Below, in pieces: positions 1 through 64,000 of a stretch of 64,000 nucleotides of DNA. Every line of letters starts with the position of its first letter. Within the stretch, counting starts at the first letter, position 1. The notes under the pieces were generated by a model. It was given only the letters and a program-made list of their open reading frames with translations. It was not told the origin of the DNA and ran no database searches. This DNA is from Promethearchaeota archaeon (GTDB lineage Archaea; Asgardarchaeota; Lokiarchaeia; Sigyniarchaeales; SOKP01), in contig JBHLLT010000016.1 in NCBI GenBank assembly GCA_048938855.1, positions 123-64,122 of the forward strand. Reading direction: 5' to 3'. Both the position numbers and the translations under genes were made by a program.

Positions 1-1
1 T

Positions 2-139
2 GCAGCAGAAGCTTTAGATAAATTAATTAATTTCTTAGAAATGAGTGCGGCTACAGCAACTAAAGAAGCTATGAAAGTTTGTAAAGCGGACAAACGTAAG
101 CGAGTAACCGCGGCAGATATCCGAAATGCTACAAGATAG
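2..139 (+). CDS. archaeal histone (histone-fold protein), C-terminal part; the 5' end lies outside the window
   Basis: Frame 2 reads AAEALDKLINFLEMSAATATKEAMKVCKADKRKRVTAADIRNATR, with TAG at 137-139. The K.DKRKRVTAADI end resembles the loop2/alpha3 region of HMf-type archaeal histones. It is absent from the ORF track because no start codon lies in the window. Confidence 0.6.
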   Translation, partial: AAEALDKLINFLEMSAATATKEAMKVCKADKRKRVTAADIRNATR

Positions 140-164
140 GCACTTCAGATATACATAATTAAGA

Positions 165-173
165 TTTTTTTTT
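165..173 (+). terminator. oligo(T) tract downstream of the histone gene (archaeal-type terminator candidate)
   Basis: A T9 run begins 26 nt after the histone stop codon. Archaeal RNA polymerase terminates at oligo-T. The AT-rich background lowers specificity. Confidence 0.35.
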
Positions 174-188
174 CCTTTTTATTTGATC

Positions 189-719
189 CTAATAATTCCC
201 AAAGAACTCTTTAGTTAGATACTTATTAATATTACTCTCCAATTTCTTTTTAACAGCATTCAATCCCTCTGGTAACACTCGTGTTTCACCAACAATGTCT
301 ATAAAACCCAGCTCTGAACCATATCTAGGTACTATGTGAAAGTGTAAATGTTCAATACTACCCCCAGCATCTCTTCCTTCATTCATACCTATATTATAAC
401 CTTTTGGGTTGTATAAATCATTAACTAATAGTTGTAAACCTTGAATTGTCCGGAAAATGTGAAGGATCTCAGATTTTGTAAGTTCAAGGAATTTCATTTT
501 ATGTTGGGAGGTAGCTACTAATAAATGAGCAGGATTGTATGGATAAAGATTAAGAACTACAAAACAAATTTTATCTTCATAAATTTTTAATGAGGTAACT
601 CGTTCATCATTATCTCTCACTGAACATAGAATGCATTCGACATTAGGTCTTGCTTTTCCTTGAACATAGTCTAATTTTCCAAGAGCCTGTAGCCATTTTT
701 TAAAGATTTTTCTCACCAA
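189..719 (-). CDS. HIT (histidine triad) family nucleotide hydrolase/transferase
   Basis: 176 aa ORF with the histidine-triad motif HLHFHIVPR near the C-terminus and an upstream CILC pair. Confidence 0.8.
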   Translation of the reverse strand: MVRKIFKKWLQALGKLDYVQGKARPNVECILCSVRDNDERVTSLKIYEDKICFVVLNLYPYNPAHLLVATSQHKMKFLELTKSEILHIFRTIQGLQLLVNDLYNPKGYNIGMNEGRDAGGSIEHLHFHIVPRYGSELGFIDIVGETRVLPEGLNAVKKKLESNINKYLTKEFFGNY

Positions 720-736
720 AAGTTTTAAAATGGTAA

Positions 737-1285
737 CTATGAATACAAAGAAAAGTTAGAATCTGAGTCGAAATCTTTAGATTTTAATAAATCTTCTGGT
801 TTTACTTTTCCAGCGCAATATTCTGACAAAATGATATTACTATAAGCTGCACAATTAAATACCTTTCGAACGGTTTTGAAAAATGAATTCTTAGAAACAA
901 TTTCATTTTTATCAAGAAAAAACTGATCAATTATTTCATATCTGTTGTATTTTATATCTATTCTAAAAAAAACATCTTTCAACAGAAATGCCTTTCTTAA
1001 ATCCATATAAAAATTCATTTTCTTATTCATTTCCAAAGAATCTAAAGCTTTTACATGTGGATCTGAAATTTGAAGGCCTAAACTCACAATAAGTAAGTTT
1101 TTGTCTTTCGGTTTAAATACTACCATACTCCTACCGACTTGCCGTCCTAACGGATCCTTCCCAGGAGGAAAAATGAATTGATAACCAAATTCTACTTTCG
1201 AATCAGAAATTTTTCCTCGTAATAGCCCCTCATCTAACAAATAATCATGTATTACTTGTTTGATTTTACTCTCTTTGCTTGACAT
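737..1285 (-). CDS. hypothetical protein
   Basis: 182 aa ORF packed tightly between neighbouring minus-strand genes. No motif recognised. Confidence 0.5.
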   Translation of the reverse strand: MSSKESKIKQVIHDYLLDEGLLRGKISDSKVEFGYQFIFPPGKDPLGRQVGRSMVVFKPKDKNLLIVSLGLQISDPHVKALDSLEMNKKMNFYMDLRKAFLLKDVFFRIDIKYNRYEIIDQFFLDKNEIVSKNSFFKTVRKVFNCAAYSNIILSEYCAGKVKPEDLLKSKDFDSDSNFSLYS

Positions 1286-1350
1286 GATAATTCAGTAATG
1301 ATAAGAATGAAGTCAATTTTATATTATTTTCTAAGAAAATATTTATATTT

Positions 1351-1704
1351 TTAATACTTTCCATGCGGTCGTGGCTGAGGCTCAATTCCCGCTGATTTTA
1401 ATACATTTATATTACTTATTAAATCTTCTAAAGGAGTACAAAAAATTACTTGAAGAGATTCAAAATCAATATAGATCTTGCCAACAATACCTAAACCCAT
1501 TAAGTGGTTATCCTTATCAACATAAGTATGATCTATATTCATTTTAATAGCTTTTTTACCTCCTTCAAGTTCTACTAAAGAGGGTTGGCACGCTGTAAAT
1601 CCAGGACCTCGATTTTGAACTAAATAATTCATTAAGGCAAAATCCAACTCATCATTGATTTCACCTTGTTCTTGTATGATTTTAATTATGGTTGGATCTT
1701 CCAT
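1351..1704 (-). CDS. hypothetical protein
   Basis: 117 aa ORF on the same strand as its neighbours. No motif recognised. Confidence 0.45.
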   Translation of the reverse strand: MEDPTIIKIIQEQGEINDELDFALMNYLVQNRGPGFTACQPSLVELEGGKKAIKMNIDHTYVDKDNHLMGLGIVGKIYIDFESLQVIFCTPLEDLISNINVLKSAGIEPQPRPHGKY

Positions 1705-1811
1705 CTTAACAAAATATCTTTTATTTAGATAAAATGAGTAGAACTAGTTTTTATTTTTTTGCATAGTCATAATTAAAAAAAAAATAAAGGTTTATGGTTT
1801 ATTGGATTAGA

Positions 1812-2066
1812 TTAATCTTTTTCTTCACAAATTACAGAATCAACAGAATGTAAAGCACAGTTCATCGAGCTTAACACTTCTGTAACTTCTTCAAGTGAGA
1901 GATTAGTCCCTTCAATATTTACGTGCAAAGATGCAGTTTTTTGATCTAACTCATCAACTTTTATTTGAACTTTTGTCACTCCAGTAATTTTCATTAAAGT
2001 GTGGGCGACTAAATCAACTCCAGGTTGATGAGGTTTTAGAACATCTAGATAATATTCTACTCTCAT
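1812..2066 (-). CDS. DUF211-like small archaeal protein
   Basis: 84 aa. The pattern LDVLKPH.P......A..L....GV..V.I.V.E.D..T....V.IEG..L..E.V......M...LHSVD resembles the COG1888/DUF211 family, as recalled from memory. Confidence 0.5.
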   Translation of the reverse strand: MRVEYYLDVLKPHQPGVDLVAHTLMKITGVTKVQIKVDELDQKTASLHVNIEGTNLSLEEVTEVLSSMNCALHSVDSVICEEKD

Positions 2067-2140
2067 TATTTTAATTTAAACCTTAGAATATAATTATTCA
2101 ATAATCGTATAGTAGATACTTTATAATTTCATTTGTTAAT

Positions 2141-2818
2141 TTATAAAAGTTTCTCAATTTCTTTAATTATTTCTTGGGGTATTTCGTTTTCTTTAATAAG
2201 TTTATTAGCTTTTTGGAGTGTTTCAATATTAGCTATACTAGTAAGAAGTGCTATAGAATAGGCACCTACATTAATTGCTGCCTCAATATCGCGAATATTA
2301 TCTCCAATTACTAAAATTTCATTAGGACTTACATTTAAATGATTACAGATTTGAATTAAATGATCAGGATGAGGTTTTAGATTTGTAACACTATCTCTAC
2401 CTAAAATAATATTAAAATATTGTATTAAATTCACAGTTTTAAGAGAAAGCTCAGCATTTTTCTTTGTATTAAATGTAAAAATAGCCTGTTTAAGTTTTTT
2501 GGTTTTTGCGTATTCTAATACCTTATCTATGCCATTAATCATTGTAGCATTAAGAGCTGCTTTTTGTTCTATTTTACTGATCTCTGTATCTACTTCTTCT
2601 ATAATTGAATTTATTTTTTCTTTAGTATAACCTTTTTTTTTAAAGTATTCTCTTGCCAATTTCATATTTTCTAAGATAGATATTTTAACTGTAAGGAGAC
2701 GTTTAGGAACACCATAGTTTTTTAAAATGTTAATAGACATTCTTCGAGCTTTTAAATAATCAATTTTAAAATGAATCAACGTCCCATCAAGGTCCCAAAC
2801 AATTGCTTTTAATGGCAT
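2141..2818 (-). CDS. HAD-superfamily hydrolase (phosphatase)
   Basis: 225 aa with HAD motif I (VWDLDGTLI) at the N-terminus and a later GDN..D acid motif. Confidence 0.8.
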   Translation of the reverse strand: MPLKAIVWDLDGTLIHFKIDYLKARRMSINILKNYGVPKRLLTVKISILENMKLAREYFKKKGYTKEKINSIIEEVDTEISKIEQKAALNATMINGIDKVLEYAKTKKLKQAIFTFNTKKNAELSLKTVNLIQYFNIILGRDSVTNLKPHPDHLIQICNHLNVSPNEILVIGDNIRDIEAAINVGAYSIALLTSIANIETLQKANKLIKENEIPQEIIKEIEKLL

Positions 2819-2830
2819 TTTTTGTTCTAT

Positions 2831-3415
2831 TTAATAAATCAAGTCAGAGTATATTGGGCCACTAGGAGTAAGCTGGGATTTTTTTAGTTTTACTTTATTA
2901 ATATTAAAGGCTCCAAACTCTAAATTTTTATTTTCATTAATTAAATTTTTAAGTGGGTTAAAAGTTTTATAATTTATTTTGTTTTTTTTAAGCCTCCCAA
3001 TAGTTAGATGCGGTTCGAACTTAATTCTTTTATCCCGCTCAATCTTTAATTTAGTGAAAAGGCAATCTTCTATAGTATTCTTAACATTTTGTAAGAATTG
3101 TATGTCACCTATAATTTTTATCCATAAAACAGAAAATTTGTTAAATTGACCAGCACCTTTCAAAAAAAATTTAAAATTTTTTTCTTGAAACAATTTTTCA
3201 TTAATATCTTTCTGCAAAATCTCGTAAATTTTAGGTGCTAATTGTTCAGGTATATCTCCTAAAAATTTCATAGTGATGTGGAGATTCTTAGGCTCAACAA
3301 TCTTAATATTTGGCTGATTTTGCTTCAATCTTTGAGAGAATGCTTTAATTTTTTCAATTGTATCAGCATCTTTTAATTCAATAGCTATAAACGATCTTAT
3401 CATTTTTTTCCCCAA
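2831..3415 (-). CDS. thpR: 2H phosphoesterase / RNA 2',3'-cyclic phosphodiesterase (LigT/ThpR-like)
   Basis: Two H-x-T-x motifs (HITMKFLG and HLTIGRL) at the spacing typical of the 2H family. The true start may be the second Met (MIRSF, at 3403), which abuts the upstream gene's stop codon. Confidence 0.75.
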   Translation of the reverse strand: MGKKMIRSFIAIELKDADTIEKIKAFSQRLKQNQPNIKIVEPKNLHITMKFLGDIPEQLAPKIYEILQKDINEKLFQEKNFKFFLKGAGQFNKFSVLWIKIIGDIQFLQNVKNTIEDCLFTKLKIERDKRIKFEPHLTIGRLKKNKINYKTFNPLKNLINENKNLEFGAFNINKVKLKKSQLTPSGPIYSDLIY

Positions 3416-4533
3416 TAATTATATATTCTCCATTTTTTTTCTTTTAATTGTTTTTTATGTTCTGGAATAATATGAACCTCATTTAAGTCTTCTATTGTTG
3501 AAGATTTTATAATTTTAATTATATCGTTTAAAAAAAGGATATTCATTTTAGCACGAGTATTTGCATCGGCTGAGGCATTATGTGGAAGTAGAATCATTCT
3601 TATATTTGGTTGATTTTCTTTTATTTTTTTTAATCTCATAAGAATTTTAGAATCAATTGGCTCTTCTGGAAATACATCAAAAGCAATATTTATTTGAATT
3701 TCTTTATTCTCTAACATATTTATTAAGGCTTCTAAATCTAAGACTCCTCCTCGAGCAGTATTTATTAGTAAAGAATCTTTTTTCATTAACTTCAATAAAT
3801 TTTTGCTTATTAAATTGTCGGTATACATATTTAAAGGTATATGGATGCTAATAACATCTGATTCTCTAAAAAGGTCTTCAAGAGACTCTTTAAACTCGAT
3901 TAATGGATGATCCTTTTCAAATTCTTTCTTCTGATTATGATCGTAATAAATAGTATTGACTCCCCAAGGATATAGTTTGGATACTACACTCTTGCCAATT
4001 TCACCCAATCCTACTATACCAAGGGTTTTATCTCTAATTATGGAAGAAAGTGACTGATCCAAATCCCATTTATCATCTGGAGCCCAATTTCCATTCCAAA
4101 CATAATTATGGAGATTCAGTAGATTCCTTAAATTTGCCATAATCAGAGCGACAGTGTAATCTGCAACTGTCTCATGTAGAACACCAGGGGTATGAGTTAT
4201 CAATATATCATCTTCTTCAATTCTATGTATATGATTATATCCTGCTGTTGAAGTCGCAACAGCAAATAGTTGAGAATTTTTTAAGACATCTGCAGAAATT
4301 TCGTGACTTAGGTGGCATCCAAGAATATCTGGATTAAACTCCTCCACTTCTTTCTTGATCTGTGTCTCTGAAGGGAATCGACCATTGAAAATTTTAACAA
4401 TAGCATTTTTTTCTAAAGAAAACCATAAATTTTTAATTTCATTTCGTAATTCCAAGGAAATTTTCTCATTTGAGCCAATTTCCTTGTCTATGAAAACATT
4501 TGAAGTAAAGAAAATCTTGGGTTTATATAACAT
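3400..4533 (-). CDS. D-isomer-specific 2-hydroxyacid dehydrogenase family protein
   Basis: NAD-binding motif GIVGLGEIGKSV, NTARGGVLD and DVFPEEP are typical of the D-2-hydroxyacid dehydrogenase / glyoxylate reductase family. Confidence 0.8.
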   Translation of the reverse strand: MLYKPKIFFTSNVFIDKEIGSNEKISLELRNEIKNLWFSLEKNAIVKIFNGRFPSETQIKKEVEEFNPDILGCHLSHEISADVLKNSQLFAVATSTAGYNHIHRIEEDDILITHTPGVLHETVADYTVALIMANLRNLLNLHNYVWNGNWAPDDKWDLDQSLSSIIRDKTLGIVGLGEIGKSVVSKLYPWGVNTIYYDHNQKKEFEKDHPLIEFKESLEDLFRESDVISIHIPLNMYTDNLISKNLLKLMKKDSLLINTARGGVLDLEALINMLENKEIQINIAFDVFPEEPIDSKILMRLKKIKENQPNIRMILLPHNASADANTRAKMNILFLNDIIKIIKSSTIEDLNEVHIIPEHKKQLKEKKWRIYNYWGKK

Positions 4534-4658
4534 ATAAATATCCTATACTATTGAAGTTTTGATTATTTGATAATCTATAATTTTTGTATTTTTACTATTC
4601 TTAATATTTATTAAAATAGAATTTACTTTATTATTAAAAAATATAATAGTGGTAATAA

Positions 4659-4805
4659 ATGGCTAAAGTTAAATGTCAACTATGTGGAAAAGAGATAATT
4701 GGAGGAGCAAAAGTTCTACATTTTGACTTAGATGAATCTACTACTATTCATGTATTTTGCTCAGAAATTTGTAAAAACAAGTGGATCAATAAAAACAACA
4801 AATAG
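4659..4805 (+). CDS. small zinc-finger protein (CxxC...CxxxC), 48 aa
   Basis: Not in the ORF track because it is under 60 aa. ATG at 4659 gives MAKVKCQLCGKEIIGGAKVLHFDLDESTTIHVFCSEICKNKWINKNNK with TAG at 4803-4805. It has four Cys in a TRASH/zinc-ribbon-like arrangement and fills an otherwise empty gap. Confidence 0.35.
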   Translation: MAKVKCQLCGKEIIGGAKVLHFDLDESTTIHVFCSEICKNKWINKNNK

Positions 4806-4824
4806 AAAAAAAAATATTAGCATT

Positions 4825-5787
4825 TTATCTTTCAATTTTTCCGGGAAGATAATAGTCGTATTTTTTTCTCAATAATTTAGTCTTAATAAATCTATCAAAT
4901 TTTCTCATCCTTTGGTAGAGTGACCAAATAAATTTATCAGATTTATAATATTTATGAACTTCTTCAAATGTTAAAGGTTCTATATTAAAATTTCTAGCTT
5001 CTTCCTTTAAGAACGTATTAACAATCTTTATTAAAGAAGAGATTAATTCGGATTTCTGTTCTTTAAAAAAATTTGCCACAAGATCTATTATCACTAACCT
5101 CCAATCATAATACCTATCAATCAAATCTTGTAGGAAAATTAGTTTTAAGAGCCCTCTTATGAAACTTGGCATACTTTTAGTAAGTAATTCAATTTCCATT
5201 GCCTCGGCTCCATTTTTACGATAAAATGGTGGAACTGTATCTATATAAATTAATTGTGAATTCTCGTCAACTTTAGGGTTATTTGAATCATAATTAAGTA
5301 CCGCAAAGTTTGATATTTGTCCATCTAATCCAACATCAAAAATTTCGTTTTCTTTATTAAAAGTCCAAACTTTTTTCATCTCTCTTAATGCTTTAAGTAC
5401 CAAAACTTCAATATCATGCACTCCAACTTCATGGATTACTTTATTCCCAACTGATTCAGAAGGTATTTTTTCTTGTATTGCATAAAAAATGATTTTTCCT
5501 TCCTCGCTTTCAAACCAAGTAATCTCGAATGGTGGCGTTTTAATGTTTATTTCTTCATTTAGAAATCTATTATATTCTCTGAATATGTGTTCATGTTTTT
5601 TAGCTTGTTCACGTGTTTCAAAGATAGGCAACCTTTTATATGCATAATTATGTTCATCATTGACAATTTCAAAGACTAAAGTAATTTCTCCATAACCAAG
5701 TATTTTAATGGGCACTTTTCCTCTTTCAGGATTTACTGTATCAATTGTTAATTCCAATTCTTTTAATAAATCAATATTCACATCCAT
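4825..5787 (-). CDS. hypothetical protein
   Basis: 320 aa ORF. The N-terminal ILGYGEITLVFEI....YAYKRLP faintly resembles a glycine-loop plus Lys of a kinase-like fold, but this is not verifiable here. Confidence 0.5.
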   Translation of the reverse strand: MDVNIDLLKELELTIDTVNPERGKVPIKILGYGEITLVFEIVNDEHNYAYKRLPIFETREQAKKHEHIFREYNRFLNEEINIKTPPFEITWFESEEGKIIFYAIQEKIPSESVGNKVIHEVGVHDIEVLVLKALREMKKVWTFNKENEIFDVGLDGQISNFAVLNYDSNNPKVDENSQLIYIDTVPPFYRKNGAEAMEIELLTKSMPSFIRGLLKLIFLQDLIDRYYDWRLVIIDLVANFFKEQKSELISSLIKIVNTFLKEEARNFNIEPLTFEEVHKYYKSDKFIWSLYQRMRKFDRFIKTKLLRKKYDYYLPGKIER

Positions 5788-5802
5788 AATAAATCAATTT
5801 AG

Positions 5803-9096
<3,294 letters not shown>

Positions 9097-9160
9097 AAAT
9101 ATATATTCAATAAAAACCAAATAAAAAACAGCTTTTATTGTTAAAAGATTAGGTTGGTAA

Positions 9161-9979
9161 TTGCAAATGGCTCGTCCTTTGTGGTTTGTAAAATTGTTAA
9201 AAAAAGCATTTCCAAATGTCAAATTTATTGCAAAACTTACGAATTTACCAATCCTTGGAAAGGTATTTGATCATTTCCTATTTAAAGATGATGATATTAT
9301 TTATCTCCCTCAAGATAAAGTAATAGAGGTTAATAAATCATTGGGAGAATATAGTGAATTCGTATTACCTTCTCAAGTATTAAAATATTTCATCGATAAA
9401 GCGAATTATCATTGGATTATGAATTTTTGTATTTGCAGATCTAGTATGAAATGTGAAAATTACCCAATCGATTTAGGATGTCTTTTTCTTGGAGAAGCGG
9501 TTTTAAATATCAATCCACAATTAGGAAGGTTAGTTACTAAAGAAGAAGCTTTAATGTATATAAAAAAGTGTCAAGATGCAGGATTAGTACACATGATTGG
9601 AAAAAATAAATTAGATGCCCAATGGCTTGGTGTAAAACCGGGAGAAAAGCTATTAAGTATATGTAATTGTGATCCTTGCTGTTGTTTATGGCGAATATCT
9701 CCAGTTATAGCCCCGAAAATAGGATCTAAAGTTAAAAAAATGCCTGGAGTTAATTTTCAAGTGAATAATGAATGTATTGGATGTGGAAAATGTAAAGATA
9801 CATGCTTTGTCAAAGCTATCGAGATTATAAACAAAAAAGCCTTTATTAGCAAAAATTGTAAGGGCTGTGGTCGATGTGTTGAAATCTGCCCACAAAATGC
9901 AATAGATATAATAATCGAAGATGAAAATTATATAAAGAAATCAATTGAAGAAATTGATAAAATAATTGATGTTGCTTGA
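9161..9979 (+). CDS. 4Fe-4S dicluster domain-containing protein
   Basis: The C-terminus carries two ferredoxin-type motifs, CIGCGKCKDTC and CKGCGRCVEICP. There are additional Cys clusters upstream. Confidence 0.7.
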   Translation: MQMARPLWFVKLLKKAFPNVKFIAKLTNLPILGKVFDHFLFKDDDIIYLPQDKVIEVNKSLGEYSEFVLPSQVLKYFIDKANYHWIMNFCICRSSMKCENYPIDLGCLFLGEAVLNINPQLGRLVTKEEALMYIKKCQDAGLVHMIGKNKLDAQWLGVKPGEKLLSICNCDPCCCLWRISPVIAPKIGSKVKKMPGVNFQVNNECIGCGKCKDTCFVKAIEIINKKAFISKNCKGCGRCVEICPQNAIDIIIEDENYIKKSIEEIDKIIDVA

Positions 9980-9989
9980 CTTTAAAGAG

Positions 9990-11447
9990 TTATATTTTCT
10001 TATCCCAGAAGAAATTTTTAAGTTTTAAATTATCTACTCTTGTCCTTTCTTTTAATGCAGATACTGCTTGAACTGTTTCTTTAATAGAATGAAAAACAGG
10101 GATATGAGCCAATTCTAATGATTCTATTATTAGACTATACTTTGGGACATAGGGAACAAAACACACGATAGGTTTATTTTTGTAAGATATTATATTTGCT
10201 ATTCTTCTCCCTATTTGAAATGAAATATTTGGAGGATATGGGAGTAACAATAGTATAATACACTCAATTTTCTCTAAATCTGACAAATACCTAATAACAT
10301 TTTCAATATCAGTATCTAATACTGAACCAGTTAAATCAATAGGATTATTAAAAGAAGCTATTTCTCGAGCGGTTGGATTCATTAGTTCTTTTAAATCATT
10401 TCTTTCTTGGTGTGTAAATCTTACAGCATTTAAACCATACATCTTTAACATATCACTTGCTAGGACAGCATGACCTCCTGAAACTGAAACAATTGCTACA
10501 TCTCCATAGGTAATAACGTTTTTCCCAAATGGATTTCTTTTATTTGCTAATACATCATATACTTTTAAGCAGGTTAATAGCTCTCTTTCCGAATGTGGTT
10601 GAATTACATAATTTTGCCTTAAAGCATTATACACTATTTTAAAATTCCCTGCTAAACTTGCTGTATGTGATTGGGTAGCTATCTTACCCTCTCTCGTTTT
10701 ACCACCAAAGAACACTATTACTGTATCTTCTGATTTTTTTGCTATTTGTAGAAATTCTCTAGCCCTACCTTCCTTAAACCCTTCTAAATAGAAAGCAATA
10801 TTTGATGTTTCAGGATCTACTTGACTGAAATATTCTAATAGCATCGATTCATCAACTACTGCACGATTGCCAATAGAAACAGCTGTTGATACTCCTATGT
10901 GTCTTTCGCTAAACTTCACAAAGAATTGGTCAACGAGGACGCCTCCTGATTGACTAATTAATGCTACAGAGCCTTTTGGAGGTCGAGTGATACGCTCCGT
11001 AGGTAAAAATATGGTATCGACTATGGGAGGTGCGTATACACCAAGACAATTTGGTCCTAAAACAGCAATATCATTCTCAAATGCAATTTTTTCGAGTTCT
11101 TCTTGTCTTTTTTTCCCTTTTCCACCAATTTCAGCAAATCCCCCTCCAATTATAACAGCTGCTGGAATATTCAAATCAACACAATCTTGAATATATCCTA
11201 ATGTATCATCAGGACCAACCGCTATTACAAGCAAGTCTGGTATTTCTGGTAACTTATCTAATTTTTCATAAAGCTGGATTCCCTCAATATCCCCACCATT
11301 AGGATAAATTCCATAGACTTTTACATTCATTTCGAATTCGTTTTTCAGTAAAACTATTCTTCCAGGGCTTAAAGGATTTTTTTTGCTAACACCAACAACA
11401 GCCATTGATTTGGGTTTGAAAAGTTTTTCTAAATCCATTTTAGACAA
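9990..11447 (-). CDS. ADP-forming acyl/acetyl-CoA synthetase, alpha-type (CoA-binding + CoA-ligase domains)
   Basis: 485 aa. N-terminal CoA-binding fold (PKSMAVVGVSKKNP), NCLG, ISQSGG and the phosphohistidine loop SHTASLAG are typical of the NDP-forming acyl-CoA synthetase alpha domain. Confidence 0.75.
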   Translation of the reverse strand: MSKMDLEKLFKPKSMAVVGVSKKNPLSPGRIVLLKNEFEMNVKVYGIYPNGGDIEGIQLYEKLDKLPEIPDLLVIAVGPDDTLGYIQDCVDLNIPAAVIIGGGFAEIGGKGKKRQEELEKIAFENDIAVLGPNCLGVYAPPIVDTIFLPTERITRPPKGSVALISQSGGVLVDQFFVKFSERHIGVSTAVSIGNRAVVDESMLLEYFSQVDPETSNIAFYLEGFKEGRAREFLQIAKKSEDTVIVFFGGKTREGKIATQSHTASLAGNFKIVYNALRQNYVIQPHSERELLTCLKVYDVLANKRNPFGKNVITYGDVAIVSVSGGHAVLASDMLKMYGLNAVRFTHQERNDLKELMNPTAREIASFNNPIDLTGSVLDTDIENVIRYLSDLEKIECIILLLLPYPPNISFQIGRRIANIISYKNKPIVCFVPYVPKYSLIIESLELAHIPVFHSIKETVQAVSALKERTRVDNLKLKNFFWDKKI

Positions 11448-11551
11448 AACAATATTATTGAGTATATTAGTTTAAGATTGTAAAATATTTATTTTTGCCC
11501 AAGTGTAGAATTTTAGCAAAAAAAATTTTTTAAATTTAGAAAAAAAGAAAT

Positions 11552-12517
11552 TTAATCTTTAGTGATATCTCTGAAAATGTTTACAAATGCTTTGACATCT
11601 TTATTAATGAAATAAATGTCCAGTGGATTTTCCCTTTTTAAAGCAAGCAAATAATATGGAGCTGCAGTTTCGTCTAACATTATTGGTTTAAATAAGAAAT
11701 AATTATCTGATCTCCTAACAACAATCTGGTCCTCTTGTTTTTCTAACACCATGTCCGAAAATACGTCATTAAGTGTTAAAAAATAGGCAATTGTACTACT
11801 CAATATATGTTTTGAGTTATCGTCTTTAAAATAAGAGCCTATGATAATCGAGTTTTTATCTATTATCATTAAACCGTCACAGACTAATTTCCGTGCAAAT
11901 TCCTGAACAGTCTTTTGTATTAATTGGGTTTTAGGATATAACTCCAACAAGATCTTAGACATAGCATTTATGATTGTGTAGGGATCGTAAACAGAGGTGA
12001 TAAAGAAATTTATCTTCTTGTAATTCAGTGTCTCTATTATGCCATTTTTTAGGTCTTCTATTTGATTCCGTATTTCTTTTTTTACAGATTGGATTAATTT
12101 AGGATCATATTTGTGAAAGAAAATATTAACATAAGGTTCAATATTTAATTCAACAAACTTCTGGACTACATCATATAAATAACTTATAGATTCATGTATT
12201 CGAGAAGCATCTAAAATATCTATTACATAAATAGCAATTTCTGTGTCATCAAAATATTTACCAGGATTTCTTAAATACGAAATGAGATAACTTTTTTGAC
12301 CCCCAAGATCCCATTCACTAATTTCTCTTCCTAATAATTTAAAGGTTCTTCTTTGAGCGCCTCTTGTTGGTTCAATTAAAGCTATTGTTGAGAAGTCTCT
12401 CTGAAGTGCTAAGATAATACTTGTTTTGCCAGCGCTGTCTAAGCCAGTAAAAAGAATTTTGTGAGTCTTTTCTTCAGTTGGTTCTTCTTTATGAAAAAAT
12501 TGTAAAGAATCCTCCAA
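11552..12517 (-). CDS. Arf/Rag(Gtr)-like small GTPase with C-terminal roadblock-like domain
   Basis: G1 is GLDSAGKTS (Arf-like), G3 is WDLGGQ and G4 is HKYD (Rag/Gtr-type HKxD). The post-GTPase segment FFITSVYDPYTIINAMSKILLELYP...DGLMIIDKNSIIIG parallels the RagA junction (F.TSIWD..LYKAWS.IV..LIP...DEV.LFE..TFLVI), as recalled from memory. Confidence 0.75.
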   Translation of the reverse strand: MEDSLQFFHKEEPTEEKTHKILFTGLDSAGKTSIILALQRDFSTIALIEPTRGAQRRTFKLLGREISEWDLGGQKSYLISYLRNPGKYFDDTEIAIYVIDILDASRIHESISYLYDVVQKFVELNIEPYVNIFFHKYDPKLIQSVKKEIRNQIEDLKNGIIETLNYKKINFFITSVYDPYTIINAMSKILLELYPKTQLIQKTVQEFARKLVCDGLMIIDKNSIIIGSYFKDDNSKHILSSTIAYFLTLNDVFSDMVLEKQEDQIVVRRSDNYFLFKPIMLDETAAPYYLLALKRENPLDIYFINKDVKAFVNIFRDITKD

Positions 12518-12835
12518 ATAGATTTTACCTCTTTTATCCTTAATAAAATGAAATATAAATATAAATATAAATGTATATTTCTGCTTAGGATAATATAGTT
12601 GGTTTTGTATTTAAATTTATTTTTGGCTAATTTTTAAAACCATTGTTAAGGTAAAAGCAAAGTCTTCCTTTTTAATGATATAGTAAACTCTTGAATAAGA
12701 AGATTTTAATTTGGTTAGATTGCTAATAGTTAAAAATTGATAGCAGGCAAATTCTTTTTCTCGTTTTTTAAAATTAAATGTTTATTAAGGGATAAAGAGA
12801 AATATTATCACTTTAATAAATTTTAAAAATCTAAA

Positions 12836-14251
12836 ATGACTCATGTAAAAAAAGTTAAAAACAAAGATAATATAATTCGAAGAGCCGCTACATATTCAAC
12901 TGGACAAATTGCTGATCAAGCTGCATATCAATCTTTTACGTTTTTGGTTTTTACATTTTATTTTGCTGTTGTTCAGCTCCATATTGTTTTAATAACTATT
13001 GGTTTTATAATATGGGCAATCTGGAACAGCTTTAATGATCCTATGCTTGGATATTTATCAGATAGAACACATACAAAATATGGTCGTCGAATGCCATATA
13101 TTATAACTGCTTTAGTACCTTTAGGAATTGTTTCATTTTTACTATTTACACCCCCATTGCCAATAGGAATTGAAAATCAGGTAGGAAATTTCATTTATTT
13201 CATGATTACAATTATTTTATTTGAACTCTTCTATACAATGTACAGTCTTAATGCAACTTCACTATTTCCAGAAACTTTTATTACTAAAGATGAAAGAACA
13301 ACGGCTAATAATGTTAGGCAAGTTTTTCTTATTGTAGGATTAATTGTAGCATTTATATTGCCGGGTTTATTTATTGAAGACTATTCAAATTCTAGTACAA
13401 AAACTTTAAGAGAATATCAACTTTTTGGTATAGAACTTGCTATAATCATTATTATATTTGCAGCTTTTTTTGCACTGTTTACTCCCCGAGAAAAGCCTGA
13501 ATTCAGAGAAGATTACAAAAATGCGCCGAACTTTTTCAATACAATAAAAATGTGTGTGAAAAGTAAATCTTTTGCGTGGTTTATTCCTGTAATAATTGCT
13601 AATTGGTTTGTATATGGGATCTTGCCTACATTAGTACCAATTTATGCAAAAGCAGTTTTACATATGCAAGATGCATTTATGATCTCAATTTTATTAGGAT
13701 TTACATTTATATCTTCTGCTATTTTTATCACGATTTTATGGAAACCTGTAGTACGAAAACTTGGTAATAGGAATGCATGGATTATTTCAATGACAAGTTG
13801 GATTTTAACACTACTACCCTTAATGTTTCTTGGACCGAATATGGAAATACTTGCAATGATTGTATTCTTTTTTATTGGTTTAGGGTTATCAGGTTCTTTA
13901 TATATAACCGACTTAGTTATAGCGGACATTATTGATGAGGATGAAGTGAATACAGGTACTCGTAGAGAAGCAGGATATTATGGTGTAAACGCTTTTTTTC
14001 TAAGATTTGCGATTATAGTCGTATTTCTCAGCATTGGTCCAGTTTTTATCATCGCAGATTGGCCAGTTTTCACATATCCTGTCTCATATGAAGTTGAATT
14101 AGGACTCCGAATCTTAATGTTTGGCTATCCATGTGTAGCATTAATAATCGCGATCATTGCCATTTCTAAATTTCCATTACATGGCGAAAAATTAATTAAA
14201 GTAAAGGAAGCTCTTCAAAAACTTCATCAAGAAAAAAAATCTAAAATTTAA
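12836..14251 (+). CDS. glycoside-pentoside-hexuronide (GPH):cation symporter family / MFS transporter
   Basis: 471 aa with about 12 hydrophobic helices. It has the N-terminal GPH signature (YSTGQIADQAA....F..FY.......LGYLSDRT.TKYGRR.PYI). Confidence 0.8.
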   Translation: MTHVKKVKNKDNIIRRAATYSTGQIADQAAYQSFTFLVFTFYFAVVQLHIVLITIGFIIWAIWNSFNDPMLGYLSDRTHTKYGRRMPYIITALVPLGIVSFLLFTPPLPIGIENQVGNFIYFMITIILFELFYTMYSLNATSLFPETFITKDERTTANNVRQVFLIVGLIVAFILPGLFIEDYSNSSTKTLREYQLFGIELAIIIIIFAAFFALFTPREKPEFREDYKNAPNFFNTIKMCVKSKSFAWFIPVIIANWFVYGILPTLVPIYAKAVLHMQDAFMISILLGFTFISSAIFITILWKPVVRKLGNRNAWIISMTSWILTLLPLMFLGPNMEILAMIVFFFIGLGLSGSLYITDLVIADIIDEDEVNTGTRREAGYYGVNAFFLRFAIIVVFLSIGPVFIIADWPVFTYPVSYEVELGLRILMFGYPCVALIIAIIAISKFPLHGEKLIKVKEALQKLHQEKKSKI

Positions 14252-14263
14252 TATTTTTATTTT

Positions 14264-15571
14264 TTATTTTATTGCTTTTATTTTAGATATACCATTGCTT
14301 ATACGGTCTAATATTTCATCAAGTTCAGGCTTTTGTACTATTAAAGGTGGTAAAATTTTAAGAGTATCCTTTTTATTATTACAATAATCAAGTAATACTC
14401 CTTCTTTTATTATAGAAAGCATGGTTAATTGGCTATCTGTATCATTATAGAATTCAACACCCCACATTAGTCCCCTTCCTCTAATCTCTTTGATTAAATC
14501 AGAAAACTCATCCTTTATTTTTTCTAAGCCTTTCTTGAAATAATTACCCATTTCTTTAACGTGATCTAGGAATTTTTGATCTGATTGGATTTTTAACATT
14601 TCAAGAGTAATTGCACACCCAATATCAGATCCCCCTGTTGTTGAGATATGAACAAAAGGATCATCTTTATAAACAGCTTTTTCGATAAAGGGTTTATAAC
14701 TACAAGTTGATAATGGATAAATTCCTGCAGTCATACCTTTTCCTAATACCATAAAATCCGGTACTACTTTCTCATTTGGATAAAGACCACCATATATTGC
14801 CCATAAATGACCTGTTCGACCTAATCCTGCTTGTACTTCATCTATAATCATCATTGTCCCTGTTTCATCACAGATTTTCCTTACTTCTGTAAAATATCCT
14901 TCATTAGCAATCAGTATACCCGCTGTAGCTGGAATAGTTTCTAGTATAACACAAGCAATATCCTTCGTTACAGCAGCCTTCATAGCATTTATATCCCCAA
15001 ATGGAATTTGTTTAAAACCTGGAAGTTCCCAAAGGAACTTCTCTCTAAATTCTGGATCTCCTGTTGCTAAAGCAAATCCTGTATGACCATGATATCCACC
15101 TATAGCTGAAATGCAGCCTTTTCTTCTGGTATATGCTCTTGAAAACTTGATAGCACAATCTATCGATTCTCCTCCACCAACTCCAAAGGTAGTTTTGCTA
15201 ATATCACCTGGTAATAATTCAGCAAGTTTTTCTCCCAAAAGAGCTCTTTGTTCAGATAGAAGTATATGATCACCAATATCTAGGCCCTCCTCTAGTGCTT
15301 CCTTCAATAATTTAAAAATCCTCGGATTTTGATGCCCTAAGTTATATACACCTCCAGAAGTTCGACAATTATAGAATTCAAGTGGTGGTTCACCAGGTTT
15401 AGAACTCTCTAGCGCGCTTAATTTAAAACCATCTCTCTTCCCAGGAATAACACCTAATCCAATACTTTTAAAAAATCGCACTTTCGGACCATTTACATAC
15501 TTTGTATATAGTTTAAGCAATTCTTTTTGAGATAGACTTCCAATAAATTTTCTCTTAGCATTCCCTTTCAT
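14264..15571 (-). CDS. class-III PLP-dependent aminotransferase (acetylornithine/GABA-aminotransferase-like)
   Basis: IIDEVQAGLGRTG and the downstream LGKGMTAG (PLP Lys) are class-III aminotransferase signatures. Confidence 0.85.
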   Translation of the reverse strand: MKGNAKRKFIGSLSQKELLKLYTKYVNGPKVRFFKSIGLGVIPGKRDGFKLSALESSKPGEPPLEFYNCRTSGGVYNLGHQNPRIFKLLKEALEEGLDIGDHILLSEQRALLGEKLAELLPGDISKTTFGVGGGESIDCAIKFSRAYTRRKGCISAIGGYHGHTGFALATGDPEFREKFLWELPGFKQIPFGDINAMKAAVTKDIACVILETIPATAGILIANEGYFTEVRKICDETGTMMIIDEVQAGLGRTGHLWAIYGGLYPNEKVVPDFMVLGKGMTAGIYPLSTCSYKPFIEKAVYKDDPFVHISTTGGSDIGCAITLEMLKIQSDQKFLDHVKEMGNYFKKGLEKIKDEFSDLIKEIRGRGLMWGVEFYNDTDSQLTMLSIIKEGVLLDYCNNKKDTLKILPPLIVQKPELDEILDRISNGISKIKAIK

Positions 15572-15694
15572 AATCTTATCTAATGTGTTATTGTTTAATA
15601 AAAATTGTGAGAAATCGATAATTGAAATTCTTTAAATACATTTAACAAAGCTATAACAAGATAAGAAAAGAAAAAGGAAATTTAAAAAAAACAC

Positions 15695-16540
15695 TTAAAA
15701 TTCGTAGCCACATTTTTTACATACATGCTTCTTAGCATACATAGGAATATGGCCAACGTAGCTCAAAACTTTGCTTTTATCCTCGACAGTTTTGATGGAA
15801 GTTCCTGATTCACCACACATGGGGCAAGTTATTCGTTCATCGCTAGCAAAACCTCCCGAACCTATTTCTGGGGGTTTTAATTCGTCTAACTCATTTTCAA
15901 CCTCATGAAGATGTGCTGCAGTTGATTCTAATGTCTGTCCTTGTTCAGAAAGTTGATCACTTAATTCCTGAACTTGGGCGTCTCTTTGTAAGAGAGTGTT
16001 ATTTAACTCAGTTAATTGAGAATTCAACTGATTTATTTCACCTTGAGCTGTTGAGAGTTTAGAATTTAGCTCGTCAACTTGGCTAGTTAAACTTTCAGCT
16101 TTACTATTTGCTTCATTAAATTTTGTCTCGAATGCAGAAGCTTGTTCTAACTCTGACTTTAAGTTTGCTAATTCAGCAATTTTGTTTTCTAATTCTTCGG
16201 ATTTGGATTTATATTCTGCTAATTCCGTTTTGAGGTCATTATTCTCAGTATTTAAGTCCCGAATTACATCTTGATCATCTGCTTTAGTTTTTTCAAGATC
16301 TGCTTTCATTTCTGTAAACTGGTTTGCTTTTTGTTCAAGTTTAGATTGAGTATTATCTAACTCATTCATTGTATCTGCTAATTTATCTTTTGTTTGAGTT
16401 AATTCATTTTTGGTATCAGTTAATTGTTTTTCTAGATCATTCACTTTAGATCTAAGATCAAGTAAAAATCTTCCCTCTACTGCTAATTTTTTTTCTGGTT
16501 TCTGTTCGGCCTTTGCCCAGTCAATTGACAAATTAGTCAA
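15695..16540 (-). CDS. coiled-coil protein with C-terminal zinc ribbon
   Basis: 281 aa. About 200 aa of Q/E/L/N/K heptad-like sequence is followed by CPMCG...x33...CKKCG. The start codon is TTG. Confidence 0.6.
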   Translation of the reverse strand: MTNLSIDWAKAEQKPEKKLAVEGRFLLDLRSKVNDLEKQLTDTKNELTQTKDKLADTMNELDNTQSKLEQKANQFTEMKADLEKTKADDQDVIRDLNTENNDLKTELAEYKSKSEELENKIAELANLKSELEQASAFETKFNEANSKAESLTSQVDELNSKLSTAQGEINQLNSQLTELNNTLLQRDAQVQELSDQLSEQGQTLESTAAHLHEVENELDELKPPEIGSGGFASDERITCPMCGESGTSIKTVEDKSKVLSYVGHIPMYAKKHVCKKCGYEF

Positions 16541-16715
16541 CCTCGATTTTAAAATTTGTATTGATTTTATGAATTAATTTAATTAATAATATATAAATCA
16601 TAGTGTAATAAGTTTTTAATTATTTTTACTTTTAAATTTGATTTTGCTAGATTCAGTATCATGATTTAATTATGTTCGAGATTATAATATAATATGAAGA
16701 AATCAATTATGGAGA

Positions 16716-17594
16716 ATGGTTATTAATATGGAAATCACAGATGATTCAAAATTCAAAGTTGATTATATTTCCACCTCAGGAGTATATAAAACTCCATTTA
16801 CACTGATTATTATAGTACAATTTTTAGTCGGATGTTTTATTTTTTTAATTATAAATATCTGGTTTTACAATGATCTTTATTATCTCTTAACAGGTAACAG
16901 ATTTTTACAATTTTTAATGATAGGTCAATGGTGGGAGTGGTTTCTCCTTCCGTTGAATATATATGGGAACTTACTCTTATTTGCATTTTCTATTATTTTA
17001 TTCTCCGCAGTTCTTTTTAAGGTTTTAAATAAATTATGCCCTCCACAAGAGGGAGTATTCGAGAGAGGCAGTAAGGAATGGAAATATACCCATCGAAGAT
17101 TTTGGACTGCCTATTTTCCGATTTGGCTAGCAAGAGCTCTACCTTTGCCATGGTCTGATATATTTGTATATCGGTTTTTCGGGATCCAAATAGGAAAGAA
17201 TGTAGTCGCGTATGAAGGATATATAGATCCAGAATTAATTGAAATTGGAGATTTTACAATGACTTCATTAAATATTTGTATATTTTCACATCTAATATCC
17301 CAAGATAAGATATTGATTAAAAAGGTTAAAATAGGTAAGGCTTGCATTGTTGGGCCTCACACCATAATAAGCCCTGGAACAACAATGCAGGATGAAGCAG
17401 TTTTAGGAGTAAATAGTTATACCTGGATTGATCAAAATTTGGAAGGGAATTTGATTCATGTAGGAATACCAGTTAGTATAACATTACCGATACAATCAGT
17501 TGAGGATTCCCAGAAAAAGGCTGAAAGAGTAAAAGCAGGATCACTAGAAGAGAGTAAATTGAATCAAAAGAGTAATGAAGGAGGATTAGATTGA
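16716..17594 (+). CDS. membrane-anchored hexapeptide-repeat (left-handed beta-helix) acyltransferase-like protein
   Basis: N-terminal TM helices, then imperfect hexapeptide repeats (IGKNVVAYEGYI..., VKIGKACIVGPHTIISPGTTM...). Confidence 0.6.
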   Translation: MVINMEITDDSKFKVDYISTSGVYKTPFTLIIIVQFLVGCFIFLIINIWFYNDLYYLLTGNRFLQFLMIGQWWEWFLLPLNIYGNLLLFAFSIILFSAVLFKVLNKLCPPQEGVFERGSKEWKYTHRRFWTAYFPIWLARALPLPWSDIFVYRFFGIQIGKNVVAYEGYIDPELIEIGDFTMTSLNICIFSHLISQDKILIKKVKIGKACIVGPHTIISPGTTMQDEAVLGVNSYTWIDQNLEGNLIHVGIPVSITLPIQSVEDSQKKAERVKAGSLEESKLNQKSNEGGLD

Positions 17595-17597
17595 GAG

Positions 17598-18335
17598 ATG
17601 TTTCAACCGGCTAGTTTAAAAGGAGATTCCCCAACTCCCATAGATGAGAGGCTTAGAAATAAATATCTTATTTTGTATTTCGCTATAATTATCATAAGTT
17701 TTATCCCGTGTGTATTATTTGAATGGTTATATGCCATATTATTTTGGAGAGAAGGTTTATATTTATTATTTATTTTTATTTTCCCTATAAATCTATTAAT
17801 TTTACTCCATTTATTACAGGTTAGTGCAATTTTAATTTCGGTTCTAGTTTTAACAATATTAAAACTAATCTATGCTCCAAAAGAAGGAGTTTTTACTAGA
17901 GATATTAAAGATAAGGATTACTTTTACTGGAATTTGAGAAATATTGTTAAAAAATGGCCCCTTTTTATAACTGCTTCGAATCCATTTCCATGGTTAAAAA
18001 ATCGATTCACACTTCGATTCTTTGGGGTAAAAATAGGAAAAAATGGGATCCACGATAATAGTTGGATATCTTCTGAATTTGTATCCATAGGTAAAAATGT
18101 TATAGTTGGTATGAATAGTAATATATTGAGTTTTGGAATTGAGCAAGATAAATTTATTTTAAAGAAGATTATTATAGAAGATGATGTATTAATTGGAGCT
18201 AAATGTGTATTACTTCCAGGAACTTATATTAAAACTAATGTCAAGTTATCTGCTCATTCTTATACAAAAACTAATCAAATACTAAAAGAAAATTCGATAT
18301 ATATAGGTCATCCGGCAAAATTAAAAGAGAGCTAA
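17598..18335 (+). CDS. membrane-anchored hexapeptide-repeat acyltransferase-like protein (paralogue of 16716-17594)
   Basis: Same architecture as the upstream gene. The shared motif PxEGVF.R......Y..W/RF...FG(I/V)(Q/K)IGKN precedes the LbH repeats. It starts 4 nt after the upstream stop codon. Confidence 0.6.
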   Translation: MFQPASLKGDSPTPIDERLRNKYLILYFAIIIISFIPCVLFEWLYAILFWREGLYLLFIFIFPINLLILLHLLQVSAILISVLVLTILKLIYAPKEGVFTRDIKDKDYFYWNLRNIVKKWPLFITASNPFPWLKNRFTLRFFGVKIGKNGIHDNSWISSEFVSIGKNVIVGMNSNILSFGIEQDKFILKKIIIEDDVLIGAKCVLLPGTYIKTNVKLSAHSYTKTNQILKENSIYIGHPAKLKES

Positions 18336-18340
18336 AGAAA

Positions 18341-19936
18341 ATGATCTCAGAAAAAAGTGTGAAATTAAAAGCAGAAAAAGGAAAAACATCAAAAAAAAGA
18401 ATTGTTATTGTTTCAGATACTCATATCACTCGTACTAGAGGTCCTTTTAATCTTCATGCCTTTAATATGGGGATACAGAAAATAAATAATATAAAAAATG
18501 TAGATCTGTATCTACATCTTGGAGACATTACTCACACTGGAACACTTCTGGAATATGAATATGCAATGGAACAATTTAAGAAATTTAATCCAATCTCTAA
18601 ATGTCCATTAATGATTTTGATAGGAAATCACGATGCTATGAATGTTGGCTATCTTTTATTTGAGGAAATGATCGGTCGACGGCATTATGAATATGAAGAT
18701 GATGAATTATATGTTATTGGAATAGATAGTACAAAGCCAGACTTACCCGGAGGAATTATTCATCATAACGTAATTGAAGCAATAAGAAAAAGATTAGAAA
18801 AACCAGCTCGAGATAATAAATTTAAGGTTGTATGTTTTCATCATCAACTCATTCCCATACCAAATACAGGAAAAGAAAGATCCGCTATTGATGACTCTGG
18901 AGATATGCTAAAAATGCTCTTAGATGCAGGGGCAGATCTAGTGTTAAATGGTCATAGACATACTTCTAATTTATATACTGTGAGTAGTACTGATAAAGAT
19001 TTATTTATATTTAATGCAGGTACTTTTTGCTGTAATAAAACAAGATATCGAGACCTATTTACTTACACAATTATTGATATAGACCAGAATAATCTTACTT
19101 TCAAAATTATTCCTATATTAGAAAATGATGCGAAGAGTGAAATTCATCGCAATGTTAATTACTATCTTCCACTCGATTTGAAGATAGATCAAAAACCAAT
19201 CTGTAAATTTATTCAATTATCACATTCTTTAATTAAAGCTGAATCTGATCTCGAAATTACTAATCTCGATAAAGCTATTGGTGAAATTAATAGAATAAAA
19301 GATGTCGATTTAGTTGTACATGTAGGAAATGTAACTCAAAATAGTTATAAAGAAGAATTTAGAATTGCGAAAGAAAAAATTGATAAATTAAAACATCCAT
19401 ATCTTGTTGTACCTGGTTTTACAGATTCAAAACCACCTGCTTGGGAATATTGGAAACAATATTTTGGAGAATTTGATCCCTTATTTGAAAATGATAAATT
19501 ATACTTCCAAGGCTTAAATTCTACCACAAGAGATTCTACTGAAGGTTTTATTGGAAGAAAGAGAATGAATAATTTTATAGAAAAAGTCTTATCCCTAAGT
19601 CATCAAAAGATATTTGGAGTTTGTTGTTTTCATAGCCTAATTCCTACTCCTTTAAGCGTATGGAGGACGGAATTAATTGACTCAGGTGATGTACTTTCTC
19701 AATTTGCTCGTTCACAAATTGATCTCTGTTTAAATGGTTCTCCTAGCATTTCATTCAATGTAAAAATCGATCATACAATATTTTCTAATGGTGGAAATCT
19801 TAATCCAGAACGCTTTGATGAGACGTTTGTTGAAATCGATATTTATGAAAAAGGTAATGTTGTGTTAAAAGAACATAATTTAAGAACAGGTATAATTAAA
19901 CCAGTTGGTAATTATAATATCACAATTTTTATTTAA
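18341..19936 (+). CDS. tandem calcineurin-like metallophosphoesterase (intact N-terminal domain + degenerate C-terminal copy)
   Basis: The N-terminal domain has VIVSDTHI, GDITHTG, GNHD and GHRHT. The C-terminal repeat keeps the fold pattern (VVHVGNVT..., CFHS...) but lacks the metal-ligand motifs. Confidence 0.7.
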   Translation: MISEKSVKLKAEKGKTSKKRIVIVSDTHITRTRGPFNLHAFNMGIQKINNIKNVDLYLHLGDITHTGTLLEYEYAMEQFKKFNPISKCPLMILIGNHDAMNVGYLLFEEMIGRRHYEYEDDELYVIGIDSTKPDLPGGIIHHNVIEAIRKRLEKPARDNKFKVVCFHHQLIPIPNTGKERSAIDDSGDMLKMLLDAGADLVLNGHRHTSNLYTVSSTDKDLFIFNAGTFCCNKTRYRDLFTYTIIDIDQNNLTFKIIPILENDAKSEIHRNVNYYLPLDLKIDQKPICKFIQLSHSLIKAESDLEITNLDKAIGEINRIKDVDLVVHVGNVTQNSYKEEFRIAKEKIDKLKHPYLVVPGFTDSKPPAWEYWKQYFGEFDPLFENDKLYFQGLNSTTRDSTEGFIGRKRMNNFIEKVLSLSHQKIFGVCCFHSLIPTPLSVWRTELIDSGDVLSQFARSQIDLCLNGSPSISFNVKIDHTIFSNGGNLNPERFDETFVEIDIYEKGNVVLKEHNLRTGIIKPVGNYNITIFI

Positions 19937-20068
19937 GCATGATTATTCGGGCAAATAAAACTTCGCTAGGGTAAATTAGAGGCTATATTTAATAAAGCTT
20001 AACCTTAATAAGGATTTAGCGTTAATACAATTTAATTGAATAATAGAGATCTTAGAACGGACATATTT

Positions 20069-20350
20069 ATGGCAAAAGTGAAACTTCATTTATTAAATAT
20101 TTTTCAGCTTAGAACAGAGAAGAAATGTATAAATTACGAAGGGAAAACGGTAAGGGATATAATCTCTCAATTTCTCAATGAATATAGAGAAAAACTTGAT
20201 GATGCGCTCTTTGATAAAAATAAGACCAAGTTTAATTCTCAAATCCTTATTTTGTTAAATGGTAGGAATATTAAATATTTAAAAAACTATAAAACCATCC
20301 TAAAAGACGGAGATGAGCTTTACCTATCCTATGCTTTAGCTGGAGGGTGA
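20069..20350 (+). CDS. ubiquitin-like beta-grasp protein of the ThiS/MoaD family ending in Gly-Gly
   Basis: The ATG at 20069 (in frame with the TTG at 20036 in the ORF track) gives about 93 aa ending ...LLNGRNI......LKDGDELYLSYALAGG*, the typical ThiS/MoaD/SAMP C-terminus. Confidence 0.65.
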   Translation: MAKVKLHLLNIFQLRTEKKCINYEGKTVRDIISQFLNEYREKLDDALFDKNKTKFNSQILILLNGRNIKYLKNYKTILKDGDELYLSYALAGG

Positions 20351-20445
20351 AAATTTAAGATTTTCAAACATTAATCTTAAATAATTAAATCATCTTTATT
20401 TCTTTACGAAAAGTGATTATTTATTAATTGTTTTTAATATTGAAT

Positions 20446-21431
20446 ATGTTAGAAGATTTATCAATAAAAACATTTCAATATATATTAGGTGATTTTTTAC
20501 GACCAAGAAAATATGTGTTATAGGTCTTGATAATGCCGGTAAAACAAGTATCATAACAGCGATTACCAGAAGGTTTGGTTTTGAGGAAGAAATAGCTAGA
20601 TTAGTACCAACAAGAAGAATAGCGCGTGATACTTTTAAATTTTTGGGTATCGAGTTTACAAGAATGGATTTTGGGGGTCAAAAACAATATCGAGATGAAT
20701 ACCTAAAGCATCCTGAAAAATATCTAAGCGGAACAGATTTAATGTTTTATGTTATAGATGCACAGGATTTTAATCGATATATCGAATCTATAGATTATTT
20801 AGAAGAAGTATTACTTTTTTTGAAGGAAGAACAAGATTATGTTCCAATATGCATTCTTTTTCATAAATTCGACCCCCAACTCGTGGATGACGTACAAATT
20901 AATAAGAGAATCCTTACTTTAAAACAAGCATTAACAAGATATTCCAATGATTTTGATATTTTTTTCTTTGAAACAACGATATTTGATATTAAATCAGTCA
21001 TGGATGCCTTTTCAAGTGGATTGTCAATGTTGTTCGAAAAGGTTGAAATGGTTTCACAATTATTCGCTGAAATAGGTACTAATTATAATTCTATTTTAAT
21101 GGCATTATTTGATTCTCGAGGTTTGACTGTAGGAGAATGGTATAGACCACATCTTCAATTAACAGAGAAAATAAAGATTTATGAAAAATATATGGATCTA
21201 CAAAAACGAATAGTCGAAGAAAATAGACGTCTGCTCGAATTTTCTGATGTTTTTGAAAGTGGAGAGAGATTTTCAGGTATAATTGAGGTACTCAAATTTG
21301 GGAAGATGGATTTTTATTTATTATTCATTATTGAAGAGGATGAAGATTTACAGAAAACTGTTTCAATATTAGATAAAATTGAGGCCGCAAAACCTCAAAT
21401 GGAGAATCTTATTTTGCAAATAATTCAATAA
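20446..21431 (+). CDS. Arf/Rag(Gtr)-like small GTPase with C-terminal roadblock-like domain; reading frame interrupted by a -1 shift near 20493-20499
   Basis: The ATG at 20446 opens frame A (MLEDLSIKTFQYILGDFL..., TAG at 20521). The P-loop ICVIGLDNAGKTS, G3 MDFGGQ and G4 HKFD lie in the -1 frame, which continues as the track ORF 20643-21431. The -1 frame has no ATG/GTG/TTG between its TGA (20490) and the P-loop. The joined length of about 328 aa matches the 321 aa paralogue at 11552-12517. Confidence 0.6.
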
Positions 21432-21444
21432 TAGTAAGTTAAAT

Positions 21445-21549
21445 CGCAGCTGGAGGGATTCGAACCCCCGAGCGCTTTCGCGCACCGGCTTTCTTGATCT
21501 CAATAAATAATACTCGAGGCCGGCGTCTTACCATCTAGGCTACAGCTGC
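21445..21549 (-). tRNA. tRNA-Ser (anticodon CGA) with a ~22-nt intron at the canonical 37/38 position
   Basis: The reverse complement gives acceptor GCAGCTG/CAGCTGC, a D-loop with GG, anticodon stem CCGGC/GCCGG and loop CU-CGA-G[intron TATTATTTATTGAGATCAAGAA, 21491-21512]A. The long variable arm GCGC-GAAA-GCGC marks a type II tRNA. The T-arm is GGGGG-TTCGAAT-CCCTC and the discriminator is G. The D-stem has one C.A mismatch. Confidence 0.75.
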
Positions 21550-21680
21550 ATTCTTATTAAATATAATCTAATAATCTTAAAATGTGGTAAGTAAAAAATT
21601 ATTTCTTTTTTAATCCATAGAATTATCAAAAAATAAGTAGATTGCTTAATAATAATGATCAAACTTAATTCTAAGTGATG

Positions 21681-21980
21681 TTAGTTCGAGGGAACGTATA
21701 TTTTCAATTTTAAACAAGGATCAAGTAATTTAATCAAACCATCTTCTTCGTATTGCTTTAAAAGTAATTTTGCTGTAGAAACTCTAATATCGTATTTAAG
21801 CGCAATATCTGTGGCTAAAATTGTTTTTTTTTTTAAGATTGATTCCTTTATTTCTTTTTCAAGCGGTTTTGGAATAAAAGCATCTCTCTCCACAATATTT
21901 ATTTGTTTAGTTCTTCCATATTTTCTTCTTAGATTTAGAGTAGCTTTTCTTACAATTTGCTTTTCTTCCTTTTCTGACAT
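21681..21980 (-). CDS. rps25e: ribosomal protein eS25
   Basis: 99 aa with a basic N-terminus and a winged-helix segment (TILATDIALKYDIRVSTAKLLLKQYEEDGLIKLL) typical of S25e. Confidence 0.65.
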   Translation of the reverse strand: MSEKEEKQIVRKATLNLRRKYGRTKQINIVERDAFIPKPLEKEIKESILKKKTILATDIALKYDIRVSTAKLLLKQYEEDGLIKLLDPCLKLKIYVPSN

Positions 21981-22122
21981 ATTGTTTCACATCAAATGAA
22001 TTAAAGTATAGGAATCTGAATGAAATTATAAATATTTAAAATTTAATAAAATTTTTGATTTAATAGTAAACCTTAGATTTCTAGGATTATAAGCTAATTA
22101 AAATATTCAATCTCAACAGAAA

Positions 22123-22755
22123 TTGAGCGATAAATATAGTTTTGATGTAAAACGAAAGAGACCAGAAGATATCTATTCTAATCCTCTAGATTATTTTAAA
22201 GGAGAAATCTTAGAACAATATGCTACTTCAAAAAGTATTATGAAAACACAAGAAAAGATTACGATTAGGGCATTGGAAATTTTAAATCTATGTGAAGAAG
22301 ATACTCTTATTTTGGACGCTGGTACTGGCCCTGGGTTTACATCAATGTATTTAAATGAGATAGGTTATAAGACTGTAGCTATAGATATTATACCAGAATT
22401 CTTGACTTATTATGATCTAAGAGAGTTAAATCCCATTGTTTCAGATATGTGTTTCCCTCCTTTTAAACCCCATACATTTGATGCAATTATCTCAATTTCT
22501 TCTTTACAATGGATTTATAAAGATCTAGATAATAATTTGATGAAAAATCTGATAATTAAATTAGCAAGATCTTTTTTTCAAATTTTAAAACCAGAAAAAA
22601 GGGCAGTTTTCCAGTTTTATCCTAAAAGTAAAAAATTTCTTGACAGTATTGGTAAAATATTCTTAAGTGAAACTAAATTTTCGGGTCAGTTCATTATAGA
22701 TAATCCTAAAAGTCCAAAAAAAAGAAAAATTTATTTATTTTTAGAAAAGGATTAA
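22123..22755 (+). CDS. SAM-dependent methyltransferase, Bud23/WBSCR22-like (SSU rRNA m7G methyltransferase-like)
   Basis: The N-terminal RPEDIY....Y......S.......I..RALEIL.L.....ILDAGTGPGF.S..L...GY....IDI parallels Bud23 (PE.FY....Y...SR...IQ....RALELL.L....LLDIGCGSGLS), as recalled from memory. Confidence 0.65.
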   Translation: MSDKYSFDVKRKRPEDIYSNPLDYFKGEILEQYATSKSIMKTQEKITIRALEILNLCEEDTLILDAGTGPGFTSMYLNEIGYKTVAIDIIPEFLTYYDLRELNPIVSDMCFPPFKPHTFDAIISISSLQWIYKDLDNNLMKNLIIKLARSFFQILKPEKRAVFQFYPKSKKFLDSIGKIFLSETKFSGQFIIDNPKSPKKRKIYLFLEKD

Positions 22756-22895
22756 TAAAGTATCCTTTTAATTTAATTATATTCCATTTCAATGTTATTT
22801 CAATAGATTTCTATTCTGCTATTTTGTATGGATAATATTAAATTAGGATTTTTCTATATGTAAGTTATAAAAATTTGACCACAAATTTTTAAAGA

Positions 22896-25800
22896 ATGAT
22901 TAAAATGAATATTTCTAAACGTACTCAAATAAAAGGACTTAGTGTTATTCTACTTATTACGATAATCCCATTAATTATAAGTATATTACCAAGTTCATAT
23001 GTAGATAGAGATAATTCTGTCGTGACCGATAAAAATGAAGGTTTAAATAATCTACAATTAGGGTTACCACCAACAACTTATGATTGGTGGAACAATTCTT
23101 GGAACTTCAGAGTGCCCGTGTCCATTGAAGCAGTAGGGAGTCAACAAGACGCCCCAGTTGAGTTTTTCATAAATTTCACAAAGTACTTTAAAGATTTAGA
23201 TATAGAAAATCCTGAGTTAAACACTTCCACAATCCGAGTAATTGAATATCTCTCCAGTTCTAATTATTATGAAGTTGAGAGTCAATTTGATCCTTATTCA
23301 AGTTCTTATGACCATCAGGAAAATGCTATAGGAGATTTAATTTGGATATTAAATGGTACAACTCCAAATGGACAAACACGAGACTTTTTCATATATTTTA
23401 ATAATGGTACAGATTTTAGTATTCCAGAATCAAATTACGATACTATACGACTTTGGCATGAAGGTTTTGAAGAATATCAATCTGGAGATATTGGAAGACC
23501 AACTGATGGACAAGATATTCAACCAACTTTCTGGGAAATTAGTAATTCAACTTCTGCAAGAGGTAGTTCTTCACTTCATATTTGGGGAAATTGCTGGAAA
23601 TGGTCTGCTACAGGTTCTATGACCGTAAATTCAGATATGAGAGTCACAGCAAAAATGAGATTTGATGATCCAAGTATTCAAAGAGAAATTTCAGGGATTG
23701 GTTTTGCTAATAGCCCTACTAATATTCCTGCCACTGGAAATAGCTATCGCATTAGAGGATCTCAATCATGGGGAACTGCTGGAGGAAATAAATATGTAAA
23801 TCAATATTATACTGCAAACACCTTTTTCTGGTATACATTTATCCCTAGCACCGAATTTTCTCTCAGCTCATTCACATACATTTTTTATATAGCAGATGAT
23901 GATAGTTGGAATAGTCTTGATTTATACTGGGATGATATTTCAATCTGGAATAAACCAGTTCAAACCACTCCCAATAATTCACTTCAAACGACAATAGGAG
24001 ATATCCAACCAATTGCGTACACAATGAAGGTTATCTGTAAAGATGAGGATGGTAATCGAGTTCATAATGCACATATTTATTTAACCAATAACCTGTTCCC
24101 CTCCTATAATCAGGATCATTTAACTGATGAGAATGGAGAGTGGACTTTTGATAATATTGAAAAAGATGCATTCTATAATATTACAGCTAATTATACTCAA
24201 AACGGTCTTAGTAATCCAAAAATAGCTACTGTATTTTACTTTGAAGACTATCAAATCACGCAATTAAATAATCGAATAACTGCTTATCTTAACCTATCTA
24301 AATTCAATTTTGATATAAAAGATAAAGACAATGATCCTATTCAATACGGTTTTGTTCTACTTAAAAATGGTACAGAAACGGTCGGAAAAGCAGTTCTTAG
24401 TGATTCTGGTACAGGATCCATTATATGGATTAATAATACTGCTTATAATTATGAAGTCTACTATGATTATGATTCACTACCAGATATATCAACCTATAGA
24501 TATTCAAATCTACAAATTTACAGTGCACCTGCAACAAAAAATATTGATATATCAACTGAGATAACTAAAATAGTTTTTAATGTTACTGATTTTGTAGATA
24601 ACCTCCCATTTACAAATGCCAAACTAAGGTTCTATAATGAATCGGACTATGACATCGAAAGCCAAATTATCGCTAATGTTACTGTTGATATAACTGGATT
24701 AGCAACTTTTATTTCATTCAGCAACACTTATGGAACTTGGGGAAACTATACAGTAGATATATATTTCGGTGGAAATGAACGAGATTTTCACACAAATGGA
24801 GGTCCATTGGAACATGAATATAACTTTATTTTAATCGATGAGAACTATTCAGAAATCAAAATTCCCTTAAATAAAGATCTGTATAACTCTACAATTAATA
24901 TTATCAGTTATACATCTAATGTCTTTTGGGGAGATGATATTTCTATATATTTCAATTTTACTGCTCAAGATCCTCTTCTACCAAATCCAACATTAGTGGA
25001 TCCAAATGAACTGACTGTTCAAATATATGAAGAACAAATTACTCCTTATGGCGAAGAAGTAAATATCTTATCTTCGAGAATTTCTACTGGCTTTTTTAAT
25101 TATACATTTAATACGGTAGATTTTAATCTAAGAGGGGATTCTGTTTATTACTTCAGAATTACAGGAAATTATAAGAGTTACATATTTATTGCCTTAGATG
25201 TTAAATTTATATTCATCCAAGGACTACCAACTGGTATATCTTATTATGACTACTCATTAACAAAATTGACTGATAAAAAATTTTCGGTAATATTTGGAGA
25301 ATCTGTTAATATAACAGTTGATTATTTTAATTTTTATACTAATGTTTCCTTAGATGGAGCTTATATCACATATAATTGGGATTATGGTTCCGGAATACTT
25401 CTTGATGATCCATTACATGCAGATTACTATTATTTTGAATTTGATTCTTCAACATCACCTAATAGCGCTGAATATATTATTGATATCGAAGCAACTCTAA
25501 CAAATTATAGTACTATCGATGATTCAATTATCGTTGCTATCCAGCCTAGACCCACCACTATTAATGGAACAGCTACATTATTTCAGATGTCACCAAATAT
25601 ATTTGTTTTTGATCAAGTTAACTTTTTATTCGAATATAAAGACACGCTACAAAATCTAAGACTCGGAAGTTTGGATGTCATTAGATATTATTGGAATAGG
25701 TTAGATGAAAATGGAGATCCTCTTAGTGGTCCTGGAAACGAAGGAAGTGGATTTTTAGGTACTGCAGTAAACAATTTATATATTCTAGATTTCGATACAG

Positions 25801-26555
25801 AATCGAGAGAAGTTGGAGAATATTCTATATTTGTTACTATGCAAAAAAATAATTATGAGGTCAGAAATGCGATTATTTTATTGACTATAAGCAAGAGGCC
25901 AATAACAATGCATTTAGATGCTACAGGATTATCTGGAAGTAGAATCAGTGTTGTTCAGGGAACTCCAATTAATTTCAGCATTGTTCTTACTGATGAAACT
26001 TATGGAATCCAACTATTATCTGGCGCAAATATAACACTATGGCTTAATGGAATTGAGATTTCTGTTGACGAAGTTTCTGGTTCACCCGGGACATATGAAT
26101 TATTCTTTCCTACTGCCAATATTAATGCTTTCTTTTTACCTCAAACATTGATGGGAGAAATTACAGTGGAATTAGATAATTATGAGATAGATCCAAGGAC
26201 TATTACAATTGTAGTAAGAATGACAGAAATTTTTCCTGGATTTCCATTGTTTTACTTTTTACTGATAGTAGCAGCTGTAGTAGCTATAGCAGGTAGTTTA
26301 ACTGCATATCGTATGATTCAAAGAGCTAGAATTCCCACTTTTGTAAAGAAAGCAAGACAGATGAAGAGTTTTATTAAATCTAAAAAGACAATTTCAGATT
26401 CTTTATTATACCCCTCCAAGGAGGAATTCATTATACAGAAACTAGGAGATAAATGGGATCAACTTGGATTATCATTAAAAGATATTTATGGCAAAGAAGG
26501 AAAGAAAAAGAAAGGGTTACCAGAATTTAAAAAAGAATTAAAATCAGGTGAATAA
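22896..26555 (+). CDS. giant single-pass surface protein, module 1 (signal/anchor, DUF2341-like domain, CarboxypepD_reg-like beta-sandwich repeats, C-terminal TM helix, conserved cytoplasmic tail)
   Basis: 1219 aa. The N-terminal hydrophobic segment is LSVILLITIIPLIISIL. YDWWNNSWNFRVPVSI...IRVIE...FFIYFNNG resembles DUF2341. Repeats such as VICKDEDGNRVHNAHIYLTN...DENGEWTFDNIEKDAFYNITANYT are prealbumin/CarboxypepD_reg-like. There are many N-x-S/T sequons. The TM helix is FPLFYFLLIVAAVVAIAGSLTAY, followed by a basic tail of about 95 aa. Confidence 0.8.
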   Translation: MIKMNISKRTQIKGLSVILLITIIPLIISILPSSYVDRDNSVVTDKNEGLNNLQLGLPPTTYDWWNNSWNFRVPVSIEAVGSQQDAPVEFFINFTKYFKDLDIENPELNTSTIRVIEYLSSSNYYEVESQFDPYSSSYDHQENAIGDLIWILNGTTPNGQTRDFFIYFNNGTDFSIPESNYDTIRLWHEGFEEYQSGDIGRPTDGQDIQPTFWEISNSTSARGSSSLHIWGNCWKWSATGSMTVNSDMRVTAKMRFDDPSIQREISGIGFANSPTNIPATGNSYRIRGSQSWGTAGGNKYVNQYYTANTFFWYTFIPSTEFSLSSFTYIFYIADDDSWNSLDLYWDDISIWNKPVQTTPNNSLQTTIGDIQPIAYTMKVICKDEDGNRVHNAHIYLTNNLFPSYNQDHLTDENGEWTFDNIEKDAFYNITANYTQNGLSNPKIATVFYFEDYQITQLNNRITAYLNLSKFNFDIKDKDNDPIQYGFVLLKNGTETVGKAVLSDSGTGSIIWINNTAYNYEVYYDYDSLPDISTYRYSNLQIYSAPATKNIDISTEITKIVFNVTDFVDNLPFTNAKLRFYNESDYDIESQIIANVTVDITGLATFISFSNTYGTWGNYTVDIYFGGNERDFHTNGGPLEHEYNFILIDENYSEIKIPLNKDLYNSTINIISYTSNVFWGDDISIYFNFTAQDPLLPNPTLVDPNELTVQIYEEQITPYGEEVNILSSRISTGFFNYTFNTVDFNLRGDSVYYFRITGNYKSYIFIALDVKFIFIQGLPTGISYYDYSLTKLTDKKFSVIFGESVNITVDYFNFYTNVSLDGAYITYNWDYGSGILLDDPLHADYYYFEFDSSTSPNSAEYIIDIEATLTNYSTIDDSIIVAIQPRPTTINGTATLFQMSPNIFVFDQVNFLFEYKDTLQNLRLGSLDVIRYYWNRLDENGDPLSGPGNEGSGFLGTAVNNLYILDFDTESREVGEYSIFVTMQKNNYEVRNAIILLTISKRPITMHLDATGLSGSRISVVQGTPINFSIVLTDETYGIQLLSGANITLWLNGIEISVDEVSGSPGTYELFFPTANINAFFLPQTLMGEITVELDNYEIDPRTITIVVRMTEIFPGFPLFYFLLIVAAVVAIAGSLTAYRMIQRARIPTFVKKARQMKSFIKSKKTISDSLLYPSKEEFIIQKLGDKWDQLGLSLKDIYGKEGKKKKGLPEFKKELKSGE
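26546..26551 (+). promoter_or_regulatory. Shine-Dalgarno-like site for the module-1 partner gene, embedded in the last codons of the surface-protein gene
   Basis: AGGTGA lies 6 nt upstream of the ATG at 26558 and is complementary to the archaeal 16S 3' end (..UCACCUCC). The equivalent site occurs in all three modules. Confidence 0.55.
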
Positions 26556-26557
26556 TA

Positions 26558-27661
26558 ATGCCAATCGGATTAATCATTATGAGATGGAACGAGAGAGTAG
26601 GTACTGAAATAATGAAGAAGTATCCTGAAGAAATAGAAATTACTGATGGGACACTTATGCAAATATATAGTACTCATGAATACAGTGGAGAATCTGGATT
26701 GATATGTTTAATGATTGGATCGTTAAACATTGCTTCTTATTACACTGGCCCTAAAAATGAACATTATGTAATTCTTTTATTAAACATCGATGAAGATCCA
26801 GATTCTTATGAAGAAGGTTTAGTAGATGTTTCTCGAGTTATTCTACAAAATTTAGATAATAATGCGTATTTTGACATGATACCTTCTCTTTTTCAGAGAT
26901 TAGCTGTCTATCCTACACTTAGTGCTGAACAAATACTTGCATTCACTTATTTTGATGAAGTCAAAAGAATGATCATTGATCGTTTAAGAGTAGATGGCGC
27001 TGTATCTAAATCAGAAATTATAATCTGGCTAAAAGATCAGTATAAACAGGGATTTCTTAATATAGATGCGGATATCATAGAATTAATTAAACGCAATATA
27101 ATTAAACAAGTATCAGTAAAAGGAATACCTTCAGAATTATTATTTCTAATTAATGATATTGTGTGTATGCGAGTTCCTCCAGTAAAATTAGTAAAAAATC
27201 CATTAGAATGGGGTTTACCTTCTACACTTGCAGAAGGTTATAAAATTGAAGTGAAAAAATATTTTCAAGCTTATCGACCTTCAGAAACAGATAATTTAAG
27301 AGTATTAGATGTTCTTACTAATCCACAAGCTTATGAAACTTTATGTTTATTAAGAACTGCTATTGTTACAAGAAATGAGCTAGAAAAATTAAAGAAGAAG
27401 GGCGTAGATGACCTTGATAATGTCTTAAAAATGCTATGGGAATCTCAAATAGTACAAATCTTTCGTGACGAGAACGAAAATGAGTACTATGCTCTTCTTA
27501 CTGATTTTTATATAGATCTGATGTTCCCAAAATATCTAATGAACATTATAAAAATGAATTATGAGAATAAGTCAAAAGCAGAACCAGTTTTAATAGAATA
27601 TCTTACTATATTAGAAGATAATTACATTAATATGAAAAGTACCAAAAAATCTAAAACATAA
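26558..27661 (+). CDS. cytoplasmic partner protein, module 1 (uncharacterised family: longin/roadblock-like N-terminal domain + winged-helix-like repeats)
   Basis: 367 aa with no TM helix. It starts MPIGLIIMRWNERVGTEI 2 nt after the upstream stop codon. It aligns over its full length with 32214-33326 and 38785-39900. Domain assignments are inferred from the predicted secondary-structure pattern only. Confidence 0.75.
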   Translation: MPIGLIIMRWNERVGTEIMKKYPEEIEITDGTLMQIYSTHEYSGESGLICLMIGSLNIASYYTGPKNEHYVILLLNIDEDPDSYEEGLVDVSRVILQNLDNNAYFDMIPSLFQRLAVYPTLSAEQILAFTYFDEVKRMIIDRLRVDGAVSKSEIIIWLKDQYKQGFLNIDADIIELIKRNIIKQVSVKGIPSELLFLINDIVCMRVPPVKLVKNPLEWGLPSTLAEGYKIEVKKYFQAYRPSETDNLRVLDVLTNPQAYETLCLLRTAIVTRNELEKLKKKGVDDLDNVLKMLWESQIVQIFRDENENEYYALLTDFYIDLMFPKYLMNIIKMNYENKSKAEPVLIEYLTILEDNYINMKSTKKSKT

Positions 27662-27666
27662 TACAT

Positions 27667-27682
27667 TTATTTTATTTTTTTT
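27667..27682 (+). terminator. oligo(T) terminator candidate after module 1
   Basis: TTTATTTTATTTTTTTT lies immediately after the stop codon at 27659-27661. Confidence 0.4.
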
Positions 27683-27831
27683 CAAAGATTTTTAAAGTAT
27701 AATTCTTATTTTATTAATTTATTAGCATTTCTAATTTTTTTGAGTTATGTGATAGCATAATATTTTATTTAACTTCTTTTATATTAGTGTTAAAATTTTA
27801 TCAAAAAATTATATTTTGATGATTTGAAATT

Positions 27832-30800
27832 ATGAAGATACAAAAAATAAATAGACGTCAATTAATTAGATCATCGCTATTATTAGCAATATTATTTCTT
27901 AACATTTATATCGGATTTTCAGTAAACCTTATTAATTCCAACTATGATAGTGATAATCTTATTAATGTTAAAAACACAGAAAATGATAAATTTTGCAACG
28001 AGTCTCTAAAATCTAGTGTTTTAGGTAATGATACTTGGTGGGATACTGATTTTGCTTATCGTCGATTAATTACTGTTACAAATCCATATGATATCAATTT
28101 TACAGACTTTGGCGTGAGTCTAATTCTTAATTATGCAGAGTTGGGTAGTACAATTCAATCTAATCTTGATGATATTAGAATCATAGAAAATAATCAACTA
28201 CGAAAATATACTGTTTCTAAAGATTATCCCAATATAGGTTTCGCAACTATTTGGTTTGACACTAATATAACGCAATCAACGACTGAAAGAGATACATATT
28301 TATACTTTGGAAATAGTTTAGCAGTAAATTCTGAAGCTAAAACTGTATCAGACAGTTTTGGTTGGATTAAAAATGGAGACTTCGAATTAGATAATAGTAC
28401 TGATCAATATATTAACCCTTATGGTTGGACTTTTTCGCATGATCAAGTAGATCAAATCAAAGATATTAGTGACCCAAGAGAAGCTTCAAATTATTCTCTA
28501 GATAGTTATAATAACTTCGAAAATAATCTTGTCAATATAAATGATAGAGAGATGGCGGAGAGAGTAGATTCAGGATATTATGCATATAAGTGGGGCGGTG
28601 AAGGCTCTTTTCTCCCTCAAGCAGCATGTAAAGACTATGTAGGAACATTTTATTCTTACCCTTTTAAAGTTCCAATAATAGAAGGAGGAAAAATTGGTTT
28701 ACATGTTTATCGCAATGTACGGACCTGGTTTTTCGAAGACCCAGATTCTTCTCTTCCTACAATTTCAAATGATGGCTATTTTTTAAGGCTTTGTAATGGT
28801 TCAGATTCGGAATATACAAATGAAGTTGATTTACATGAAAATATCGGTAGTGGTTATGAAAGCTGGATAGAAACATATGGAGGATTCGCTTATATTTCAC
28901 CAAATAGAAAAACATTAAGATATCATGATGAATTAAAGGAACATTTCCAATTAGACCCTGAAATATTTACTAGATCAAGTACAAGTTCTGACGGGGATTT
29001 GACTGGTTCTTTAGAAATTGATGTTTCTAATTATATGGGTAAGGAAATTTTCATAGAATTTGGTACTTGGGGCCCGGAAGATGGTGATATTCAAACAGTA
29101 AAGTCAGGATTCTTTCAAGTGGATAATATAAAGTTTAATTACACATTATCAGCACAAATTGAAGAACCCCAAGCTCAAGTATCATCAGTTGAGGTAGTTT
29201 TAAAAGATATTGATGGAAGGAGTGTTCCTACAGCAAATGTAATGATTGTTGACAATTCTTATGCAAAAGGATCATCTAATTATTATGTTGCGAACGGAAC
29301 AGGTATTAACGGGAGAGTTACTTTCAATAATATACCTATTGGTTATTATAATATTACTGCTAATTATACATTGGGATCTCAATCAATTGAAGTATTTAAT
29401 AGCATTGAGAAACGTATCGGTCCATATTATTTTAATGGAATAGATTATACTATTGATATTAACCTAAATCTCTGGACAATTGATTTTGAAATTGTAGATT
29501 GGGATGGTATTCCTTTGAAATATGGTTATATTGAGATTAATGAAAGTCTTGGAGGAGCTTTGTTAGATACACTGACACTAGACTCTTCAGGAAAAGCAAC
29601 CTTCCGATGGCTAAACAGTTCGAATTTCTATTATAGAGTTTATTATAATAATGATGATTATGGTATCAATTTTAGCCCTACTATTCTAAATGAGAGTTCT
29701 ATTTCTCGAAGTGATTATGTAAAAGACAACGTGAAATTTAGGCATCATACAATATATGTGAATCAATCTAGTATAGGGAGTTACTCAGTAAGCGAAAAGT
29801 TCTATACGGATGGTTCGCGAACTGTATTAGGAAATAAAAAGATAACCAAAGCAAATATTACTCTGAACAATATGGAAAATTATATGACAGATATCTCTGT
29901 TTATTACATTGATAAAGATGATTCAACTACAGGGAACCTTCTTTATTACAAAGAATATTCTGGTCAAGTTACAAGTGACTTTATTGAACTTGATATAGCA
30001 GAGATTAATAATATCAATCTATTGAATGATAATTACAAAATATATGGATTACTAGTTGAAGTTAATGGGTATAATACTTCACAATCTAATGGATTAATTA
30101 ATGTAAACTTTATTGAAACTTGTAATGTTAAAGTAAGAACCCCATTAGCAAGATTAAATATTCGTTTGACATATTTTAGTGATGTAGACAAAGAATATAA
30201 ACCATTGAGCGGAACAATTAAAGTGATTGATAATGCTACAGGATTCCATTTATTGAATTTATCAGCAATTTCAGATAGAGATGGATATGCTTATGCTCCA
30301 AAAAATTCTTATGAAACACCGTTTTGGTATTTAATTAACAGGGTGTATAATTTCTCAATTGATGTTGCTCACAATCCTAATGTAGATTTCAATATAACAT
30401 ATATCAATCCATCCCAATGGATTCCTGCTCCTGGTGAGAAAATTAAATGGTTTAACTATACACTTTATCAAAACTCATCAATCACTTTTAATGTAATCCC
30501 AGAAGTAGAAACAAATTTTACGCAATATGATACAGAGTTTAATTCATCTTTTGGAATGACTGAAGTGATATGGGGGGAAAACCTAGTTTTCTGGGCAGAA
30601 TTATTATCTACTGATGATGATTGGCAAACATCAGATTTTGTCCCACAGCCTCCTGGTAGTTGCATCTTAACAATAAAATTAGCAGGATCAGATGAAGTTT
30701 TGAAAACTCTAGAGATGAATTATAATGGAAATGGTAATTATACATTGACTTACAACTCTGGATTGATTTCAGCTGGGAATGATTGGGAATATTATAATAT

Positions 30801-32214
30801 TGAAATAAATGGATATCATCCAATTTATGATGATCCAACTCCGTTGGTTTATTTAGTAAAAGTATTAGCAAAACCTACTACGATTAGCGCTCATGACTAT
30901 AGTTCACTCAATCTAATACCTTCTAGAGAATATTCAGCATATTTCGATGAGTATATTAATATTACAGTTAGATATACAGAAACTGAATTTGGAACGGCTT
31001 TAACTAACGCTCTTTTAAGTTATGAATGGGTTGGTCTTAATCCAATTAGTATCTATTCAGATCCTATAAACCACGAATATTTTACATTTACAATTAATAC
31101 AGGCGATGCGCAGAGTACAGGTCTAAAAGTAATTAGCATTACTGCCTCTTTTGAAAATTATACTAAACAATCGGATTTCATTGTATATCTTAATATTCTC
31201 GAAAGAAAAACAACTCTAAATTCCAAATTAGATGACCTATCTTATATTAGCTCAAGTGTTTATGTTCAAGATCAAAGAAATTTCATTTTCATGTATCGAG
31301 ACGCCAACACTAATAATATAATTGGAGATTTGGCTATTCATAATTTTGTTTGGGAAGAATTATATGAAAACGGAACAAAAGTACCTGGTAGCTTTGGCTC
31401 AGGAAGCCTAATTCAAAATATAAATCATAGCTATACTTTAGATTTTAACACAGAATTAAAACCAGTAGGATACTATTTCTTGTATGTAACTCTTAAACAG
31501 GACAATTATAAACAAAAAAATGCCTTTATTTATTTGGAAATTATATTAAGAGAATTTACTGTAACTATTCAAGATCCCCAATTAGGTAGTAACAATCAAA
31601 TTATTATAACTCAAGGATCTGATATTGATTTTGAAATCCATTTATGGGATGATACTAGATCGATAGAGCTACAAAATGCTATTATTAAATTAAATTTTAG
31701 GGGAATAAATTATACTTTTAATGAAATTCTGACTGAATTTGGTATATATAACGCATCAATTCTAACTAGGAATATAGATACATTTTTTACGGCGCAAACA
31801 TTTGTAGGAAAGATCTACATTGAAGCAGCTAATTTCACTAGCCAAGAGTTTACAATCACAATCACAGTAAAAATGCAAGAAATATGGCCTGGAATGCCAA
31901 CTTTCTATTTCATTTTAATAACATCTGCAATTGCCGCTGTTGTAGGAAGTGTAGTTGGATATAGAGTTATAACGCGAGCAAGAATACCACAACATGTTAA
32001 AAAGATTAGAAAAATCAAAGGTTTAATAAAATCTAAAAAGATGATAGCAGAATCATTTACAGTGCCAACTAAAGAACAAATGATGGTAAAACTATTTGGA
32101 GATGAATGGAAAGAAATAGGATTGTCAATAGAAGAAGCATTAGGGATTACTGATATAAAAAAGAAATCTTCATTAAAAGATAATAAATCATTAGAGCGAG
32201 GTGAGATTGACTAA
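27832..32214 (+). CDS. giant single-pass surface protein, module 2
   Basis: 1460 aa. The signal/anchor is LLLAILFLNIYIGFSV. The DUF2341-like start is DTWWDTDFAYRRLITVTNP...IRIIENN...YLYFGNS. CarboxypepD_reg-like repeats include VVLKDIDGRSVPTANVMIVDN...GRVTFNNIPIGYYNITANYT. The membrane-proximal region, TM helix (FYFILITSAIAAVVGSVVGY) and tail are homologous to modules 1 and 3. Confidence 0.8.
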   Translation: MKIQKINRRQLIRSSLLLAILFLNIYIGFSVNLINSNYDSDNLINVKNTENDKFCNESLKSSVLGNDTWWDTDFAYRRLITVTNPYDINFTDFGVSLILNYAELGSTIQSNLDDIRIIENNQLRKYTVSKDYPNIGFATIWFDTNITQSTTERDTYLYFGNSLAVNSEAKTVSDSFGWIKNGDFELDNSTDQYINPYGWTFSHDQVDQIKDISDPREASNYSLDSYNNFENNLVNINDREMAERVDSGYYAYKWGGEGSFLPQAACKDYVGTFYSYPFKVPIIEGGKIGLHVYRNVRTWFFEDPDSSLPTISNDGYFLRLCNGSDSEYTNEVDLHENIGSGYESWIETYGGFAYISPNRKTLRYHDELKEHFQLDPEIFTRSSTSSDGDLTGSLEIDVSNYMGKEIFIEFGTWGPEDGDIQTVKSGFFQVDNIKFNYTLSAQIEEPQAQVSSVEVVLKDIDGRSVPTANVMIVDNSYAKGSSNYYVANGTGINGRVTFNNIPIGYYNITANYTLGSQSIEVFNSIEKRIGPYYFNGIDYTIDINLNLWTIDFEIVDWDGIPLKYGYIEINESLGGALLDTLTLDSSGKATFRWLNSSNFYYRVYYNNDDYGINFSPTILNESSISRSDYVKDNVKFRHHTIYVNQSSIGSYSVSEKFYTDGSRTVLGNKKITKANITLNNMENYMTDISVYYIDKDDSTTGNLLYYKEYSGQVTSDFIELDIAEINNINLLNDNYKIYGLLVEVNGYNTSQSNGLINVNFIETCNVKVRTPLARLNIRLTYFSDVDKEYKPLSGTIKVIDNATGFHLLNLSAISDRDGYAYAPKNSYETPFWYLINRVYNFSIDVAHNPNVDFNITYINPSQWIPAPGEKIKWFNYTLYQNSSITFNVIPEVETNFTQYDTEFNSSFGMTEVIWGENLVFWAELLSTDDDWQTSDFVPQPPGSCILTIKLAGSDEVLKTLEMNYNGNGNYTLTYNSGLISAGNDWEYYNIEINGYHPIYDDPTPLVYLVKVLAKPTTISAHDYSSLNLIPSREYSAYFDEYINITVRYTETEFGTALTNALLSYEWVGLNPISIYSDPINHEYFTFTINTGDAQSTGLKVISITASFENYTKQSDFIVYLNILERKTTLNSKLDDLSYISSSVYVQDQRNFIFMYRDANTNNIIGDLAIHNFVWEELYENGTKVPGSFGSGSLIQNINHSYTLDFNTELKPVGYYFLYVTLKQDNYKQKNAFIYLEIILREFTVTIQDPQLGSNNQIIITQGSDIDFEIHLWDDTRSIELQNAIIKLNFRGINYTFNEILTEFGIYNASILTRNIDTFFTAQTFVGKIYIEAANFTSQEFTITITVKMQEIWPGMPTFYFILITSAIAAVVGSVVGYRVITRARIPQHVKKIRKIKGLIKSKKMIAESFTVPTKEQMMVKLFGDEWKEIGLSIEEALGITDIKKKSSLKDNKSLERGEID
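32198..32205 (+). promoter_or_regulatory. Shine-Dalgarno-like site for the module-2 partner gene
   Basis: GAGGTGAG lies 8 nt upstream of the ATG at 32214. That ATG overlaps the upstream TAA by 1 nt (TAATG). Confidence 0.55.
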
Positions 32215-33326
32215 TGCCAATAGGATTAGTAATAATGAGATGGGATATAAAAGTGAGTACAGAAATCCTCGCTAAGTATCCAAGGGAACTGATTATTAGT
32301 GATGAGACTCTCATGCAAATTTATGCTGCTCATGAATATACTGGGGAGCCGGGTATGATTAGTTTATTAGTTGGGCCTTTAAACATTGCATCTTATTATA
32401 CAGGACGAGAAAAACCGCTCTATATCATACTATTACTAAACTTAGATGAAGACCCCGATACTTATGAAGGTGGTCTATCTGATATCTCACGAGTGATATT
32501 TCAGAATTATGAAGATAAAGCTTATTTGGATATGATTCCGTTTCTCTTTCAAAGATTATCCACTTATCCTAATTTAAATGATGAACAAAGCTTAGCTTTG
32601 ACTTATTTAGATAACGTAAATTGTTTGATAATAGAGAGATTAAGAGAAGAAGGGGTAATTACTAAGTCAGAATTAAAGATCTGGTTAAGAGATCGATATC
32701 GAGAAGGGTTTTTTGATGTAGATGCTATTTTAATGGAACTCATTAAAAAAGAAATCGTTAAAGAAACATCAGTAAAAGGAATGCCCTCCGAATTGATTTT
32801 TCTTATTAATGATCTTTTAATGATAAGAAGGCCCCCTATAAAATTACTAAAAAATCCTATAGAACGAGGACTTCCGGAGAGATTTGTAGAGGAATATAAT
32901 GTTGCTGTCAGAAAATTCTTTCAAAAGTACCGACCTTCAGAAGAAGATAATCTAAAAATCCTTGATCTGGTTATTGGAGACCCACAGGTCTATGAAATAT
33001 TGAGACTTCTAAGGATTTCAATAGTAACTAAGAATGTATTGGAAAAACTTCGGAAAAAAGGAGTGGACGATATAGATGGTGGTTTAAAGAAATTATGGGA
33101 AAGTCAGTTGATACAAGTATTTCAGGATAACAAGGGGAATGAGTATTATGCTTTAATTTCTGATTTTCATTTATCTTTAGTATATCCTAAATATATGCTT
33201 AATATGATCATTCAACAATATACTGTAAAATCAAAATCAAGTAGTGTTTTAATCGAGTATCTAAATGTTCTTGATAACAATTATCGATCTATCAAACTGA
33301 AAGCGGATGTAAAAGAAGAAGACTAG
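32214..33326 (+). CDS. cytoplasmic partner protein, module 2
   Basis: 370 aa starting MPIGLVIMRWDIKVSTEI. It is collinear with the module 1 and 3 partners. Confidence 0.75.
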   Translation: MPIGLVIMRWDIKVSTEILAKYPRELIISDETLMQIYAAHEYTGEPGMISLLVGPLNIASYYTGREKPLYIILLLNLDEDPDTYEGGLSDISRVIFQNYEDKAYLDMIPFLFQRLSTYPNLNDEQSLALTYLDNVNCLIIERLREEGVITKSELKIWLRDRYREGFFDVDAILMELIKKEIVKETSVKGMPSELIFLINDLLMIRRPPIKLLKNPIERGLPERFVEEYNVAVRKFFQKYRPSEEDNLKILDLVIGDPQVYEILRLLRISIVTKNVLEKLRKKGVDDIDGGLKKLWESQLIQVFQDNKGNEYYALISDFHLSLVYPKYMLNMIIQQYTVKSKSSSVLIEYLNVLDNNYRSIKLKADVKEED

Positions 33327-33335
33327 ATATTATTA

Positions 33336-33349
33336 TTTTTTTTTTTTTT
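33336..33349 (+). terminator. oligo(T) terminator candidate after module 2
   Basis: A T14 run begins 10 nt after the TAG at 33324-33326. Confidence 0.5.
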
Positions 33350-33367
33350 AAACTTTTAAACTTAATT

Positions 33368-34408
33368 TTATAGATTGCTTAAATAACCTTTTAATTTAAT
33401 TGCTTTTTCATGAAATTCCTTATAAAGATTATCATCGCCTAATTCTAAGCACAGATCTGAAATTTTATCAAAATACTCTGCGGTCTGGGCAATATCTCCG
33501 TTTTCTAAACTAACTTTCGCTTGGTGAATCAACTGATCTCTTTCGAATAAAGGTTTTAATAATGGTGAAGCATCAGTGCTAACTTCTAAGATATCTGCAA
33601 TAATTTGAATCATTTTTTCTCTATTATTTGGATCAATTGCTATCATTGAATATGTTTTCAAGCCAAGGATTTCTTCAATGTTTTGTATACTTAAAGCATT
33701 ATCCAAATCTTGTTTGTTACCTATAATAGCAGTATGGGTATAAGGGGCATGTTCCTTTACTAATTCAATAAAAAATTTGCTTTTTTCGACGTTTTCCAAT
33801 GTAGAGTCTGTAATGATAAGAACAGCATCACTTCCTTTAATAAAATCATTCCAGAGATAACTAAATTGTTCTTGTCCAGCAAAATCCCATAAATGAAAAT
33901 ATAATTTTCCAATTTTAACAGTTGAGATCTTCCCTGTTATAGTGGGGATATGGACAGATGGAATTTCAGTTGCGCAAATTAATGTTGTGGTGGTTGTTTT
34001 TCCAACACCAGAAAATCCCACTAATGAAATCTTGGTCTTAAGATTTCTATGGATAGAATCTACTATTGGATCAAGTAATTCCATCAGAGAAGAATCTAAG
34101 TTATCTATAGCATCACCAAAAGTATCTAAAAATTCTTTTCGAAGATTTGCTAATTCACTTTTAGATCGAGAGAGATCATCATTAATGTCGGTTATAAACA
34201 TAAATATTAATTTAAAATCCTCTTCTAATACAAAAATTATCTTATATTTAATATAATCATAACTATTGAGCTCAATACCAGTACCCTTTTTAGACACTTC
34301 CATTATTTCTTGGTAAAGTTTATTAAAATCTTCTTCTGATATTGCTTTACCGAAATTTTTATTGTAAAGTACTTTTTCATCCCTTAAAATATAAACTTGT
34401 CTTAACAT
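33368..34408 (-). CDS. small Ras-superfamily GTPase with N-terminal longin-like domain and C-terminal helical extension
   Basis: 346 aa. G1 is GFSGVGKTT, G3 is WDFAGQE and G4 is GNKQD. About 125 aa N-terminal to the P-loop (MLRQVYILRDEKVLYNKNF...YKIIFVLEEDFKLIFMFITD...) has a longin/SRX-like beta-beta-alpha-beta-beta-beta pattern. Confidence 0.75.
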   Translation of the reverse strand: MLRQVYILRDEKVLYNKNFGKAISEEDFNKLYQEIMEVSKKGTGIELNSYDYIKYKIIFVLEEDFKLIFMFITDINDDLSRSKSELANLRKEFLDTFGDAIDNLDSSLMELLDPIVDSIHRNLKTKISLVGFSGVGKTTTTTLICATEIPSVHIPTITGKISTVKIGKLYFHLWDFAGQEQFSYLWNDFIKGSDAVLIITDSTLENVEKSKFFIELVKEHAPYTHTAIIGNKQDLDNALSIQNIEEILGLKTYSMIAIDPNNREKMIQIIADILEVSTDASPLLKPLFERDQLIHQAKVSLENGDIAQTAEYFDKISDLCLELGDDNLYKEFHEKAIKLKGYLSNL

Positions 34409-34933
34409 ATTATCCAGTCTAATTTCTATAGAATTGTAGGAGTAAAAAGTCGATTATTTTCTTATTTAAAAATAAATTAAATGGTAATATTTTTCTTTGA
34501 TTCTACAATCTAAATTAAAATATTTAAATTTTTAGAAAATGACAAATATGAGTGGCATAATGTAGTATTAATTTATTCAAATTTAGACTCAAAAAAAAGA
34601 ATTAAGTGAACGTATTATATAGTTTACATAAATCTTTTAATTAATTATATATTTATTGGCAAGGACTTGAATTTATTTCTATTTACTATAATAATATCAG
34701 ATGTGAAAAAAACCTTCTCTGTGTTAACGAAATATTTGGAAATAACACATAATTCATTTCAATTTATGTTCAAATTGGTTTAAACCATCATTTTATTGGT
34801 ACATATTATATAATATTCTATAGTATTATCGTTGGATAAAAAGTTAAATACTAAAATTTGTATAATAAATGATAAAAAACTCTTTTTATTAAAAAAGGAT
34901 TATACACAATTTAAAAAATAAATTGAAATAAAC

Positions 34934-37900
34934 ATGAAAGGACTAAGAATTGATTCAAAGAAGGTAATTTCTCTTACATTTTTATTGATTCTCTCATTGA
35001 GTTCAGTTTTATTATTATTTCCATCAAATTTTTTGAATTCAACAGAATTCAATCAAAATCCAGAAGAAGATAAAAAAGATAATAATTTCCGCCCATTGTT
35101 AAATGGTCCAATAGGTGAAGATCCTTGGTGGAATGTATCATATCAATGGCGCCAATGTATCAATATTACAAATCCGGGAGATTATAATTTAACTAATAAT
35201 TTCATTAGTATTCAGTTTAATTATGCAACTTTACGTGATAATTATAATATGGATCCTAACCTATACGACGTTAGAATAGTAGAGAATAATGTGGTAAGAA
35301 AATATTATGTAAAGAAAGACTTTCCTAACCTCGATACCGCAACTATATGGTTCGAAAATAATGTTACAACAGGAGAATCTGAATATGATACTTATATGTA
35401 TTGGGGGAATGCGTCCATTAATAATCGTGGAAGTAAACATCTCAATTATGATCCATCTGGATCCTCTTGGTGGCAATTTGAAGAAGGTTCTGGAGGGTAT
35501 GATTCTATTGTTCATGATTCATTAGATAATGCTGACGGTCATCTTTATGGAAGTAGTAGTAGTTATTATCCAGATTATGATTCAGATAGTGCTGTTGGAG
35601 AATATTCAATAAGTTTTGATGGTTCGCATGATTTTATATATATTGAGGATTCATTACATTATACTAATCCAAATGAGATTTCAGCTGTAACTGTTAGCTG
35701 TTGGTTTAAAACATCATTTTCAAGTAGTGGAAATTGGGATAACTGGGCGTTTTTTGATTTTGATAGATCAGAATATTTCAATTTCTTTATCACTGGAAAT
35801 GGAAGAATAGGTTTTGCTAGTTCAGCTACAGGTTATAGCGGTCAAAATGACTTTTTTGGGAGCGTTTCAGGTTTGAATGATGGTGAGTGGCATTTTGCCT
35901 GTGTAGTTTATGATGGAGTTGACAAATACATATATGTTGATAATTATGCTCCAGAGATTTGGGCCAATGCTATGGGAGGAAATGCTTTTGGAACCGGTAC
36001 TGATAGATGGGGATTTATCGGCGATGGTTCTGAAGCTACAGCAGAAAATGGAAATAGAAACAATTTTTATTATGATGGAAATATTGATGAAATTAGATAT
36101 TTTGATTATGCTGTTAATCCTGATGAAATTCAATGGCTAGCAAATTATTATTCAATTGATACAAATTTATTATCTGTTACAGAGCGAGCTGCTGCAGTAA
36201 CTATCACAGTAAAAGATATTGATAATCGATTAGTTCCTGGAGCAGAAGTTTCTTTATGGAAAAACTCTACTGATATCTTAGTATTACGTGGTGTTCCATA
36301 TACTGAATATTCCTCATCAGATGGTACAGTGTCTTTCACAAAAGTGCCTTTTGGTTTTTACAATATTACTGTGAATTATACTCTCAATTCCGGTTTGTAT
36401 GAAGAAGTTGTTTATGATAGCAGAGTTCAACCTCCTGGTGAAGTAGAATTCAAGGGATTAATTGTCAATGTTAACGTTACTGCAGATCTTTGGACAATTG
36501 ATTTTGAAGTAAATGATTGGGATGGAGATCCATTTGACCACGGCTTTGTACAAGTGGGAAATGCTACAGATTATATATTAGAAACTTTAACTTTAGACTC
36601 TGGGGGAACTGCAACCTTTCGCTGGACTGATCAACCCAATTATAATTATACAGTATATTATGATAATGTAGATTATCTAGGAAATCCAACTCGTTTAAAT
36701 TCTAGTACCATTACATATACTGGGCCAGCAATTTATGTTGAACATGTAAGAACAAGTATGTCTAAATTAGATATAAGAGTTATTGATGACACAGAAACTG
36801 TACCTGTAGAAGGTATTACAGTTAGAGTTGAGAACAGCTCATCAGGTGTTCATATAATTGATCTTAAAACAGATGATAATGGTAACGCATACGGTTTAAC
36901 TAATAGTGATGTTGGCTTTTGGTATAAAAGAAATACTATATATAACTTATCCTTATGGGTTGTGACAGAACAACGTACATTCAGAGTAAATTCTTCAGAT
37001 CAAGCTTTTAATCCTTCTACAATTTTAGATTACTATGAATACAATTTAAATTCAAGTTCTTCCTTAGTATTTGAATTAGATTTAAACTACCAAAACAGGT
37101 TATCTCGATTTTATAATAATAGTCTCGTTGCTGATTATAGTGTTGTTTTTGGTCAAAATATGTCATTTTCGATTACGTTAGAAACTTCTGATACTGGTCT
37201 TCCCGGCCCATGGGTAGCTGATGATGGTGTTGGGACAACAATAAGTTGTATAATTAAAAGTACTGCTATTGGAAACCCTACTATATACACAAAGAATATG
37301 GATTATACTATAAATGGAACATTTACTAGTGAAATTAACTCGAGTCGTTTTTCTGCTGGTGACTATGGTAAATCCTATATTGTCACTTTATCAGGTGTTA
37401 AATCATACTATAATAGTCCTGAAGATATCTTATTTGTTATATCAATAGACTCAATTTCTACTGGTATGAGCTTCCATGATTATTCTTCAATGCCCGATGA
37501 ATTACCTATAAATGAAGTCTCTCAGTATTATGATGAATTAATCAATATAACAGTAAAATATTATGATAAAAATAATAATCAAACTTTAGTTGCGGATACA
37601 TTTACTTATACTTGGGATTATGGTTCTGGCACTGTAAATTCTGATCCTTTAAATCCAGGATATTATACAGTTGAGATAGATACATCAGCAGCTACTAATG
37701 TCGGCAAATATCTTATAAAATTCACAGCAGGACGAGAGAATTATACAAAAATTGATAATTATGGATTATTTATCAATATCTTATCAAGACCGACGACCAT
37801 TAATGGTGAAGATGGAATTTTATATATCTCCCAAGACATCTTCATATTTAAAGAATTGAACTTTACTTTTATTTATTTAGATGAGATGAAAGGTACGCCT

Positions 37901-38785
37901 ATTTCAAATTTAGATGAAATGAGTTATTTATTACAAAAGCTTGATGAAAATGGTGATCCTATACCTGGTACTGCCGAAACAGGTTCTCTAGTAGCAGGAG
38001 TAGATGAGTTTATTTTGGACTTTAATACAGAAACAAGGCTAGATGGAGAATATTCAGTAATTGTGACTTTAGACAAAATGAACTGGGATCACAGAATTGC
38101 TATTATTTCATTGACAATAATGAAAAGAGAAGCGGATGTTACATTACCTGAACCTCCATTTGTTGGTACCAAAATATCAATCGCTTCAGGAGCAGCTTTA
38201 AATTTTGCTATTACTCTTACTGATCCAAATAATGAAACAGTTCCAAATGCTCCGATAAGAGGAGCAAATGTATATTTAACTATACAAGGTAGAGATATTC
38301 CATTTACTTATAATGGCAGTGGTGTTTATATTATTCAACCAACAGTTATTGCTGATGCCTTTTTTATGCCTCAAACATTTACAGCTACTCTCACTATTGA
38401 GAAACAGTATTTCTCCACTTCGGTAACTAGTATTACAGTAGTAGTTAATATGCAAGAAATCTTTGGATTTCCTATGTTCTATTTCTTGATGATAGTAGGA
38501 GCGGTTGTAGCCGTCGTAGGAAGTTTAGTTGCTTATCGTACCATCCAGAGAGCTAGAATTCCAAAGTTCGTTAAAAAAGTGAGAGAAATGAAGAAAAATA
38601 TAAAAGGAAAGAAAGATATTTCAGAATCACTATTATATCCAACTAAAGATGAATATATTGTGAAAAAATTAGGAGAAAAATGGGAAGTAATTGGATTATC
38701 ATTAGATGAAATTATGGGTCTCAGAGGTAAAAAGTCTAAGAAATTACCCGGAATGAATCAAGAATTTAAAGGAGGTGTTGATTAA
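34934..38785 (+). CDS. giant single-pass surface protein, module 3 (DUF2341-like + LamG/concanavalin-like + CarboxypepD_reg-like repeats, TM, conserved tail)
   Basis: 1283 aa. The DUF2341-like start is DPWWNVSYQWRQCINITNP...VRIVENN...YMYWGNAS. The LamG_3-like segment is FDGSHDFIYIEDS...VSCWFK...WHFACVVYDGVDKYIYVDN...IDEIRYFDYAVNPDEIQWL. The TM helix is FYFLMIVGAVVAVVGSLVAY. Confidence 0.8.
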   Translation: MKGLRIDSKKVISLTFLLILSLSSVLLLFPSNFLNSTEFNQNPEEDKKDNNFRPLLNGPIGEDPWWNVSYQWRQCINITNPGDYNLTNNFISIQFNYATLRDNYNMDPNLYDVRIVENNVVRKYYVKKDFPNLDTATIWFENNVTTGESEYDTYMYWGNASINNRGSKHLNYDPSGSSWWQFEEGSGGYDSIVHDSLDNADGHLYGSSSSYYPDYDSDSAVGEYSISFDGSHDFIYIEDSLHYTNPNEISAVTVSCWFKTSFSSSGNWDNWAFFDFDRSEYFNFFITGNGRIGFASSATGYSGQNDFFGSVSGLNDGEWHFACVVYDGVDKYIYVDNYAPEIWANAMGGNAFGTGTDRWGFIGDGSEATAENGNRNNFYYDGNIDEIRYFDYAVNPDEIQWLANYYSIDTNLLSVTERAAAVTITVKDIDNRLVPGAEVSLWKNSTDILVLRGVPYTEYSSSDGTVSFTKVPFGFYNITVNYTLNSGLYEEVVYDSRVQPPGEVEFKGLIVNVNVTADLWTIDFEVNDWDGDPFDHGFVQVGNATDYILETLTLDSGGTATFRWTDQPNYNYTVYYDNVDYLGNPTRLNSSTITYTGPAIYVEHVRTSMSKLDIRVIDDTETVPVEGITVRVENSSSGVHIIDLKTDDNGNAYGLTNSDVGFWYKRNTIYNLSLWVVTEQRTFRVNSSDQAFNPSTILDYYEYNLNSSSSLVFELDLNYQNRLSRFYNNSLVADYSVVFGQNMSFSITLETSDTGLPGPWVADDGVGTTISCIIKSTAIGNPTIYTKNMDYTINGTFTSEINSSRFSAGDYGKSYIVTLSGVKSYYNSPEDILFVISIDSISTGMSFHDYSSMPDELPINEVSQYYDELINITVKYYDKNNNQTLVADTFTYTWDYGSGTVNSDPLNPGYYTVEIDTSAATNVGKYLIKFTAGRENYTKIDNYGLFINILSRPTTINGEDGILYISQDIFIFKELNFTFIYLDEMKGTPISNLDEMSYLLQKLDENGDPIPGTAETGSLVAGVDEFILDFNTETRLDGEYSVIVTLDKMNWDHRIAIISLTIMKREADVTLPEPPFVGTKISIASGAALNFAITLTDPNNETVPNAPIRGANVYLTIQGRDIPFTYNGSGVYIIQPTVIADAFFMPQTFTATLTIEKQYFSTSVTSITVVVNMQEIFGFPMFYFLMIVGAVVAVVGSLVAYRTIQRARIPKFVKKVREMKKNIKGKKDISESLLYPTKDEYIVKKLGEKWEVIGLSLDEIMGLRGKKSKKLPGMNQEFKGGVD
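38771..38777 (+). promoter_or_regulatory. Shine-Dalgarno-like site for the module-3 partner gene
   Basis: GGAGGTG lies 7 nt upstream of the ATG at 38785, which overlaps the upstream TAA (TAATG). Confidence 0.6.
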
Positions 38786-39900
38786 TGCCAATAGGATTAG
38801 TAGTAATGAGATGGGATGAAAGAGTTGGAACTGAAATTCTTGCAAAATATCCTGAAGAAATTAATGTAACTGATAAAACCCTAATGCAAGTATACAGTAC
38901 TCATGAGTACAGTGGAGAATCTGGTATGATAAGTTTAATGATTGGTTCCTTAAACATTGCCTCATATTATACAGGACCTGATAAAGGATTTTATATCCTC
39001 TTACTTCTAAGCCTTGATGACGATCCTGATTCTTATGAGGGAGGATTGATTGACATATCACGCATAATTATCCAAAATATGAAAGATAATGCTTATACAT
39101 CAATGATCCCTACTTTATTTAGAAGGCTTTCCGTTTATCCTACATTAAATAATGAGCAACGACTTGCTATTACATATCAAGATGAAATTAAAAGGATGAT
39201 TCTAAACCGTTTAAGGGATGAAGGGGTGGTATCTAAGTCGGAATTAATGGTCTGGCTGAAAGACCAATATAAACAAGGTTTTGTAGATTTAGAAGGAGTG
39301 TTAATTGAACTTGTTAAACGTGATATCGTTAAAGAAACATCAGTTAAAGGTATGCCTTCAGAACTTATATTTTTAATACAAGATATAATTGCTTTAAGAG
39401 TACCTCCGGTTAAAATGTTAAAGGATCCTGCTACTCGAGGTCTACCTGTACAACTTGTAAATGATTACCTCATGGAAGTTAAGAAATTCTTTCAAAATTA
39501 CCGACCAACAGAAGGAGACAATCTTAGAATCATAGATATTCTTATCAATCCTCAAGTTTATGAAACTTTAAGGTTACTAAGAACAGCGATAGTTACTAAA
39601 AATGATCTTGAAAAACTAAGAAAAAAAGGGGTAGATGATCTTGATGATGTATTAAAAGTGCTATGGGACACTCAAATGATTCAAGTTTTCCAAGATGAGA
39701 GGAATAACGAATACTATGCCCTCCTGTCAGATTTCTATCTGAATTTAATATTCCCAAAATATCTCTTAAACATAATCAAGAATGTATATGATCAAAAGTC
39801 TAAAGCAAACCAAGTTTTAGTTGAATATCTAACTGTTTTAGAAAATTCTTATCAAGAAATTAAAGCAGCTGCTAAAGCTGAAGCAAAAGCTAAAGTATGA
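38785..39900 (+). CDS. cytoplasmic partner protein, module 3
   Basis: 371 aa starting MPIGLVVMRWDERVGTEI. It is collinear with the other two partners. Confidence 0.75.
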   Translation: MPIGLVVMRWDERVGTEILAKYPEEINVTDKTLMQVYSTHEYSGESGMISLMIGSLNIASYYTGPDKGFYILLLLSLDDDPDSYEGGLIDISRIIIQNMKDNAYTSMIPTLFRRLSVYPTLNNEQRLAITYQDEIKRMILNRLRDEGVVSKSELMVWLKDQYKQGFVDLEGVLIELVKRDIVKETSVKGMPSELIFLIQDIIALRVPPVKMLKDPATRGLPVQLVNDYLMEVKKFFQNYRPTEGDNLRIIDILINPQVYETLRLLRTAIVTKNDLEKLRKKGVDDLDDVLKVLWDTQMIQVFQDERNNEYYALLSDFYLNLIFPKYLLNIIKNVYDQKSKANQVLVEYLTVLENSYQEIKAAAKAEAKAKV

Positions 39901-39905
39901 TTCGA

Positions 39906-39922
39906 TTTTTTTTATTTTTTTT
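39906..39922 (+). terminator. oligo(T) terminator candidate after module 3
   Basis: T8-A-T8 begins 6 nt after the stop codon at 39898-39900. Confidence 0.5.
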
Positions 39923-40004
39923 GTCTTCATTTTTATATTCATAATATTTTTGTATTCTCAAAGATTGTTTTTCTTAATAAATATACAATAATTTAAAAAA
40001 AAAA

Positions 40005-41342
40005 GTGAATAAAATGGAAGGAGAATTTCCGTCTTGTGAACAGTATTATGATATACCTGAAGCGATTGGTTTAGATGGTGTGGATTTAGAAAAATATATC
40101 ATTGCTAGTTATATTATTAAGCGACCAAAAGGTATGAATGTTAATTATTTAACTCGCTTTGCCGCAATTGAACAATCTACTGGAACGTGGGTAAGAGTTC
40201 CTGCTGAAACTGCTGAAGTAAGAAAATACCATGTAGCAAGAGTGCTTGGAGTGTATGAGCTTCCTCATTGGGAATATGTAATACCTAAAGATATTAAAGA
40301 TAGACTATATTTCGCTCAAATCGCATTCCCAATAGAAAATATTAAAAATATGGGAATTCCAATGCTCTTTAGCACCGTTATTGGTAATATTAGTATAACT
40401 CATGGATTGAAATTAGTTGATCTCGCATTTCCTAAAGCATGGTTAGAAGATTTTAAAGGACCAAAATTTGGTATTGATGGAATCCGAAAACTTATGAAAA
40501 TTCCTGAACGCCCTCTCTTAAATAATATGGTTAAACCATGTACTGGTCATACAGCTGAAGTTGCGGCTGATCTAGTTTATCAGGCAGCAGTAGGAGGTTG
40601 TGATGTAGTAAAAGATGATGAGTTAATCTCTAATCCCCCCTTTAATACTCTTGAAGAGAGAATTGTAAAGGTTATGGAGGCTGTAGATAAAGCTGATTCT
40701 GAGAAAGGGGAAAAGACTTTATACACTATAAATATCACCACAAGATTTCCTGATATGTTTGAATACGCAGATAAGATGATTGAGTTAGGAGCTAATGCAT
40801 TAATGATAAATTATTTAACGACTGGTTATGAAGCATTAAGGCAGATAGCAGAAGATCCTTCTATAAATGTCCCAATTTTAGGTCATATGGATTTCGGTGG
40901 TACATATTTTGGAGGTGAATGGACAGGAATGACAAGCATGTTGACATTTGGGAAATTACCGAGAATTTGTGGGGCAGATACAGTTGTTATTCCAGCACCT
41001 TATGGTAAAGCTGAGATTGTAGAAGAGAGATATGAGCAAACTCTTAAAGCTCTTCGATATCCACTTAGTCATATTAAACCAACATTACCTATGCCATCAG
41101 GTGGAATTACACAGGGGATGGTAGAAAAATGTATTAAAGAGGCTGGGAAGGATATTCTTATTGGAAGTGGTGGTGGTATCCATAGCCATCCTGACGGTCC
41201 AATAGCAGGCGCAAGAGCATTTAGACAAGCTATAGATGCTGTGATGGAAGGTAAAAGTGTTAAAGAAGTTGCAAAAGAAAAAAAGGAATTGGGAATAGCC
41301 CTTGGTGTATGGGGTACTGGGAAAACTCAGCTTATTGAATAA
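40005..41342 (+). CDS. RuBisCO large-subunit-like protein (form III-related / form IV-like; several catalytic residues substituted)
   Basis: 445 aa. EQSTGTW, GNISI, GGCDVVKDDE (carbamyl-Lys motif), PSGG and GGGIHSHPDGPIAGARAFRQAIDA match RbcL. However, KPK is replaced by VKPCTG, HRAMH by GHMDFGG, and the His327 position is lost. Confidence 0.8.
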   Translation: MNKMEGEFPSCEQYYDIPEAIGLDGVDLEKYIIASYIIKRPKGMNVNYLTRFAAIEQSTGTWVRVPAETAEVRKYHVARVLGVYELPHWEYVIPKDIKDRLYFAQIAFPIENIKNMGIPMLFSTVIGNISITHGLKLVDLAFPKAWLEDFKGPKFGIDGIRKLMKIPERPLLNNMVKPCTGHTAEVAADLVYQAAVGGCDVVKDDELISNPPFNTLEERIVKVMEAVDKADSEKGEKTLYTINITTRFPDMFEYADKMIELGANALMINYLTTGYEALRQIAEDPSINVPILGHMDFGGTYFGGEWTGMTSMLTFGKLPRICGADTVVIPAPYGKAEIVEERYEQTLKALRYPLSHIKPTLPMPSGGITQGMVEKCIKEAGKDILIGSGGGIHSHPDGPIAGARAFRQAIDAVMEGKSVKEVAKEKKELGIALGVWGTGKTQLIE

Positions 41343-41368
41343 AAATTATTTTTATTTTTATTTTATAT

Positions 41369-42328
41369 TTAATATAATAACGAATCTTTTAGAATAACCT
41401 TGATATTCTTATCAAAATAATTTGGATTCATTTCTTCTCCGAGGGGATTACCTCTCAAATCTAAATATTTAAGTTTTTTTAAACTTAAAATATAATCTAC
41501 GTTCTTAATTTCACTGATATTATTATTTGTTAAAATTAAATGCGTTAATTCTTTTAATTGAATTAACTCTTTAATGTTATCAATATTATTATTCGATAAA
41601 TCAATTTTTTTTAAAGATTTTAGATATTTTAATCCTAAAATTTCCGAAAGGGATTGTATATTGTTTTTCCATCCAAAAGGAGTGCCTTTGACTTCATATT
41701 CTAAATAATCTGATAAATCTAATTCTATAATTAATCCTTTTTGTGGATCTAATTCATAATATACATTAGAATATTTGCTTATTAGATTTTTAATCGTAAA
41801 ATAATTAATTAAAATTTCTGCTAATTCACTATGGGTAAATTTATCTATCTGTTTTGTTTTAGTGAATTTTTTAATTACTTTTTTATATTTTTTATTTTCA
41901 ATCCTTTTTTCTTTATTAAGATATTTCGTTTTTATTATCTCTTTGATTTTCTTAACTAAAATCAGCTTAGATTCATCATTATTTATCCTTTCTAATGATT
42001 GGATTATTATAACCAGGCATTCATAATCTGTTTCATGGATAAGTGCCCATTTTATGGGATTAATAGCTTTATCAAGGAATCTATCTTTTAAAATTTTGGT
42101 TGCCGCATTTCTTATTTTTTCATTTGAATCAGAAATAAGTAGATTTTCTAAAAATTTAAAGAGTTCATCACTAATTAACTCAATTTTTTCTAAATTTACA
42201 ATAGCACTTAATCTTATACTTTCATCCTCACTGTTTTCAACTAAAGACCTTATTAAATCAAATGCAGTATTTTTTTTGATCTTATTTTTGCTTAGATCTT
42301 CATATATTTCATCAGGAGTTAAATTCAT
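41369..42328 (-). CDS. HEAT-like + leucine-rich repeat protein (short paralogue)
   Basis: 319 aa. The N-terminal approximately 130 aa are collinear with 47776-49278 and 49521-51011 (LENLLISDSNEKIRNAA...PIKWAL.HE). The C-terminal LRRs read L..LDLS.N.I..I. Confidence 0.7.
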   Translation of the reverse strand: MNLTPDEIYEDLSKNKIKKNTAFDLIRSLVENSEDESIRLSAIVNLEKIELISDELFKFLENLLISDSNEKIRNAATKILKDRFLDKAINPIKWALIHETDYECLVIIIQSLERINNDESKLILVKKIKEIIKTKYLNKEKRIENKKYKKVIKKFTKTKQIDKFTHSELAEILINYFTIKNLISKYSNVYYELDPQKGLIIELDLSDYLEYEVKGTPFGWKNNIQSLSEILGLKYLKSLKKIDLSNNNIDNIKELIQLKELTHLILTNNNISEIKNVDYILSLKKLKYLDLRGNPLGEEMNPNYFDKNIKVILKDSLLY

Positions 42329-42350
42329 TATTTTTTATTAGAAAAATTAA

Positions 42351-43286
42351 TTAAAAATCAAATGGAGGAAATTTTCTATTTTTACTAAAACGTTCTAATA
42401 GTTCGATTTTTAATTCATTAAATGGTTTTAAATTCCCTGAAAACACAGTGGATGTTATTTTTGAAAGTATTGGGTCTAAAAGTTGTTCAACTTGTTTAAC
42501 TTTTTCCAGATTTCCTTCTGAAAGCATTGAAAGAAAGTAATCATTTTGATATTTCTTAAAAGTTAAAAATCGATACTTTTGAAAGCCTAATTTTACAGCA
42601 ATCCATCGTGGTGTTGCTCCCGTGTTTCCTTGGGTATTAGCAGCTATAGCTTCTATTCTTGCCGTTAGCATTGACTCTTTCATTTCTTTTTCTTCGTCTG
42701 GATTTTCGAAGTTCCCGAAAGTATCAAATTTTAAGTTTTCTTCATCAAATAGAAGTGAAATTACTCCAATCGACATCGATGATAATCCCAAATAGTCAAT
42801 TCTAATTGAATCTTCTACGTATGGAATTTCTTGATCTGTAAATATCTCTTGCAATCTTACATATTGCTGTAATATAAATTTAGTTCGTCTTTTAAATTCT
42901 AATTTAATTTGATGTTTTTCAAATTTTGTTAATTCATCTGGATTTTTCCCGCCTAATAATTCGGAGAAATGATTTGACATTTGCTCAAGAACCCATTTGC
43001 CTTTTTTATCAGGAAATCTTCCATATACAAGATAAATCACATCGTTTTTCTCAAAAAATTGACATTTTTCTTCCTTTTCTTTTTCTTGAGAAATAAGAAG
43101 CATTTTATCAAGATCTCCTTCTAAGATACCCGTAGCAATAAAATCAAGATTATTTGTTAGTTCCAATAAATAATCATGTCTGTTATTGCTACAATAGAGC
43201 TGTGTTCGTTCAGTTGTAGTAATACCCATTAATTTAACATATTCTCCTTTCTTCAATTTGATTTTTTCGCTCTCTAAATTAATCAT
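42351..43286 (-). CDS. hypothetical protein; the open frame continues upstream (to 43547) through a zinc ribbon with no canonical start codon
   Basis: 311 aa from the first ATG. The same frame stays open for 87 more codons upstream and encodes ...EFKCPHCGYIISKPYPKNSSCIRCKKF.... See the finding on the poly(A) tract. Confidence 0.6.
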   Translation of the reverse strand: MINLESEKIKLKKGEYVKLMGITTTERTQLYCSNNRHDYLLELTNNLDFIATGILEGDLDKMLLISQEKEKEEKCQFFEKNDVIYLVYGRFPDKKGKWVLEQMSNHFSELLGGKNPDELTKFEKHQIKLEFKRRTKFILQQYVRLQEIFTDQEIPYVEDSIRIDYLGLSSMSIGVISLLFDEENLKFDTFGNFENPDEEKEMKESMLTARIEAIAANTQGNTGATPRWIAVKLGFQKYRFLTFKKYQNDYFLSMLSEGNLEKVKQVEQLLDPILSKITSTVFSGNLKPFNELKIELLERFSKNRKFPPFDF

Positions 43287-43508
43287 TAAAGGCTGTTCTT
43301 TTACTCTTACTTTTGTACCTAATTTTGAAGATAAAGTAACAGATTTGGTTTCAAATTCTTTTGGTTCTAGTTTTTCATTTACTTTTAATAAATCAAACAG
43401 AGCTGGTATAAATTTCTTACATCTTATGCAACTTGAGTTTTTTGGATAAGGTTTTGATATTATATATCCACAATGTGGACATTTAAACTCACTTTGCTTT
43501 TTATTTGG

Positions 43509-43539
<31 letters not shown>

Positions 43540-43591
43540 AGAAATTTTTATCAACTCGCCTAATAAACCAATTGCTATTAAATTAATGAAG

Positions 43592-44677
43592 TTACAAGTA
43601 TTTATTTGCAATGATTTTGAATTTATTCAAAAATATATCATTTTCTTCTTTAGTACTAATAGTTGCTCTTATGTAATTATAAAGTCTTGGTTTACTAAAA
43701 TGTTTAACAAGAACTTTTAATTCTTTTAAATCCCAAACAAACTTCAATGTTTTAGATTTATCTTCGAATTTTATAAATATAAAATTTGCATCTGAAGGTA
43801 ATACATTAATTCCCTTGTACTTATTTAACTCTTCTGTCACTCTTTTTCGTTCTTCTATGATTTTTTTGTTTTGCTCAATTATTTTATTATTATATCTAAT
43901 GCTAGACAAAGCAGCTACTTGTCCAAGATAGTTTGTATTATAAGGTAACTTTACTCTATTCATTTGCTTTATTATTTCAGCATCTGCTAAAGCATAACCC
44001 ATTCTTAAAGAAGCAAGAGAAAAGCCCGTTGAAAAAGAACGGTAAACTATTAAATTTTTTGCTTTTTTTAATAATGATAAACACGTTTGAGTGGAGAAAT
44101 CGGCATAAGATTCATCAACAATAACTATACCGGGAAAATTTCCGCATAACTTTAAAATTGATGCATTACCATAGGATTTTCCATTTGGATCATTTGGAGA
44201 GTTTATAAGCATTATTTTCCCTTTAGCAGAAAAAGCATTATCAGGAATTGTAAAATCTTCATTTAGCTGAATTTCAGTAATTTTAGCGTTATAAAGTGTT
44301 CCAAGAACTTTATATAGCCCATATGTTGGATAAAATATTACAATTTCATCTCCCGGATCAATGAATACCTTAAAAATGACATCTAATACCTCATCTGAAC
44401 CATTTCCAATAAATATTGAATTACGATTAGTAAGTGTATCTTTATCTCGTAATAAAACATTTAAAATCTCCTTCCTTAATTCAAAAGAAGTTGGATCAGG
44501 ATAAAGTCGTAATTTCTCGTTTATTGCCTCCTTTAGATCATTAATAACTTCAGGGATAGGAGGGAAAGGATTTTCATTTGTATTTAATTTAACCCAACCA
44601 TCTTCTATTGGTTGTTCAACCGGTTCATAAGCAGAAAATTTCCTTAAATTTTCTCTAATCAATTTATTTAAATCCAT
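43592..44677 (-). CDS. histidinol-phosphate aminotransferase-like class I/II aminotransferase (PLP-lysine position is Thr)
   Basis: 361 aa. LNTNENPFPP, YP(D/T) motifs, NSPNDPNG and the class-I/II signature region YRSFSTGFSLASLRMGY are present. The consensus for that region is S-K-x-x-G-L-A-G-L-R-x-G-Y. Confidence 0.7.
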   Translation of the reverse strand: MDLNKLIRENLRKFSAYEPVEQPIEDGWVKLNTNENPFPPIPEVINDLKEAINEKLRLYPDPTSFELRKEILNVLLRDKDTLTNRNSIFIGNGSDEVLDVIFKVFIDPGDEIVIFYPTYGLYKVLGTLYNAKITEIQLNEDFTIPDNAFSAKGKIMLINSPNDPNGKSYGNASILKLCGNFPGIVIVDESYADFSTQTCLSLLKKAKNLIVYRSFSTGFSLASLRMGYALADAEIIKQMNRVKLPYNTNYLGQVAALSSIRYNNKIIEQNKKIIEERKRVTEELNKYKGINVLPSDANFIFIKFEDKSKTLKFVWDLKELKVLVKHFSKPRLYNYIRATISTKEENDIFLNKFKIIANKYL

Positions 44678-44964
44678 TTTTGTACCCCGATGTAAGTTTA
44701 TAGAAAGTGATTATTGCATGAAGTTCTCATGAATATAATATTTTTAATAATTGCATAATAAGATTTATTATTTTTTATTTAGTTTCTTTAATTGAGATTT
44801 TTTTATTAGACAAATTTAGGCTATTCAAATCTCAAATTTTTTTATAAATAATATTTTAAAATATATGAAAATCTAAATAATTACTTTAATTCAAAACTTC
44901 GAAAACTCAATTTTTAAATTTATTAACACTATTTTATTATAAAACAAATTAATATATAGTATAG

Positions 44965-45867
44965 GTGATTAAAACGACTTCGTTTGGGCTAATGTTCAAC
45001 GTTTTAGAAGGAGGTGTCATAGAACCAATTCGGTGGAGCAAAGATAGCTTTATGCCAGAAACATCGATAATTGTTTTAGATGAAGGGAGTGAAAATATAT
45101 ATTTATGGCATGGTGTTAAACAAGGATTAGTTGCTCGGAGAACAGCTCTTAGACAGGCAGAATCCCTCAAAGGACATGGTTACACAGTTGGAAAGAGTAT
45201 AATTGGAAGAGACATCAAAGGGATTAGAGAAATTGATGCAAGAAAAGTTGGAAAAGTCCCAGAAGATACGCAAATTAATGATGAACTCCAAGATATATTA
45301 AGTAGAGAATTTACTGAATTAGACAATTATATTGTTACTTTTGATGCTGGAGTAGTTAAACCTGTTGTAGTAGCGAAATCTGAACCAAAAGTAGAACCAA
45401 AAGTAGAAGTAAAACCTGCACCTACTCCTTCCGTATCAAAAACTGTTAAAGCAGCATCAACACCAGCGATTTCTACACCTGTTACACCAGTAAAAGAAGT
45501 GGAAGTGGGTTCTGAATATGATATGGCTGAGCCAATGCCTTCAATTAAACCAGATGTGAAACCAGCACCAGCAATTAAACCAGATGTGAAACCAGCAGCA
45601 GCAATAAAAGTTTCAACAGATGATTTAATAACTGATGCGAAAATCGCGTTTGTATTTTCAGCAATTTTAGATCATTATGATGATGTATGGATTTCTAAGA
45701 AGCCAGATGGAAGTTTTGCTGTAGAGCAAATGGATGGTCCAATATGTCAGTTTTCAATTAAAGCTTCAAAATTGAATTTTACGGCAAATAGCTTTTCAGG
45801 TGTAAATCCAGGAGTGAAGACCGCAATTCAGAAAAAATTTATTTCTCTAAGTAAACTCTTAGAATAA
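44965..45867 (+). CDS. gelsolin/cofilin-like domain protein with Lys/Pro-rich repeat linker
   Basis: The N-terminal approximately 100 aa (ETSIIVLDEGSENIYLWHGVKQGLVARRTALRQAESLKGHGY) follow the gelsolin-repeat pattern (..aYvil.....lh.WlG......e...A...a..L). The middle is a PKVEPKVEVKPAP / IKPDVKPAPA repeat linker. The start codon is GTG. Confidence 0.5.
   Translation: MIKTTSFGLMFNVLEGGVIEPIRWSKDSFMPETSIIVLDEGSENIYLWHGVKQGLVARRTALRQAESLKGHGYTVGKSIIGRDIKGIREIDARKVGKVPEDTQINDELQDILSREFTELDNYIVTFDAGVVKPVVVAKSEPKVEPKVEVKPAPTPSVSKTVKAASTPAISTPVTPVKEVEVGSEYDMAEPMPSIKPDVKPAPAIKPDVKPAAAIKVSTDDLITDAKIAFVFSAILDHYDDVWISKKPDGSFAVEQMDGPICQFSIKASKLNFTANSFSGVNPGVKTAIQKKFISLSKLLE
45544..45603 (+). repeat. direct tandem duplication (2 x 30 nt) inside a coding sequence
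   Basis: ATTAAACCAGATGTGAAACCAGCACCAGCA is followed by a copy with one mismatch. The two units encode IKPDVKPAPA and IKPDVKPAAA. Confidence 0.9.
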
Positions 45868-46009
45868 CGAATTATATTCATTTTTATTAAATTTATTATT
45901 TTTTTCAAATTTTCAAAACTAATATTATTTTTATTCTATTCTTTTTTATTATATTAAGATTTTAATAGAGTCATTTATCTTAATTTCATAAATATTATTT
46001 TAGCGTATT

Positions 46010-47767
46010 ATGAGATTCAATAAATTAGCAGTTTTATTTTCAGAATTGGAAAATACAACGAAAAGGCTTGAAATGATCGATATCTTGTCAAAATTTTTTA
46101 CTAAGATAAAAGAGAGTAAAGATTTTGAAGATTTAGATAAAATTATTTATCTTTTACAAGGTCAATTAGCTCCAAATATCAAGCAATTTCCAAAAATGGG
46201 AATTGCTGAAAAAATGATAATCGAAGCTTTATCTATACACTCTGGAGTTGACGCTATGAGAATTAAGGAAGTTCTTGTAAAAAAAGGAGACATAGGTGCG
46301 GCTGCAGAATTAATATTATCGAAAAAAAAGAAACAAAAATCATTATTTGATTATCATGAACTTGATGAAGGTTTAGATTCATCTTTAGAAATTTCTGAAC
46401 TATATTCTGAATTGAAAAAGATAGCATTATCCGAGGGTGCAGGGTCTCATGATACAAAACTAGGAATATTAAGAGGATTGATGAGAAAGTGCTCTCCATT
46501 AGAAACAAAATATTTACTTCGAATCATTACATCAACATTGAGGGTAGGTGTTCAATCGCCTACTATAATAGAAGGATTGGCGCTTGCCTTTACTGATTTA
46601 AAGGAAAATAAAGATTTTATTGAAAGGGCATATACACTCTATCCTGATCTAGGTGAGATAGCAAAAAGATTAGCAGAAAAAAATTTAGAAGAAGTAAAAA
46701 AGATAGATATTAATTATGGTACGCCTATTCTCAGTATGCTTGCTTCACGAGAAGTATATACCGATTTCATGAGTAGATTGGGTTCCCCTTTTGTTGCAGA
46801 ATATAAATTAGACGGAGAAAGGCTTCAAATTCACAAAATGGGAAATAAAGTGATTCTCTTTTCAAGACGCTTATTAGATATATCAGATCAATATCCTGAT
46901 GTTTGTCAAGTTATTAGAGAAAATATAAGGGCCGATGATGTTATATTTGAAGGTGAAGTTGTAGCAATGGATGCAGTTTATGAGAAAATGCTTCCCTTTC
47001 AAGTGTTAAGTCAGCGGAGACGGAAGTATGACATCGATAACATTGCTAAAGAAATCCCAGTTTGTCTATATGTGTTTGATCTCTTAAAAATTGGGAATGA
47101 TTCATATGTAGATAAAACGCTTCCAGAAAGAAGAAAAATTCTTGAAAAGATTATTCAGGAAAGAGACGAATTAAAATTAGTTAAATCAGTGTTGATTAAT
47201 TCTACGGATGAGTTGTTAGAGTTCTTTAATAAAGCTAGAAGTGAAGGTACAGAAGGCATAATGGCAAAATCAATAGATAATAATTCAATTTACCAAGCGG
47301 GGAATCGAGGTTATAAATGGCTTAAATTAAAAAGCTTAGAAGGAGGAAAACTAAAAGATACCATTGATGTTGTGATTATTGGGGCATTCTACGGAAAGGG
47401 CCGAAGAACAGGTGTCTATGGAACATATATTGGAGCGGTTTATGACCTTGAAAATGATATTTACATAGCTTTTACTCGTTTCTTTTCAGGATTGACTGAT
47501 GAATTATCTGAAACATTAACAAAAGATATGCAAAAATATATTTTCCAAAAAAAACCATCCAATGTCATATGTGAAGACAAACCTGATATATGGTTAAAAC
47601 CTGAAGTAGTAATGGAGATTACTGGAGATGAGATAACTGTTAGTGATAAATTTGCTAAACTTGGATTTTCTATGAGATTTCCTGTCTTTTTAAGATTGCG
47701 TCCAGAAAAAGGTCCAAAAGATATAACCACCACAGAAGAAATTAAAGAATTATATGAAACTCAATAA
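46010..47767 (+). CDS. lig: ATP-dependent DNA ligase
   Basis: 585 aa. The adenylation motif I is AEYKLDGERLQIH (KxDG). EGEVV, EGIMAK and YKWLKLK are further ligase motifs. Confidence 0.9.
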   Translation: MRFNKLAVLFSELENTTKRLEMIDILSKFFTKIKESKDFEDLDKIIYLLQGQLAPNIKQFPKMGIAEKMIIEALSIHSGVDAMRIKEVLVKKGDIGAAAELILSKKKKQKSLFDYHELDEGLDSSLEISELYSELKKIALSEGAGSHDTKLGILRGLMRKCSPLETKYLLRIITSTLRVGVQSPTIIEGLALAFTDLKENKDFIERAYTLYPDLGEIAKRLAEKNLEEVKKIDINYGTPILSMLASREVYTDFMSRLGSPFVAEYKLDGERLQIHKMGNKVILFSRRLLDISDQYPDVCQVIRENIRADDVIFEGEVVAMDAVYEKMLPFQVLSQRRRKYDIDNIAKEIPVCLYVFDLLKIGNDSYVDKTLPERRKILEKIIQERDELKLVKSVLINSTDELLEFFNKARSEGTEGIMAKSIDNNSIYQAGNRGYKWLKLKSLEGGKLKDTIDVVIIGAFYGKGRRTGVYGTYIGAVYDLENDIYIAFTRFFSGLTDELSETLTKDMQKYIFQKKPSNVICEDKPDIWLKPEVVMEITGDEITVSDKFAKLGFSMRFPVFLRLRPEKGPKDITTTEEIKELYETQ

Positions 47768-47775
47768 TATATGAT

Positions 47776-49278
47776 TCATTTGTAAACCTTTAATCCTCTA
47801 TCCTCTAGTCTTTTAAGAAATTCTGGTATTTTCCTTATATAATTATTAAAATTTAAGTACAGAATTCTTAATGATGAGAGATTGCCTAAAGTTTTAGGAA
47901 GAAATTTTAAATTATTCCCCCATAAATTTAACTCTTCTAATGAAGAAAGTGAATCTATCCATTCTGGTATTCTTGTGAGATTATTCCAACTTAAATCTAA
48001 CTTTTTTAGGGAATTTAAATTTTTAAATGGTTCTGGTAAGATTGAAAGATTGTTATTCCTTAAAATTAGAGTTTCTAAGGAATCTATTGAACCTATTTCA
48101 TCAGGAAGAGTTTTTATATTACAATCGTAGAGATTTAATTCTCTTAGAGAATTTAAATTTCTTAATAGAAAAAAATCAATTGAAAGTTTATTCCCTCCTA
48201 AACCTAAAGATCCCAAACTTTGAAGTTTACTAATTGAATCAGGAAGAAATTTAAGCTTATTTAAGCCTAATTCTAATTTAATTAAAGATTTAAATTCTTC
48301 CATTGATTCTGGTAAAAAATTTAACTTGTTCCCATGTAAATCCAAAATTTCTAATGATCTTAGGTTAGTGATTTCAGGTGGAAGAAATTTAATATTATTA
48401 TGTCTTAAATTTAAAGTTTTCAACTTCTTTAATCTCCCAATAGAGATTGGAATTTCATTAATCTTATTGTATTTCAAGTTTAAGTACTCCAATGATTTTA
48501 AAAAGCCGAAAGATTCAGGTAAACTCCTAAGATTATTATTACTGAGATCTAAATAGGTAAGATATTCAAGATTTCCGATTGTCTTAGGCAATTTTGTTAT
48601 TCTATTAATTTTTAAATCCAATAATCTTAGATATTTAAGAGTACTAATGAATTCTGGTAATTTTTTTAAAATTTTCCATCCAAAAACATTAGTACTAATT
48701 CCGGATAGGTCTAATGATGTTACAAGACCTTCATCCAATTTATAACTAATATCATTGAATTCCTTTTTATAATATCCTATAAGGATATAATTACTTAATA
48801 TTTCTGAAAGTTGTATTGATGTGTAACTAGTTATTTTTTTAGATTTAATAACATCTCTTAGACTTTCGTTAAACTCATATAGCTCCAAATTATTGATCTT
48901 ATCCAGTAAAAATGTTTTAGCTTTTTCACTATTTATCATACCTATTGTTGAAACAATAGAAATAAGGCAAGATGTAGAAGATTCATGTTGGAAAGCCCAT
49001 TTCATTGGCTTTAAAGCTTTTTGTATAAAGTTTTGTGAGATTGCTTTGATAGCGGTATTTCTTACTTCTTCATGAGAATCAGATATTATAAGATTTTCAA
49101 ATAAATTGAAAACTTCTTCATCTTTTGAACCAATTTTTACTAAAAAATCAATACTTTCAATTCTTAATTTTGGATCATCGAAATTATTAATTAAAGCAAA
49201 TAATTGATTTACAGCCGATTGCTTTTCCAAATTTCTATTTTGGTATTCTTTATAAATTAAGCTGGGAGATATTTTCAT
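47776..49278 (-). CDS. HEAT-like + leucine-rich repeat protein
   Basis: 500 aa. The N-terminal helical repeats are FENLIISDSHEEVRNTAIKAI...PMKWAFQHE. They are followed by about 13 LRRs of the L..L.L..N.L..LP..IG.L..L type. Confidence 0.75.
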   Translation of the reverse strand: MKISPSLIYKEYQNRNLEKQSAVNQLFALINNFDDPKLRIESIDFLVKIGSKDEEVFNLFENLIISDSHEEVRNTAIKAISQNFIQKALKPMKWAFQHESSTSCLISIVSTIGMINSEKAKTFLLDKINNLELYEFNESLRDVIKSKKITSYTSIQLSEILSNYILIGYYKKEFNDISYKLDEGLVTSLDLSGISTNVFGWKILKKLPEFISTLKYLRLLDLKINRITKLPKTIGNLEYLTYLDLSNNNLRSLPESFGFLKSLEYLNLKYNKINEIPISIGRLKKLKTLNLRHNNIKFLPPEITNLRSLEILDLHGNKLNFLPESMEEFKSLIKLELGLNKLKFLPDSISKLQSLGSLGLGGNKLSIDFFLLRNLNSLRELNLYDCNIKTLPDEIGSIDSLETLILRNNNLSILPEPFKNLNSLKKLDLSWNNLTRIPEWIDSLSSLEELNLWGNNLKFLPKTLGNLSSLRILYLNFNNYIRKIPEFLKRLEDRGLKVYK

Positions 49279-49520
49279 GAAAATTAAATATTCTAATACA
49301 ATCTAATCGATATATACAAAAATTTAAATTAAAATTTAAACTGATCCAGCTATAATTATAGTATACCTTACAATTTATCGAGGTATAATTTCTTCAATAA
49401 AATGCTCTACAATTTCAAAAATTATTTCAAAATTATGCATCCTGTACATTTTTTCTCATTAATCTTAATCTCTATATTGCCCTTTCTCGTCATATTAGAC
49501 TTAATACTTATTAATTTGTG

Positions 49521-51011
49521 TTAAATTTTTATGTTTAAATCTTTATTTCTTTCATAATCTTTCAAAAATGATGGTAGGTGCTCGAACCTATTAAAACTTA
49601 GATCTAAGGTTTTTAGATTAGATAAATTACAAATTGATTCAGGGAGAGAAGTAAGTTGATTTCCCCAGAGATTTAGTTCTTCTAATGAAGATAATTCACA
49701 GATCCATTCTGGAAGAAATGTAAAGTTATTCCAACTTAAATTAAGGTTTCTAAGATTTTTAAGATTTTTCATAGATTCAGGTAATTGAGACAATTGATTA
49801 TTTCGTAAAATAAGCATTTCTAAACGAGAAAGTGTGCCTAATGAATTAGGTAATTTATCAATTTTATTATCATATAAATCTAATATTTTTAATGATTGAA
49901 ATAGAGAAATCCATTTAGGAAGTTTTTTCAATTTATTTCCACCAATCCCCAGTCTCTCTAATGAAGTAAGAGATTTTACTTTTGTTGGGATTTCCAAAAA
50001 ATTATTCCAACCTAATTCTAACTCGATAATCGAATTATTCAGTTCAAATCCAATTGAATCTAATTTATTTCCATGTAGATTTAAAATCTTAAGATTTTTA
50101 AGTGGTTTTATTGATCTAGGGATTTTATTTATCATATTATTTCTTATATTTAAAACTTGAAGTGATTTTAACCTACTTAGAGAGTTTGGAAGATTGTGTA
50201 ATCTATTAGACTTTAAATTTAGACTCTTTAATGATTTTAATTTAAAAATTGAATTTGGAAGATTACTTAGCTTATTATAACTTAAATCTAAAGAAACTAT
50301 TGAAACTGATTCAACTGAAATTTCTTTAAGTTCTGAGAGATTGTTAAATCTCATATCAAGTTCTTCTAAATACTTCAGAGAATATATAAAATCTAAGAAA
50401 TTTGAAATAGAAATTCCTTGGGGATCAACATTTGTTAAATCTAATTTTGTGATATAACCCCATTTATTAAATTCATATTTTATAAATCCAAATTTACTTT
50501 TTAGAGATTTAATAAAATAATAGTTTACTAACAGATCAGCAAGAACTTGGATACTTAAATTTTTAAATTCTTCAGTTCTGACAATTATTTCCAAATTATA
50601 CTTATTCTCTTGCTGATAGAAATATTTTAATTTTTCAATGATGATTAATTTGGATTTTTTATTATTAATCTTTGATAATGTAGAGATAATTGTAATAAGA
50701 CAGATTATTGCTTTCTCATGTTCAAGAGCCCATTTCATTGGTTTCAACGCTTTCTCTAAAAATAGTTGCTGTATTAGGGAAGCTGCTTTATTTCTTATAG
50801 TTTCATTTGAATCTGAGATTAGTAGATTCTCTAAAAGTGTAAATATTTTATCCTCTTTAACCTGTATTTTTTCTAAGATCTCAATACTTTCTAATCTTGT
50901 TGAAAAATCATCAGTATTTTCAATTAAAGTAATTAATAAGTCAAGAGCTGACGCATAATCCAAATTTTTTCTCTTTAAATCCTGATAAATTGATTTTGGT
51001 GTTAAGGACAT
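49521..51011 (-). CDS. HEAT-like + leucine-rich repeat protein (tandem paralogue)
   Basis: 496 aa with the same architecture and a collinear N-terminus (LENLLISDSNETIRNKAASL...PMKWALEHE). Confidence 0.75.
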   Translation of the reverse strand: MSLTPKSIYQDLKRKNLDYASALDLLITLIENTDDFSTRLESIEILEKIQVKEDKIFTLLENLLISDSNETIRNKAASLIQQLFLEKALKPMKWALEHEKAIICLITIISTLSKINNKKSKLIIIEKLKYFYQQENKYNLEIIVRTEEFKNLSIQVLADLLVNYYFIKSLKSKFGFIKYEFNKWGYITKLDLTNVDPQGISISNFLDFIYSLKYLEELDMRFNNLSELKEISVESVSIVSLDLSYNKLSNLPNSIFKLKSLKSLNLKSNRLHNLPNSLSRLKSLQVLNIRNNMINKIPRSIKPLKNLKILNLHGNKLDSIGFELNNSIIELELGWNNFLEIPTKVKSLTSLERLGIGGNKLKKLPKWISLFQSLKILDLYDNKIDKLPNSLGTLSRLEMLILRNNQLSQLPESMKNLKNLRNLNLSWNNFTFLPEWICELSSLEELNLWGNQLTSLPESICNLSNLKTLDLSFNRFEHLPSFLKDYERNKDLNIKI

Positions 51012-51041
51012 AAATTAACGTATCTAGTATGTATTTAATTC

Positions 51042-52610
51042 TTAAACTCTTTCTATAACCATCCCACCTAATCGAATAGGTCCCCCGGTTGCATTATATA
51101 CCTTTTCTGCTTTCCTTAATTTTGATTCACTATGAGAATAGATTCTAAAAACTAATTCTCCTTCTTTTACTTTTGCTCCTTGTTTTTTAATTATTTCAAT
51201 TCCAGATGTTCTGGAACTAGGACATCCTGCTGTTTTTGCTATTTGATTTATTATTGAGTTATTTACTTCTACTATATAACCTTCTTTAGAACTGAAAAAT
51301 TCCTTGATATTAGGGCCGAGTTTTATATCTTCAGGTGTTATTTCAGGATTTCCTCCTTGAGCTTTAATAATTTTTTTCATCTTTTCATAAGCTTTCCCGG
51401 ATCGTAGTATTTCTTTAGCCATAGTCTGCCCCATACCCTTTTGAGCTTTACCACTCATTTCTAAAATTATTCCTGCTAAATCTGTAGATTTTTCTATTAA
51501 AGAATTGGGTCCAGCCGAGTAATCACGTAATAGAGTAAGTGCTTCTTTAGCTTCTAAAGCAGGACCTACAGCATGGCCGATAGGTTGATTAGCTAGTGTA
51601 AGTGCACATTCAGCCTCAATTCCTACGTTAGCTGCAATTTCTTTAAATATATATGCAAATTGTTTTCCTTTATCGGGTGTCGCAAATTTAGTTCCCTCTC
51701 CCACAGGTATATCAAGTACTAGCTTTTTTACTCCTAATGAAAGTTTTTTTGTTAGGATAGAAGGAATCATAAGACCAACTGGGTCCATATGTAAAGGTCG
51801 TTCAATCTCAATTAATATATTATCTGCTGGGGCTGTTTCCAGAGCACCACCCCATATTAGGCATGCATTCTCTTCAGCTACAATTTTATTTAATTCTTCT
51901 GGTGTAAAAGCAACAGGAGCTAATGCTTCCATAGAATCTGCTGTGCCTGAAGGTGAAGTTATAGCTCTTGTTGAAGATTTTGGTATTGTTAAGCCAGCAG
52001 CAGCTACAATTGGTACGATAATTAAAGAAACCTTATTCCCGGGAACGCCACCTTTTAGCAAGATTTACGAACTGTAGATCTTAGTGCTATGTTTATCGTA
52101 GACGTCCATCCCGAAATAAAAAATCTCTCCACTACGTGTTTCTGCTAATGTTAAAGCTGTCATTTCCTCATTATCCATCCCATTTATCGAAACTCCAGTA
52201 ATGAATGCTGCTAGATCGATTCGAGATAAAGAACCAGAAACTGCATCTGTGATGATTCCGTTTATTTCTTCACTTGTTAACTTTAATCCTTTTATTTTCT
52301 TCTGAATGAATTTAAATGAATCAGGTGGATCAGCAGGTTTTATAGAAACTGCAGCTCCATTTGTTAATTCTTTTTTTTCCCTTAAGAGATTTTTAAATAC
52401 TCCAATTTCTCCTGGTTCAACAATAGTACCTAAATAGTCAATTTGGATAATTGCGACCCAAAATTTCTCTTGAATAGATTTTGACTTTATATTTTTTACA
52501 TAGACGCGTTCTCCTGCTTTCTGTCCTAATTCTGCGGCATCATTAATATTTAAAACAACATCCTTAGCATTACCGGTTTCAAAATTAATTTGTTTAACTT
52601 TTAATTTCAT
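51042..52610 (-). CDS. AMP phosphorylase / thymidine phosphorylase family protein, interrupted by a 30-nt in-frame insertion containing TAA
   Basis: Track ORFs 52065-52610 and 51042-52061 are in the same frame. Together they read ...VYDKHST[KIYSS*ILLK]GGVPGNKVSLIIVPIVAAAGLTIPKSSTRAITSPSGTADSMEA..., that is the family motif DKHS(T/I)GGVPGNK split by 10 codons. The product is about 512 aa without the insert. Confidence 0.8.
52053..52083 (-). other. candidate bulge-helix-bulge (BHB) intervening sequence within the AMP phosphorylase mRNA
   Basis: On the - strand the RNA is CA[UAGC](ACU)[AAGAUCUAC]AGUUC[GUAAAUCUU][GCUA](AAA)GGUGGC. This gives a 4-bp central helix flanked by two 3-nt bulges on opposite strands, plus an inner helix with 8 of 9 pairs. 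Cutting after the second nt of each bulge removes exactly 30 nt. Confidence 0.45.
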
Positions 52611-52721
52611 TTTTAATAAACAATTGTTTGTGTATAGTATTAATTAAAAAAGGAGTACAGAAAAAATTAATCATAAATTTAAAAATTTTTTTTAAAAAGA
52701 GATATAAATTACATATGAAAT

Positions 52722-54020
52722 TTATAATTTTATGGAAAGCGGGAACTCTTTAATTTCTCCAATTTGGTTTTGATCTGGATCTTTAAAGGTAATTTTTATT
52801 TTTATTACATAATCTCCTGCTTCTATAGGCTTAAGGTTAATCTCCCATTTCATATTTTCATTTGATCTAAGTGAATAAATTTGTTTTTTTAAAGTACCTC
52901 TCATAACTTTAAGATTTTCAGGAAAATTAATTTCAATGTTAAGATCCAAAGCTTCACCTTCACTTTTATTTTCAATAAGAATCTCTAGAGGAAAAGATTG
53001 GCCAATTAAAGGAGGTCTTAGTTTTTTCATGGAAATTTCCAACGTTGGAGGAGGCGATATTAAAGTTGGGTAGAGTATTTCGGTGTGTTCATAGGAAAAA
53101 TTCAATTTTCCATTGATTTCTGAAGTTAAAACAGTTGGTCCAATTGTTGGATTTTCCATTTGAAAATGTGGCTTGATTAATAGAGGTAATTGATAAGTCT
53201 GACCTGGTTTTAAAATAATTGGTAAATCTGGTTTTTTATGAAGTGTAAAATTGTCAGTTAGTTGAAGCCCAATTTTAGTAATTTTTAATTCATTTATGGT
53301 ATAATTGTAAAAAGATTGTTGCGTAATATCTAAGAGAGGGTTTGTATCGATATCCATTGTTACAGTTATAACATCATTGGTTGTGTATAGATCTTTATCT
53401 AAAGTCATTTTCGTGATTAATGAAACAATAGTTTTAGCGATTACTACTGCTGATTTTACTAAATTCGTCTCACCCTCATATAAATTTAAATTACCAAAAT
53501 TTGATTCAATTTTTTTAACATAATTTTGCTTTTTATCTTTTGTGGCAACTGTTAGATCTTTAATTAACTTAATTAAAGGACTCTCTTTAAAGTAATTATC
53601 CTCTACAGAACTCTTTATTTTTTTTACAACATTTAATCCTTCTTCTTGCTTTCCTTCTATAAACAAACATAAGTAGGATAAAGATGAAAAAATCACGAAA
53701 AAATGATTTTGGTCTGAAATATTACTAAGGCTAGGAATGTAATTAAGTGATTCTTTATAGTATTGATAAGCCTCAGAAAAGTTATTAATCAGAAGAGAAG
53801 AATTTCCAGCATTCCTTAAAAATTCTAAGCCGTTTAGATATTTATCTTCATTAAAAGCACTTTTAGCAGCGTTAAAAAAGCAGTCTGTTGCAATTTCATA
53901 ATTTCCTAGTTCTAAGAAATTAATACCAGCGTTATTGTATAGTTTTGCTGCTCGTTTATATTGCATTGCTTGATATAATTGCTCTGCTTTAGCTAATTGT
54001 TTTTGAGGATCTTTTCCCAT
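52722..54020 (-). CDS. hypothetical protein (TPR-like N-terminal half, beta-sandwich-like C-terminal half)
   Basis: 432 aa. The N-terminus has TPR-like helices (AEQLYQAMQYKRAAKLYNNAGINFLELGNYEIATDCF). The C-terminal part is rich in beta-strand patterns resembling CARDB/DUF11-type domains, which is a weak call. Confidence 0.55.
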   Translation of the reverse strand: MGKDPQKQLAKAEQLYQAMQYKRAAKLYNNAGINFLELGNYEIATDCFFNAAKSAFNEDKYLNGLEFLRNAGNSSLLINNFSEAYQYYKESLNYIPSLSNISDQNHFFVIFSSLSYLCLFIEGKQEEGLNVVKKIKSSVEDNYFKESPLIKLIKDLTVATKDKKQNYVKKIESNFGNLNLYEGETNLVKSAVVIAKTIVSLITKMTLDKDLYTTNDVITVTMDIDTNPLLDITQQSFYNYTINELKITKIGLQLTDNFTLHKKPDLPIILKPGQTYQLPLLIKPHFQMENPTIGPTVLTSEINGKLNFSYEHTEILYPTLISPPPTLEISMKKLRPPLIGQSFPLEILIENKSEGEALDLNIEINFPENLKVMRGTLKKQIYSLRSNENMKWEINLKPIEAGDYVIKIKITFKDPDQNQIGEIKEFPLSIKL

Positions 54021-54120
54021 CTAAAATTCACATAAAATAAAGTTATTAATAAATATGAAAATAATTTTTAAAATAAAAAGTTAAAAGAAAGATAAATAAT
54101 ATTTCTAAAAAATTAAAAAT

Positions 54121-54162
54121 ATTAAATTCCGAAAACCTTCACAAGGTTAGTCTCCATTCAAC
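54121..54162 (-). promoter_or_regulatory. candidate SECIS-like stem-loop in the 3' UTR of the hdrA-mvhD operon
   Basis: On the - strand the RNA is GUUGAAU-GGA-GA(CU)AACCUU-GUG-AAGGUU(U)UC-GGA-AUUUAAU. It has a 7-bp lower stem, a symmetric GGA/GGA internal loop (potential tandem G.A pairs) and an upper helix. It begins 24 nt after the mvhD stop codon and is the only G/C-containing structured element in this spacer. Confidence 0.3.
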
Positions 54163-54186
54163 TATAATTTGTTTGAAAAGATCATT

Positions 54187-54657
54187 CTATTCGGTTTTAT
54201 TATTTTTAGATTCTTTCTCCTGTTTTTTAGAAGAATTAGAATCTTTTAAAGGATTGCTACCTAAATTTTTGATTGTTTCTGAAATGCGAGTTGCTTCAGT
54301 TTGAAAACGTTGACCTTCAGCCGCACTACAGTGAAACATTTGAATTCTTTCAGGTGAAATTCCTATAGTTTTTAAAATTTCTTTTGCATAAGTCACATTT
54401 CTTTCAGCTACCAAATTACCCGTTTCATAATCACATTCACCTTTGTATCAAGCTCCAATAACAACACCGTCTGCACCTTTACCTATAGCACGCATCATCA
54501 ATGAGGGAGTAACTCGTCCAGAACAATTAATCCTTACGGGTCTCAGTGTAGCAGGATATTGCGCTCGAATTGTTCCAGCCATATCTCCTGCTCCATATCC
54601 TCATTTCCAACATAAGAACGCTAAAATTTTAATATCTCCATTAGAACTTACGGTCAT
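54187..54657 (-). CDS. mvhD: MvhD/VhuD-like (methyl-viologen-reducing hydrogenase delta subunit family) selenoprotein with two in-frame UGA codons
   Basis: The ATG at 54657 gives MTVSSNGDIKILAFLCWK-U-GYGAGDMAG...INCSGRV...GADGVVIGA-U-YKGECDYETGN..., continuous with track ORF 54187-54414. The TGA codons at 54601-54603 and 54448-54450 align with the Cys of the family motifs CxWC.Y.G.D and GC..G.C.Y. Confidence 0.8.
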
Positions 54658-54670
54658 ATTTTTCACCTCT

Positions 54671-56653
54671 TTAAATTTCCTCCAAAATTGCGTCTATTTG
54701 TTTTTCATATTGAGGTTCTCTGTAATATCTAAGCGTTATAGCCTCTGAAGGACAATTCGCTAAACATGTTCCACAACCCCTACATAAGATTTCATTTACT
54801 TCTGCTCCATCATCTCCTAGGGTTATAGCATTATAGGGGCAATTCAATTCACATAAACCACATTTAGCACATCGTTCTTTATTAACAGCAGCCCTGATCA
54901 GTAAAATTCGATATTTATCTTTGCCCATAAGTCTTGCGAGTGAAGATGCTGCAGCTCTACCTTGAGCTATAGACTCAACTATAGATTTTGGACCTTGACT
55001 AACTCCTGCAAGAACGATTCCCGGAATTTTTGTATCAATGGGATTTAGTCTTGCATGAAATTCTTTAAAGAAGCCATCTTGGCTTGTTTCTAATTTAAGT
55101 ATCTTTTCTATTTTTTTAACTCCGATAGCTGGTACCATTGAAGCTGAAAGTATAACCAAATCAAATTCTAGTTCTTTTAGTCCACTTGAACCTAATGTGT
55201 TCTGCATGATTATTTTTAAATTGTGTGTCTCTGGGTCTTCTTTAATCCTACTAATATTCGTCCTTATATATTTTATTCCTTCCTGTCTTGAAAGTGTAAA
55301 GTATTCTTCATAATCTTTACCAGCAGCTCGCATATCCATATACGCAACTGAGATATCCGCCTCGGGGTAATGTTGTTTAATTAATTTACTATTTTTAATA
55401 GAAATCATACAACATACTCCTGCACTACAATAAGTATTCATATTAAGATCTCTTGAGCCAACGCATTGAATAAATAATATTCTCTTCGGTTCTTTTCCAT
55501 CCGAAGGTCTTTTTAAATGTCCTATCGTAGGGCCGTTTGGGGCTAACATTCTTTCAAGCTTTAATTGAGTTATTACATTAGGATATTTATTATATCCTAA
55601 ATAACCTGTTGGTGGTTCAAATTCATCCCAACCAGTTGCAACAATAATCGATCCCACTTCTACTTCAACGATTTCATCTTGTTGATCAAAATCAATCGCA
55701 TTTACCTCACAAGCAACTTTACATAATTCGCATTTTATACATCGATCCATATCAATTTGAGCTAATGAAGGAACTGCTTGTGCAAACGCTATATAAATAG
55801 CTTTCCTCGGATCCATCCCTTCGTTGAATTCATTATATCCATATGCAGGACACACTTCAAAACAGGCACCACATCCGTTGCAATCATTTGTTACATAACG
55901 AGCTCTTTTTCTTATCTTTACTTTGAAATTACCGACAAATCCAGAAACCTCATCAACTTCACTATATGTGTATAAATTTAGATCTGGAGTTCTTGATGCT
56001 TGTAGCATCACAGGACCTAATATTCATATACTACAATCATCAGTGGGAAATGTTCGATCTAATTTAGCCATTTTACCTCCTATCGTAGGACTTTTTTCTA
56101 CGAGATGCACTTCAAATCCTTCCTCAGCAAGATCAATCCCTGCTGATAGACCAGCAACACCACCACCAATAATTAATGCTTTTTTTGTAATATCGACTTC
56201 TTTGACTAGAATCTTTTCTAAAACAGCAGCTCTAGCGACAGCAGATCGAATTATATCTTCCGCAACCTTTTGAGCACCAACCTCATCTTGTTTATGGACA
56301 AAACTAGAATGTTCGCGAATATTAGCAAATTCGAGATATGATTGGTCTAATCCCATTGATTCTAGTACACTTTTGAAAACGGGTTCATGAGTTTTTGGAG
56401 TGCAGGATACCACAACTAATCTATTTGCTTTGCTTTCAATCATTTTTTCTTTGATATACTCTGCCCCGGGTTCTGTACAAAGACTAATGTAATCCAATGA
56501 TTCAACAACATTAGGAAGGGTTTTTGAATATTCCGCTAAATTTTTAGTGTCGATGACCCCTGCGATGTTGATACCTCATTGGCAAATGAATACGGCAATC
56601 CTAGGTGTTAATTCTTCGTCATATTGTACTGTTTCGTCTTTAGTTTCTACCAT
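54671..56653 (-). CDS. hdrA: heterodisulfide reductase subunit A (HdrA) selenoprotein with two in-frame UGA codons
   Basis: A single frame runs from the ATG at 56653. It reads MVETKDETVQYDEELTPRIAVFICQ-U-GINIAGVID (TGA at 56576-56578; the family motif is VCHCG.NI), then GGGVAGLSAG (FAD), then DRTFPTDDCSI-U-ILGPVM (TGA at 56024-56026; the family motif is FPT.DCS.CIL.P). It then continues into track ORF 54671-56011 with several CxxCxxCxxxCP ferredoxin motifs. The total of 660 aa is the typical HdrA length. Confidence 0.85.
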
Positions 56654-56861
56654 TGCTTATTACCTTTTGATTTATTCTTGGTATTTTCCTCCAAATTGTT
56701 TATTTTAATAATGATGAAAATACAAATGATTTAATCTAATTAAATAAATTTAAATCAAAAATGTTTCTTATATCTTTTATAATATTATCAGTTAAAAACC
56801 ATATTTATGATAAGACAATTTTTAAAAAATTAAAAGAAACTTCAAAATTAAGGTAATACTT

Positions 56862-57278
56862 ATGCTTTTTCAATTTCCTCTAAGTCAAGGGATGATTGAG
56901 ATTATTATCGCCGCTTGTTTACTTGTCGTTGATATATTTATTTTAAAGATAGGTTTAGCTATAACCAAAGCTCAAGAAAAAACTAATTTTAAATGGGTTG
57001 CAGGTAGTTTTGGCATACAATTTGCTTTAATATTCTTTATTAGTACACCCATGATATTAGGTGGTTGGACAGGTCAATTTTCTACTGGAGATCCATTGAC
57101 ATTCATTCCATTGATAAGTCTTACAGTTGTCTTTTGTACATTTATTGATTTACACGTTATAAATATCATTCATAAAATTGGAATGGGGAAAGCATTGATA
57201 ATTGCGATATTGATCTTAGGTCCTGTTACTTATGCTATGTATCTTTTAGGTTCGAATCTAGGATCTCTGGTTGGATAA
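56862..57278 (+). CDS. small integral membrane protein
   Basis: 138 aa with 4 predicted hydrophobic helices. Confidence 0.5.
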   Translation: MLFQFPLSQGMIEIIIAACLLVVDIFILKIGLAITKAQEKTNFKWVAGSFGIQFALIFFISTPMILGGWTGQFSTGDPLTFIPLISLTVVFCTFIDLHVINIIHKIGMGKALIIAILILGPVTYAMYLLGSNLGSLVG

Positions 57279-57289
57279 ATCAAAAAAAA

Positions 57290-58207
57290 TTAAAAACCAA
57301 TCTCTTTATTGATTTTTGTATTCATATCGATAATTTCCTCTCTAGCTGCATTCCCAAAATTTTCAGGAGGTATGTCTTTCTTCTTACTATAAGCAAAAAT
57401 AATCCCTCTTGATGAATTTACAAGACCTCCTAAGCCATTCTGATAAAATCCGTCTTTTATATCCTTCGCTTGAGCACCTTGAGCACTATAACCAGGAATT
57501 AAAATAAATGAATTCTTTACTACTTCACGAATTTTTCTTAATTCATGAGGGTAGGTTGCTCCAACAACTGCCCCGATACTTGTAAAATCAGAAAATTTAG
57601 GTAATTTTTGACTCCATTTATAAATCAATTCTGCCATTTGGAGATAATTTCTTTTTAATACTTGAGATTTGACTTCCATTTCAGTAATTTCATGTGAAAC
57701 ATCTATACTTATGCTAAACAGATCTTGAAAGTCTTTACTACTTGGATTTGAAGTCTTTGCAAGTACAAATATCCCTTTTTCTTTGAAATCAAAAAAGGGT
57801 TTAACACCATCAAAACCCAAATACCCATTTACCGTACATGCATCGGCATTAAGATTTTTAAATAAATTATAAGCATAAGCTTCCGAAGTGCTTCCAATAT
57901 CATTACGTTTGGCATCTAATATTACTAATAAATCTTTTTTATGAGCAAATTTTATAGTTTCCTTTAAAGCGTCTATAGCTTCATATTTTTCATAAAAAGC
58001 AATCTGAGGTTTAACAACTGGTATTAGATCATATGAATTTTCAATTAATATTTTGTTAAATTCAAGAATAATTTTGTTTGGATGATCAAATTCTTTGATC
58101 AGATAATGAGGAATTTCTCCTTCTTTATCCATTCTAGGATCAAGCCCCATAGAGATTACTGATTTTTTCTCTTTAATAATTTGAATTAAGTCCTCAATAA
58201 AATTCAT
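57290..58207 (-). CDS. pyrF: orotidine 5'-phosphate decarboxylase (type 2)
   Basis: 305 aa. SMGLDPR, VILDAKRNDIGSTSEAYA and VNGYLG are type-2 PyrF motifs. Confidence 0.85.
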   Translation of the reverse strand: MNFIEDLIQIIKEKKSVISMGLDPRMDKEGEIPHYLIKEFDHPNKIILEFNKILIENSYDLIPVVKPQIAFYEKYEAIDALKETIKFAHKKDLLVILDAKRNDIGSTSEAYAYNLFKNLNADACTVNGYLGFDGVKPFFDFKEKGIFVLAKTSNPSSKDFQDLFSISIDVSHEITEMEVKSQVLKRNYLQMAELIYKWSQKLPKFSDFTSIGAVVGATYPHELRKIREVVKNSFILIPGYSAQGAQAKDIKDGFYQNGLGGLVNSSRGIIFAYSKKKDIPPENFGNAAREEIIDMNTKINKEIGF

Positions 58208-58451
58208 AGTAAGTAAGATTTAATATTTAATACAAAATCAGATTTCATAAAATAAAATCTTTATTAGTTAAAATTAATTATTGTTAAAAATTGTCGTTCT
58301 GTATTGAAAAGGCTGTAAATATTTATTCTTAATTAGAAATTAATTATAATATCGTTTGATAATTAAACCAAAAAAAAAAACCTAATTAATTAATTATTAT
58401 CATATGTACATAATTTTTGCGAAAAACAAACTTACTTAATAAGGAGATTTT

Positions 58452-58895
58452 ATGGAAAAAATAATAAAAAATTCATTTCTTTCTATTCTAATTGTTTTAA
58501 TAGTAATGTATTCAATCAGTATTCCACTAGCAATAATATTTTCTGATAATGTTCAAATATTATCTCTCTTACAAATTTTTAATTTAGTCATAATGTTCTC
58601 TATTGTAGTGTTTATATTGATAATTTTAATTTACATTATTCTAAACAAATCCACTAAATTAATTAAAATAGAAAAAAATTTACTTCTAGGTTATATTGGT
58701 GTAAACTTTATGTTTATTTTTGTAATGCTTTTCTTATATATTTGTGATGTATCCAATATATTTCAAGGTTCAGTACTATTATATGCAATTATTGGAATGG
58801 TATATGTAATATTTTGCGGATTGTTTATTATTGTGTTAACTTCAATAAGAATGAAAAAAAATATGACTAAAATACGTAAAAAATCTAAATTATAA
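58452..58895 (+). CDS. small integral membrane protein
   Basis: 147 aa with 4 hydrophobic helices and a basic C-terminus. Confidence 0.5.
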   Translation: MEKIIKNSFLSILIVLIVMYSISIPLAIIFSDNVQILSLLQIFNLVIMFSIVVFILIILIYIILNKSTKLIKIEKNLLLGYIGVNFMFIFVMLFLYICDVSNIFQGSVLLYAIIGMVYVIFCGLFIIVLTSIRMKKNMTKIRKKSKL

Positions 58896-58919
58896 GGTCA
58901 GTCTCTTCTTTTATATTGT

Positions 58920-60287
58920 TTATTTTTCTTCAAAATCATTTTCACTTAACTCATCCATAATCTTATAGATTTCATCTATTAAGTCATCTAAAGCTATAGT
59001 TTTTTGTTCTTGCGAGAACATATTCTTAATTGTAACTTTTTTTTCTGAGAGTTCTTCAGGTCCTAAAATTAATACGATGGTAATTCCTAATTCACTTGCT
59101 CTTTTTATCTGATTCTTTAGATTCTTAAATCTATAATCAATAATACATGGAAAGTCTTCATCTCGAATAATCCTAGCTATTTCAAAAGCATAAGTGGAGA
59201 GATCTTCACTTATTGATGCTATGTATATTGTATCACTATAATCTTTCTCTTTAATTTCTTCTGGAATTAGATTATATGTCTTTAAAAATAATGAAATGGT
59301 ATAAACTCCCATTCCAAATCCTGTACCAGTTATTTTTTCATCTGAGAATATTGATAATAAATCATCATATCGCCCCCCACCAAATATACTCCTAATATTT
59401 TCTTTTCCAGTATCAAATACTTCATAAATAATACCTGTGTAGTAATCAAGCCCTCTTACTGTGCCAGAAGAAAAGGTACAATAATTAGATATATTCACTT
59501 CATTAATGAGTTTTTCAAAAGTAGTTATTTCGATATAACCCTCAGATTTATAAAATTCTTCTGGAATAGAATCAAATTTATTTAATAATTCCTTAACGTT
59601 TTTAGCATCCCTCAATTTATATATTCCTTGAATAGTAAATTCATCTTGAAATATATCAACTATGTATTTTTCAAACTCCGTTTCTTCCATTTTACCTGAT
59701 TTATCTAAAACTTTATACACAATAGGTAATTTTTCTTCATTAATTTTAAGGATAACCTTACACACTGAATCCATAAATCTTCGACTGTTATAATAGATTT
59801 GAAATTGGCGAGAATTGGCACCAAATTCAGTAAAAATATCTACAATTATATTGAATATTTCAAGATCTGCATAAAGGCTCTCTTCACCTAGAATATCAAC
59901 ATTAGGTTGTTTGAATGCCCTTCGTCGCCCCCTTTGTGGCCTCTCATATCTAAAACATGTTGGAACTGAAAACCATCTAATAGGCTTTTTTAATTCTTGA
60001 TTCCTTGCAGCAACCATACGAGCCAAAGAAGGTGTAAGTTCAGGAATTAAAATAAGTCGTTCTCCTTTTTTCTTTTCAATAATAAAAGATTGTTCATTAA
60101 CTAATTCATCAGAAGATTTTGCAGCAAAAATTTCGATTGGTTCTAATTGTGGAGTTTCATATTCTTCATATGAATATCTCTCTACCACATCTCTTATAGT
60201 TTCAATTATCCAATTTACTTCGCGTAATTCTGGAGGATAATAATCATCCATACCTCTTAGGGGCTCCTTTGAAAACTTCTTTGACAT
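58920..60287 (-). CDS. hisS: histidine--tRNA ligase
   Basis: 455 aa. GMDDYYP, class II motif 2 (CFRYERPQRGRRRAFKQ) and motif 3 (GGGRYDDL) are present. Confidence 0.9.
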   Translation of the reverse strand: MSKKFSKEPLRGMDDYYPPELREVNWIIETIRDVVERYSYEEYETPQLEPIEIFAAKSSDELVNEQSFIIEKKKGERLILIPELTPSLARMVAARNQELKKPIRWFSVPTCFRYERPQRGRRRAFKQPNVDILGEESLYADLEIFNIIVDIFTEFGANSRQFQIYYNSRRFMDSVCKVILKINEEKLPIVYKVLDKSGKMEETEFEKYIVDIFQDEFTIQGIYKLRDAKNVKELLNKFDSIPEEFYKSEGYIEITTFEKLINEVNISNYCTFSSGTVRGLDYYTGIIYEVFDTGKENIRSIFGGGRYDDLLSIFSDEKITGTGFGMGVYTISLFLKTYNLIPEEIKEKDYSDTIYIASISEDLSTYAFEIARIIRDEDFPCIIDYRFKNLKNQIKRASELGITIVLILGPEELSEKKVTIKNMFSQEQKTIALDDLIDEIYKIMDELSENDFEEK

Positions 60288-60450
60288 GCACTCACAGATA
60301 TTTTTTTATTTTAAATTAAATCTTAAAAAGAAAGTTCGCAAATATTTTTTACGATCTAACAATAAGCTTTTTCTAATTTACTATATGTAAATAAATAATA
60401 TTTTAATTGAATTTTAATTATGATTTGATTAATTAATTGGAGAGATTTGA

Positions 60451-61095
60451 ATGTCAGATGATACCTTTTATAACGAAATTTCAGATGCTATTGTAAACCT
60501 TGATGAAGAAAAAGCCATTGAATATGCAAATAAGGCCATAATTGAAAATATGAATTTAATTGAGGTTATCGAAAAAGGTTTTGCTGAAGGAATTCGAACT
60601 ATTGGAGAATTATGGGAAGACGGTGAATATTTCTTACCAGAACTAATGCGAGGTGCACAAATAATGCAAAATTGTTTAGATCTTCTCATACCTCATCTTC
60701 AAAACTCCTCAGCACAAATTTCAAGGGGTAAAGTAGTTATAGCAACCATTGAGGGGGATATTCACTCAATTGGAAAAACAATTGTAGCTACAATGTTAAG
60801 AGCTTATGGGTATGAAGTTTATGATTTAGGAGCGGATGTTCCCGTCGAGAAAATTGTAGAAGAAGCTATTGAGAAAGAAGCAGATATCATTGGGGTTTCA
60901 GCCTTATTAACAACCACCATGACGAGTCAGAAGAAAGTTATTGAGCTTTTAAAAGAGAAAAATGTAGCTAATAAATTCAAAGTTATTCTTGGTGGTGCTC
61001 CTGTAACAAATTCATGGGTAGAAGAGTGTAACGCTGATGGTTTTGCAGAAAATGCAATAGAAGCGGTTAAATTGGTAAAATCTCTTTTAAGTTAG
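60451..61095 (+). CDS. cobalamin-binding corrinoid protein (methyltransferase cognate corrinoid protein)
   Basis: 214 aa. It has an N-terminal helical cap, then the B12-binding motif EGDIHSIGK (DxHxxG), SALLTTT and LGGAP. Confidence 0.85.
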   Translation: MSDDTFYNEISDAIVNLDEEKAIEYANKAIIENMNLIEVIEKGFAEGIRTIGELWEDGEYFLPELMRGAQIMQNCLDLLIPHLQNSSAQISRGKVVIATIEGDIHSIGKTIVATMLRAYGYEVYDLGADVPVEKIVEEAIEKEADIIGVSALLTTTMTSQKKVIELLKEKNVANKFKVILGGAPVTNSWVEECNADGFAENAIEAVKLVKSLLS

Positions 61096-61122
61096 TAAAA
61101 CTTTTTTTCAGAGGTAGTTCTT

Positions 61123-62001
61123 ATGTTATTTCATGATTGGTTAAAAGATGATTCAAAAATTATACTTTTTGATGGAGGATTTGGGAGTGAATTAATCAAA
61201 AGGGGTTTAGAATCAGGAAAAATCCCTGATATTTTAAATATTGAACAACCAAATATAATATCTGAAATCCATCAATCTTATTATGATGTTGGTTCGGATA
61301 TGTGTCAAACCAATACTTTTGGTTCAACTCCCTTAAATTTATCTCGTCATAATCTTGAAAATCGAATAGAAGATATTATTGAGAATGCAATAAAAAATAT
61401 ACAAAAAGTTTGCCCATCAGGATGTTTGATTGTTGGAGATATTGGTCCAACAGGCGAATTTAGGCCACCAGTAGGGAATGCTTCAATTGATCAATGGTAT
61501 TCAAGTTATTCAACTCAAGTTAAATTACTAGAAAAAGGAGTGGATCTTTGGCATATTGAGACAATTTCAGATCTTGAAGAAATGTTAGCTGCAATAAAAG
61601 CCGTACGAGAAGTTTCTAAAAAAGCCTTGATTGCTTCAATCACGTATAAAAAGACAAAAAGAGGATTCTTTACAATTATGGGGGATTCATTAGAAAAATG
61701 TATAGAAACCTTGAATCATGAAGAAGTAGATGTTATTGGAGCAAATTGCACAATAGGATCCAATGATATGCTTGAATTACTAAAACTAGCTAAAAACTAT
61801 ACTAGTAAACCTTTTTCTGTTAAACCTAATGCTGGTCAACCCATTGTTGAAAACGGTAAGACTTATTATTATCAACCTGTAGAAGAATTCGCCAGTGACA
61901 TACATGAAATGATTAAACTTGGAGCGAAAATAGTAGGAGGATGTTGTGGTACTTCACCAAAAACAATAATGTCAATTAGAAATATTATAGATTCAATTTA
62001 A
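61123..62001 (+). CDS. homocysteine S-methyltransferase-domain protein (zinc-thiol methyltransferase, MetH N-terminal-domain-like)
   Basis: 292 aa. LFDGGFGSEL, QTNTFG, GANC and GGCCGT (three Zn-ligand Cys) are the Pfam S-methyl_trans pattern. Confidence 0.8.
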   Translation: MLFHDWLKDDSKIILFDGGFGSELIKRGLESGKIPDILNIEQPNIISEIHQSYYDVGSDMCQTNTFGSTPLNLSRHNLENRIEDIIENAIKNIQKVCPSGCLIVGDIGPTGEFRPPVGNASIDQWYSSYSTQVKLLEKGVDLWHIETISDLEEMLAAIKAVREVSKKALIASITYKKTKRGFFTIMGDSLEKCIETLNHEEVDVIGANCTIGSNDMLELLKLAKNYTSKPFSVKPNAGQPIVENGKTYYYQPVEEFASDIHEMIKLGAKIVGGCCGTSPKTIMSIRNIIDSI

Positions 62002-62010
62002 AAATAAAAA

Positions 62011-63453
62011 ATGAAAGAGAATGTAATTATGTCAATAATTAGACCAAAGATAAAAATATTAGATGATAACCATAAGCAAAAGATTTTAGAAGAAGCTAAG
62101 ATGATTCTCGAAACTCAAGGAGTTTTTATAGAAAATCATGAAGCAATCGAGATGTTTAATAAGCATGGCATTAATCACGAAGGTTTGCGCTATTATATCC
62201 CACCAGATTTGATAAATAAATCTTTGAGTACTGTACCGAGTGAAATTACTCTTTATGATCGAGAAGGAAATAAGCATAGCGCATTGAAGGGGGATAACAT
62301 TAACTACGATCCAGGATCAGCAGCAATTTTTATACTTGATGAGGAAACAGGAGATATAAGGGAAGGACTGTCAAAAGATTTCATAAGATTCTCTAAAATT
62401 GTTGAACAATTGGAATTTATTGATGCTCAAAGTACAGCTTTAATTTATAAAGATGTACCAAAAGACGCTCAAGATTGGCATAGATTATATTTAGCGCTAT
62501 CTAATTGTTATAAACCTGTCGTAACTGGAACATTCCGTAAAGAAAGTTTCTCAATAATGCGCGAAATCCTATTAGCATGTAGATTATCAGAAGATGATTT
62601 GGCGAAAAAACCACTCGCTATTTTTGATGCATGTCCTAGTCCACCTCTCAAATGGTCAGATCTTACAACTCAATCATTAATAGATGCAGCAAAAAGTATG
62701 ATTCCATCAGAATTTGTTTCAATGCCATTAGCAGGAGCAAATGCTCCGATTACTTTAATTGGGTCCATTACTCAACATTGTGCAGAATGTCTTGCTGGAG
62801 TAGTAATTGCTCAACTCACTAATAACGGAGCACCATTAGTATGGGGAGGTTCTCCTGCTGTTTTTGATATGAAACATGGAACAACCCCAATGGGTGCTAT
62901 AGAAACGATGATGATAAACTTAGGAGATGTTGAAATAGGCAAATTCTTGAATTTGCCAACACATGCATATATGTCCCTTAGTGATGCTAAGATTCCTGAT
63001 AATCAAGCTGGTTTTGAAGCAGGTATGGGTGCTTTATTAGCAGGTTTAGCAGGAATTAACATGATTTCAGGTCCTGGAATGCTTGATTTTGAATCAACTC
63101 AAAGTATTGAAAAGATAATTATTGATAATGAAATCATTGGGATGGTTAAAAGATTAATTCAGGGGATTGAAGATCATGGGTCACCATTTGCTTCAGATAT
63201 TCTAAAAGATTATGATAATACACAAGAACTATTGTCTCATACCTCAACATTAAAGTACTTTAGAAAAGAATTATTTTTTCCTAGTCCAATAGTGGATAGA
63301 ATGACTCGTGATTCATGGAAGGATAGTGGTTCAAAATCTACTAGAGGTAGAGCTAAGGAAGAAGCAATTAAGTTATTAAAGAAAAGCTCTATTAAACCAA
63401 TTGAGGATATTTTATTGAAGGAATTTGATAAAATAGTCAGATCATACTTATAA
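62011..63453 (+). CDS. MttB-superfamily methyltransferase, non-pyrrolysine member
   Basis: 480 aa, uninterrupted with no in-frame TAG. The N-terminal ...ILDDNHKQKILEEAKMILETQGVFIENHEAIEMFNKHG and the overall length fit the trimethylamine methyltransferase (MttB) family. Confidence 0.75.
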   Translation: MKENVIMSIIRPKIKILDDNHKQKILEEAKMILETQGVFIENHEAIEMFNKHGINHEGLRYYIPPDLINKSLSTVPSEITLYDREGNKHSALKGDNINYDPGSAAIFILDEETGDIREGLSKDFIRFSKIVEQLEFIDAQSTALIYKDVPKDAQDWHRLYLALSNCYKPVVTGTFRKESFSIMREILLACRLSEDDLAKKPLAIFDACPSPPLKWSDLTTQSLIDAAKSMIPSEFVSMPLAGANAPITLIGSITQHCAECLAGVVIAQLTNNGAPLVWGGSPAVFDMKHGTTPMGAIETMMINLGDVEIGKFLNLPTHAYMSLSDAKIPDNQAGFEAGMGALLAGLAGINMISGPGMLDFESTQSIEKIIIDNEIIGMVKRLIQGIEDHGSPFASDILKDYDNTQELLSHTSTLKYFRKELFFPSPIVDRMTRDSWKDSGSKSTRGRAKEEAIKLLKKSSIKPIEDILLKEFDKIVRSYL

Positions 63454-63549
63454 TAACACTTTTTATATCTTTTGTTTAAAAATAAATTTTTAAATATCTA
63501 ATCTATTGATTATTTTAAAGGTTATCATCTAAAAGATTTTAATTACGTA

Positions 63550-64000
63550 ATGGCTATTGAGATTATTTTTATATTTGTAATGTTATGTTATCTAGTTTTG
63601 CTTTTAATTGGTATTTTTATTTTCTATCGAATGCTAAAAACAAAATTATTTAATCTCTTTGGATTAGCTATGTTTTTCATAGCATATCCATTAACATTCT
63701 TCTCTCAATTTATCTCTCCTAATTTAATCTACCCAATAGTTGCAGAAAGTTCTTTGATATTCATATTAATCTTTGTTGAAGAAACTTTTTATAAGGGTTT
63801 AAAGAGTCCATTCCTGTTCCTACTACTTATATTTATAATTTTAAATATAATTGATTCAGCTTTTCGATTTCAATTTGGATTTAAAATCCCTCTAACATTT
63901 TCAATTTCATCTGCACTGGTAATCCCCTATTATAGTTTTGCATTTATCGTCTCATCTCAAATCACAATAACAATGGTTTGGTTTTTATATTCTACTTTAA
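63550..64000 (+). CDS. integral membrane protein, N-terminal part (runs off the window)
   Basis: The ATG at 63550 gives MAIEIIFIFVMLCYLVLLLIGIFIFYRMLK.... The frame stays open to position 64000 through several hydrophobic segments. It is not in the ORF track because there is no stop codon in the window. Confidence 0.5.
   Translation, partial: MAIEIIFIFVMLCYLVLLLIGIFIFYRMLKTKLFNLFGLAMFFIAYPLTFFSQFISPNLIYPIVAESSLIFILIFVEETFYKGLKSPFLFLLLIFIILNIIDSAFRFQFGFKIPLTFSISSALVIPYYSFAFIVSSQITITMVWFLYSTL

What the first reader, a model, noticed from the sequence alone, without database searches (positions are those of the whole stretch)
22896..39900. Three tandem two-gene modules (giant surface protein + coupled cytoplasmic partner) around a longin-type small GTPase: candidate undescribed transmembrane signalling/trafficking system
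Seen: three consecutive + strand pairs at 22896-26555/26558-27661, 27832-32214/32214-33326 and 34934-38785/38785-39900. The first gene of each pair encodes a 1219-1460 aa protein. It has an N-terminal signal/anchor, a long sequon-rich ectodomain built of beta-sandwich modules, one C-terminal TM helix and a conserved cytoplasmic tail of about 95 aa. The second gene encodes a soluble 367-371 aa protein starting MPIGL(I/V)(I/V)MRW. Gene spacing is 2 nt or a 1-nt overlap, which implies co-translation. A small GTPase with a longin-like N-terminal domain (33368-34408) is encoded divergently between modules 2 and 3. Inference: the layout is ectodomain, then conserved tail, then a dedicated cytoplasmic partner with a longin-like platform domain, next to a GTPase. 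Longin domains are classical GTPase GEF/GAP/effector platforms in eukaryotes. This suggests a receptor (or cargo/adhesin)-adaptor-GTPase system. I do not recognise it as any named archaeal or bacterial system.
Basis: partly seen in the sequence, partly recalled or inferred. Interest (0 to 1): 0.9.

Follow-up and report, generated by a model that had tools for sequence, protein, structure and literature searches.

The report
Surface-protein tail, longin partner, GTPase module
Asgard archaea carry a conserved, unnamed gene module in which giant surface proteins are tied through a conserved cytoplasmic tail to a longin-type protein and an Arf-like GTPase, which offers a directly testable wiring for one of their many unexplained "eukaryote-like" GTPases.

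Summary
Three tandem pairs each encode a 1219-1460 aa single-pass surface protein and a 367-371 aa cytosolic partner. A 346 aa Arf-like GTPase lies between pairs 2 and 3.

Evidence that the parts belong together:
- **Pairing.** In 167 related loci, 164 of 176 unfused partner genes follow a tail-bearing gene directly, and 160 of these lie within 3 nt of it.
- **Fusions.** 30 metagenome contigs encode ectodomain, TM, tail and partner as one reading frame.
- **Tail only.** Some genomes keep just a 135-147 aa membrane anchor plus tail in front of the partner.
- **GTPase link.** The GTPase lies within 700 nt of a partner or fused gene in 39 of 43 cases. In three loci outside Lokiarchaeia (two labelled Ranarchaeia), its homologue follows the partner directly on the same strand.

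AlphaFold2 gives both the partner and the GTPase an N-terminal longin topology. The partner adds two acidic winged helices. It has no Pfam, NCBIfam or PADLOC match, and every source that names it calls it "hypothetical".

Best reading: the tail anchors a longin platform that regulates or recruits the GTPase at the membrane. The link between the genes is shown; the biochemistry is inferred. I rate it a new variant of the longin/roadblock-GTPase kind, of high interest.

The parts
22896..26555 (+). Giant surface protein 1 (1219 aa). N-terminal signal/anchor, sequon-rich ectodomain, TM helix aa 1110-1141 (nt 26223-26318), basic tail aa 1142-1219 (nt 26319-26552).
   Evidence: ORF. Hydrophobic segments, tail charge +11 and 27 sequons. 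Weak Ig-like Pfam hits. Tail HMM hit at 5e-58.
26558..27661 (+). Partner 1 (367 aa): cytosolic, acidic, longin-like domain plus two winged helices. Starts 2 nt after the stop of giant 1, with GGTGA at 26547-26551.
   Evidence: No Pfam or NCBIfam family.
27832..32214 (+). Giant surface protein 2 (1460 aa). TM helix aa 1356-1380 (nt 31897-31971), tail aa 1381-1460 (nt 31972-32211).
   Evidence: 35 sequons, tail charge +7.
32214..33326 (+). Partner 2 (370 aa). Its ATG overlaps the TAA of giant 2 by 1 nt (TAATG), with GGTGA at 32200-32204.
33368..34408 (-). Longin-Arf-like GTPase (346 aa). Longin-topology domain aa 1-123 (nt 34040-34408), G domain aa 125-275 (nt 33584-34036), three-helix C-terminal extension aa 285-344 (nt 33377-33556). 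Convergent with partner 2 and divergent from giant 3.
   Evidence: Pfam Arf 8e-19. PDB Arf/Arl hits. G1-G5 motifs GFSGVGKT, PTIT, WDFAGQE, NKQD. AF2 topology. Orthologues are annotated 'ADP-ribosylation factor-like protein'.
34934..38785 (+). Giant surface protein 3 (1283 aa). Laminin_G_3 domain aa 249-400, TM helix aa 1175-1204 (nt 38456-38545), tail aa 1205-1283 (nt 38546-38782).
   Evidence: (Laminin_G_3 at 43.9 bits, cut-off 27.6).
38785..39900 (+). Partner 3 (371 aa). Longin-like aa 1-116 (nt 38785-39132), winged helix 1 about aa 123-210 (nt 39151-39414), winged helix 2 about aa 243-313 (nt 39511-39723), C-terminal helices. TAATG overlap with giant 3, with GGAGGTG at 38771-38777.
   Evidence: AF2; Foldseek; profile against PDB winged helices.

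Best explanation
The locus encodes three paralogous copies of a two-part transmembrane unit plus one shared small GTPase.

**The parts**
- Each giant is a type-I surface protein, probably glycosylated. Its fast-evolving ectodomain faces outward. Its conserved basic tail of about 80 aa faces the cytoplasm.
- The downstream gene is, in effect, the detached cytoplasmic domain of that protein. It is an acidic longin-like domain followed by two winged helices that are probably not DNA-binding. It is made in step with the giant by translational coupling and docks on the tail. In some lineages it is covalently fused to the tail.
- This places a longin platform at the inner face of the membrane.

**How it would work**
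- Longin and roadblock domains characteristically act as dimers that bind and regulate small GTPases.
- The adjacent GTPase carries its own N-terminal longin domain.
- The most likely mechanism is therefore that the partner's longin domain pairs with the GTPase, either longin to longin or longin to G domain. It would then recruit the GTPase to sites marked by the surface proteins, control its nucleotide state as a GAP or GEF, or act as its effector.
- The module would thus couple cell-surface proteins to a membrane-proximal GTPase switch. The output could be adhesion, polarity, surface-protein distribution or local membrane remodelling.

**Shown:** gene linkage, fusion, topology, fold-level assignments and intact GTPase motifs.
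**Inferred:** tail-partner binding, partner-GTPase binding, the direction of regulation and the cellular output.
For: **Pairing and coupling**
- 164 of 176 unfused partner genes have a tail-bearing gene directly upstream. The gaps are -1 (82 cases), 0 (43), 1-3 (35) and 42 nt (4).
- Shine-Dalgarno-like motifs sit in the last codons of each giant.

**Fusion evidence**
- 9 clusters at 50% identity show a giant-TM-tail-linker-partner architecture.
- 30 in-frame fused ORFs occur on independent metagenome contigs.
- The fused forms fall in one to three clades whose partner domains have diverged to 54% identity.

**The tail-partner unit is the conserved core**
- Tail-only anchors of 135-147 aa remain coupled to a partner.
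- Median identity across 39 loci is partner 81%, TM helix plus tail 66%, ectodomain 47%.
- Charges are complementary: tail +7 to +11, partner longin domain -7 to -11.

**GTPase link**
- 39 of 43 longin-GTPase genes lie within 700 nt of a partner or fused gene.
- In L083 and L085 (Ranarchaeia) and in L087, the partner is followed on the same strand by a 277-280 aa GTPase, with a 4 nt overlap to a 12 nt gap.
- That GTPase is 30-36% identical to the window GTPase over both the N-terminal and G domains.
- In the fused lineage (L135, L136) an orthologous GTPase follows about 300 nt downstream.

**Distant lineages**
- Asgardarchaeia loci L081 and L082 keep a giant with a homologous tail 3 nt upstream of the partner.

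**Folds**
- Partner aa 1-116 and GTPase aa 1-123 both show strand-strand-helix-strand-strand-strand-helix-helix topology.
- The partner's best Foldseek matches are COPI zeta, VAMP7, Sec22b, GATOR1 chain C, TRAPP and LAMTOR.
- Established knowledge: longin/roadblock dimers are GTPase platforms (reviewed in PMC10933270 and PMC12290439).
Against: - No direct test of binding was possible.
- Foldseek E-values for the longin assignment are weak (2e-3 to 0.1), and the partner model averages pLDDT 67.6.
- No sequence similarity links the partner's N-terminal domain to the GTPase's N-terminal domain or to any Pfam longin family.
- There are three partners but one GTPase in the window.
- Some loci hold one or two modules and no longin-GTPase within the 10 kb flanks (for example L036; list).
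- Some distant family members have neither a giant nor a GTPase adjacent (L080, L086).
- Relatives of the partner are fused to SIR2+TPR or TIR domains, so the module is not used only with GTPases.
Confidence: 0.6

Rival explanations
1. Structural anchor. The tail-partner unit links surface adhesins to the cytoskeleton or to a sub-membrane scaffold, in the way integrin links to talin or cadherin to catenin. The neighbouring GTPase plays only a loose regulatory role, or none.
For: The partner is exceptionally conserved (73-94% identity across Lokiarchaeia), as hub or scaffold proteins tend to be. Ectodomains vary. Some loci hold one or two modules and no longin-GTPase within the flanks (L036). 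Cryo-ET of L. ossiferum shows unidentified complex surface proteins and an actin cytoskeleton under a single membrane (PMC9834061).
Against: Partner-GTPase operons exist without any giant in Ranarchaeia. The GTPase adjacency is conserved. No known cytoskeleton-binding domain is detected in the partner.
Confidence: 0.15
2. Dedicated biogenesis factor. The partner, with the GTPase, targets, inserts or quality-controls the giant protein. The comparison would be the SRP-receptor pair SR-alpha (longin-like SRX domain) and SR-beta (Arf-family GTPase).
For: The pairing is one-to-one and translationally coupled. A longin fold plus an Arf-like GTPase at a membrane resembles SRX and SR-beta (from my own knowledge). 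An SRP-SR entry, 7obq_y, appears among the weak Foldseek matches.
Against: In the fused forms the partner is the last part of the chain to be made, so it cannot guide insertion of that chain. Tail-only anchors with almost no ectodomain keep their partner. Partner-GTPase operons occur without giants.
Confidence: 0.08
3. Membrane-tethered transcription factor. The two winged-helix domains bind DNA, and the giant acts as a sensor that holds or releases the regulator, as in ToxR/CadC-like or regulated-release systems.
For: The C-terminal half matches ArsR, TrmB, MarR and TFIIE-type winged helices. One source labels a relative 'DNA-binding MarR f...'.
Against: The winged-helix regions are neutral to acidic (net -6 to +1). 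The presumed recognition helix reads DDLDDVLKVL. The strongest conserved linkage is to a GTPase. Many eukaryotic and Asgard trafficking proteins use winged helices for protein contacts. No protease or release element is seen.
Confidence: 0.07
4. Surface surveillance or defence module. The variable ectodomains act as virus receptors or decoys, and the partner signals infection.
For: Relatives of the partner are fused to SIR2_2+TPR (P0164, P0169) or TIR_2 (P0138), which are typical defence effectors. The ectodomains evolve fast.
Against: The partner, GTPase and giant have no PADLOC match. The locus sits in a stable syntenic position between a methyltransferase and a RuBisCO-like gene across many genomes, unlike defence islands. 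The partner is extremely conserved.
Confidence: 0.05

Closest known systems
MglB-MglA type modules (roadblock-fold regulator encoded next to a small Ras-like GTPase in bacteria and archaea)
   Same: A regulator of the roadblock/longin superfamily is encoded directly upstream of, and translationally coupled to, a small GTPase (L083, L085, L087). The GTPase keeps its catalytic Gln and all G motifs.
   Different: The regulator has longin rather than roadblock topology and carries two winged helices. The GTPase itself has an N-terminal longin domain. In Lokiarchaeia the regulator is tied or fused to giant single-pass surface proteins. GAP activity is untested.
Eukaryotic longin-domain GTPase regulators: GATOR1 Nprl2/Nprl3, FLCN-FNIP and C9orf72-SMCR8 (GAPs); Mon1-Ccz1 and TRAPP (GEFs)
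   Same: An N-terminal longin domain is followed by further domains. GATOR1 chain C is among the Foldseek matches, once over 317 columns. The nearly invariant W10-D11-x3-G15 in the first beta-hairpin has the same spacing as the C9orf72 W33-D34...G38-P39 motif described in PMC12290439.
   Different: There is no sequence-level match to the NPR2, folliculin or DENN families. The Pro of the GP motif and an arginine finger are not evident. The multi-domain match to 7t3a_C has TM-score 0.22 and probability 0.51. No membrane-protein tail or fusion is known for these eukaryotic complexes.
Asgard longin-GTPase fusion proteins (Liu et al. 2020 preprint; Tran et al. 2024, PMC10933270; Zhu et al. 2025, PMC11914678)
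   Same: The window GTPase has this already reported architecture: an N-terminal longin domain plus an Arf/Rag-like G domain.
   Different: Those papers give no partner or membrane client. Tran et al. state that MK-D1 GTPase genes are generally not in operons with roadblock or longin genes. Here a specific longin protein and specific membrane proteins are linked to one GTPase family.
Eukaryotic receptors coupled to small GTPases (plexins with a cytoplasmic GAP domain; integrin-talin-Rap1)
   Same: The working principle matches. A large Ig-like ectodomain and a single TM helix lead to a cytoplasmic module that addresses a small GTPase. The fused forms resemble plexin's one-chain layout.
   Different: The domains are unrelated: longin plus winged helix rather than RasGAP, FERM or talin. 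This is analogy only, recalled from my own knowledge and not tested.
Cargo tail - adaptor - Arf logic of AP/COPI coats
   Same: The longin fold is that of the sigma/zeta and mu/delta N-terminal adaptor subunits. COPI zeta is the top Foldseek match. The module combines a cytoplasmic tail of a membrane protein, a longin protein and an Arf-like GTPase.
   Different: No adaptin, appendage or mu-homology domains are in the locus. No coat components are linked. The GTPase lacks the N-terminal amphipathic helix of Arfs. This is resemblance at the level of logic only.

Membership tests
Longin domain (fold class), partner N-terminus | Five-stranded sheet with strand-strand-helix-strand-strand-strand-helix-helix order | tested here: met
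   AF2 model: E4-9, E12-18, H30-43, E47-53, E56-62, E69-75, H81-97, H100-116. pLDDT is about 77-87 over most of aa 1-120, but 39-51 over aa 11-30.
Longin domain (fold class), partner N-terminus | Significant structural match to solved longin domains | tested here: inconclusive
   Best matches are longins (5mc7_A, 4b93_A, 1ifq_A, 2vx8_A, 7b6d_E) with probability about 1.0 and target TM-score 0.46-0.55, but E-values of only 2e-3 to 0.1.
Longin domain (sequence families: Longin, Sybindin, Clat_adaptor_s, NPR2, folliculin, uDENN) | Profile match above threshold | tested here: not met
   No such Pfam hit for the three window partners at E<=1. None appears among the listed families for 60 diverse members at E<=0.1. 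No PDB sequence hit in the N-terminal domain.
GAP-type longins (FLCN, SMCR8, Nprl2, C9orf72) | GP motif before strand 2, plus a catalytic arginine finger | tested here: not met
   The family consensus is MPxGxxxxxWDxxxGxxxxAKYP. G15 is nearly invariant but is followed by T or a variable residue, not P. No nearly invariant Arg occurs in the longin domain. The motif definition comes from PMC12290439.
MglB/MglA-like regulator-GTPase operon | Regulator and small GTPase adjacent on one strand | tested here: met
   L085 has a 4 nt overlap, L083 a 10 nt gap and L087 a 12 nt gap. In the window the GTPase is adjacent but on the opposite strand.
MglB/MglA-like regulator-GTPase operon | Regulator stimulates GTP hydrolysis or exchange of the GTPase | not testable with these tools
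   Needs biochemistry.
Arf family GTPase (the 346 aa protein) | Ras-superfamily G domain with G1-G5 motifs and best profile match to Arf | tested here: met
   Pfam Arf at 68.2 bits against a cut-off of 22.3. Arf/Arl proteins top the PDB sequence and fold searches. Note that the P-loop GFSGVGKT and switch II WDFAGQE look Rab-like, so the subgroup is unresolved.
Arf family GTPase (the 346 aa protein) | N-terminal amphipathic helix (often myristoylated Gly2) acting as a membrane switch | tested here: not met
   The N-terminus is MLRQVYI..., which opens strand 1 of a ~120 aa longin-topology domain.
Winged-helix DNA-binding regulators (ArsR, TrmB, MarR) | Winged helix-turn-helix fold | tested here: met
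   Profile A4 against PDB gives PH1932 at E=2.6e-4 (columns 248-317) and a Mnd1 winged helix at columns 133-218. Foldseek gives HlyU, SmtB and MarR. A few members hit HTH_20, HTH_5 or TrmB.
Winged-helix DNA-binding regulators (ArsR, TrmB, MarR) | Basic or polar recognition helix and a positive DNA-binding surface | tested here: not met
   Net charge is -2 to +1 for winged helix 1 and -2 to -6 for winged helix 2. The aligned 'recognition' helix reads VDDLDDVLKVLWD. DNA binding itself was not assayed.
Known anti-phage defence systems (PADLOC) | Match to a defence-system protein model | tested here: not met
   No hits for the partner, the GTPase or giant 3.

The most novel reading that the evidence does not exclude
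This is an undescribed transmembrane system spanning at least three Asgard classes. The conserved cytoplasmic tail of a surface glycoprotein is read by a dedicated longin adaptor, which in turn recruits or switches an Arf-like GTPase. That would make it a prokaryotic counterpart, and possibly an evolutionary antecedent, of one of two eukaryotic schemes. One is the 'cargo tail - longin adaptor - Arf' logic of vesicle coats. The other is receptor-to-small-GTPase signalling. It would operate at the plasma membrane of cells that lack endomembranes.
Probability: 0.3. Interest if true: 0.95.

Novelty: new variant of a known kind. Interest (0 to 1): 0.8.

Why it matters
Asgard archaea encode dozens of small GTPases and longin or roadblock proteins. 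Their partners and functions are essentially unknown. Tran et al. 2024 (PMC10933270) note that genome layout rarely allows a GTPase to be matched to its regulator.

This locus provides such a match. It names one longin protein family, one longin-GTPase family and a defined set of membrane clients. The evidence is gene fusion, translational coupling and cross-class synteny.

It also gives candidate identities and a cytoplasmic connection for the unidentified 'complex surface proteins' seen by cryo-ET on Lokiarchaeum ossiferum (PMC9834061).

If the predicted interactions hold, one can test directly whether membrane-proximal GTPase switching tied to surface proteins predates eukaryotic endomembranes. 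Suitable tools are recombinant proteins and the two cultured Lokiarchaeia.

Tried and rejected
- **Sequence searches on the partner.** Pfam, NCBIfam, PADLOC and PDB searches with a single sequence or a shallow profile found no family. Only a 60-member profile detected the winged helices.
- **Partner N-domain against GTPase N-domain.** hhalign found no similarity (probability 0.3). A shared recent origin of the two longin-like domains is not supported.
- **Profile search with distant members.** It returned only 19 proteins because of the word index. These were still enough for context look-ups.
- **Shared regulatory motifs.** The upstream regions of the three giants share nothing beyond AT-rich 8-mers.
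- **GTPase C-terminal hairpin.** It is only weakly similar to the C-terminal extensions of distant partner homologues (10-21 bits in a 10-sequence database). I treat this as a lead, not a finding.
- **Literature.** Seven searches found longin-GTPase fusions and Asgard NPRL2-like and FLCN-like longins. None described this tail-partner-GTPase module. Two of the searches were too broad to be informative.
- **Considered and rejected: tandem duplication of an unrelated gene pair with a GTPase there by chance.** Rejected because of the partner-GTPase operons in other classes.
- **Considered and rejected: fused proteins as assembly or gene-calling artefacts.** Rejected because 30 independent contigs carry an uninterrupted frame.
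- **Not attempted: inter-protein covariation (DCA).** The effective number of tail-partner pairs is too small.


Full report
**1. Observation**

The window has about 30% G+C. It contains the ORFs exactly as described:
- giants at 22896-26555, 27832-32214 and 34934-38785 (+ strand);
- partners at 26558-27661, 32214-33326 and 38785-39900 (+ strand);
- a 346 aa GTPase at 33368-34408 (- strand).

The partners are 58-66% identical to one another. The giants are 28-33% identical overall, but their C-terminal TM helix and tail are conserved.

Each giant has one N-terminal and one C-terminal hydrophobic segment. After the TM helix comes a tail of 78-80 aa with net charge +7 to +11, which fits a cytoplasmic location. 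Sequons number 27-35 per giant, about 3 SD above shuffles, against 0-1 in the partners and the GTPase.

The junctions read TAA-TA-ATG, TAATG and TAATG. GGTG(A) or GGAGGTG is embedded in the last codons of each giant. This indicates translational coupling.

- The tail is about 80 aa, not 95.
- The GTPase is convergent with partner 2 and divergent only from giant 3.

The ectodomain's 'beta-sandwich' composition is weakly supported. Only Laminin_G_3 in giant 3 passes Pfam's cut-off.

**2. Where it comes from**

Every named homologue of the partner and the GTPase comes from an Asgard MAG, mostly labelled Promethearchaeota or Lokiarchaeia. Every source that names the partner calls it 'hypothetical protein', and none has a precomputed Pfam domain. 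The GTPase orthologues are annotated 'ADP-ribosylation factor-like protein'.

**3. The giant-partner pair is one unit**

I fetched 79 genome loci, 80 metagenome loci and 8 context loci, then scanned them with HMMs for the tail, the partner and the GTPase N-domain.

- *Spacing.* Of 176 unfused partner genes with a defined start, 164 have a tail-bearing gene directly upstream on the same strand. The gaps are -1 nt (82), 0 (43), 1-3 (35) and 42 (4).
- *Fusions in the protein library.* The exhaustive representative search found 377 family clusters. Nine of them are single polypeptides of the form ectodomain-TM-tail-linker (about 30 aa)-partner.
- *Fusions at DNA level.* 30 metagenome contigs from many samples carry tail and partner in one uninterrupted frame. 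One of them is a LAZR01 marine-sediment contig.
- *Age of the fusions.* The fused forms fall into one to three clades, and their partner domains have diverged to 54% identity. The architecture is therefore old and maintained.
- *Tail-only anchors.* In several genomes the 'giant' of one module is reduced to a 135-147 aa hairpin anchor plus tail, still overlapping the partner's start.
- *Conservation gradient.* Across 39 loci the median identity to the window is partner 81%, TM helix plus tail 66%, and the alignable ectodomain 47%.

The conserved core is therefore tail plus partner. The ectodomain is the variable and even dispensable part. The partner is best seen as the detachable cytoplasmic domain of the membrane protein.

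**4. The GTPase belongs to the unit**

- In Lokiarchaeia the arrangement [giant-partner] GTPase(-) [giant-partner] recurs in about 30 genome loci and in metagenome loci.
- Overall, 39 of 43 ORFs with the GTPase's N-domain lie within 700 nt of a partner or fused gene.
- The partner family reaches other Asgard classes. Ranarchaeia and Asgardarchaeia are both classes of Promethearchaeati.
- In two Ranarchaeia contigs (L083, L085) and one unassigned contig (L087) no giant is present. There the partner is followed directly on the same strand by a 277-280 aa GTPase, with a 4 nt overlap to a 12 nt gap.
- That GTPase aligns with the window GTPase over both the N-terminal and G domains at 30-36% identity. 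It lacks only the C-terminal helices.
- In Asgardarchaeia (L081, L082) a 1324-1629 aa Ig-like protein lies 3 nt upstream of the partner. It has the same N-terminal WWN motif and a homologous TM-R..KIP tail.
- In L084 the order is changed: a longin-only paralogue, the partner, a 160 aa gene, then a 2334 aa giant with the tail. The components persist.
- In the fused lineage an orthologous GTPase with a long coiled-coil extension follows about 300 nt downstream (L135, L136). There, ~690 aa composite proteins flank the receptor in L113; in L136 one lies several kb upstream. They consist of a longin-GTPase, a hairpin, a roadblock-like domain and a Rab-like GTPase.
- Two distant members (L080, L086) have neither neighbour.

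**5. What the proteins are**

*Partner.*
- AlphaFold2 with a 38-sequence alignment gave mean pLDDT 67.6.
- It shows an N-terminal strand-strand-helix-strand-strand-strand-helix-helix domain (aa 1-116; pLDDT mostly about 77-87, but low over aa 11-30).
- Helical and winged-helix units follow.
- Foldseek's best PDB matches for the N-domain are longins: COPI zeta, VAMP7, Sec22b, GATOR1 chain C, TRAPP and LAMTOR.
- For the C-terminal part they are ArsR, SmtB, HlyU and MarR winged helices.
- All have weak E-values of 2e-3 to 0.1.
- A 60-member profile confirms two winged helices by sequence: PH1932 at E=2.6e-4, and Mnd1.
- A few members hit HTH_20, TFIIE_alpha or TrmB.
- The winged-helix regions are neutral to acidic, and the aligned 'recognition' helix is DDLDDVLKVL. 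DNA binding is therefore unlikely; this is an inference.
- Nearly invariant family residues include W10, G15 and P23 in the first hairpin of the longin domain, plus an R205-x-P207 motif.
- W10-D11-x3-G15 has the spacing of the C9orf72 WD...GP motif described in PMC12290439, but the Pro is absent. This is a lead only.

*GTPase.*
- AF2 gave pLDDT 73. The model shows a longin-topology domain (aa 1-123), a G domain and a three-helix C-terminal extension.
- The G domain matches Arl1, Arf1 and Asgard GerdArfR1.
- All G motifs and the catalytic Gln are present.
- Longin-GTPase fusions are already known in Asgard archaea.

**6. Mechanism**

*Shown:* topology, coupling, fusion, cross-class linkage, fold-level assignments and an intact GTPase.

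*Inferred:*
- The basic tail docks the acidic partner. Charges are complementary, and the tether in the fusions is about 30 aa.
- The partner's longin domain engages the GTPase, whose own longin domain offers the usual dimer partner.
- The partner thereby recruits or switches the GTPase at membrane sites defined by the surface proteins.

The direction of regulation (GAP, GEF or effector) and the output (adhesion, polarity, surface-protein distribution or membrane remodelling) are open. I put 0.6 on this reading.

**7. Rivals**

| Rival | Main argument against | Weight |
|---|---|---|
| Purely structural cytoskeleton or scaffold anchor | Partner-GTPase operons occur without giants | 0.15 |
| Dedicated biogenesis factor (SRX/SR-beta-like) | The partner is at the C-terminus in fusions, and tail-only anchors keep it | 0.08 |
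| Membrane-tethered transcription factor | The winged helices are acidic, and the strongest link is to a GTPase | 0.07 |
| Defence sensor | No PADLOC hits; stable syntenic position between a methyltransferase and a RuBisCO-like gene | 0.05 |

The defence reading is suggested by relatives fused to SIR2_2+TPR or TIR.

**8. Comparison and novelty**

By working principle, the closest known systems are:
- MglB-MglA-type regulator-GTPase operons;
- the eukaryotic longin-GTPase regulators (GATOR1, FLCN, C9orf72-SMCR8, Mon1-Ccz1, TRAPP).

By layout, the fused forms recall plexin-like receptors with a cytoplasmic GTPase-regulating domain. The trio of tail, longin protein and Arf-like GTPase recalls cargo-adaptor-Arf logic.

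Membership in any sequence-defined longin family was tested and not met. Membership in the fold class is met by topology but is only weakly supported by Foldseek.

Seven literature searches and eight papers read gave no description of this module. Tran et al. state explicitly that GTPase-regulator operons are generally absent in MK-D1.

I classify it as a new variant of the longin/roadblock-GTPase kind. What distinguishes it is attachment to the conserved tails of giant surface proteins. There is a 0.3 chance that it is a distinct receptor/cargo-adaptor-GTPase system relevant to eukaryogenesis.

Noticed in passing
window 20490-21431 (+): A Gtr1/RagA-like GTPase (Pfam Gtr1_RagA, 2e-16) lies 1.4 kb upstream of module 1. 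Its P-loop (GLDNAGKT) is encoded upstream of the first ATG, GTG or TTG of the frame. The real start is therefore non-canonical, or the gene is N-terminally damaged. The syntenic gene in L045 starts MGLDFAGKT. Whether it belongs to the module is unknown.
   Followed up: partly
P0164, P0169, P0138 (relatives from the representative search): The complete partner module also occurs fused to SIR2_2 plus TPR repeats (about 1020-1046 aa) or to a TIR_2 domain (459 aa). These are effector domains typical of defence or NADase signalling.
   Followed up: partly
L045 9558-10001; also L140, L143, L144, L156: These are 'mini' versions of the giant. Each is a 135-147 aa protein with two hydrophobic segments, almost no ectodomain and the conserved tail. 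Each still overlaps the partner's start by 1 nt.
   Followed up: yes
L113 2509-4578 (-) and 11833-13911 (-); L136 265-2349 (-): Composite proteins of about 690 aa lie beside fused receptors: flanking the receptor in L113, several kb upstream of it in L136. They consist of a longin-GTPase whose DxxGQ is degenerate (DYAGPE, DFTGEE, DFTGDE), a helical hairpin, a roadblock-like domain and a second, intact Rab-like GTPase.
   Followed up: no
L035, L036, L070, L076 (e.g. L036 4377-5489): A stand-alone partner paralogue with no tail gene upstream sits just before a normal giant-partner module. It follows the conserved methyltransferase gene.
   Followed up: partly
all related loci (junction statistics): In 43 loci the giant's stop codon is followed immediately, in frame, by the partner's ATG (gap 0). 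In 82 loci the two overlap as TAATG. Stop-codon readthrough or frameshifting could in principle yield some fused product. This was not tested.
   Followed up: no
window 33377-33556 (-), GTPase C-terminal helices: The GTPase's C-terminal TPR-like helical hairpin (LENGDIAQTAEYFDKISDLCLELGDD) weakly resembles repeats in the C-terminal extensions of distant partner homologues P0223, P0180 and P0204. The match is 10-21 bits in a 10-sequence search.
   Followed up: partly
window 62979-63076 (+), inside ORF 62011-63453: A match to Rfam PYLIS_3 (46 bits) lies inside an uninterrupted MttB-family methyltransferase ORF. Next to it are a corrinoid-binding protein (60451-61095) and a homocysteine S-methyltransferase-type gene (61123-62001). 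With no in-frame stop, this looks like a non-pyrrolysine MttB homologue. The RNA hit probably reflects coding similarity.
   Followed up: partly
window 21445-21549 (-): A tRNA hit spans 105 nt against a 71-position model, which suggests an intron-containing tRNA gene.
   Followed up: no
L019 (DATKTW010000037.1): A contig labelled 'Candidatus Nanopelagicaceae bacterium' carries a giant-tail-partner module. Its partner is 81% identical to the window partner. It is most likely a mis-binned Lokiarchaeia contig.
   Followed up: no
window 40005-41342 (+); L084 1-1075: A RuBisCO large-subunit-like gene directly follows module 3. A RuBisCO gene is also near the partner in the distant locus L084, together with IF-2B-family genes. 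This hints at old synteny of the region.
   Followed up: no

Follow-up and report, generated by a model that had tools for sequence, protein, structure and literature searches.

The window (the whole analysed stretch of 64,000 nucleotides from a Promethearchaeota archaeon) contains three gene pairs on the forward strand, each consisting of a gene for a large surface receptor followed by a gene for a smaller partner protein. Receptor 1 (22896..26555, +; 1,219 aa) was delineated from the list of open reading frames (ORFs), hydropathy and tail alignment. It comprises an N-terminal signal/anchor helix, a large acidic ectodomain, a transmembrane (TM) helix at aa 1110-1141 and a basic tail of about 85 aa. 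The ectodomain has a pI of 4.2 and 26 N-glycosylation sequons, and the tail has a pI of 10.0. Weak Pfam matches of the receptor are to Ig-like, MG4 and CarboxypepD_reg domains. The TM helix and cytoplasmic tail (26223..26552, +) are conserved, feature the juxtamembrane motif RARIPTFVKK and form the proposed docking site for partner 1. A Shine-Dalgarno-like GGTGA for partner 1 (26547..26551, +) lies inside the last codons of receptor 1. Partner 1 itself (26558..27661, +; 367 aa) consists of a longin domain (aa 1-120), two winged helices (approximately aa 134-206 and 243-322) and C-terminal helices. The linker between the winged helices carries an invariant R205-x-P-P.

The other two pairs show the same arrangement. 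Receptor 2 (27832..32214, +; 1,460 aa) has its TM helix at aa 1356-1380 and a tail of the receptor 1 type. A Shine-Dalgarno-like GGTGA (32200-32204) precedes partner 2 (32214..33326, +; 370 aa), whose ATG overlaps the stop codon of receptor 2 by 1 nt. Receptor 3 (34934..38785, +; 1,283 aa; TM helix at aa 1175-1204) also ends in a tail of this type and contains DUF2341-like, Laminin_G_3 (ConA-like lectin; 3.5e-11) and Ig-like domains. The corresponding Shine-Dalgarno-like sequence is GGAGGTG (38771-38777), and partner 3 (38785..39900, +; 371 aa) again shares 1 nt of its ATG with the stop codon of its receptor.

Small GTPase genes are also found at the locus. The gene of an Arf-like GTPase (33368..34408, -) is convergent with partner 2 at a distance of 41 nt. 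Residues 119-253 of its product match Pfam Arf (8e-19), a C-terminal helical extension is present, and the sequence of the N-terminal extension of about 118 aa suggests a longin/roadblock-like domain. A Gtr1/RagA-like GTPase gene (20500..21431, +; Pfam Gtr1_RagA, 2e-16) is the third gene before receptor 1; between it and the array are a methyltransferase gene and, on the opposite strand, a gene for a ribosomal protein. The C-terminal half of the GTPase is of the roadblock type, and its P-loop is encoded upstream of the start given for this ORF. This gene is syntenic in 14 of 77 loci, counted within the flank present.

All three partners start with MPIGL..MRW. Comparison by BLASTP yielded identities of 67% (partners 1 and 3), 64% (partners 2 and 3) and 59% (partners 1 and 2), with E<=1e-166. 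The preliminary description had estimated by eye that copies 1 and 3 are about two-thirds identical and that all three align end to end without notable indels, which agrees with the BLASTP value and with one 1-residue indel in total. The conserved blocks listed there (THEYSGESG, SLNIASYYTGP, DPDSYE.GL, SVKG[IM]PSEL[LI]FLI, LRTAIVT[RK]N.LEKL[KR]KKGVDDLD and NEYYALL[TS]DFY) are all shared by copies 1 and 3. The three receptor ORFs have mutual identities of 30-39%, in partial stretches only. For 51 complete receptor-partner pairs from other genomes, the mean pairwise identity was 25% for the ectodomain, 58% for TM helix plus tail and 73.5% for the partner, which was the more conserved in 99.5% of 1,275 comparisons. 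The greater conservation of the partners, first noted in the window, is thus found in other genomes as well. Receptor variability is uneven: the last ~170 residues, i.e. the membrane-proximal segment, the TM helix and the ~85-aa basic tail, are well conserved. The dN/dS values were 0.053 for the partner, 0.127 for TM helix plus tail and 0.30 for the ectodomain, with an ectodomain dN of median 13 times the partner dN. Identity and dN/dS values bear out the earlier suggestion of a conserved intracellular component combined with a diversifying ectodomain. Recombination also seems to exchange ectodomains.

The pairing is observed well beyond the window. The partner family comprises about 380 clusters. 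Among related GTDB loci, 76 include sequence upstream of the partner gene. In each of them, the ORF whose end lies between -1 and +3 nt relative to the start of the partner gene encodes the same TM helix and tail; where contigs are long enough, its product usually has 1,200-2,300 aa. The locus scan used close homologues and sampled mainly Loki-type genomes, and much of the synteny evidence stems from fairly closely related genomes of this type. Distant partners (24-39% identity) on Odin-, Njord- and other Asgard-type contigs adjoin single-pass proteins of 1,095-1,626 aa. Genomes with this pairing include the Loki, Odin and Njord types. The juxtamembrane motif (R/K)IPxx(V/I)(K/R)K occurs in all three receptors of the window and in receptors at the Odin-, Njord- and other Asgard-type loci. 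In the literature searched we found no description of this pairing, which is not proof of its absence.

In the window, the receptor stop codon and the partner start codon of each pair share 1 nt or are separated by 2 nt. Since the ribosome-binding site of the partner lies inside the last codons of the receptor, both subunits would be made together by translational coupling. Receptor and partner also occur as natural gene fusions (P0121/L083, P0125/L082, P0123 and P0124), in which internal stops are lacking and the partner Met is gone. That these fusions are gene-calling artefacts of an alternative genetic code was rejected, as there are no internal stops under table 11 and the partner start Met is lost. 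A further candidate feature, the conserved C-terminal Gly-Gly of the receptors as a ubiquitin-like motif, was likewise rejected, because these residues are encoded by the embedded Shine-Dalgarno sequence of the partner. The two proteins are complementary in charge: the tails have a pI of about 10 and the partners a pI of about 5, with a net charge of about -8.5 for the longin domain. Arrangements of the type partner-receptor-partner with orphan partner copies were also found.

An AlphaFold2 model of the partner based on a diverse 49-sequence alignment reached a pLDDT of 94.4 and a pTM of 0.88; a model from an earlier run on 37 close homologues (pLDDT 60) was set aside. DSSP analysis of residues 1-120 in the model yielded the order strand-strand-helix-strand-strand-strand-helix-helix, which is that of longin domains. 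Foldseek assigned probabilities of 0.97-1.00 to the longin domains of Sec22b, VAMP7, Ykt6 and sigma-adaptin, with target-normalised TM-scores of 0.38-0.57. The longin/roadblock-type fold predicted earlier for the first ~115 residues is therefore recovered as a longin fold, and the two or three winged-helix units surmised for the remainder turn out as two, followed by a C-terminal helical pair. The most conserved longin features are W10-D11-x3-G15 (45, 39 and 45 of 49 members for the named residues) and S60-Y-Y-T-G64, which according to the model should lie in the strand1-strand2 and strand4-strand5 loops, respectively. The residue following G15 is Pro in only 6/49 members. These loops and the R-x-P-P linker, not the helix-turn-helix (HTH) elements, show the strongest conservation of the protein.

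At the sequence level, no match naming the whole partner was obtained from Pfam, NCBIfam, PADLOC or PDB sequences. The three partners of the window did not match Pfam Longin, no Pfam match to Folliculin or related families was found for the partners, and PADLOC defence models (E<=0.01) did not match partners, receptors or the GTPase. Neither longin GAP nor longin GEF families were linked to the partners by sequence. A PDB sequence search with the profile of close homologues returned nothing, and the diverse profile matched only winged HTH proteins of the ArsR type for winged helix 2 (residues 245-317; PH1932 at E=2e-4 and HlyU at E=7e-3). Viral structures, searched with Foldseek, contained no match at E<=1e-3. 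The preliminary description had regarded an enzyme fold or an annotated functional class as speaking against its view; the searches revealed neither an enzyme fold nor a curated family.

The best structural counterparts over the whole chain are NPRL2 and NPRL3 (yeast Npr2/Npr3), subunits of the Rag-GTPase GAP GATOR1/SEACIT, which are described as a longin domain combined with two to three winged HTH domains in tandem (PMC3747258, PMC3521125). In the AlphaFold2 model, the partner appears to share this architecture. All five PDB matches of the complete chain at E<=1e-3 were Npr2/NPRL2 chains, as checked by chain identity for 8adl_S and by composition for the remaining entries, and the next full-length matches are probably NPRL3. 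The corresponding TM-scores of ~0.2 are low, since the chains match domain by domain and differ in how the domains are oriented. NPRL2/3 act at a membrane surface, a location that is also proposed for the partner. However, NPRL2/3 possess TINI/INT inserts and a CTD where the partner has two winged helices and a helical pair, and NPRL2/3 are never coupled translationally or fused to a single-pass surface receptor. Pfam NPR2 (PF06218) and NPR3 (PF03666) did not match the three copies of the window at E<=0.1 or 49 diverse members at E<=1. Comparison of the family profile by hhalign with human NPRL2 and with an 18-sequence vertebrate NPRL2 profile yielded probabilities below 1%, the NPRL2 profile being shallow (Neff 1.4) since only vertebrates were among the 120 homologue matches listed. 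In the loop equivalent to that of the NPRL2 arginine finger (R78, before longin strand 5), an equivalence read from the NPRL2 sequence, none of the positions aa 63-69 after S-Y-Y-T-G carries a conserved Arg among the 49 members, and GAP catalysis by the partner alone is therefore not supported.

Other longin-based complexes show likeness at the level of motifs or general layout. Longins of GAP complexes carry WD and GP motifs in the strand1-strand2 loop, with GP at the start of strand 2, and in C9orf72 W33-D34...G38-P39 lies in the catalytic pocket (PMC12290439). The W-D-x3-G of the partner has the C9orf72 spacing, which constitutes a motif-level likeness to the uDENN-type longins of C9orf72-SMCR8 and FLCN-FNIP. 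In contrast to these complexes with their C-terminal DENN module, the partner continues with winged helices and rarely has the Pro after Gly. The longin-like SRX domain of SR-alpha with the Arf-like SR-beta, and the roadblock protein MglB with MglA, are platforms for a small GTPase at the membrane (PMC3747258). An Arf-like GTPase is a recurrent neighbour of the partner family too, but in these systems the GTPase is the membrane-anchored part, and the partner family has neither an NG or SRP domain nor a sequence relation to them. A functional analogy exists to eukaryotic single-pass adhesion/signalling receptors of the integrin-talin type, in which the ectodomain varies, the short basic tail is conserved and a dedicated, likewise conserved cytoplasmic protein binds it. 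Receptor and partner would share this combination, to which our proposal adds a link to small GTPases. There is no homology, and the likeness is one of architecture and selection pattern alone.

The longin-Arf-like GTPase gene directly follows the partner-2-type gene in 26/26 related loci having this GTPase. Homologous GTPases adjoin family members in four contexts: arrays of the window type, a Jordarchaeaceae-type locus (L079) with the GTPase on the same strand after a 14-nt gap, a locus with the GTPase divergent from the family member (L080) and one with the GTPase divergent from a fusion gene (L083). Both fusion genes examined are flanked by Roadblock-Rab-like GTPases. In the window, the GTPase is convergent with partner 2 and not co-transcribed, and many family members are without an adjacent GTPase (e.g. 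L081, L087 and L089). As small GTPases abound in Asgard genomes, chance alone should place some of them beside family members. The recurrent small-GTPase neighbour, the NPRL2/NPRL3-like architecture, the conserved receptor tail and the natural fusions all go beyond the preliminary description.

Based on pairing, fold, selection pattern, fusions and GTPase neighbourhood, we propose, with a probability of roughly 50%, that the partner is an adaptor which binds the receptor tail in the cytoplasm and provides small GTPases with a platform or regulator, and that receptor and partner constitute a two-subunit transmembrane device. The heavily glycosylated single-pass surface subunit would have an ectodomain free to diversify and recombine, while its conserved juxtamembrane motif and basic tail would hold the acidic longin/two-winged-helix subunit, encoded by the translationally coupled second gene, in the cytoplasm. 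Through its longin domain, the partner would most likely serve a small GTPase as platform or regulator, be it GAP, GEF or scaffold, and the longin-fused Arf-like GTPase beside the second pair is the best candidate client. The Gtr1/RagA-like GTPase is a possible client, with synteny only as a weak link. In this way, intracellular processes under GTPase control, e.g. receptor sorting or the remodelling of membrane or cytoskeleton, could be linked to events at the cell surface.

A rather unlikely alternative is a structural or biogenesis subunit without a GTPase role, either a cytoplasmic anchor of the integrin-talin type that ties abundant surface glycoproteins to one another or to the cytoskeleton, or a dedicated chaperone or sorting factor for insertion and positioning of the giant receptor. 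Stoichiometric coupling and the fusions suit such a role. Longin domains of sigma-adaptins and VAMP7, both among the Foldseek matches, bind peptide motifs in cargo tails. One distant receptor shows weak FG-GAP (integrin-alpha-like) repeats, and Asgard cells have complex surface structures and an actin cytoskeleton (PMC9834061). The members without an adjacent GTPase fit as well. Against a purely structural subunit, no cytoskeletal gene was found in the conserved neighbourhood, one GTPase subfamily recurs in four contexts (once on the same strand with the 14-nt gap), and the most conserved residues fall into loops that GAP-type longins use for GTPase contact (PMC12290439).

It is unlikely that the partner is a membrane-controlled transcription factor, in which DNA-binding winged helices would be combined with a longin/GAF-like sensor, and the receptor tail would tether the protein until a ligand of the ectodomain releases or activates it. 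The profile matches of winged helix 2 to ArsR/SmtB-type proteins speak for this, as do weak Pfam matches to HTH_20 (7/49 members), HTH_5 (5/49), TrmB or TFIIE_alpha, the automatic labels of some distant members ('ArsR family regulator' or 'winged helix-turn-helix domain-containing protein') and the presence of CodY (GAF plus wHTH) and the Pyrococcus regulator Phr among the weaker Foldseek matches. The natural fusions are compatible with it, because factors such as ToxR and CadC act while membrane-tethered. Compared to ArsR/SmtB- and TrmB-type archaeal regulators (PH1932, Phr), however, the partner is acidic (mean pI 5.4; above 7 in only 2/49 members), contains one more winged helix as well as a longin domain, and is tied obligately to a receptor. 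Its putative recognition helices are not basic, with mean net charges of -1.1 and -0.6; in close homologues, that of winged helix 2 starts with D-D-L-D, and D285 and D287 are invariant. This is an argument from composition. The best full-length structural matches are NPRL2/3, whose tandem winged helices serve protein-protein contacts, conservation is not highest in the HTH elements, and the recurrent GTPase neighbours would be left unexplained.

True NPRL2/NPRL3 orthology, with a GATOR1-like GAP for the nearby Gtr1/RagA-like GTPase in nutrient sensing and the receptor as a mere anchor, would accord with the architecture and top Foldseek matches, the synteny of the Gtr1/RagA-like gene, the NPRL2-like longin families reported in Asgard genomes (bioRxiv 10.1101/2020.10.19.343400) and the orphan partner copies, which hint at heterodimers of two paralogues, but is quite improbable given the lack of sequence-level similarity to NPR2 or NPR3 and of a conserved arginine finger, the absence of a DEPDC5-like protein among the window ORFs scanned, an Arf-like rather than Rag-like recurrent neighbour and the two genes that set the Gtr1/RagA-like gene off in what may be plain synteny.

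Small GTPases and longin/roadblock proteins are numerous in Asgard genomes, but little is known of the matches between regulators and GTPases or of the input signals. Such matching is hard, since longin or roadblock genes as a rule do not share operons with the GTPase genes (Tran et al.; PMC10933270). The adaptor proposed here provides a testable triad of receptor tail, longin/winged-helix subunit and longin-Arf-like GTPase that is conserved across several Asgard classes, with a partner architecture otherwise best matched by the eukaryotic GATOR1 subunits. If the GTPase link is true, it bears on the pre-eukaryotic origin of membrane-associated GTPase regulation and transmembrane signalling. 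In a more far-reaching version, which we consider tentative, gene coupling or fusion would connect a hypervariable receptor with a GATOR1/NPRL-like longin module, and this module would switch longin-fused Arf-like (or Rag-like) GTPases. Such a prokaryotic machine would signal from outside to inside, and might be an Asgard-wide forerunner of eukaryotic longin GAP/GEF complexes and of membrane signalling from receptors to small GTPases. It would then supply the first regulator-GTPase pairs of Asgard archaea to be assigned from genomic data.

With ectodomains that evolve fast and appear to recombine, the receptors stand out as major players at the Asgard cell surface, e.g. in contact with partner cells or viruses. 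Among the partners of the window, partner 2 has a Ser where Gly15 is nearly invariant in the family, and partner 3 represents the most widespread orthologue type, which is always found beside the RuBisCO-like gene.

The plus strand of the window (G + C content ~30%) carries three tandem receptor-partner gene pairs, with receptor and partner located at 22896-26555 and 26558-27661 (pair 1), 27832-32214 and 32214-33326 (pair 2), and 34934-38785 and 38785-39900 (pair 3). The partners are 367, 370 and 371 aa long and 59–67% identical. As stated in the preliminary description, they are collinear over their full length, with one single-residue indel in the alignment, and every identical block quoted there was found. 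The receptors, also described there as less conserved, indeed match only in parts, with 30–39% identity over proteins of 1,219–1,460 aa. Each partner gene begins 2 nt past the receptor stop codon or shares 1 nt with it, and the Shine-Dalgarno sequences of the partner genes lie inside the last receptor codons (GGTGA at 26547-26551 and 32200-32204, GGAGGTG at 38771-38777). The pairs are therefore translationally coupled. The embedded Shine-Dalgarno sequence also explains the ...GG.. that is conserved at the C-terminus of these and related receptors.

The three receptors start with a hydrophobic signal or anchor, followed by a very large acidic ectodomain (pI 4.2–4.5) with 26–34 N-glycosylation sequons and weak to good matches to Ig-like, CarboxypepD_reg, DUF2341 and Laminin_G_3 domains. 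A single transmembrane helix is positioned ~85 residues before the C-terminus and precedes a basic tail (pI ~10). Unlike the ectodomains, the membrane-proximal segment, the helix and the tail are conserved across all three receptors.

The partners yielded no match in Pfam, NCBIfam, PADLOC or, together with close homologues, in a PDB sequence search. AlphaFold2 gave a poor model with 37 close homologues (pLDDT 60) and an excellent one with 49 diverse members (pLDDT 94.4, pTM 0.88). The latter comprises a longin domain (residues 1–120), a first winged helix (~134–206), a linker with an almost invariant R205-x-P207-P, a second winged helix (~243–322) and two C-terminal helices. By sequence, winged helix 2 is ArsR-like (PH1932, E = 2e-4), and some of the family give weak Pfam HTH matches. 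Together with the Foldseek results, these data support the proposed longin/roadblock-type N-terminus followed by winged-helix units. Five PDB matches at E ≤ 1e-3 were obtained with Foldseek, all of them chains of yeast Npr2 or human NPRL2, a GATOR1 subunit; the assignment of 8adl_S was verified, as was the presence of NPRL2 in the remaining entries. The next full-length matches were to chain C of GATOR1 entries, probably NPRL3, and lower matches covered the longin domain only (DENND10, Sec22b, VAMP7, Ykt6, sigma-adaptins and Fuzzy). TM-scores of the full-length matches are low (~0.2), so the likeness lies in domain order and domain folds, not in rigid-body arrangement.

Published descriptions give NPRL2/3 a longin domain and, after it, two to three winged HTH domains (PMC3747258, PMC3521125), and the partners share this order of longin and winged helices. 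None of the 49 members matched the Pfam NPR2, NPR3 or Folliculin models, even at E ≤ 1. Comparison of the family with NPRL2 by hhalign was null, a weak test since the NPRL2 profile held vertebrates only. No conserved arginine was found in the loop corresponding to the arginine-finger loop of NPRL2. The most conserved longin residues are W10-D11-x3-G15 in the strand1-strand2 turn and S-Y-Y-T-G in the strand4-strand5 turn. The former has the same spacing as W33-D34...G38-P39 of C9orf72, a motif of the catalytic pocket of longin GAP complexes that is present in some Asgard longins (PMC12290439). The glycine occurs in 45 of 49 members; residue 15 of partner 2 is serine, and this partner belongs to the paralogue type always followed by an Arf-like GTPase. 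The family is classed here as NPRL2/3-like in architecture, its membership in NPRL2/3 being unproven.

Among the candidates scored, the family forms 779 clusters at 90% identity; every one is annotated as 'hypothetical protein' and originates from Asgard-labelled genomes. When 1.8 billion representatives were searched exhaustively with HMMER, 377 family clusters at 50% identity were obtained. Scanning one genome per GTDB species gave 243 confirmed matches, from which 77 loci were kept, almost all labelled Promethearchaeota or with another Asgard name. Two family contigs bear bacterial MAG names (Nanopelagicaceae, Hyphomicrobiales), namely L008 (DATKTW010000037.1) and L068 (CAZOBD010000420.1); mis-binning is likely for L008 because it shows full Asgard synteny. 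All 76 loci that include upstream sequence have an ORF ending −1 to +3 nt from the partner and encoding the same transmembrane helix and tail. This ORF normally encodes 1,200–2,300 aa and is shorter in L037 (151 aa) and L033 (638 aa). At the conserved chromosomal site, a ThiS-like gene comes first, then genes for a RagA-like GTPase, ribosomal protein S25e and a methyltransferase; one to three receptor-partner pairs and, last, a RuBisCO-like gene complete the series. Four loci (L006, L020, L041, L065) contain, at about 2.3–3.5 kb in each, an extra partner gene that is intact but lacks a receptor of its own and directly follows the methyltransferase gene. The resulting partner-receptor-partner arrangement hints that two partner paralogues may form heterodimers.

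Distant members (24–39% identity) were found on contigs labelled Odinarchaeia, Njordarchaeota, Jordarchaeaceae and Promethearchaeia. Most of them adjoin single-pass proteins of 1,095–1,626 aa with different ectodomains and a common juxtamembrane motif, (R/K)IPxx(V/I)(K/R)K. L078 and L088 have no receptor, and in L079 a GTPase stands in its stead. True fusion of receptor and partner is seen in several database proteins. In L089 (1092-5972), from a distant Promethearchaeota-type genome, the ectodomain shows weak FG-GAP (integrin-alpha-like) and Big_1 matches, and both tail motif and partner are conserved despite the different ectodomain.

Over 51 complete receptor-partner pairs, mean identity was 73.5% for the partner, 58% for the transmembrane helix plus tail and 25% for the ectodomain. 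Tail identity climbs with partner identity, whereas ectodomain identity does not. For 20 comparisons with unsaturated partner dS, median dN/dS (Nei-Gojobori) was 0.053 for the partner, 0.127 for helix plus tail and 0.30 for the ectodomain, the comparisons being non-independent, the method simple and very divergent ectodomains poorly aligned. These values bear out the suggestion that a conserved intracellular component is paired with a diversifying extracellular one. The ratio of ectodomain dN to partner dN had a median of 13 in these comparisons, and ectodomain dS exceeded partner dS more than threefold in 7 of 20. Between L005 and L009, the partners are 99% identical (dS 0.13), with an ectodomain dN of 0.60 and dS of 1.7. 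This pair, L041 versus L045 and others combine nearly identical partner genes (dS 0.13–0.36) with a dS of 1.7–2.4 in the adjacent ectodomain-coding DNA. Such a pattern suggests that recombination has exchanged the ectodomain-coding DNA, its breakpoint lying close to the transmembrane segment, and has kept the cytoplasmic module.

An Arf-like GTPase gene (33368-34408, minus strand) lies between pairs 2 and 3. Its sequence suggests that the N-terminal extension (~118 aa) is a longin/roadblock domain; roadblock-GTPase fusions of such kind are known in Asgard archaea (Tran et al., PMC10933270). In all 26 related loci containing the GTPase, it directly follows a partner-2-type gene. A homologue is located immediately downstream of a 34%-identical member in the Jordarchaeaceae-type locus L079 (same strand, 14-nt gap). 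In L080, another homologue and a 29%-identical member are divergently oriented, and the same protein cluster contains Njordarchaeota-labelled records. In L083, a receptor-partner fusion gene and a double GTPase gene are divergent, the homologue forming the N-terminal half of the latter. Roadblock-Rab-like GTPases also flank the two fusion genes that were examined. The surroundings of these fusions (L083 3733-15565, L082 4241-6101), with a 651-aa double GTPase nearby and a conserved 286–289-aa protein without Pfam match on record, look like a small GTPase island. The link between GTPases and the family is suggestive, not conclusive, because several further contexts lack the adjacency and GTPases abound in Asgard genomes.

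In the best-supported reading, the partner would be a stoichiometric cytoplasmic subunit bound to the receptor tail, its longin domain would act as platform or regulator for small GTPases, and the input would come from the variable ectodomain. We infer the tail-partner contact from coupling, fusions, co-conservation and charge complementarity. A purely structural or sorting role of the partner is possible. The partner's acidic composition and its non-basic recognition helices make the main rival, a membrane-controlled winged-HTH transcription factor, less likely.

NPRL2-like longin families have already been reported in Asgard genomes (bioRxiv 10.1101/2020.10.19.343400), and an NPRL2-like longin category is listed in PMC9834061. 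Among the papers searched, we found no description of this longin/winged-helix family, nor an account of its obligate receptor pairing or fusion, juxtamembrane motif or GTPase neighbour. We rate the family as a fresh variation on a known kind, the longin-domain GTPase-platform proteins of NPRL2/3 architecture, and clear experimental tests exist for the finding.

Upstream of the pairs, the plus strand encodes a ThiS/MoaD-type ubiquitin-like protein of 104 aa with a Gly-Gly end (20036-20350), whose gene is syntenic in a few related loci. It is directly followed by a Gtr1/RagA-like GTPase gene with a roadblock-type C-terminal half (~20500-21431). The mechanical ORF start of this GTPase (20643) is too late, because the in-frame P-loop VIGLDNAGKTS precedes the first ATG/GTG/TTG; orthologues elsewhere have an ATG just ahead of the P-loop. 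Next after the last receptor-partner pair there is always the RuBisCO large-subunit-like gene (40005-41342, plus strand), which is probably of archaeal form III. An AMP/thymidine-phosphorylase-like gene ~10 kb from it (51042-52610, minus strand) appears split into adjacent ORFs (52065-52610 and 51042-52061). The minus strand also encodes three paralogues that combine an N-terminal HEAT repeat with leucine-rich repeats at the C-terminus (41369-42328, 47776-49278 and 49521-51011); for the first, synteny with the receptor array holds in 57 of the 77 loci.

Follow-up and report, generated by a model that had tools for sequence, protein, structure and literature searches.

An Arf-like GTPase with a predicted longin-type N-terminal domain is encoded in a conserved triad with a surface protein and an MPIGL protein in Lokiarchaeia

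The gene at positions 33368-34408 of the analyzed window, the whole stretch of 64,000 nucleotides, is genuine and comes from an Asgard archaeon of the Lokiarchaeia type. Its product is the only GTPase in a conserved triad, which also comprises a large and rapidly evolving surface protein (receptor) and an MPIGL protein, these two being encoded in one operon. The GTPase has three parts: a predicted longin-type N-terminal domain spanning residues 1-124, an Arf-like G domain (125-278) and, at the C-terminus, a tail of three helices (279-346). It is quite possible, at somewhat below an even chance, that the triad acts as a membrane-proximal GTPase switch regulated via longin-longin pairing, with the surface protein setting the nucleotide state. 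The parts of the gene are as follows.

33368-34408, minus strand: longin-Arf-like GTPase gene, an ORF of 346 aa with an ATG start; stop codon at 33368-33370
34037-34408, minus strand: N-terminal longin-type domain, residues 1-124 (AF2 topology, relatives and Pfam match of a homologue)
33575-34036, minus strand: Arf-like G domain, residues 125-278 (Pfam Arf, PDB sequence matches and Foldseek)
33995-34018, minus strand: G1 (P-loop) GFSGVGKT, residues 131-138, invariant in 32 orthologues
33869-33889, minus strand: G3 (switch II) WDFAGQE, residues 174-180, with Gln179 at the catalytic position; invariant, aligned to Arf WDxGGQ
33707-33718, minus strand: G4 NKQD, residues 231-234, invariant in 32 orthologues
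33371-33574, minus strand: C-terminal tail, residues 279-346, with a conserved SPLLKPLFER motif followed by three helices

The earlier note had described a small GTPase gene on the minus strand between modules 2 and 3, and the ORF, its homologues and Pfam all agree with this. In total, 1363 homologues were found; the best 120 of the 1363 are nearly all of similar length and 66-95% identical, and the ORF is therefore not a chance one. Records among the homologues are annotated as 'ADP-ribosylation factor-like'. The protein has a computed net charge of -17, and its AF2 model has a mean pLDDT of ~73. An antisense ORF of 104 aa (33942-34256, plus strand) is contained entirely in this conserved gene and was treated as spurious. 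The DNA sequencing runs are sediment and mangrove metagenomes.

Motifs were aligned across 32 full-length orthologues (65-95% identity). G1, G3 and G4, all listed in the earlier note, are present and invariant in this alignment, and the Ras-superfamily motifs are found as GFSGVGKT (131-138), DFAGQ (175-179) and NKQD (231-234), so that the set of nucleotide-binding and catalytic motifs appears complete. The small_GTP model TIGR00231 scores 47.4 bits, above its cut-off of 42.5. The Pfam family Arf (PF00025) covers residues 120-254 (E=8e-19) with 68.2 bits against a cut-off of 22.3, ahead of Ras (52.1) and Gtr1_RagA (19.1). Among solved structures, the PDB sequence search ranks Arf3p and Arf1 first (E~2e-13), and nearly all of the best 60 matches are Arf/Arl proteins. 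In the Foldseek search with the whole GTPase model, the best 50 matches are all Arf/Arl, the Asgard GerdArfR1 among them. Thus, by profile and by fold, the G domain is closest to the Arf family.

Eukaryotic Arf and Asgard ArfR proteins (HodArfR1, GerdArfR1; PDB 8OUM/8OUN), which give the best sequence and fold matches, share with the window GTPase an apparent switch-I IPT and an interswitch of Arf length, the alignment being gapless from the switch-I PT to the WD of G3. In switch I, IPTIT (T156 and T158, both invariant) aligns with the PT of Arf, in a region (133-158) of low confidence in the AF2 model. Switch II is invariantly WDFAGQ and not WDxGGQ (the aligned Arf sequences have GGQ), and the G5 position reads YSM(I/V)A, compared with the canonical SAK/CAT. 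The Arf family is defined by an N-terminal amphipathic helix that is released upon GTP binding (Vargova et al.). No such free helix begins the window GTPase, whose G domain is preceded by 124 residues; the Arf alignments begin at GTPase residues 115-117, against Arf residues 6-10. The helix at 106-123, the last one of the N-terminal domain, is amphipathic and falls, in the alignment, where the Arf helix lies, but it is modelled by AF2 inside that domain. The 68-aa helical tail is a further addition relative to Arf and ArfR. As to the Rag/Gtr family, PF04670 matches residues 126-183 only and with 19.1 bits, below the cut-off of 22, and the C-terminus is modelled as three helices without strands (AF2), not as a roadblock domain. 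The G domain is also not that of SR-alpha (SRX + NG), being of the Ras-superfamily/Arf type, and no SRP54-type family was matched by the GTPase among Pfam families at E<=1.

The segment ahead of the G motifs, for which a longin-like domain of about 125 aa had been suggested, measures 124 aa, and the predicted structure supports the suggestion. In the AF2 model (DSSP), its elements are E2-9, E12-18, H25-41, E49-52, E55-62, E67-74, H79-103 and H106-123. This order, bb-a-bbb-a-a, is that of longin domains (b1-b2-a1-b3-b4-b5-a2-a3), and the block-mean pLDDT is ~77-87 except in the loop 41-50 (55). No Pfam family reaches its cut-off on the N-terminal segment of the GTPase itself or on its tail. The homologue P0163, which matches the N-terminal domain of the window with E=7.9e-11, passes PF01217 (sigma-adaptin, longin fold) with 23.1 bits against 22.5, its residues 2-107 being aligned in register to profile positions 2-105. 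Across 39 paralogous N-terminal domains, the commonest Pfam matches, all of them weak, are to the longin-fold families Fuz_longin_1, Longin and Clat_adaptor_s. The hhalign comparison with sigma-adaptins is weak (P=0.008) and collinear (1-99 against 1-97); it was based on five template sequences, of which AP2S1 alone was verified. No match to AP2 sigma was obtained by BLASTP, and the profile of the 39 domains gave only chance-level matches among PDB sequences, such as protein A repeats. The Foldseek search of the whole GTPase model is silent on this domain, because the best 50 matches listed cover the G domain only.

Wherever the N-terminus of a matched protein is present, the relative of the N-terminal domain is located there, and in 10 of 10 tested relatives the domain is followed by an Arf-like G domain. 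Such a fusion may be a self-contained switch, in which the longin domain would bind its own G domain or that of a homodimer partner, as in SRX/SR-beta-GTP or Rag dimers, and MPIGL would be unneeded. One paralogue passes the SRPRB cut-off (25.7 bits against 25), the ~59%-identical paralogue functions without an adjacent MPIGL, and homodimers are predicted for such architectures in the available part of Tran et al. We consider this highly unlikely as the full account, since the exclusive conserved adjacency of the orthologue to MPIGL modules is left unexplained and the pTM of 0.54 gives no confident packing between the GTPase domains; it is compatible with the longin-longin pairing model and not exclusive of it. 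In the SR system, a longin-like domain (SRX of SR-alpha) also works with an Arf-related GTPase (SR-beta) at the membrane. There the longin-like domain and the Arf-related GTPase are on different chains, SR-beta provides the TM anchor and SR-alpha's own GTPase is SRP-type, whereas in the window a single soluble chain holds both the longin and the Arf-like domain, and a third protein carries the TM anchor.

The helical tail, estimated earlier at ~60 aa, is 68 aa long and is predicted to form three helices between residues 285 and 344 (285-302, 306-322 and 326-344), with block-mean pLDDT mostly 74-92 (AF2). This three-helix tail is conserved among orthologues.

The GTPase gene is flanked by modules that each consist of genes for a surface protein and an MPIGL protein.

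22896-27661, plus strand: module 1, with genes for a surface protein (22896-26555) and for MPIGL1 (26558-27661); this additional copy is closest to module 3
27832-32214, plus strand: module 2 surface protein, 1460 aa, with a C-terminal TM (nt 31882-31962) and a basic 83-aa cytoplasmic tail (nt 31963-32211)
32214-33326, plus strand: MPIGL2, 370 aa, predicted longin domain and two winged-helix-like units; its start overlaps the receptor stop (TAATG)
34934-38785, plus strand: module 3 surface protein, 1283 aa, with LamG, TM (nt 38459-38536) and a basic tail
38785-39900, plus strand: MPIGL3, 371 aa, TAATG-coupled to the module 3 surface protein

Translational coupling links MPIGL to a surface protein that spans the membrane once and carries a conserved basic tail. 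The TAATG stop/start overlap is found in modules 2 and 3, and the end of a receptor-tail coding sequence lies within a few nt upstream of MPIGL in 70 of 80 MPIGL genes. The module 2 tail has a net charge of +8 (pI 9.9); receptor tails carry +8 to +12 against -9 for MPIGL and -17 for the GTPase, so the charges are complementary. Conservation falls from the G domain (79-92%) and MPIGL (65-93%) to the ectodomains (30-80%); in the module 2 receptor, the TM and tail are 45-83% conserved across loci, compared with 33-79% for the ectodomain. In four genomes, the module 3 receptor has shrunk to the TM and tail and is still coupled to MPIGL3. Among the orthologous loci, module 1 was also found in L007, L008 and L018 only.

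The MPIGL proteins are acidic and cytosolic, and they model as a longin domain with two winged-helix-like units. In the AF2 model (mean pLDDT ~73), two H-H-H-b-b units lie beside the longin domain. Longin proteins make up most of the best 50 Foldseek matches and all of the best 22, with probability up to 1.0. They include VAMP7, NPRL2/3, AP2 sigma, AP1 sigma, COPZ1, Sec22b, Fuzzy, the Lokiarchaeota longin 8yqg, and the longins of FLCN/FNIP and TRAPP. The E-values are weak (best 5.7e-3, none below 1e-3), those for NPRL2/3 chains being about 1.1-1.3e-2 at probability 0.98-1.0. Pfam, NCBIfam and PDB-sequence searches of MPIGL returned no family, and no sequence-level match was found to any solved longin protein, GATOR1 and FLCN chains included. 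By hhalign, the GTPase and MPIGL families have no significant similarity; their longin domains alone give a weak alignment in register (P=0.006). GAP-type longins (NPRL2/FLCN/SMCR8) are characterised by an arginine finger and by a GP motif that precedes strand 2 (PMC12290439). In MPIGL, S15-T16 stands at the GP position (T16 invariant), and no invariant Arg finger was found in residues 1-100. W10 (invariant) and D11 (near-invariant) lie at the end of strand 1, the same place as W33-D34 of C9orf72.

These resemblances also bear on a cargo-adaptor role, in which the sigma-adaptin-like longins of the GTPase and MPIGL would recognise receptor tails as cargo. In that case, Arf-like recruitment would serve to sort these surface proteins, to cluster them or to place them, for instance on protrusions, and not to relay a signal from them. 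In Pfam, the N-terminal domain family comes closest to the clathrin-adaptor small chain; the MPIGL matches include AP2 sigma, AP1 sigma and COPZ1, and the G domain is of the Arf-like kind. What is conserved in the receptor is its tail, which is retained even after loss of the ectodomain, and complex surface proteins are numerous on lokiarchaeal cells (PMC9834061). Against this, no gene for a large adaptin, solenoid subunit or coat was found in the cluster, and no canonical dileucine or tyrosine motif was seen in the tail sequences. In addition, cultured lokiarchaea are described as having no internal compartments in the available parts of two reports (PMC10933270, PMC12290439). We regard such a role as unlikely, though it keeps some weight.

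Two spacers separate the GTPase gene from modules 2 and 3.

33327-33367, no strand: convergent spacer of 41 nt with a T14 run (33336-33349), following the module 2 TAG stop (33324-33326)
34409-34933, no strand: divergent spacer of 525 bp, 18.7% G+C, with two conserved blocks (10 orthologous spacers aligned)
about 34490-34545: GTPase-side conserved block, containing the minus-strand sequence TTTAAATA (34521-34528)
about 34837-34883: module 3-side conserved block (alignment of 10 orthologous spacers)

Both spacers bear out the earlier description, the first of a close convergence with module 2 (41 nt between ORF ends) and the second, exactly, of a 525-bp AT-rich divergent region shared with the module 3 receptor gene. 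Judging by its sequence, the T14 run is likely the terminator of the module 2 operon. The two promoter-like blocks of the divergent spacer are separate, ~330 nt apart, and the middle is unconserved; the co-regulation suggested in the earlier note is therefore a possibility only. Rfam found no family in 33000-35200, the only signal being sub-threshold snoRNA noise.

Upstream of the GTPase gene, a TATA-like element is adjoined by a conserved sequence block, as might be expected if MPIGL served in membrane-tethered transcription control. Its winged helices would bind DNA, the receptor tail would sequester it like an anti-sigma factor, and the GTPase would be a co-factor or target gene. The two H-H-H-b-b units fit this role, as do weak Foldseek matches of MPIGL to wHTH regulators (archaeal Phr, and CodY) and the likeness of the coupled membrane/cytosolic pair to anti-sigma/sigma operons. 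We nevertheless find it very improbable. With pI values of 4.8 and 6.6 (5.2 for the whole protein), the winged-helix units have an acidic or neutral character that is atypical for DNA binding, and the regulator matches are of low probability with query TM-scores of 0.13-0.17 only. Tandem winged helices also make protein-protein contacts, as in ESCRT-II (match 2zme_A).

The synteny of GTPase orthologues with MPIGL-family genes, raised as a check in the earlier note, was found. MPIGL2 is convergent with the GTPase gene, 38-646 nt downstream, in every one of the 46 orthologous loci that offer room (35/35 at an identity of at least 75% and 11/11 at 62-68%), and the divergent module 3 is kept in 33 of 39. 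The firmest link of the GTPase is thus with the convergent module 2, rather than with module 3, which shares the divergent spacer. Since the genes are convergent or divergent, the GTPase and the modules are not co-transcribed.

This adjacency may simply be gene order inherited among related Lokiarchaeia genomes, the GTPase and the modules being unrelated in function. In closer genomes, a wider neighbourhood is also conserved (RuBisCO, methyltransferase, S25e, aminotransferase and Rag-like GTPase genes, the first four unrelated), so that some of the synteny amounts to simple collinearity. The lack of a common transcript points the same way, as does the statement, in the available part of Tran et al. 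(PMC10933270), that MK-D1 GTPase genes generally lie outside operons with longin or roadblock genes. Purely inherited order is decidedly unlikely, however. The triad (GTPase -> <- MPIGL2 <- receptor) persists at 38-646 nt in a lineage of 62-64% identity (L044, L047, L049 and L054) in which every other neighbour is replaced. The ~59%-identical GTPase paralogue of the same genomes has an adjacent MPIGL in 0 of 25 loci, compared with 46 of 46 for the orthologue. Moreover, both partners bear a predicted longin domain, and domains of this type are known regulators of small GTPases. A gene of 163 aa lies ahead of the paralogue; it was suspected to encode a roadblock protein but had no Pfam match.

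In eukaryotes, longin-dimer platforms (Mon1-Ccz1, Fuzzy-Inturned, NPRL2-NPRL3, FLCN-FNIP and the TRAPP core) act as GEF or GAP for the bound G domain. In the longin-pairing switch that we prefer, MPIGL would dock at the membrane on the basic tail of the receptor, and its longin domain would pair with that of the GTPase. The state or location of the receptor would therefore set the nucleotide state of the GTPase, the tail of which would then engage effectors. Coupling of the nucleotide state to the longin domain by an Arf-type interswitch movement is conceivable, because the last helix of that domain (106-123) aligns at the position of the Arf amphipathic helix. One GTPase could serve two or three receptor modules. 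Counting against the switch are the absence of profile similarity between the GTPase and MPIGL, the weak alignment of their longin domains, the weak Foldseek E-values, the modest mean pLDDT (~73) of both models, the lack of a common transcript, the partial collinearity of the loci, and the lack of a GP motif and of an evident invariant Arg finger in MPIGL. As in the eukaryotic regulators (C9orf72-SMCR8 and, within GATOR1, NPRL2-NPRL3 included), there are two different longin proteins, here encoded together with a small GTPase; MPIGL differs in having no DENN or further longin domains and no GP motif, and in its winged-helix-like units. Ragulator-Rag and MglA-MglB are similar in that a membrane-anchored scaffold of the roadblock/longin superfamily positions and regulates a small GTPase. 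In the window, the domain is a longin and not a roadblock, the GTPase has no C-terminal roadblock, and the anchor is a giant surface protein instead of the lipidated LAMTOR1.

The system could further be an archaeal forerunner of receptor- or cargo-coupled Arf signalling, in which tails would recruit a longin/winged-helix adaptor that pairs with a sigma-adaptin-like longin to switch an Arf-like GTPase at the plasma membrane. This is speculative and, as it stands, unlikely. If true, it would be a direct, genetically defined link from the Asgard cell surface to eukaryote-like GTPase/longin machinery, one step short of Arf-adaptor-cargo.

To our knowledge, small GTPases and longin/roadblock proteins number in the dozens in Asgard genomes, and almost none of them has a known partner or role. 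Here, the candidate partners of a highly conserved GTPase are fixed: another longin protein, and the tail that large surface proteins have in the cytoplasm. The set is a candidate connection from the unusual surface of lokiarchaeal cells to regulatory modules of a eukaryote-like kind, and it puts the question of what Asgard GTPases switch, and at which membrane, in the concrete form of three proteins. The longin-GTPase fusion as such is not new for Asgard archaea: longin/roadblock-GTPase fusions, with the longin N-terminal to an Arf/Rag-like G domain, were published in the same group of organisms (Liu et al.; the 2024 MK-D1 survey; Zhu et al., 2025, on AArfs with longin N-termini; as far as the available parts go). 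In those parts, the class is described by surveys and AF2 models, and GTPase genes are seldom in informative neighbourhoods (PMC10933270; Zhu et al., 2025), mostly outside conserved longin ones. The present orthologue differs in its fixed three-helix tail and conserved partner operon. In the literature search, no paper was found on the conserved GTPase/MPIGL/receptor triad, and what appears new is MPIGL as a predicted longin with two winged-helix-like units, TAATG-coupled to a single-pass surface protein.

A Gtr1_RagA-type gene, separate from the longin-Arf-like GTPase, lies at about 20502-21431 of the window. It was considered as a pseudogene at ~20.5 kb, and this was rejected, since it aligns to an orthologue over its full length without a frameshift.

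The window has a G+C content of ~30%, and the GTPase is encoded there by the following gene.

33368-34408, minus strand: GTPase ORF, 346 aa, ATG start

A G domain of the Arf family was found at residues 120-254 (Pfam, E=8e-19, 68 bits); no Pfam family reached the cut-off in residues 1-119 or 255-346. The closest solved sequence relatives are Arf3p and Arf1 (E~2e-13), along with the Asgard GerdArfR1 (8oun/8oum), and solely Arf/Arl proteins are among the matches listed by Foldseek for the whole-GTPase model. In total, 1363 homologues were found. The best 120 of these (66-95% identity, nearly all of similar length) are labelled "ADP-ribosylation factor-like protein" and come from Promethearchaeota/Lokiarchaeia-type MAGs. 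The canonical G1 (GFSGVGKT), G3 (WDFAGQEQFSYLWN), and G4 (NKQD) motifs read in the earlier note are present and (near-)invariant in an alignment of 32 orthologues, as are the switch-I IPTITG and an SPLLKPLFER motif C-terminal of the G domain. Alignments with Arf are ungapped from the switch-I PT to the WD of G3, which makes the interswitch as long as in Arf. However, switch II reads WDFAGQ here and WDxGGQ in Arf, and the free N-terminal helix, the defining Arf feature (Vargova et al.), is absent. Rag GTPases have a C-terminal roadblock domain, whereas the AlphaFold2 model of this protein has none. The protein is best called Arf-like rather than assigned to the Arf family proper.

The longin-like N-terminal domain (N-domain) proposed in the earlier note was supported by structure prediction. 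The AlphaFold2 model, with the orthologue alignment as input, has a mean pLDDT of 73.6 and block means of ~77-87 across residues 1-120, the 41-50 loop excepted. Its modelled strands (2-9, 12-18), helix (25-41), strands (49-52, 55-62, 67-74), and helices (79-103, 106-123) follow the longin order, ββ-α-βββ-α-α. An exhaustive search with residues 1-125 yielded 78 cluster representatives, the named ones being Promethearchaeota. The matches are N-terminal wherever the N-terminus of the protein is present, and many carriers have 350-750 aa. In all 10 homologues tested, an Arf-like G domain directly follows, and the C-termini vary. Among 39 N-domains with 22-40% identity to that of the GTPase, the commonest Pfam families were Fuz_longin_1, Longin, and Clat_adaptor_s, all three longin folds. 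The homologue P0163, which matches the GTPase N-domain at E=7.9e-11, scores 23.1 bits on Clat_adaptor_s (cut-off 22.5; residues 2-107 onto profile 2-105) and 20 bits on Fuz_longin_1; in another, residues 1-101 map onto profile positions 1-98. The N-domain also gave a weak yet collinear match to sigma-adaptins (hhalign; AP2 sigma sequence checked against 2jkr). From prediction and transitive sequence evidence, we conclude that the predicted N-domain is longin-like. A further protein from this search, P0160 (2461 aa), has ten separate matches to residues 41-87 (β3-β5 region), which could reflect either true repeats or an artefact of composition.

The last N-domain helix (106-123) is amphipathic. 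Arf alignments start at query residues 115-117, facing Arf residues 6-10, and in sequence this helix thus sits where Arf has its amphipathic helix. That the protein works as a self-contained SRX/SR-beta-like switch is very unlikely. In MK-D1, 26 of 74 small GTPases are combined with roadblock or longin domains, and GTPase genes are generally outside operons with roadblock/longin genes (Tran et al., PMC10933270); longin N-termini were noted in the Asgard Arf clade (Zhu et al.). No paper on a triad of GTPase, MPIGL, and receptor was found in the literature. Thus, the GTPase is a further member of a known architecture (longin plus Arf-like), and the conserved triad is a new variation.

Three modules are present in the window, each with a 1219-1460-aa protein (the receptor) and, directly after it, an MPIGL protein of 367-371 aa. 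The receptors have a hydrophobic N-terminus, Pfam matches to DUF2341, LamG, and Ig-like domains, >2 N-x-S/T sequons per 100 aa, and a single C-terminal TM followed by a basic tail of 81-83 aa (+8 to +12, pI ~10). Between modules, the tails are 48-64% identical, versus ~30-39% for the ectodomains. The receptor and MPIGL genes are translationally coupled, modules 2 and 3 having a TAATG in which the receptor stop and the MPIGL start overlap. Of 80 MPIGL genes, 70 have a tail-coding end a few nt 5' of them. Four genomes have a module-3 receptor shortened to TM and tail, with MPIGL3 still directly after it.

L012, 9121-9435: reduced module-3 receptor (homology in all four ~90-115 aa)
L020, 8771-9049: reduced module-3 receptor
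L023, 9083-9385: reduced module-3 receptor
L046, 9202-9543: reduced module-3 receptor

The ectodomain thus appears dispensable, with the tail-MPIGL pair kept. A cargo-adaptor reading, with the receptor tails recognised as cargo, is unlikely. Module 1 (22896-27661) has a tail that shares 64% identity with the module-3 tail and 48% with the module-2 tail. Besides the window, an additional MPIGL1-type gene was found only in three close relatives (L007, L008, L018), and module 1 is therefore probably a recent duplication.

MPIGL has no relative in Pfam, NCBIfam, or PDB sequences, and its 706 homologues are "hypothetical" throughout. Its AF2 model (pLDDT 72.5; block means 76-90 across residues 1-110) has strands 2-11 and 15-22, helix 30-43, strands 47-53, 56-62, and 70-75, and helices 81-97 and 103-117, again in longin order, with two H-H-H-β-β (winged-helix-like) units C-terminal of them. 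Compared with solved structures by Foldseek, longin proteins took all of the top 22 places and most of the 50 matches listed, with weak E-values (5.7e-3 to 0.15) and probabilities often ~1. These include Fuzzy, VAMP7, NPRL2/3 of GATOR1, AP2 and AP1 sigma, Sec22b, Ykt6, COPZ1, DENND, FLCN/FNIP, TRAPP, and a Lokiarchaeota longin (8yqg). For GAP-type longins, a GP motif and also an Arg finger have been defined (Novak Vanclova et al., PMC12290439); MPIGL carries the WD where strand 1 ends but lacks the GP. The winged-helix-like units could suggest a membrane-tethered regulator, but MPIGL is acidic, these units included, which argues against DNA binding; such a regulator is very unlikely.

Synteny was scanned with one genome per species (80 loci), counting only loci with enough flanking sequence. 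Four long contigs with GTPase orthologues of 66-83% identity share the order RuBisCO, MPIGL3, receptor 3, divergent GTPase, convergent MPIGL2, receptor 2, methyltransferase, S25e, Rag-like GTPase. The synteny with the modules expected from the earlier note was found in related genomes. At ≥75% identity, an MPIGL2-type gene is convergent 38-125 nt downstream of the GTPase in 35/35 loci and MPIGL3 lies upstream in 29/29; at 62-68% identity, MPIGL is downstream in 11/11 loci and upstream in only 4/10. Plain collinearity, by which the adjacency is only inherited, is quite unlikely: in the 62-64% lineage the triad is kept despite every other neighbour being different, so the link exceeds inherited collinearity. 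The RuBisCO large-subunit homologue (40005-41342, plus strand) directly follows module 3 and keeps this place in most orthologous loci. In this divergent lineage, a 320-323-aa minus-strand ORF a few kb from the triad (L044, 18821-19792; L049, 18321-19283) starts with MLYFLFLYQxESGELLYEKEF..., similar to how members of the longin N-domain family begin.

A ~59%-identical paralogue in the same genomes has MPIGL downstream in 0/25 loci and upstream in 0/18.

L057, L060, L068-L070, L074-L079, L084, and L086, ~10001-12100: ~59% paralogue

At 600-740 aa it is longer than the GTPase, having the same three domains and, C-terminal of them, a long Pro/Lys-rich extension. Its conserved neighbourhood is another one, always with a 163-aa gene (no Pfam match) before it; a 175-aa small GTPase and a 1400-aa repeat protein are nearby.

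The GTPase gene converges on module 2 as the earlier note had it, with a spacer of 41 nt between ORF ends (containing a T14 run); its 525-bp AT-rich divergent spacer to the module-3 receptor gene was recovered, at 18.7% G+C. Ten aligned divergent spacers contain two conserved blocks with ~330 poorly conserved nt between them.

34490-34545: GTPase-side block, strongly conserved, ~60-140 nt upstream of the GTPase start
34521-34528, minus strand: TTTAAATA, in the GTPase-side block, ~113 nt upstream of the GTPase ATG
34837-34883: module-3-side block, strongly conserved, ~50-100 nt upstream of the module-3 start

The element TTTAAATA is a good candidate for an archaeal TATA box; its position would imply a long GTPase leader, and ~25 conserved nt follow it. 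No Rfam family matched in the spacer region, which from its sequence looks like two promoters rather than one shared control region.

What the analysis shows is which three proteins these are, their predicted domains, translational coupling, and conserved adjacency; the mechanism that could join them is inferred. The acidic MPIGL would dock onto the basic receptor tail, and the longin domains of GTPase and MPIGL would pair as a platform, as in Mon1-Ccz1, Fuzzy-Inturned, NPRL2-NPRL3, and FLCN-FNIP. This platform would set the nucleotide state of the tethered G domain, and the shared helix 106-123 could pass on an Arf-type interswitch movement. We give this mechanism as a whole, from docking through longin pairing to nucleotide control, slightly less than an even chance.

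A Gtr1/RagA-type GTPase gene (~20502-21431, plus strand) aligns over its full length with a 311-aa orthologue (83% identity). It has no in-frame ATG, GTG, or TTG from the preceding stop to the P-loop, and the called product of the orthologue also starts with Ile; the start codon is therefore probably non-canonical. Just upstream lies a gene for a ThiS/ubiquitin-like small protein (20036-20350, plus strand), and the pair is kept in L001, L002, L004, and L005. Proteins from MAGs that bear the labels Thor-, Odin-, Hod-, Hermod-, Hel-, or Heimdallarchaeota are 77-96% identical to those of Lokiarchaeia/Promethearchaeota-labelled MAGs; many such taxon labels are probably unreliable.

Follow-up and report, generated by a model that had tools for sequence, protein, structure and literature searches.

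In a 64,000-nt stretch of Promethearchaeota DNA (the window, by which we mean the whole stretch analysed), three tandem modules, P1/Q1, P2/Q2 and P3/Q3, each place the gene of a giant surface protein of 1,200-1,460 aa (P) ahead of the gene of a smaller partner (Q). Such a module probably encodes a modular surface receptor together with a stoichiometrically co-translated cytoplasmic adaptor, Q, which possibly serves as a platform for a small GTPase. Each module would be a two-gene unit building one receptor-like complex: a ribosome finishing the giant open reading frame (ORF) would meet GGAGGTG in the last Gly-Gly codons and restart at the overlapping ATG (TAATG), and translational coupling of this kind would lead to one-to-one production of P and Q. 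In a sister clade the same one-to-one result would be obtained by in-frame fusion of Q to the tail of the giant. More tentatively, the membrane-anchored longin domain of Q may provide a platform for, or regulate, a small GTPase, for which an Arf-like neighbour is the candidate, and what happens at the variable ectodomain, for instance contact made with partners or substrates, could be passed on to intracellular processes under GTPase control. The module is undescribed in the published literature searched and unannotated in databases. Cryo-tomography of a cultured Lokiarchaeon has revealed unexplained 'complex surface proteins' and no S-layer (PMC9834061).

The features discussed below are as follows.

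22896-26555, + strand: P1, giant surface protein, 1219 aa (ORF and translation); tail at 26310-26552; Shine-Dalgarno (SD) sequence AGGTGA at 26546-26551
26558-27661, + strand: Q1, partner, 367 aa, 66 % identical to Q3; starts 2 nt past the P1 stop
27832-32214, + strand: P2, giant surface protein, 1460 aa; tail at 31963-32211; SD GAGGTGAG at 32198-32205
32214-33326, + strand: Q2, partner, 370 aa; TAATG junction with P2
33368-34408, - strand: Arf/Ras-like small GTPase with an N-terminal extension of ~118 aa, divergent from P3 (Pfam Arf, E=8e-19)
34934-38785, + strand: P3, predicted type-I giant surface glycoprotein, 1283 aa (ORF and translation)
38450-38536, + strand: outer juxtamembrane motif of P3, M.EIF(P)G.P.FYF, and transmembrane (TM) helix ending at Tyr1201 (P3 aa 1173-1201)
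38537-38719, + strand: cytoplasmic tail core of P3 (aa 1202-1262), the proposed docking element for Q3 (conservation, AlphaFold)
38720-38782, + strand: variable Lys-rich linker of P3 (pLDDT <50), ending ..KGGVD, its last codons being the ribosome-binding site of Q3
38771-38777, + strand: SD of Q3, GGAGGTG, within the Gly-Gly-Val codons of P3 and at a distance of 7 nt from the ATG (sequence)
38783-38787, + strand: TAATG, overlap of P3 stop and Q3 start (sequence)
38785-39900, + strand: Q3, acidic, putatively cytoplasmic partner, 371 aa; predicted to have a longin domain at the N-terminus, then two winged-helix domains, and helices at the C-terminus
39901-39925, + strand: oligo-T runs immediately 3' of Q3, resembling a terminator at the end of the bicistronic unit (sequence)

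Gene junctions and probable translational coupling

The P2/Q2 and P3/Q3 junctions read TAATG and the P1/Q1 junction reads TAA-TA-ATG, with a gap of 2 nt. The SD elements in the last tail codons lie 6 nt (AGGTGA, Q1), 8 nt (GAGGTGAG, Q2) and 7 nt (GGAGGTG, Q3) ahead of the ATG. Both the junctions and these elements, at 6-8 nt from the partner ATG, had been reported in a preliminary description of this DNA and were reproduced here. The window has 47 ORFs with a length of 100 aa or more; among them only the three Q genes have an SD match of at least 6 nt at proper spacing, and the occurrence of SD sequences at Q genes exceeds chance. Elsewhere, 35 of 44 related loci have GGAGGTG(A) at 5-11 nt ahead of the Q start. 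Conservation of the giant's terminal Gly-Gly is 92-100 % across 74 split tails, whereas 45 tails fused to Q lack it; the pair is therefore imposed by the ribosome-binding site. A ribosome-binding site in the last codons of the preceding gene is ordinary, yet this is a clean case of a translation signal that fixes amino acids at the end of a protein.

In three species (L003, L006, L019) Q has no canonical start, and ATT or ATA is found in its place (in the frame TGA ACC ATA ATT CCA, downstream of GGAGGTGA), which would fit reinitiation. Runs of T occur directly 3' of Q1 (from 27662), Q2 (from 33327) and Q3, and none lies between P and Q. All three junctions in the window have the marks of a translationally coupled pair, that is, both genes on the same strand, a gap of at most 3 nt or an overlap, and an SD in the upstream ORF at 5-11 nt. 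Because stop and start overlap, the SD lies in the last codons, Gly-Gly is confined to split genes, ATT/ATA starts occur and oligo-T is present only past Q, coupling of Q translation to the giant ORF is strongly suggested by sequence; as a counterpoint, there may be an internal promoter for Q in this DNA of 30 % GC. The mechanism itself would be an ordinary one, and coupled bicistronic operons, common in bacteria and archaea, likewise have TAATG, TGATG or 0-3 nt junctions, a strong GGAGGTG 5-11 nt upstream within coding sequence and no intergenic terminator. The modules differ from them in the Gly-Gly imprint on the protein, seen in split genes only, and in the ATT/ATA starts tolerated in three species.

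A conserved tail beneath exchangeable ectodomains

P3 comprises an N-terminal signal/anchor, a Laminin_G_3/ConA-like domain (Laminin_G_3, Pfam, E=3.5e-11), Ig-like domains (CarboxypepD_reg) and, towards the C-terminus, a TM helix with its cytoplasmic tail. Hydrophobic segments mark its N-terminus and aa ~1180-1200, and it contains 26 NxS/T sequons compared with 17.4+-3.5 in shuffled sequences. The giants are thus predicted to be type-I, heavily N-glycosylated surface proteins. Matches to FtsW and DUF3311 were dismissed as TM-helix noise, and a Longin match inside the P2 ectodomain (E=0.07) as sub-threshold noise.

When P1, P2 and P3 are compared in blocks of 60 columns, most of the ectodomain shows 15-35 % identity, which rises to ~40-50 % near the membrane and to 57-73 % in the block of TM helix and tail. 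This bears out the earlier view that three highly diverged ectodomains share one tail, and the tail starts, taken at the R of YR.I (nt 26310 in P1, 31963 in P2 and 38537 in P3), are close to those first proposed. An alignment with homologues from other genomes had been suggested as a check, and the conservation persists among 124 tails from Asgard genomes and metagenomes. The tail core of P3 (R.IQ.ARIP.FVKK.R.MKK.IKGKK.ISESLLYP.K.E.IVKKLG.KWE.IGLSL..I.G in consensus) has a net charge of +7, and P1210, F1212, V1213, K1214, I1223, Y1235, K1238, W1250, G1254 and S1256 are near-invariant in the 124 homologues. Conservation in the same set is 100 % at G1178, 95 % at P1180, F1182 and Y1183, and 99 % at Y1201. 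A word-indexed search with the tail peptide yielded only 32 short contig-end fragments, which entered the logo without full-length context. The linker that follows the core varies in length among loci and has PE-rich insertions in L003 and L019. The tail is a strongly basic, conserved segment of ~60 residues, modelled as helical and followed by a floppy Lys-rich linker. As a counterpoint, the tails of two distant giants (L053, L055) are unrecognisable.

In 44 of 48 species-level genomes, an ORF with the same TM helix and tail lies immediately upstream of a Q homologue. Of these 44 junctions, 28 are 1-nt overlaps, 12 measure 0-3 nt and four 15-29 nt, so that 40 are within 3 nt. Giant, TM helix, tail and Q also occur as one ORF, with loss of the Met at the join of tail and Q; such fusions form nine clusters at the 50 % identity level and about 45 at the 90 % level. 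One complete fused ORF of 2661 aa (L049) was read continuously from DNA; this ORF and the about 45 independent clusters rule out gene-calling artefacts as the source of the fusions, which are found in a sister clade. The metagenome-assembled genome with the L049 fusion also has a split module (L008). In two headless versions (L028, L029) the TM helix, tail and Q are kept and the ectodomain is absent.

Five loci (L007, L009, L010, L015, L043) have a Q that is 87-92 % identical to Q3 and a tail of the P3 type, but their ectodomains are 68-78 % identical to P1 and only ~30 % to P3; the switch point is the TM helix. The co-divergence of tail and Q was judged by a Mantel test over 30 modules, in which the correlation of tail with Q was 0.73 (partial r 0.67 given the ectodomain) and that of tail with ectodomain 0.50 (partial r 0.35). 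By sequence comparison the ectodomain is fast-evolving and exchangeable as a cassette, and the tail follows Q, not the ectodomain, when ectodomains are swapped. The exchange at the TM helix suggests a way in which these cells may diversify surface specificity with one intracellular read-out kept. Some distant Q relatives stand alone (L050), and Q therefore has no strict need for a tail.

Proposed docking of the tail on Q

AlphaFold models of the tail differ with the presence of Q. Modelled alone with a comparable alignment, the tail reaches a pLDDT of 73 and a pTM of 0.36; an artificial fusion of tail and Q3 reaches 91 and 0.82. The tail blocks have pLDDT values of 64-84 alone and 93-98 with Q, and it takes the presence of Q to bring tail confidence from about 70 to about 96. 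Helix 16-43 of the model is the juxtamembrane/TM segment, and the linker remains below 50 in the models. Tails carry charges of +8 to +12 and Q proteins -7 to -12, the latter mostly on the longin domain and the second winged helix. Because of the natural fusions, the near-universal adjacency, the tendency of the tail to follow Q and the Q-dependent AlphaFold confidence, there is good support for a model in which the tail core docks onto Q and would anchor one Q per receptor, docking being read from confidence values, not from contacts, in a tail-Q model that is an artificial fusion. The preliminary description had proposed that the tail is a docking site for a cytoplasmic protein; this is still the best explanation, and the fusions, adjacency, cassette exchange and AlphaFold models make Q itself the most likely docked protein.

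It is very improbable that the tail is conserved mainly by nucleotide-level constraint from the downstream start, or as a short linear dileucine/tyrosine sorting motif. The SD does shape the final 4-5 codons and the tail does contain ESLLYP, but the SD accounts only for the terminal Gly-Gly, the core lies 60-250 nt upstream, and it is equally conserved in fusions, where no SD is needed. The tail also lacks the canonical adaptor-protein patterns [DE]xxxL[LI] and Yxx-bulky-hydrophobic: in (D)ISESLL the acidic residues are at -2/-5 where the pattern has -4, and both YPTK and YIVK have Lys at +3 in place of a bulky hydrophobic residue. The resemblance to an acidic-dileucine/tyrosine sorting signal noted at the outset thus does not hold, also as a free linear motif, since the segment is modelled as ordered with Q (pLDDT about 96); conservation extends over ~60 residues with predicted helices, as against a motif of 4-6. 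Split tails keep the Pro of LLYP in 95 % of cases, and most fusions have another residue there, most commonly Arg.

An unlikely explanation of the pairing is that Q serves its giant alone, in biogenesis, sorting or quality control, and recognises a TM-proximal signal in order to deliver, process or anchor the giant with no role in signalling, FPG.P.FYF and the TM helix being a signal like Loki-CTERM. The strict one-to-one pairing of giant and co-translated partner would agree with this, as would the position of the most invariant residues at the outer membrane boundary (G1178 100 %, P1180 95 %) and the longin fold of the SRX domain of the SRP receptor (PMC3747258). A weak match of P1 to the NCBIfam family Loki-CTERM (NF033507) points the same way, but its score of 12.5 bits falls short of the cut-off of 19.9, and P2 and P3 have no match. 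Nor is the segment C-terminal, as 81-83 residues follow the TM helix, and >450 in fusions. The headless L028 and L029 have no ectodomain to sort, cleavage in the fused forms would leave Q permanently membrane-anchored, and standalone relatives of Q exist.

Predicted fold and relatives of Q

The tail-Q model contains E122-129, E133-140, H148-161, E165-171, E174-180, E187-193 and H199-215 (pLDDT >90), which corresponds to the beta-beta-alpha-beta-beta-beta-alpha core of the longin fold. Foldseek gives a probability of 1.00 to the longin domains of VAMP7, Sec22b, Ykt6 and zeta-COP, with target-normalised TM-scores of 0.45-0.58; the VAMP7, Sec22b and Ykt6 matches include peptide complexes. Two winged helices are modelled at Q ~123-197 (WH1) and ~243-313 (WH2), and NPRL2/3 are defined as a longin domain with two or more winged helix-turn-helix domains (PMC3747258), an architecture that the Q model also has. 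Besides longin domains and ESCRT-II winged helices, Q matches chains of GATOR1/SEACIT subunits (best E=3e-4). The alignment with 8fw5_C (E=3.1e-4, probability 0.98) covers 440 columns, but with TM-scores of 0.21/0.24 and an rmsd of 22 A; further GATOR1/SEAC chains at ranks 4, 5, 8, 16 and 18 were assigned to the complex, not to an individual subunit.

No match to Pfam NPR2/NPR3 was found for Q1-Q3 at E<=0.1, and neither family is among those of 56 diverse members at E<=1. Pfam and NCBIfam have no family for Q1-Q3 or the tails, and a PDB sequence search with Q3 alone gave nothing meaningful. Q thus seems to resemble NPRL2/3 at the level of fold and architecture only, to judge from the model. 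NPRL2/NPRL3 (yeast Npr2/Npr3) belong to GATOR1/SEACIT, a complex with GAP activity towards Rag GTPases, whose chains recur among the full-length Foldseek matches of Q and include the best one; NPRL2/NPRL3 are unlike Q in that Q has no Pfam NPR2/NPR3 match and TM-scores of only 0.21-0.24, no DEPDC5-like partner is seen, and Q, but not NPRL2/3, is tied or fused to the tail of a surface protein. Asgard genomes are known to hold 'NPRL2-like longin' families (bioRxiv 10.1101/2020.10.19.343400).

Longin SNAREs (VAMP7, Ykt6, Sec22b), the SRX domain of SRalpha with SRbeta, and Ragulator with LAMTOR1 are alike in providing a membrane-proximal longin/roadblock platform for a short helix and/or a small GTPase. 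Here, unlike in those systems, the bound segment would be the tail of a giant glycoprotein encoded upstream, and Q has neither a SNARE motif nor a lipid anchor. Between strands 1 and 2 of Q lies WDxxxG(T), which may recall the WD...GP of C9orf72-type proteins, as a lead only. The WD...GP motif occurs in GAP longins of the C9orf72 type (PMC12290439).

The winged helices raise the alternative that Q is a membrane-tethered transcription factor that binds DNA and is sequestered or released by the tail, in the logic of anti-sigma factors, ToxR or Notch. WH2 has the winged helix-turn-helix fold and profile matches to ArsR-type proteins (PH1932, E=2.6e-4; HlyU, E~0.01), some family members match HTH_20, HTH_5 or TrmB, and one fusion has been named an ArsR-family regulator by JGI. 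We nevertheless hold this to be improbable. The would-be recognition helices are acidic (Q3 WH2 DDLDDVLKVLWD, net charge about -4; WH1 DLEGVLIELVK), and no basic recognition helix or wing for reading DNA was found, WH2 having a net charge of -3 to -7 and Q a pI of 4.9-5.2 (5.2 for Q3). The winged helices of NPRL2/3 and ESCRT-II are protein-binding modules (PMC3747258), and the many in-frame fusions to a membrane protein of 1,300-2,600 aa would need proteolytic release, for which no signal was seen.

A tail-docked adaptor would resemble the arrangement in metazoan single-pass adhesion receptors of the integrin-talin type, in which a conserved short receptor tail recruits a cytoplasmic adaptor. 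The likeness (a large variable ectodomain, a single TM helix, a short conserved basic tail and a proposed adaptor) is one of analogy and not of homology. What emerges is a large, paralog-rich family of predicted giant glycoproteins, each apparently hard-wired to an NPRL2/3-like longin/winged-helix protein by coupling or fusion. A tail peptide of ~60 residues, a soluble partner of ~370 residues and a neighbouring GTPase offer a testable handle, and allow one to ask whether a receptor-to-longin-to-GTPase logic preceded eukaryotes. A bolder reading, possible if rather unlikely, is that the modules are an Asgard prototype of eukaryote-style receptor-to-GTPase wiring, in which an NPRL2/3-like longin, anchored by the tail of an adhesion or recognition protein with exchangeable ectodomains, pairs with the neighbouring Arf-like GTPase and regulates it as a GAP/GEF platform, so that contact with other cells or with a substrate would be coupled to remodelling of membrane or cytoskeleton. 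If this were true, recognition of cargo tails by longin adaptors would be older than eukaryotes.

The Arf-like GTPase is a candidate downstream component, and the case for this link is the weaker one, based on synteny among fairly close relatives and one second context. The gene is found upstream of P3 at the same position in 17 related loci, and a paralogue follows the fused giant in L049. A Rag-like and an Arf-like GTPase are encoded within the same 20 kb.

Organization and topology of the modules

Three tandem two-gene modules occupy 22.9-39.9 kb of the window on the + strand, each consisting of a giant surface protein (P1-P3) and a partner (Q1-Q3) encoded directly downstream; elsewhere the window carries ordinary chromosomal genes. 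Homologues assign the DNA to an Asgard archaeon of the Promethearchaeota/Lokiarchaeia type.

22896-26555, + strand: P1, giant, 1219 aa
26558-27661, + strand: Q1, partner, 367 aa
27832-32214, + strand: P2, giant, 1460 aa
32214-33326, + strand: Q2, partner, 370 aa
34934-38785, + strand: P3, giant, 1283 aa
38785-39900, + strand: Q3, partner, 371 aa

Each giant starts with a basic, hydrophobic N-terminus and continues into a long ectodomain, a single C-terminal hydrophobic helix and an 81-83-residue tail with a pI of ~10. NxS/T sequons occur at 2.3-2.6 per 100 residues in the P ectodomains and are nearly absent (0-0.27 per 100 residues) from Q1-Q3, which are without a hydrophobic segment and have a pI of ~5. 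This pattern therefore places the ectodomain outside the cell and the tail and Q inside. The P3 ectodomain contains a Laminin_G_3/ConA-like domain (Pfam, E=3.5e-11) and weak Ig-like matches.

The preliminary description held that the giants share a conserved tail behind highly diverged ectodomains, and the comparison bears this out. In 60-column blocks, P1-P3 are 15-35 % identical across most of the ectodomain, ~40-50 % close to the membrane and 57-73 % in the block with the TM helix and tail; Q1-Q3 are 58-66 % identical pairwise. Scanning species-representative genomes with Q3 yielded 48 loci, and in 44 of them a same-strand ORF with the same TM helix and tail directly precedes the Q homologue. 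The motif did not fade with wider sampling but stayed sharp across 124 tails, 79 from split modules (P and Q as separate ORFs, from the window, related loci and metagenome fragments) and 45 from fused ones (a single ORF). In P3 numbering, G1178 and P1210 are 100 % conserved, Y1201, I1223 and W1250 99 %, F1212 98 %, K1238 96 %, P1180, F1182 and Y1183 95 %, Y1235 and S1256 94 %, K1214 93 %, V1213 92 % and G1254 91 %. Taxon labels of the MAGs were taken from database records and are inconsistent.

Ribosome-binding sites and probable translational coupling

The ribosome-binding sites described for the tail ends were all recovered: the last codons are AGGTGA in P1 (6 nt 5' of the Q1 ATG), GAGGTGAG in P2 (8 nt 5' of the Q2 ATG) and GGAGGTG in P3 (7 nt 5' of the Q3 ATG). 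So was the stop/start overlap TAATG at the P2/Q2 and P3/Q3 junctions, module 1 having the 2-nt junction TAA-TA-ATG. The Shine-Dalgarno (SD) matches of the Q genes are above background: the window (29.7 % GC) contains 47 ORFs of 100 aa or more, and of these only Q1, Q2 and Q3 have a match of at least 6 nt at proper spacing. Across 44 related loci, 28 junctions are 1-nt overlaps (TAATG or TGATG), 12 measure 0-3 nt, and those of the 4 most diverged loci measure 15-29 nt; in 35 of the 44, GGAGGTG(A) stands 5-11 nt 5' of the Q start.

In three species (L003:5987-6006, L006:411-430 and L019:5987-6006) Q has no ATG, GTG or TTG start. Its frame opens TGA ACC ATA ATT CCA after GGAGGTGA, the giant's TAA overlaps ATT (TAATT), and the Q starts are the near-cognate ATT or ATA, which reinitiation by terminating ribosomes would explain most simply. 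Every Q stop in the window is followed by oligo-T tracts, and none lies between P and Q. Translation of Q is likely to be coupled to that of the giant; a ribosome-binding site in the last codons together with TAATG is ordinary operon biology.

The tail might be conserved through this ribosome-binding site, or through a linear AP-type motif. Gly-Gly at P3 1280-1281 is 92-100 % kept in 74 split tails and missing in 45/45 fusions, and is therefore fixed by the ribosome-binding site and not by protein function. The tail core, however, is conserved equally in the fusions, which argues against the ribosome-binding site as the cause, and the earlier suggestion of an AP-type sorting motif fails since the tail lacks the canonical motifs. 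Between core and SD-encoded end, five loci (L003, L016, L018, L019 and L021) carry 30-60 extra linker residues of Pro/Glu/Lys-rich low complexity, with the Gly-Gly end still kept.

Predicted fold of the partner and its probable link to the tail

Q1-Q3 match no family in Pfam or NCBIfam, and all database names are 'hypothetical'. P3 aa 1165-1283 and Q3 were modelled with AlphaFold as one joined chain (88-row alignment; pLDDT 91, pTM 0.82), which gives Q a longin-type beta-beta-alpha-beta-beta-beta-alpha domain, a helix, two winged-helix domains (WH1 and WH2) and C-terminal helices. The top Foldseek match against the PDB is the GATOR1 subunit chain 8fw5_C (E=3.1e-4, 440 columns), with other GATOR1/SEAC chains at ranks 4, 5, 8, 16 and 18. 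Classical longin domains of VAMP7, Sec22b and Ykt6 were matched at probability 1.0, and ESCRT-II winged helices and the longin-based GEFs Fuzzy-Inturned, DENND1A and Mon1-Ccz1 were also matched. NPRL2/3 have been described as a longin domain with two or more winged HTH domains (PMC3747258); since the model of Q combines a longin domain with two winged helices, Q is predicted to have NPRL2/3 architecture. TM-scores are low (0.21-0.24), however, and there is no sequence-level membership, and for these reasons Q is not classed as an NPRL2/3 orthologue. 'NPRL2-like longin' families have previously been catalogued in Asgard genomes (bioRxiv 10.1101/2020.10.19.343400).

Q could instead be a membrane-tethered transcription factor, and a profile of 56 diverse Q relatives does match WH2 to ArsR-type wHTH proteins (E=2.6e-4). 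The recognition-helix equivalent is acidic (DDLDDVLKVLWD), however, which disfavours DNA binding and speaks against that role. One fused giant fragment, P0315, bears the JGI name 'DNA-binding transcriptional ArsR family regulator', presumably because of the second winged helix of Q; the name is probably misleading.

A control model of the same tail without Q, from a comparable alignment, has the same tail secondary structure and a pTM of 0.36, against 0.82 with Q. Over residues 41-100, in ten-residue blocks, pLDDT is 84, 84, 70, 71, 72 and 64 for the tail alone and 93, 98, 96, 94, 96 and 84 with Q; the linker is below 50 in both. The pTM with Q appears to lie above expectation for ~100 free-floating residues and would be consistent with docking. 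Net charges are +8 to +12 for the tails and -7 to -12 for Q. This complementarity and the Q-dependent gain in model confidence fit, short of proof, the earlier proposal that the tail docks a cytoplasmic protein, here Q, and we regard a physical tail-Q link as highly probable.

Natural gene fusion is classical evidence for two proteins acting together. Giants of 1,330-2,548 aa with a Q domain in frame behind the tail came up in an exhaustive Q3 search, and a profile of these added about 45 fused clusters spread over many MAGs, with several in each. At the join the sequence is ...K(K/R)IS..V...D.K|P(I/L)GL.LMKWDERIGTE, with the initiator Met mostly lost. A complete fused ORF of 2661 aa was read from DNA at L049, and the same MAG holds a split module, L008.

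The module is best explained as a modular surface receptor, whose conserved tail would anchor one longin/winged-helix adaptor (Q) supplied either co-translated with the giant or fused to the tail. In a less likely alternative, Q would be dedicated to sorting or biogenesis of the giant and would read a Loki-CTERM-like signal; P1 does give a Loki-CTERM match, but it falls below the threshold, and the segment does not lie at the C-terminus. Neither a description of the module in the literature searched nor an annotation in any source was found. Longin adaptors and coupled operons are known kinds; the module joins giant ectodomains that are hypervariable and exchangeable to an unchanging TM-tail and an NPRL2/3-like partner, either as split genes or as a fusion, with a small GTPase gene nearby. 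The module is relevant to Asgard cell biology and eukaryogenesis.

Ectodomain exchange, distant relatives and neighbouring genes

Among orthologues at the Q3 site, Q is 85-94 % and the TM helix plus tail 70-88 % identical, and ectodomain identity runs from 81 % down to ~30 %. Five loci (L007, L009, L010, L015 and L043) combine a P1-type ectodomain (68-78 % identical to P1, ~30 % to P3) with a Q3-type partner (87-92 % vs 65-66 % identical). Sliding windows locate the type switch at the TM helix; the L009 cytoplasmic core is identical to P3 at 41/50 positions and to P1 at 31/50. Across 30 complete modules, tail-core divergence correlates with that of Q (r=0.73, and 0.67 as a partial correlation controlling for the ectodomain) and with that of its own ectodomain (r=0.50; partial r=0.35). 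Mean distances fall from 0.63 (ectodomain) through 0.39 (TM segment) and 0.35 (tail core) to 0.20 (Q). Ectodomains can therefore be exchanged as cassettes on a TM-tail-Q chassis that stays constant. Two species have lost the giant ectodomain and retained tail and Q: their 'headless' ORFs (L028 ~5440-6000, L029 ~5530-6000; 156-187 aa) comprise a short N-terminus, TM helix and tail, and overlap Q. An Arf-like GTPase lies immediately upstream of both. At the five exchanged loci, the P1-type ectodomain (upstream of Q, at ~2300-6000) is joined to a P3-type tail, and the whole module sits in the Q3 syntenic position.

More distant Q relatives are also coupled to giants: at 40 % identity (L052) to a 2988-aa giant with a recognisable tail and a 0-nt gap, at 36 % (L053) to a 2511-aa giant with a 2-nt gap, at 34 % (L054) in reversed order with a 4-nt overlap, and at 30 % (L055, probably an Odinarchaeote record) with Q followed first by a 136-aa gene and next by a 1552-aa giant. 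A relative at 27 % (L050) stands alone. On this evidence the association is old and recurs in rearranged forms; this favours function over mere inherited synteny.

At L054:2544-4744, Q is followed by a 362-aa membrane protein with a recognisable TM helix and tail; its small ectodomain is a homologue of the giants' membrane-proximal part. A 69-aa tail-like ORF without TM helix (FLKNIKALRTEINGGKPISKSILY...; L051:6792-7001) overlaps Q by TAATG and is probably what is left of a giant gene that has decayed. The 1210-bp contig L039 (CAZOBD010000420.1), binned as 'uncultured Hyphomicrobiales bacterium', encodes a Q homologue with 71 % identity to Q3 and is most likely a mis-binned Asgard contig.

Genes neighbouring the modules are:

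20036-20350, + strand: ThiS/Urm1-like (ubiquitin-like beta-grasp) small ORF, Pfam ThiS E=2.5e-5
20493-21431, + strand: Rag/Gtr1-like GTPase, P-loop VIGLDNAGKTS
33368-34408, - strand: Arf/Ras-like GTPase, 346 aa, ~118-residue N-terminal extension
40005-41342, + strand: RuBisCO large-subunit-like gene, GTG start, directly 3' of Q3
41369-42328, 47776-49278 and 49521-51011, - strand: three HEAT + leucine-rich-repeat paralogues

The Arf/Ras-like gene is divergent and upstream of P3, a position it keeps in 17 related loci, and a longer paralogue comes after the fused giant of L049. Q might serve as a small-GTPase platform, a tentative reading in which the Arf-GTPase link rests on synteny. Judged by eye, the hydrophobic-stretch pattern of the GTPase's N-terminal extension is longin- or roadblock-like; Pfam gave no match there. 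The P-loop of the Rag/Gtr1-like GTPase lies upstream of its first canonical start codon. Where the L045 and L046 orthologues have ATG (MVQKI...), the window reads ACG (20499), with AGGTGA 6 nt before it; either the gene initiates at ACG, or it is a start-codon mutant or pseudogene, or the sequence contains an error. The ThiS/Urm1-like ORF lies just upstream, and the pair is adjacent in L045 and L046 too. The RuBisCO-like gene is kept at its site in 39 related loci, where two sequence types occur (~90 % and ~54 % identical), and is adjoined by the HEAT/leucine-rich-repeat gene at 41369-42328 in 34.
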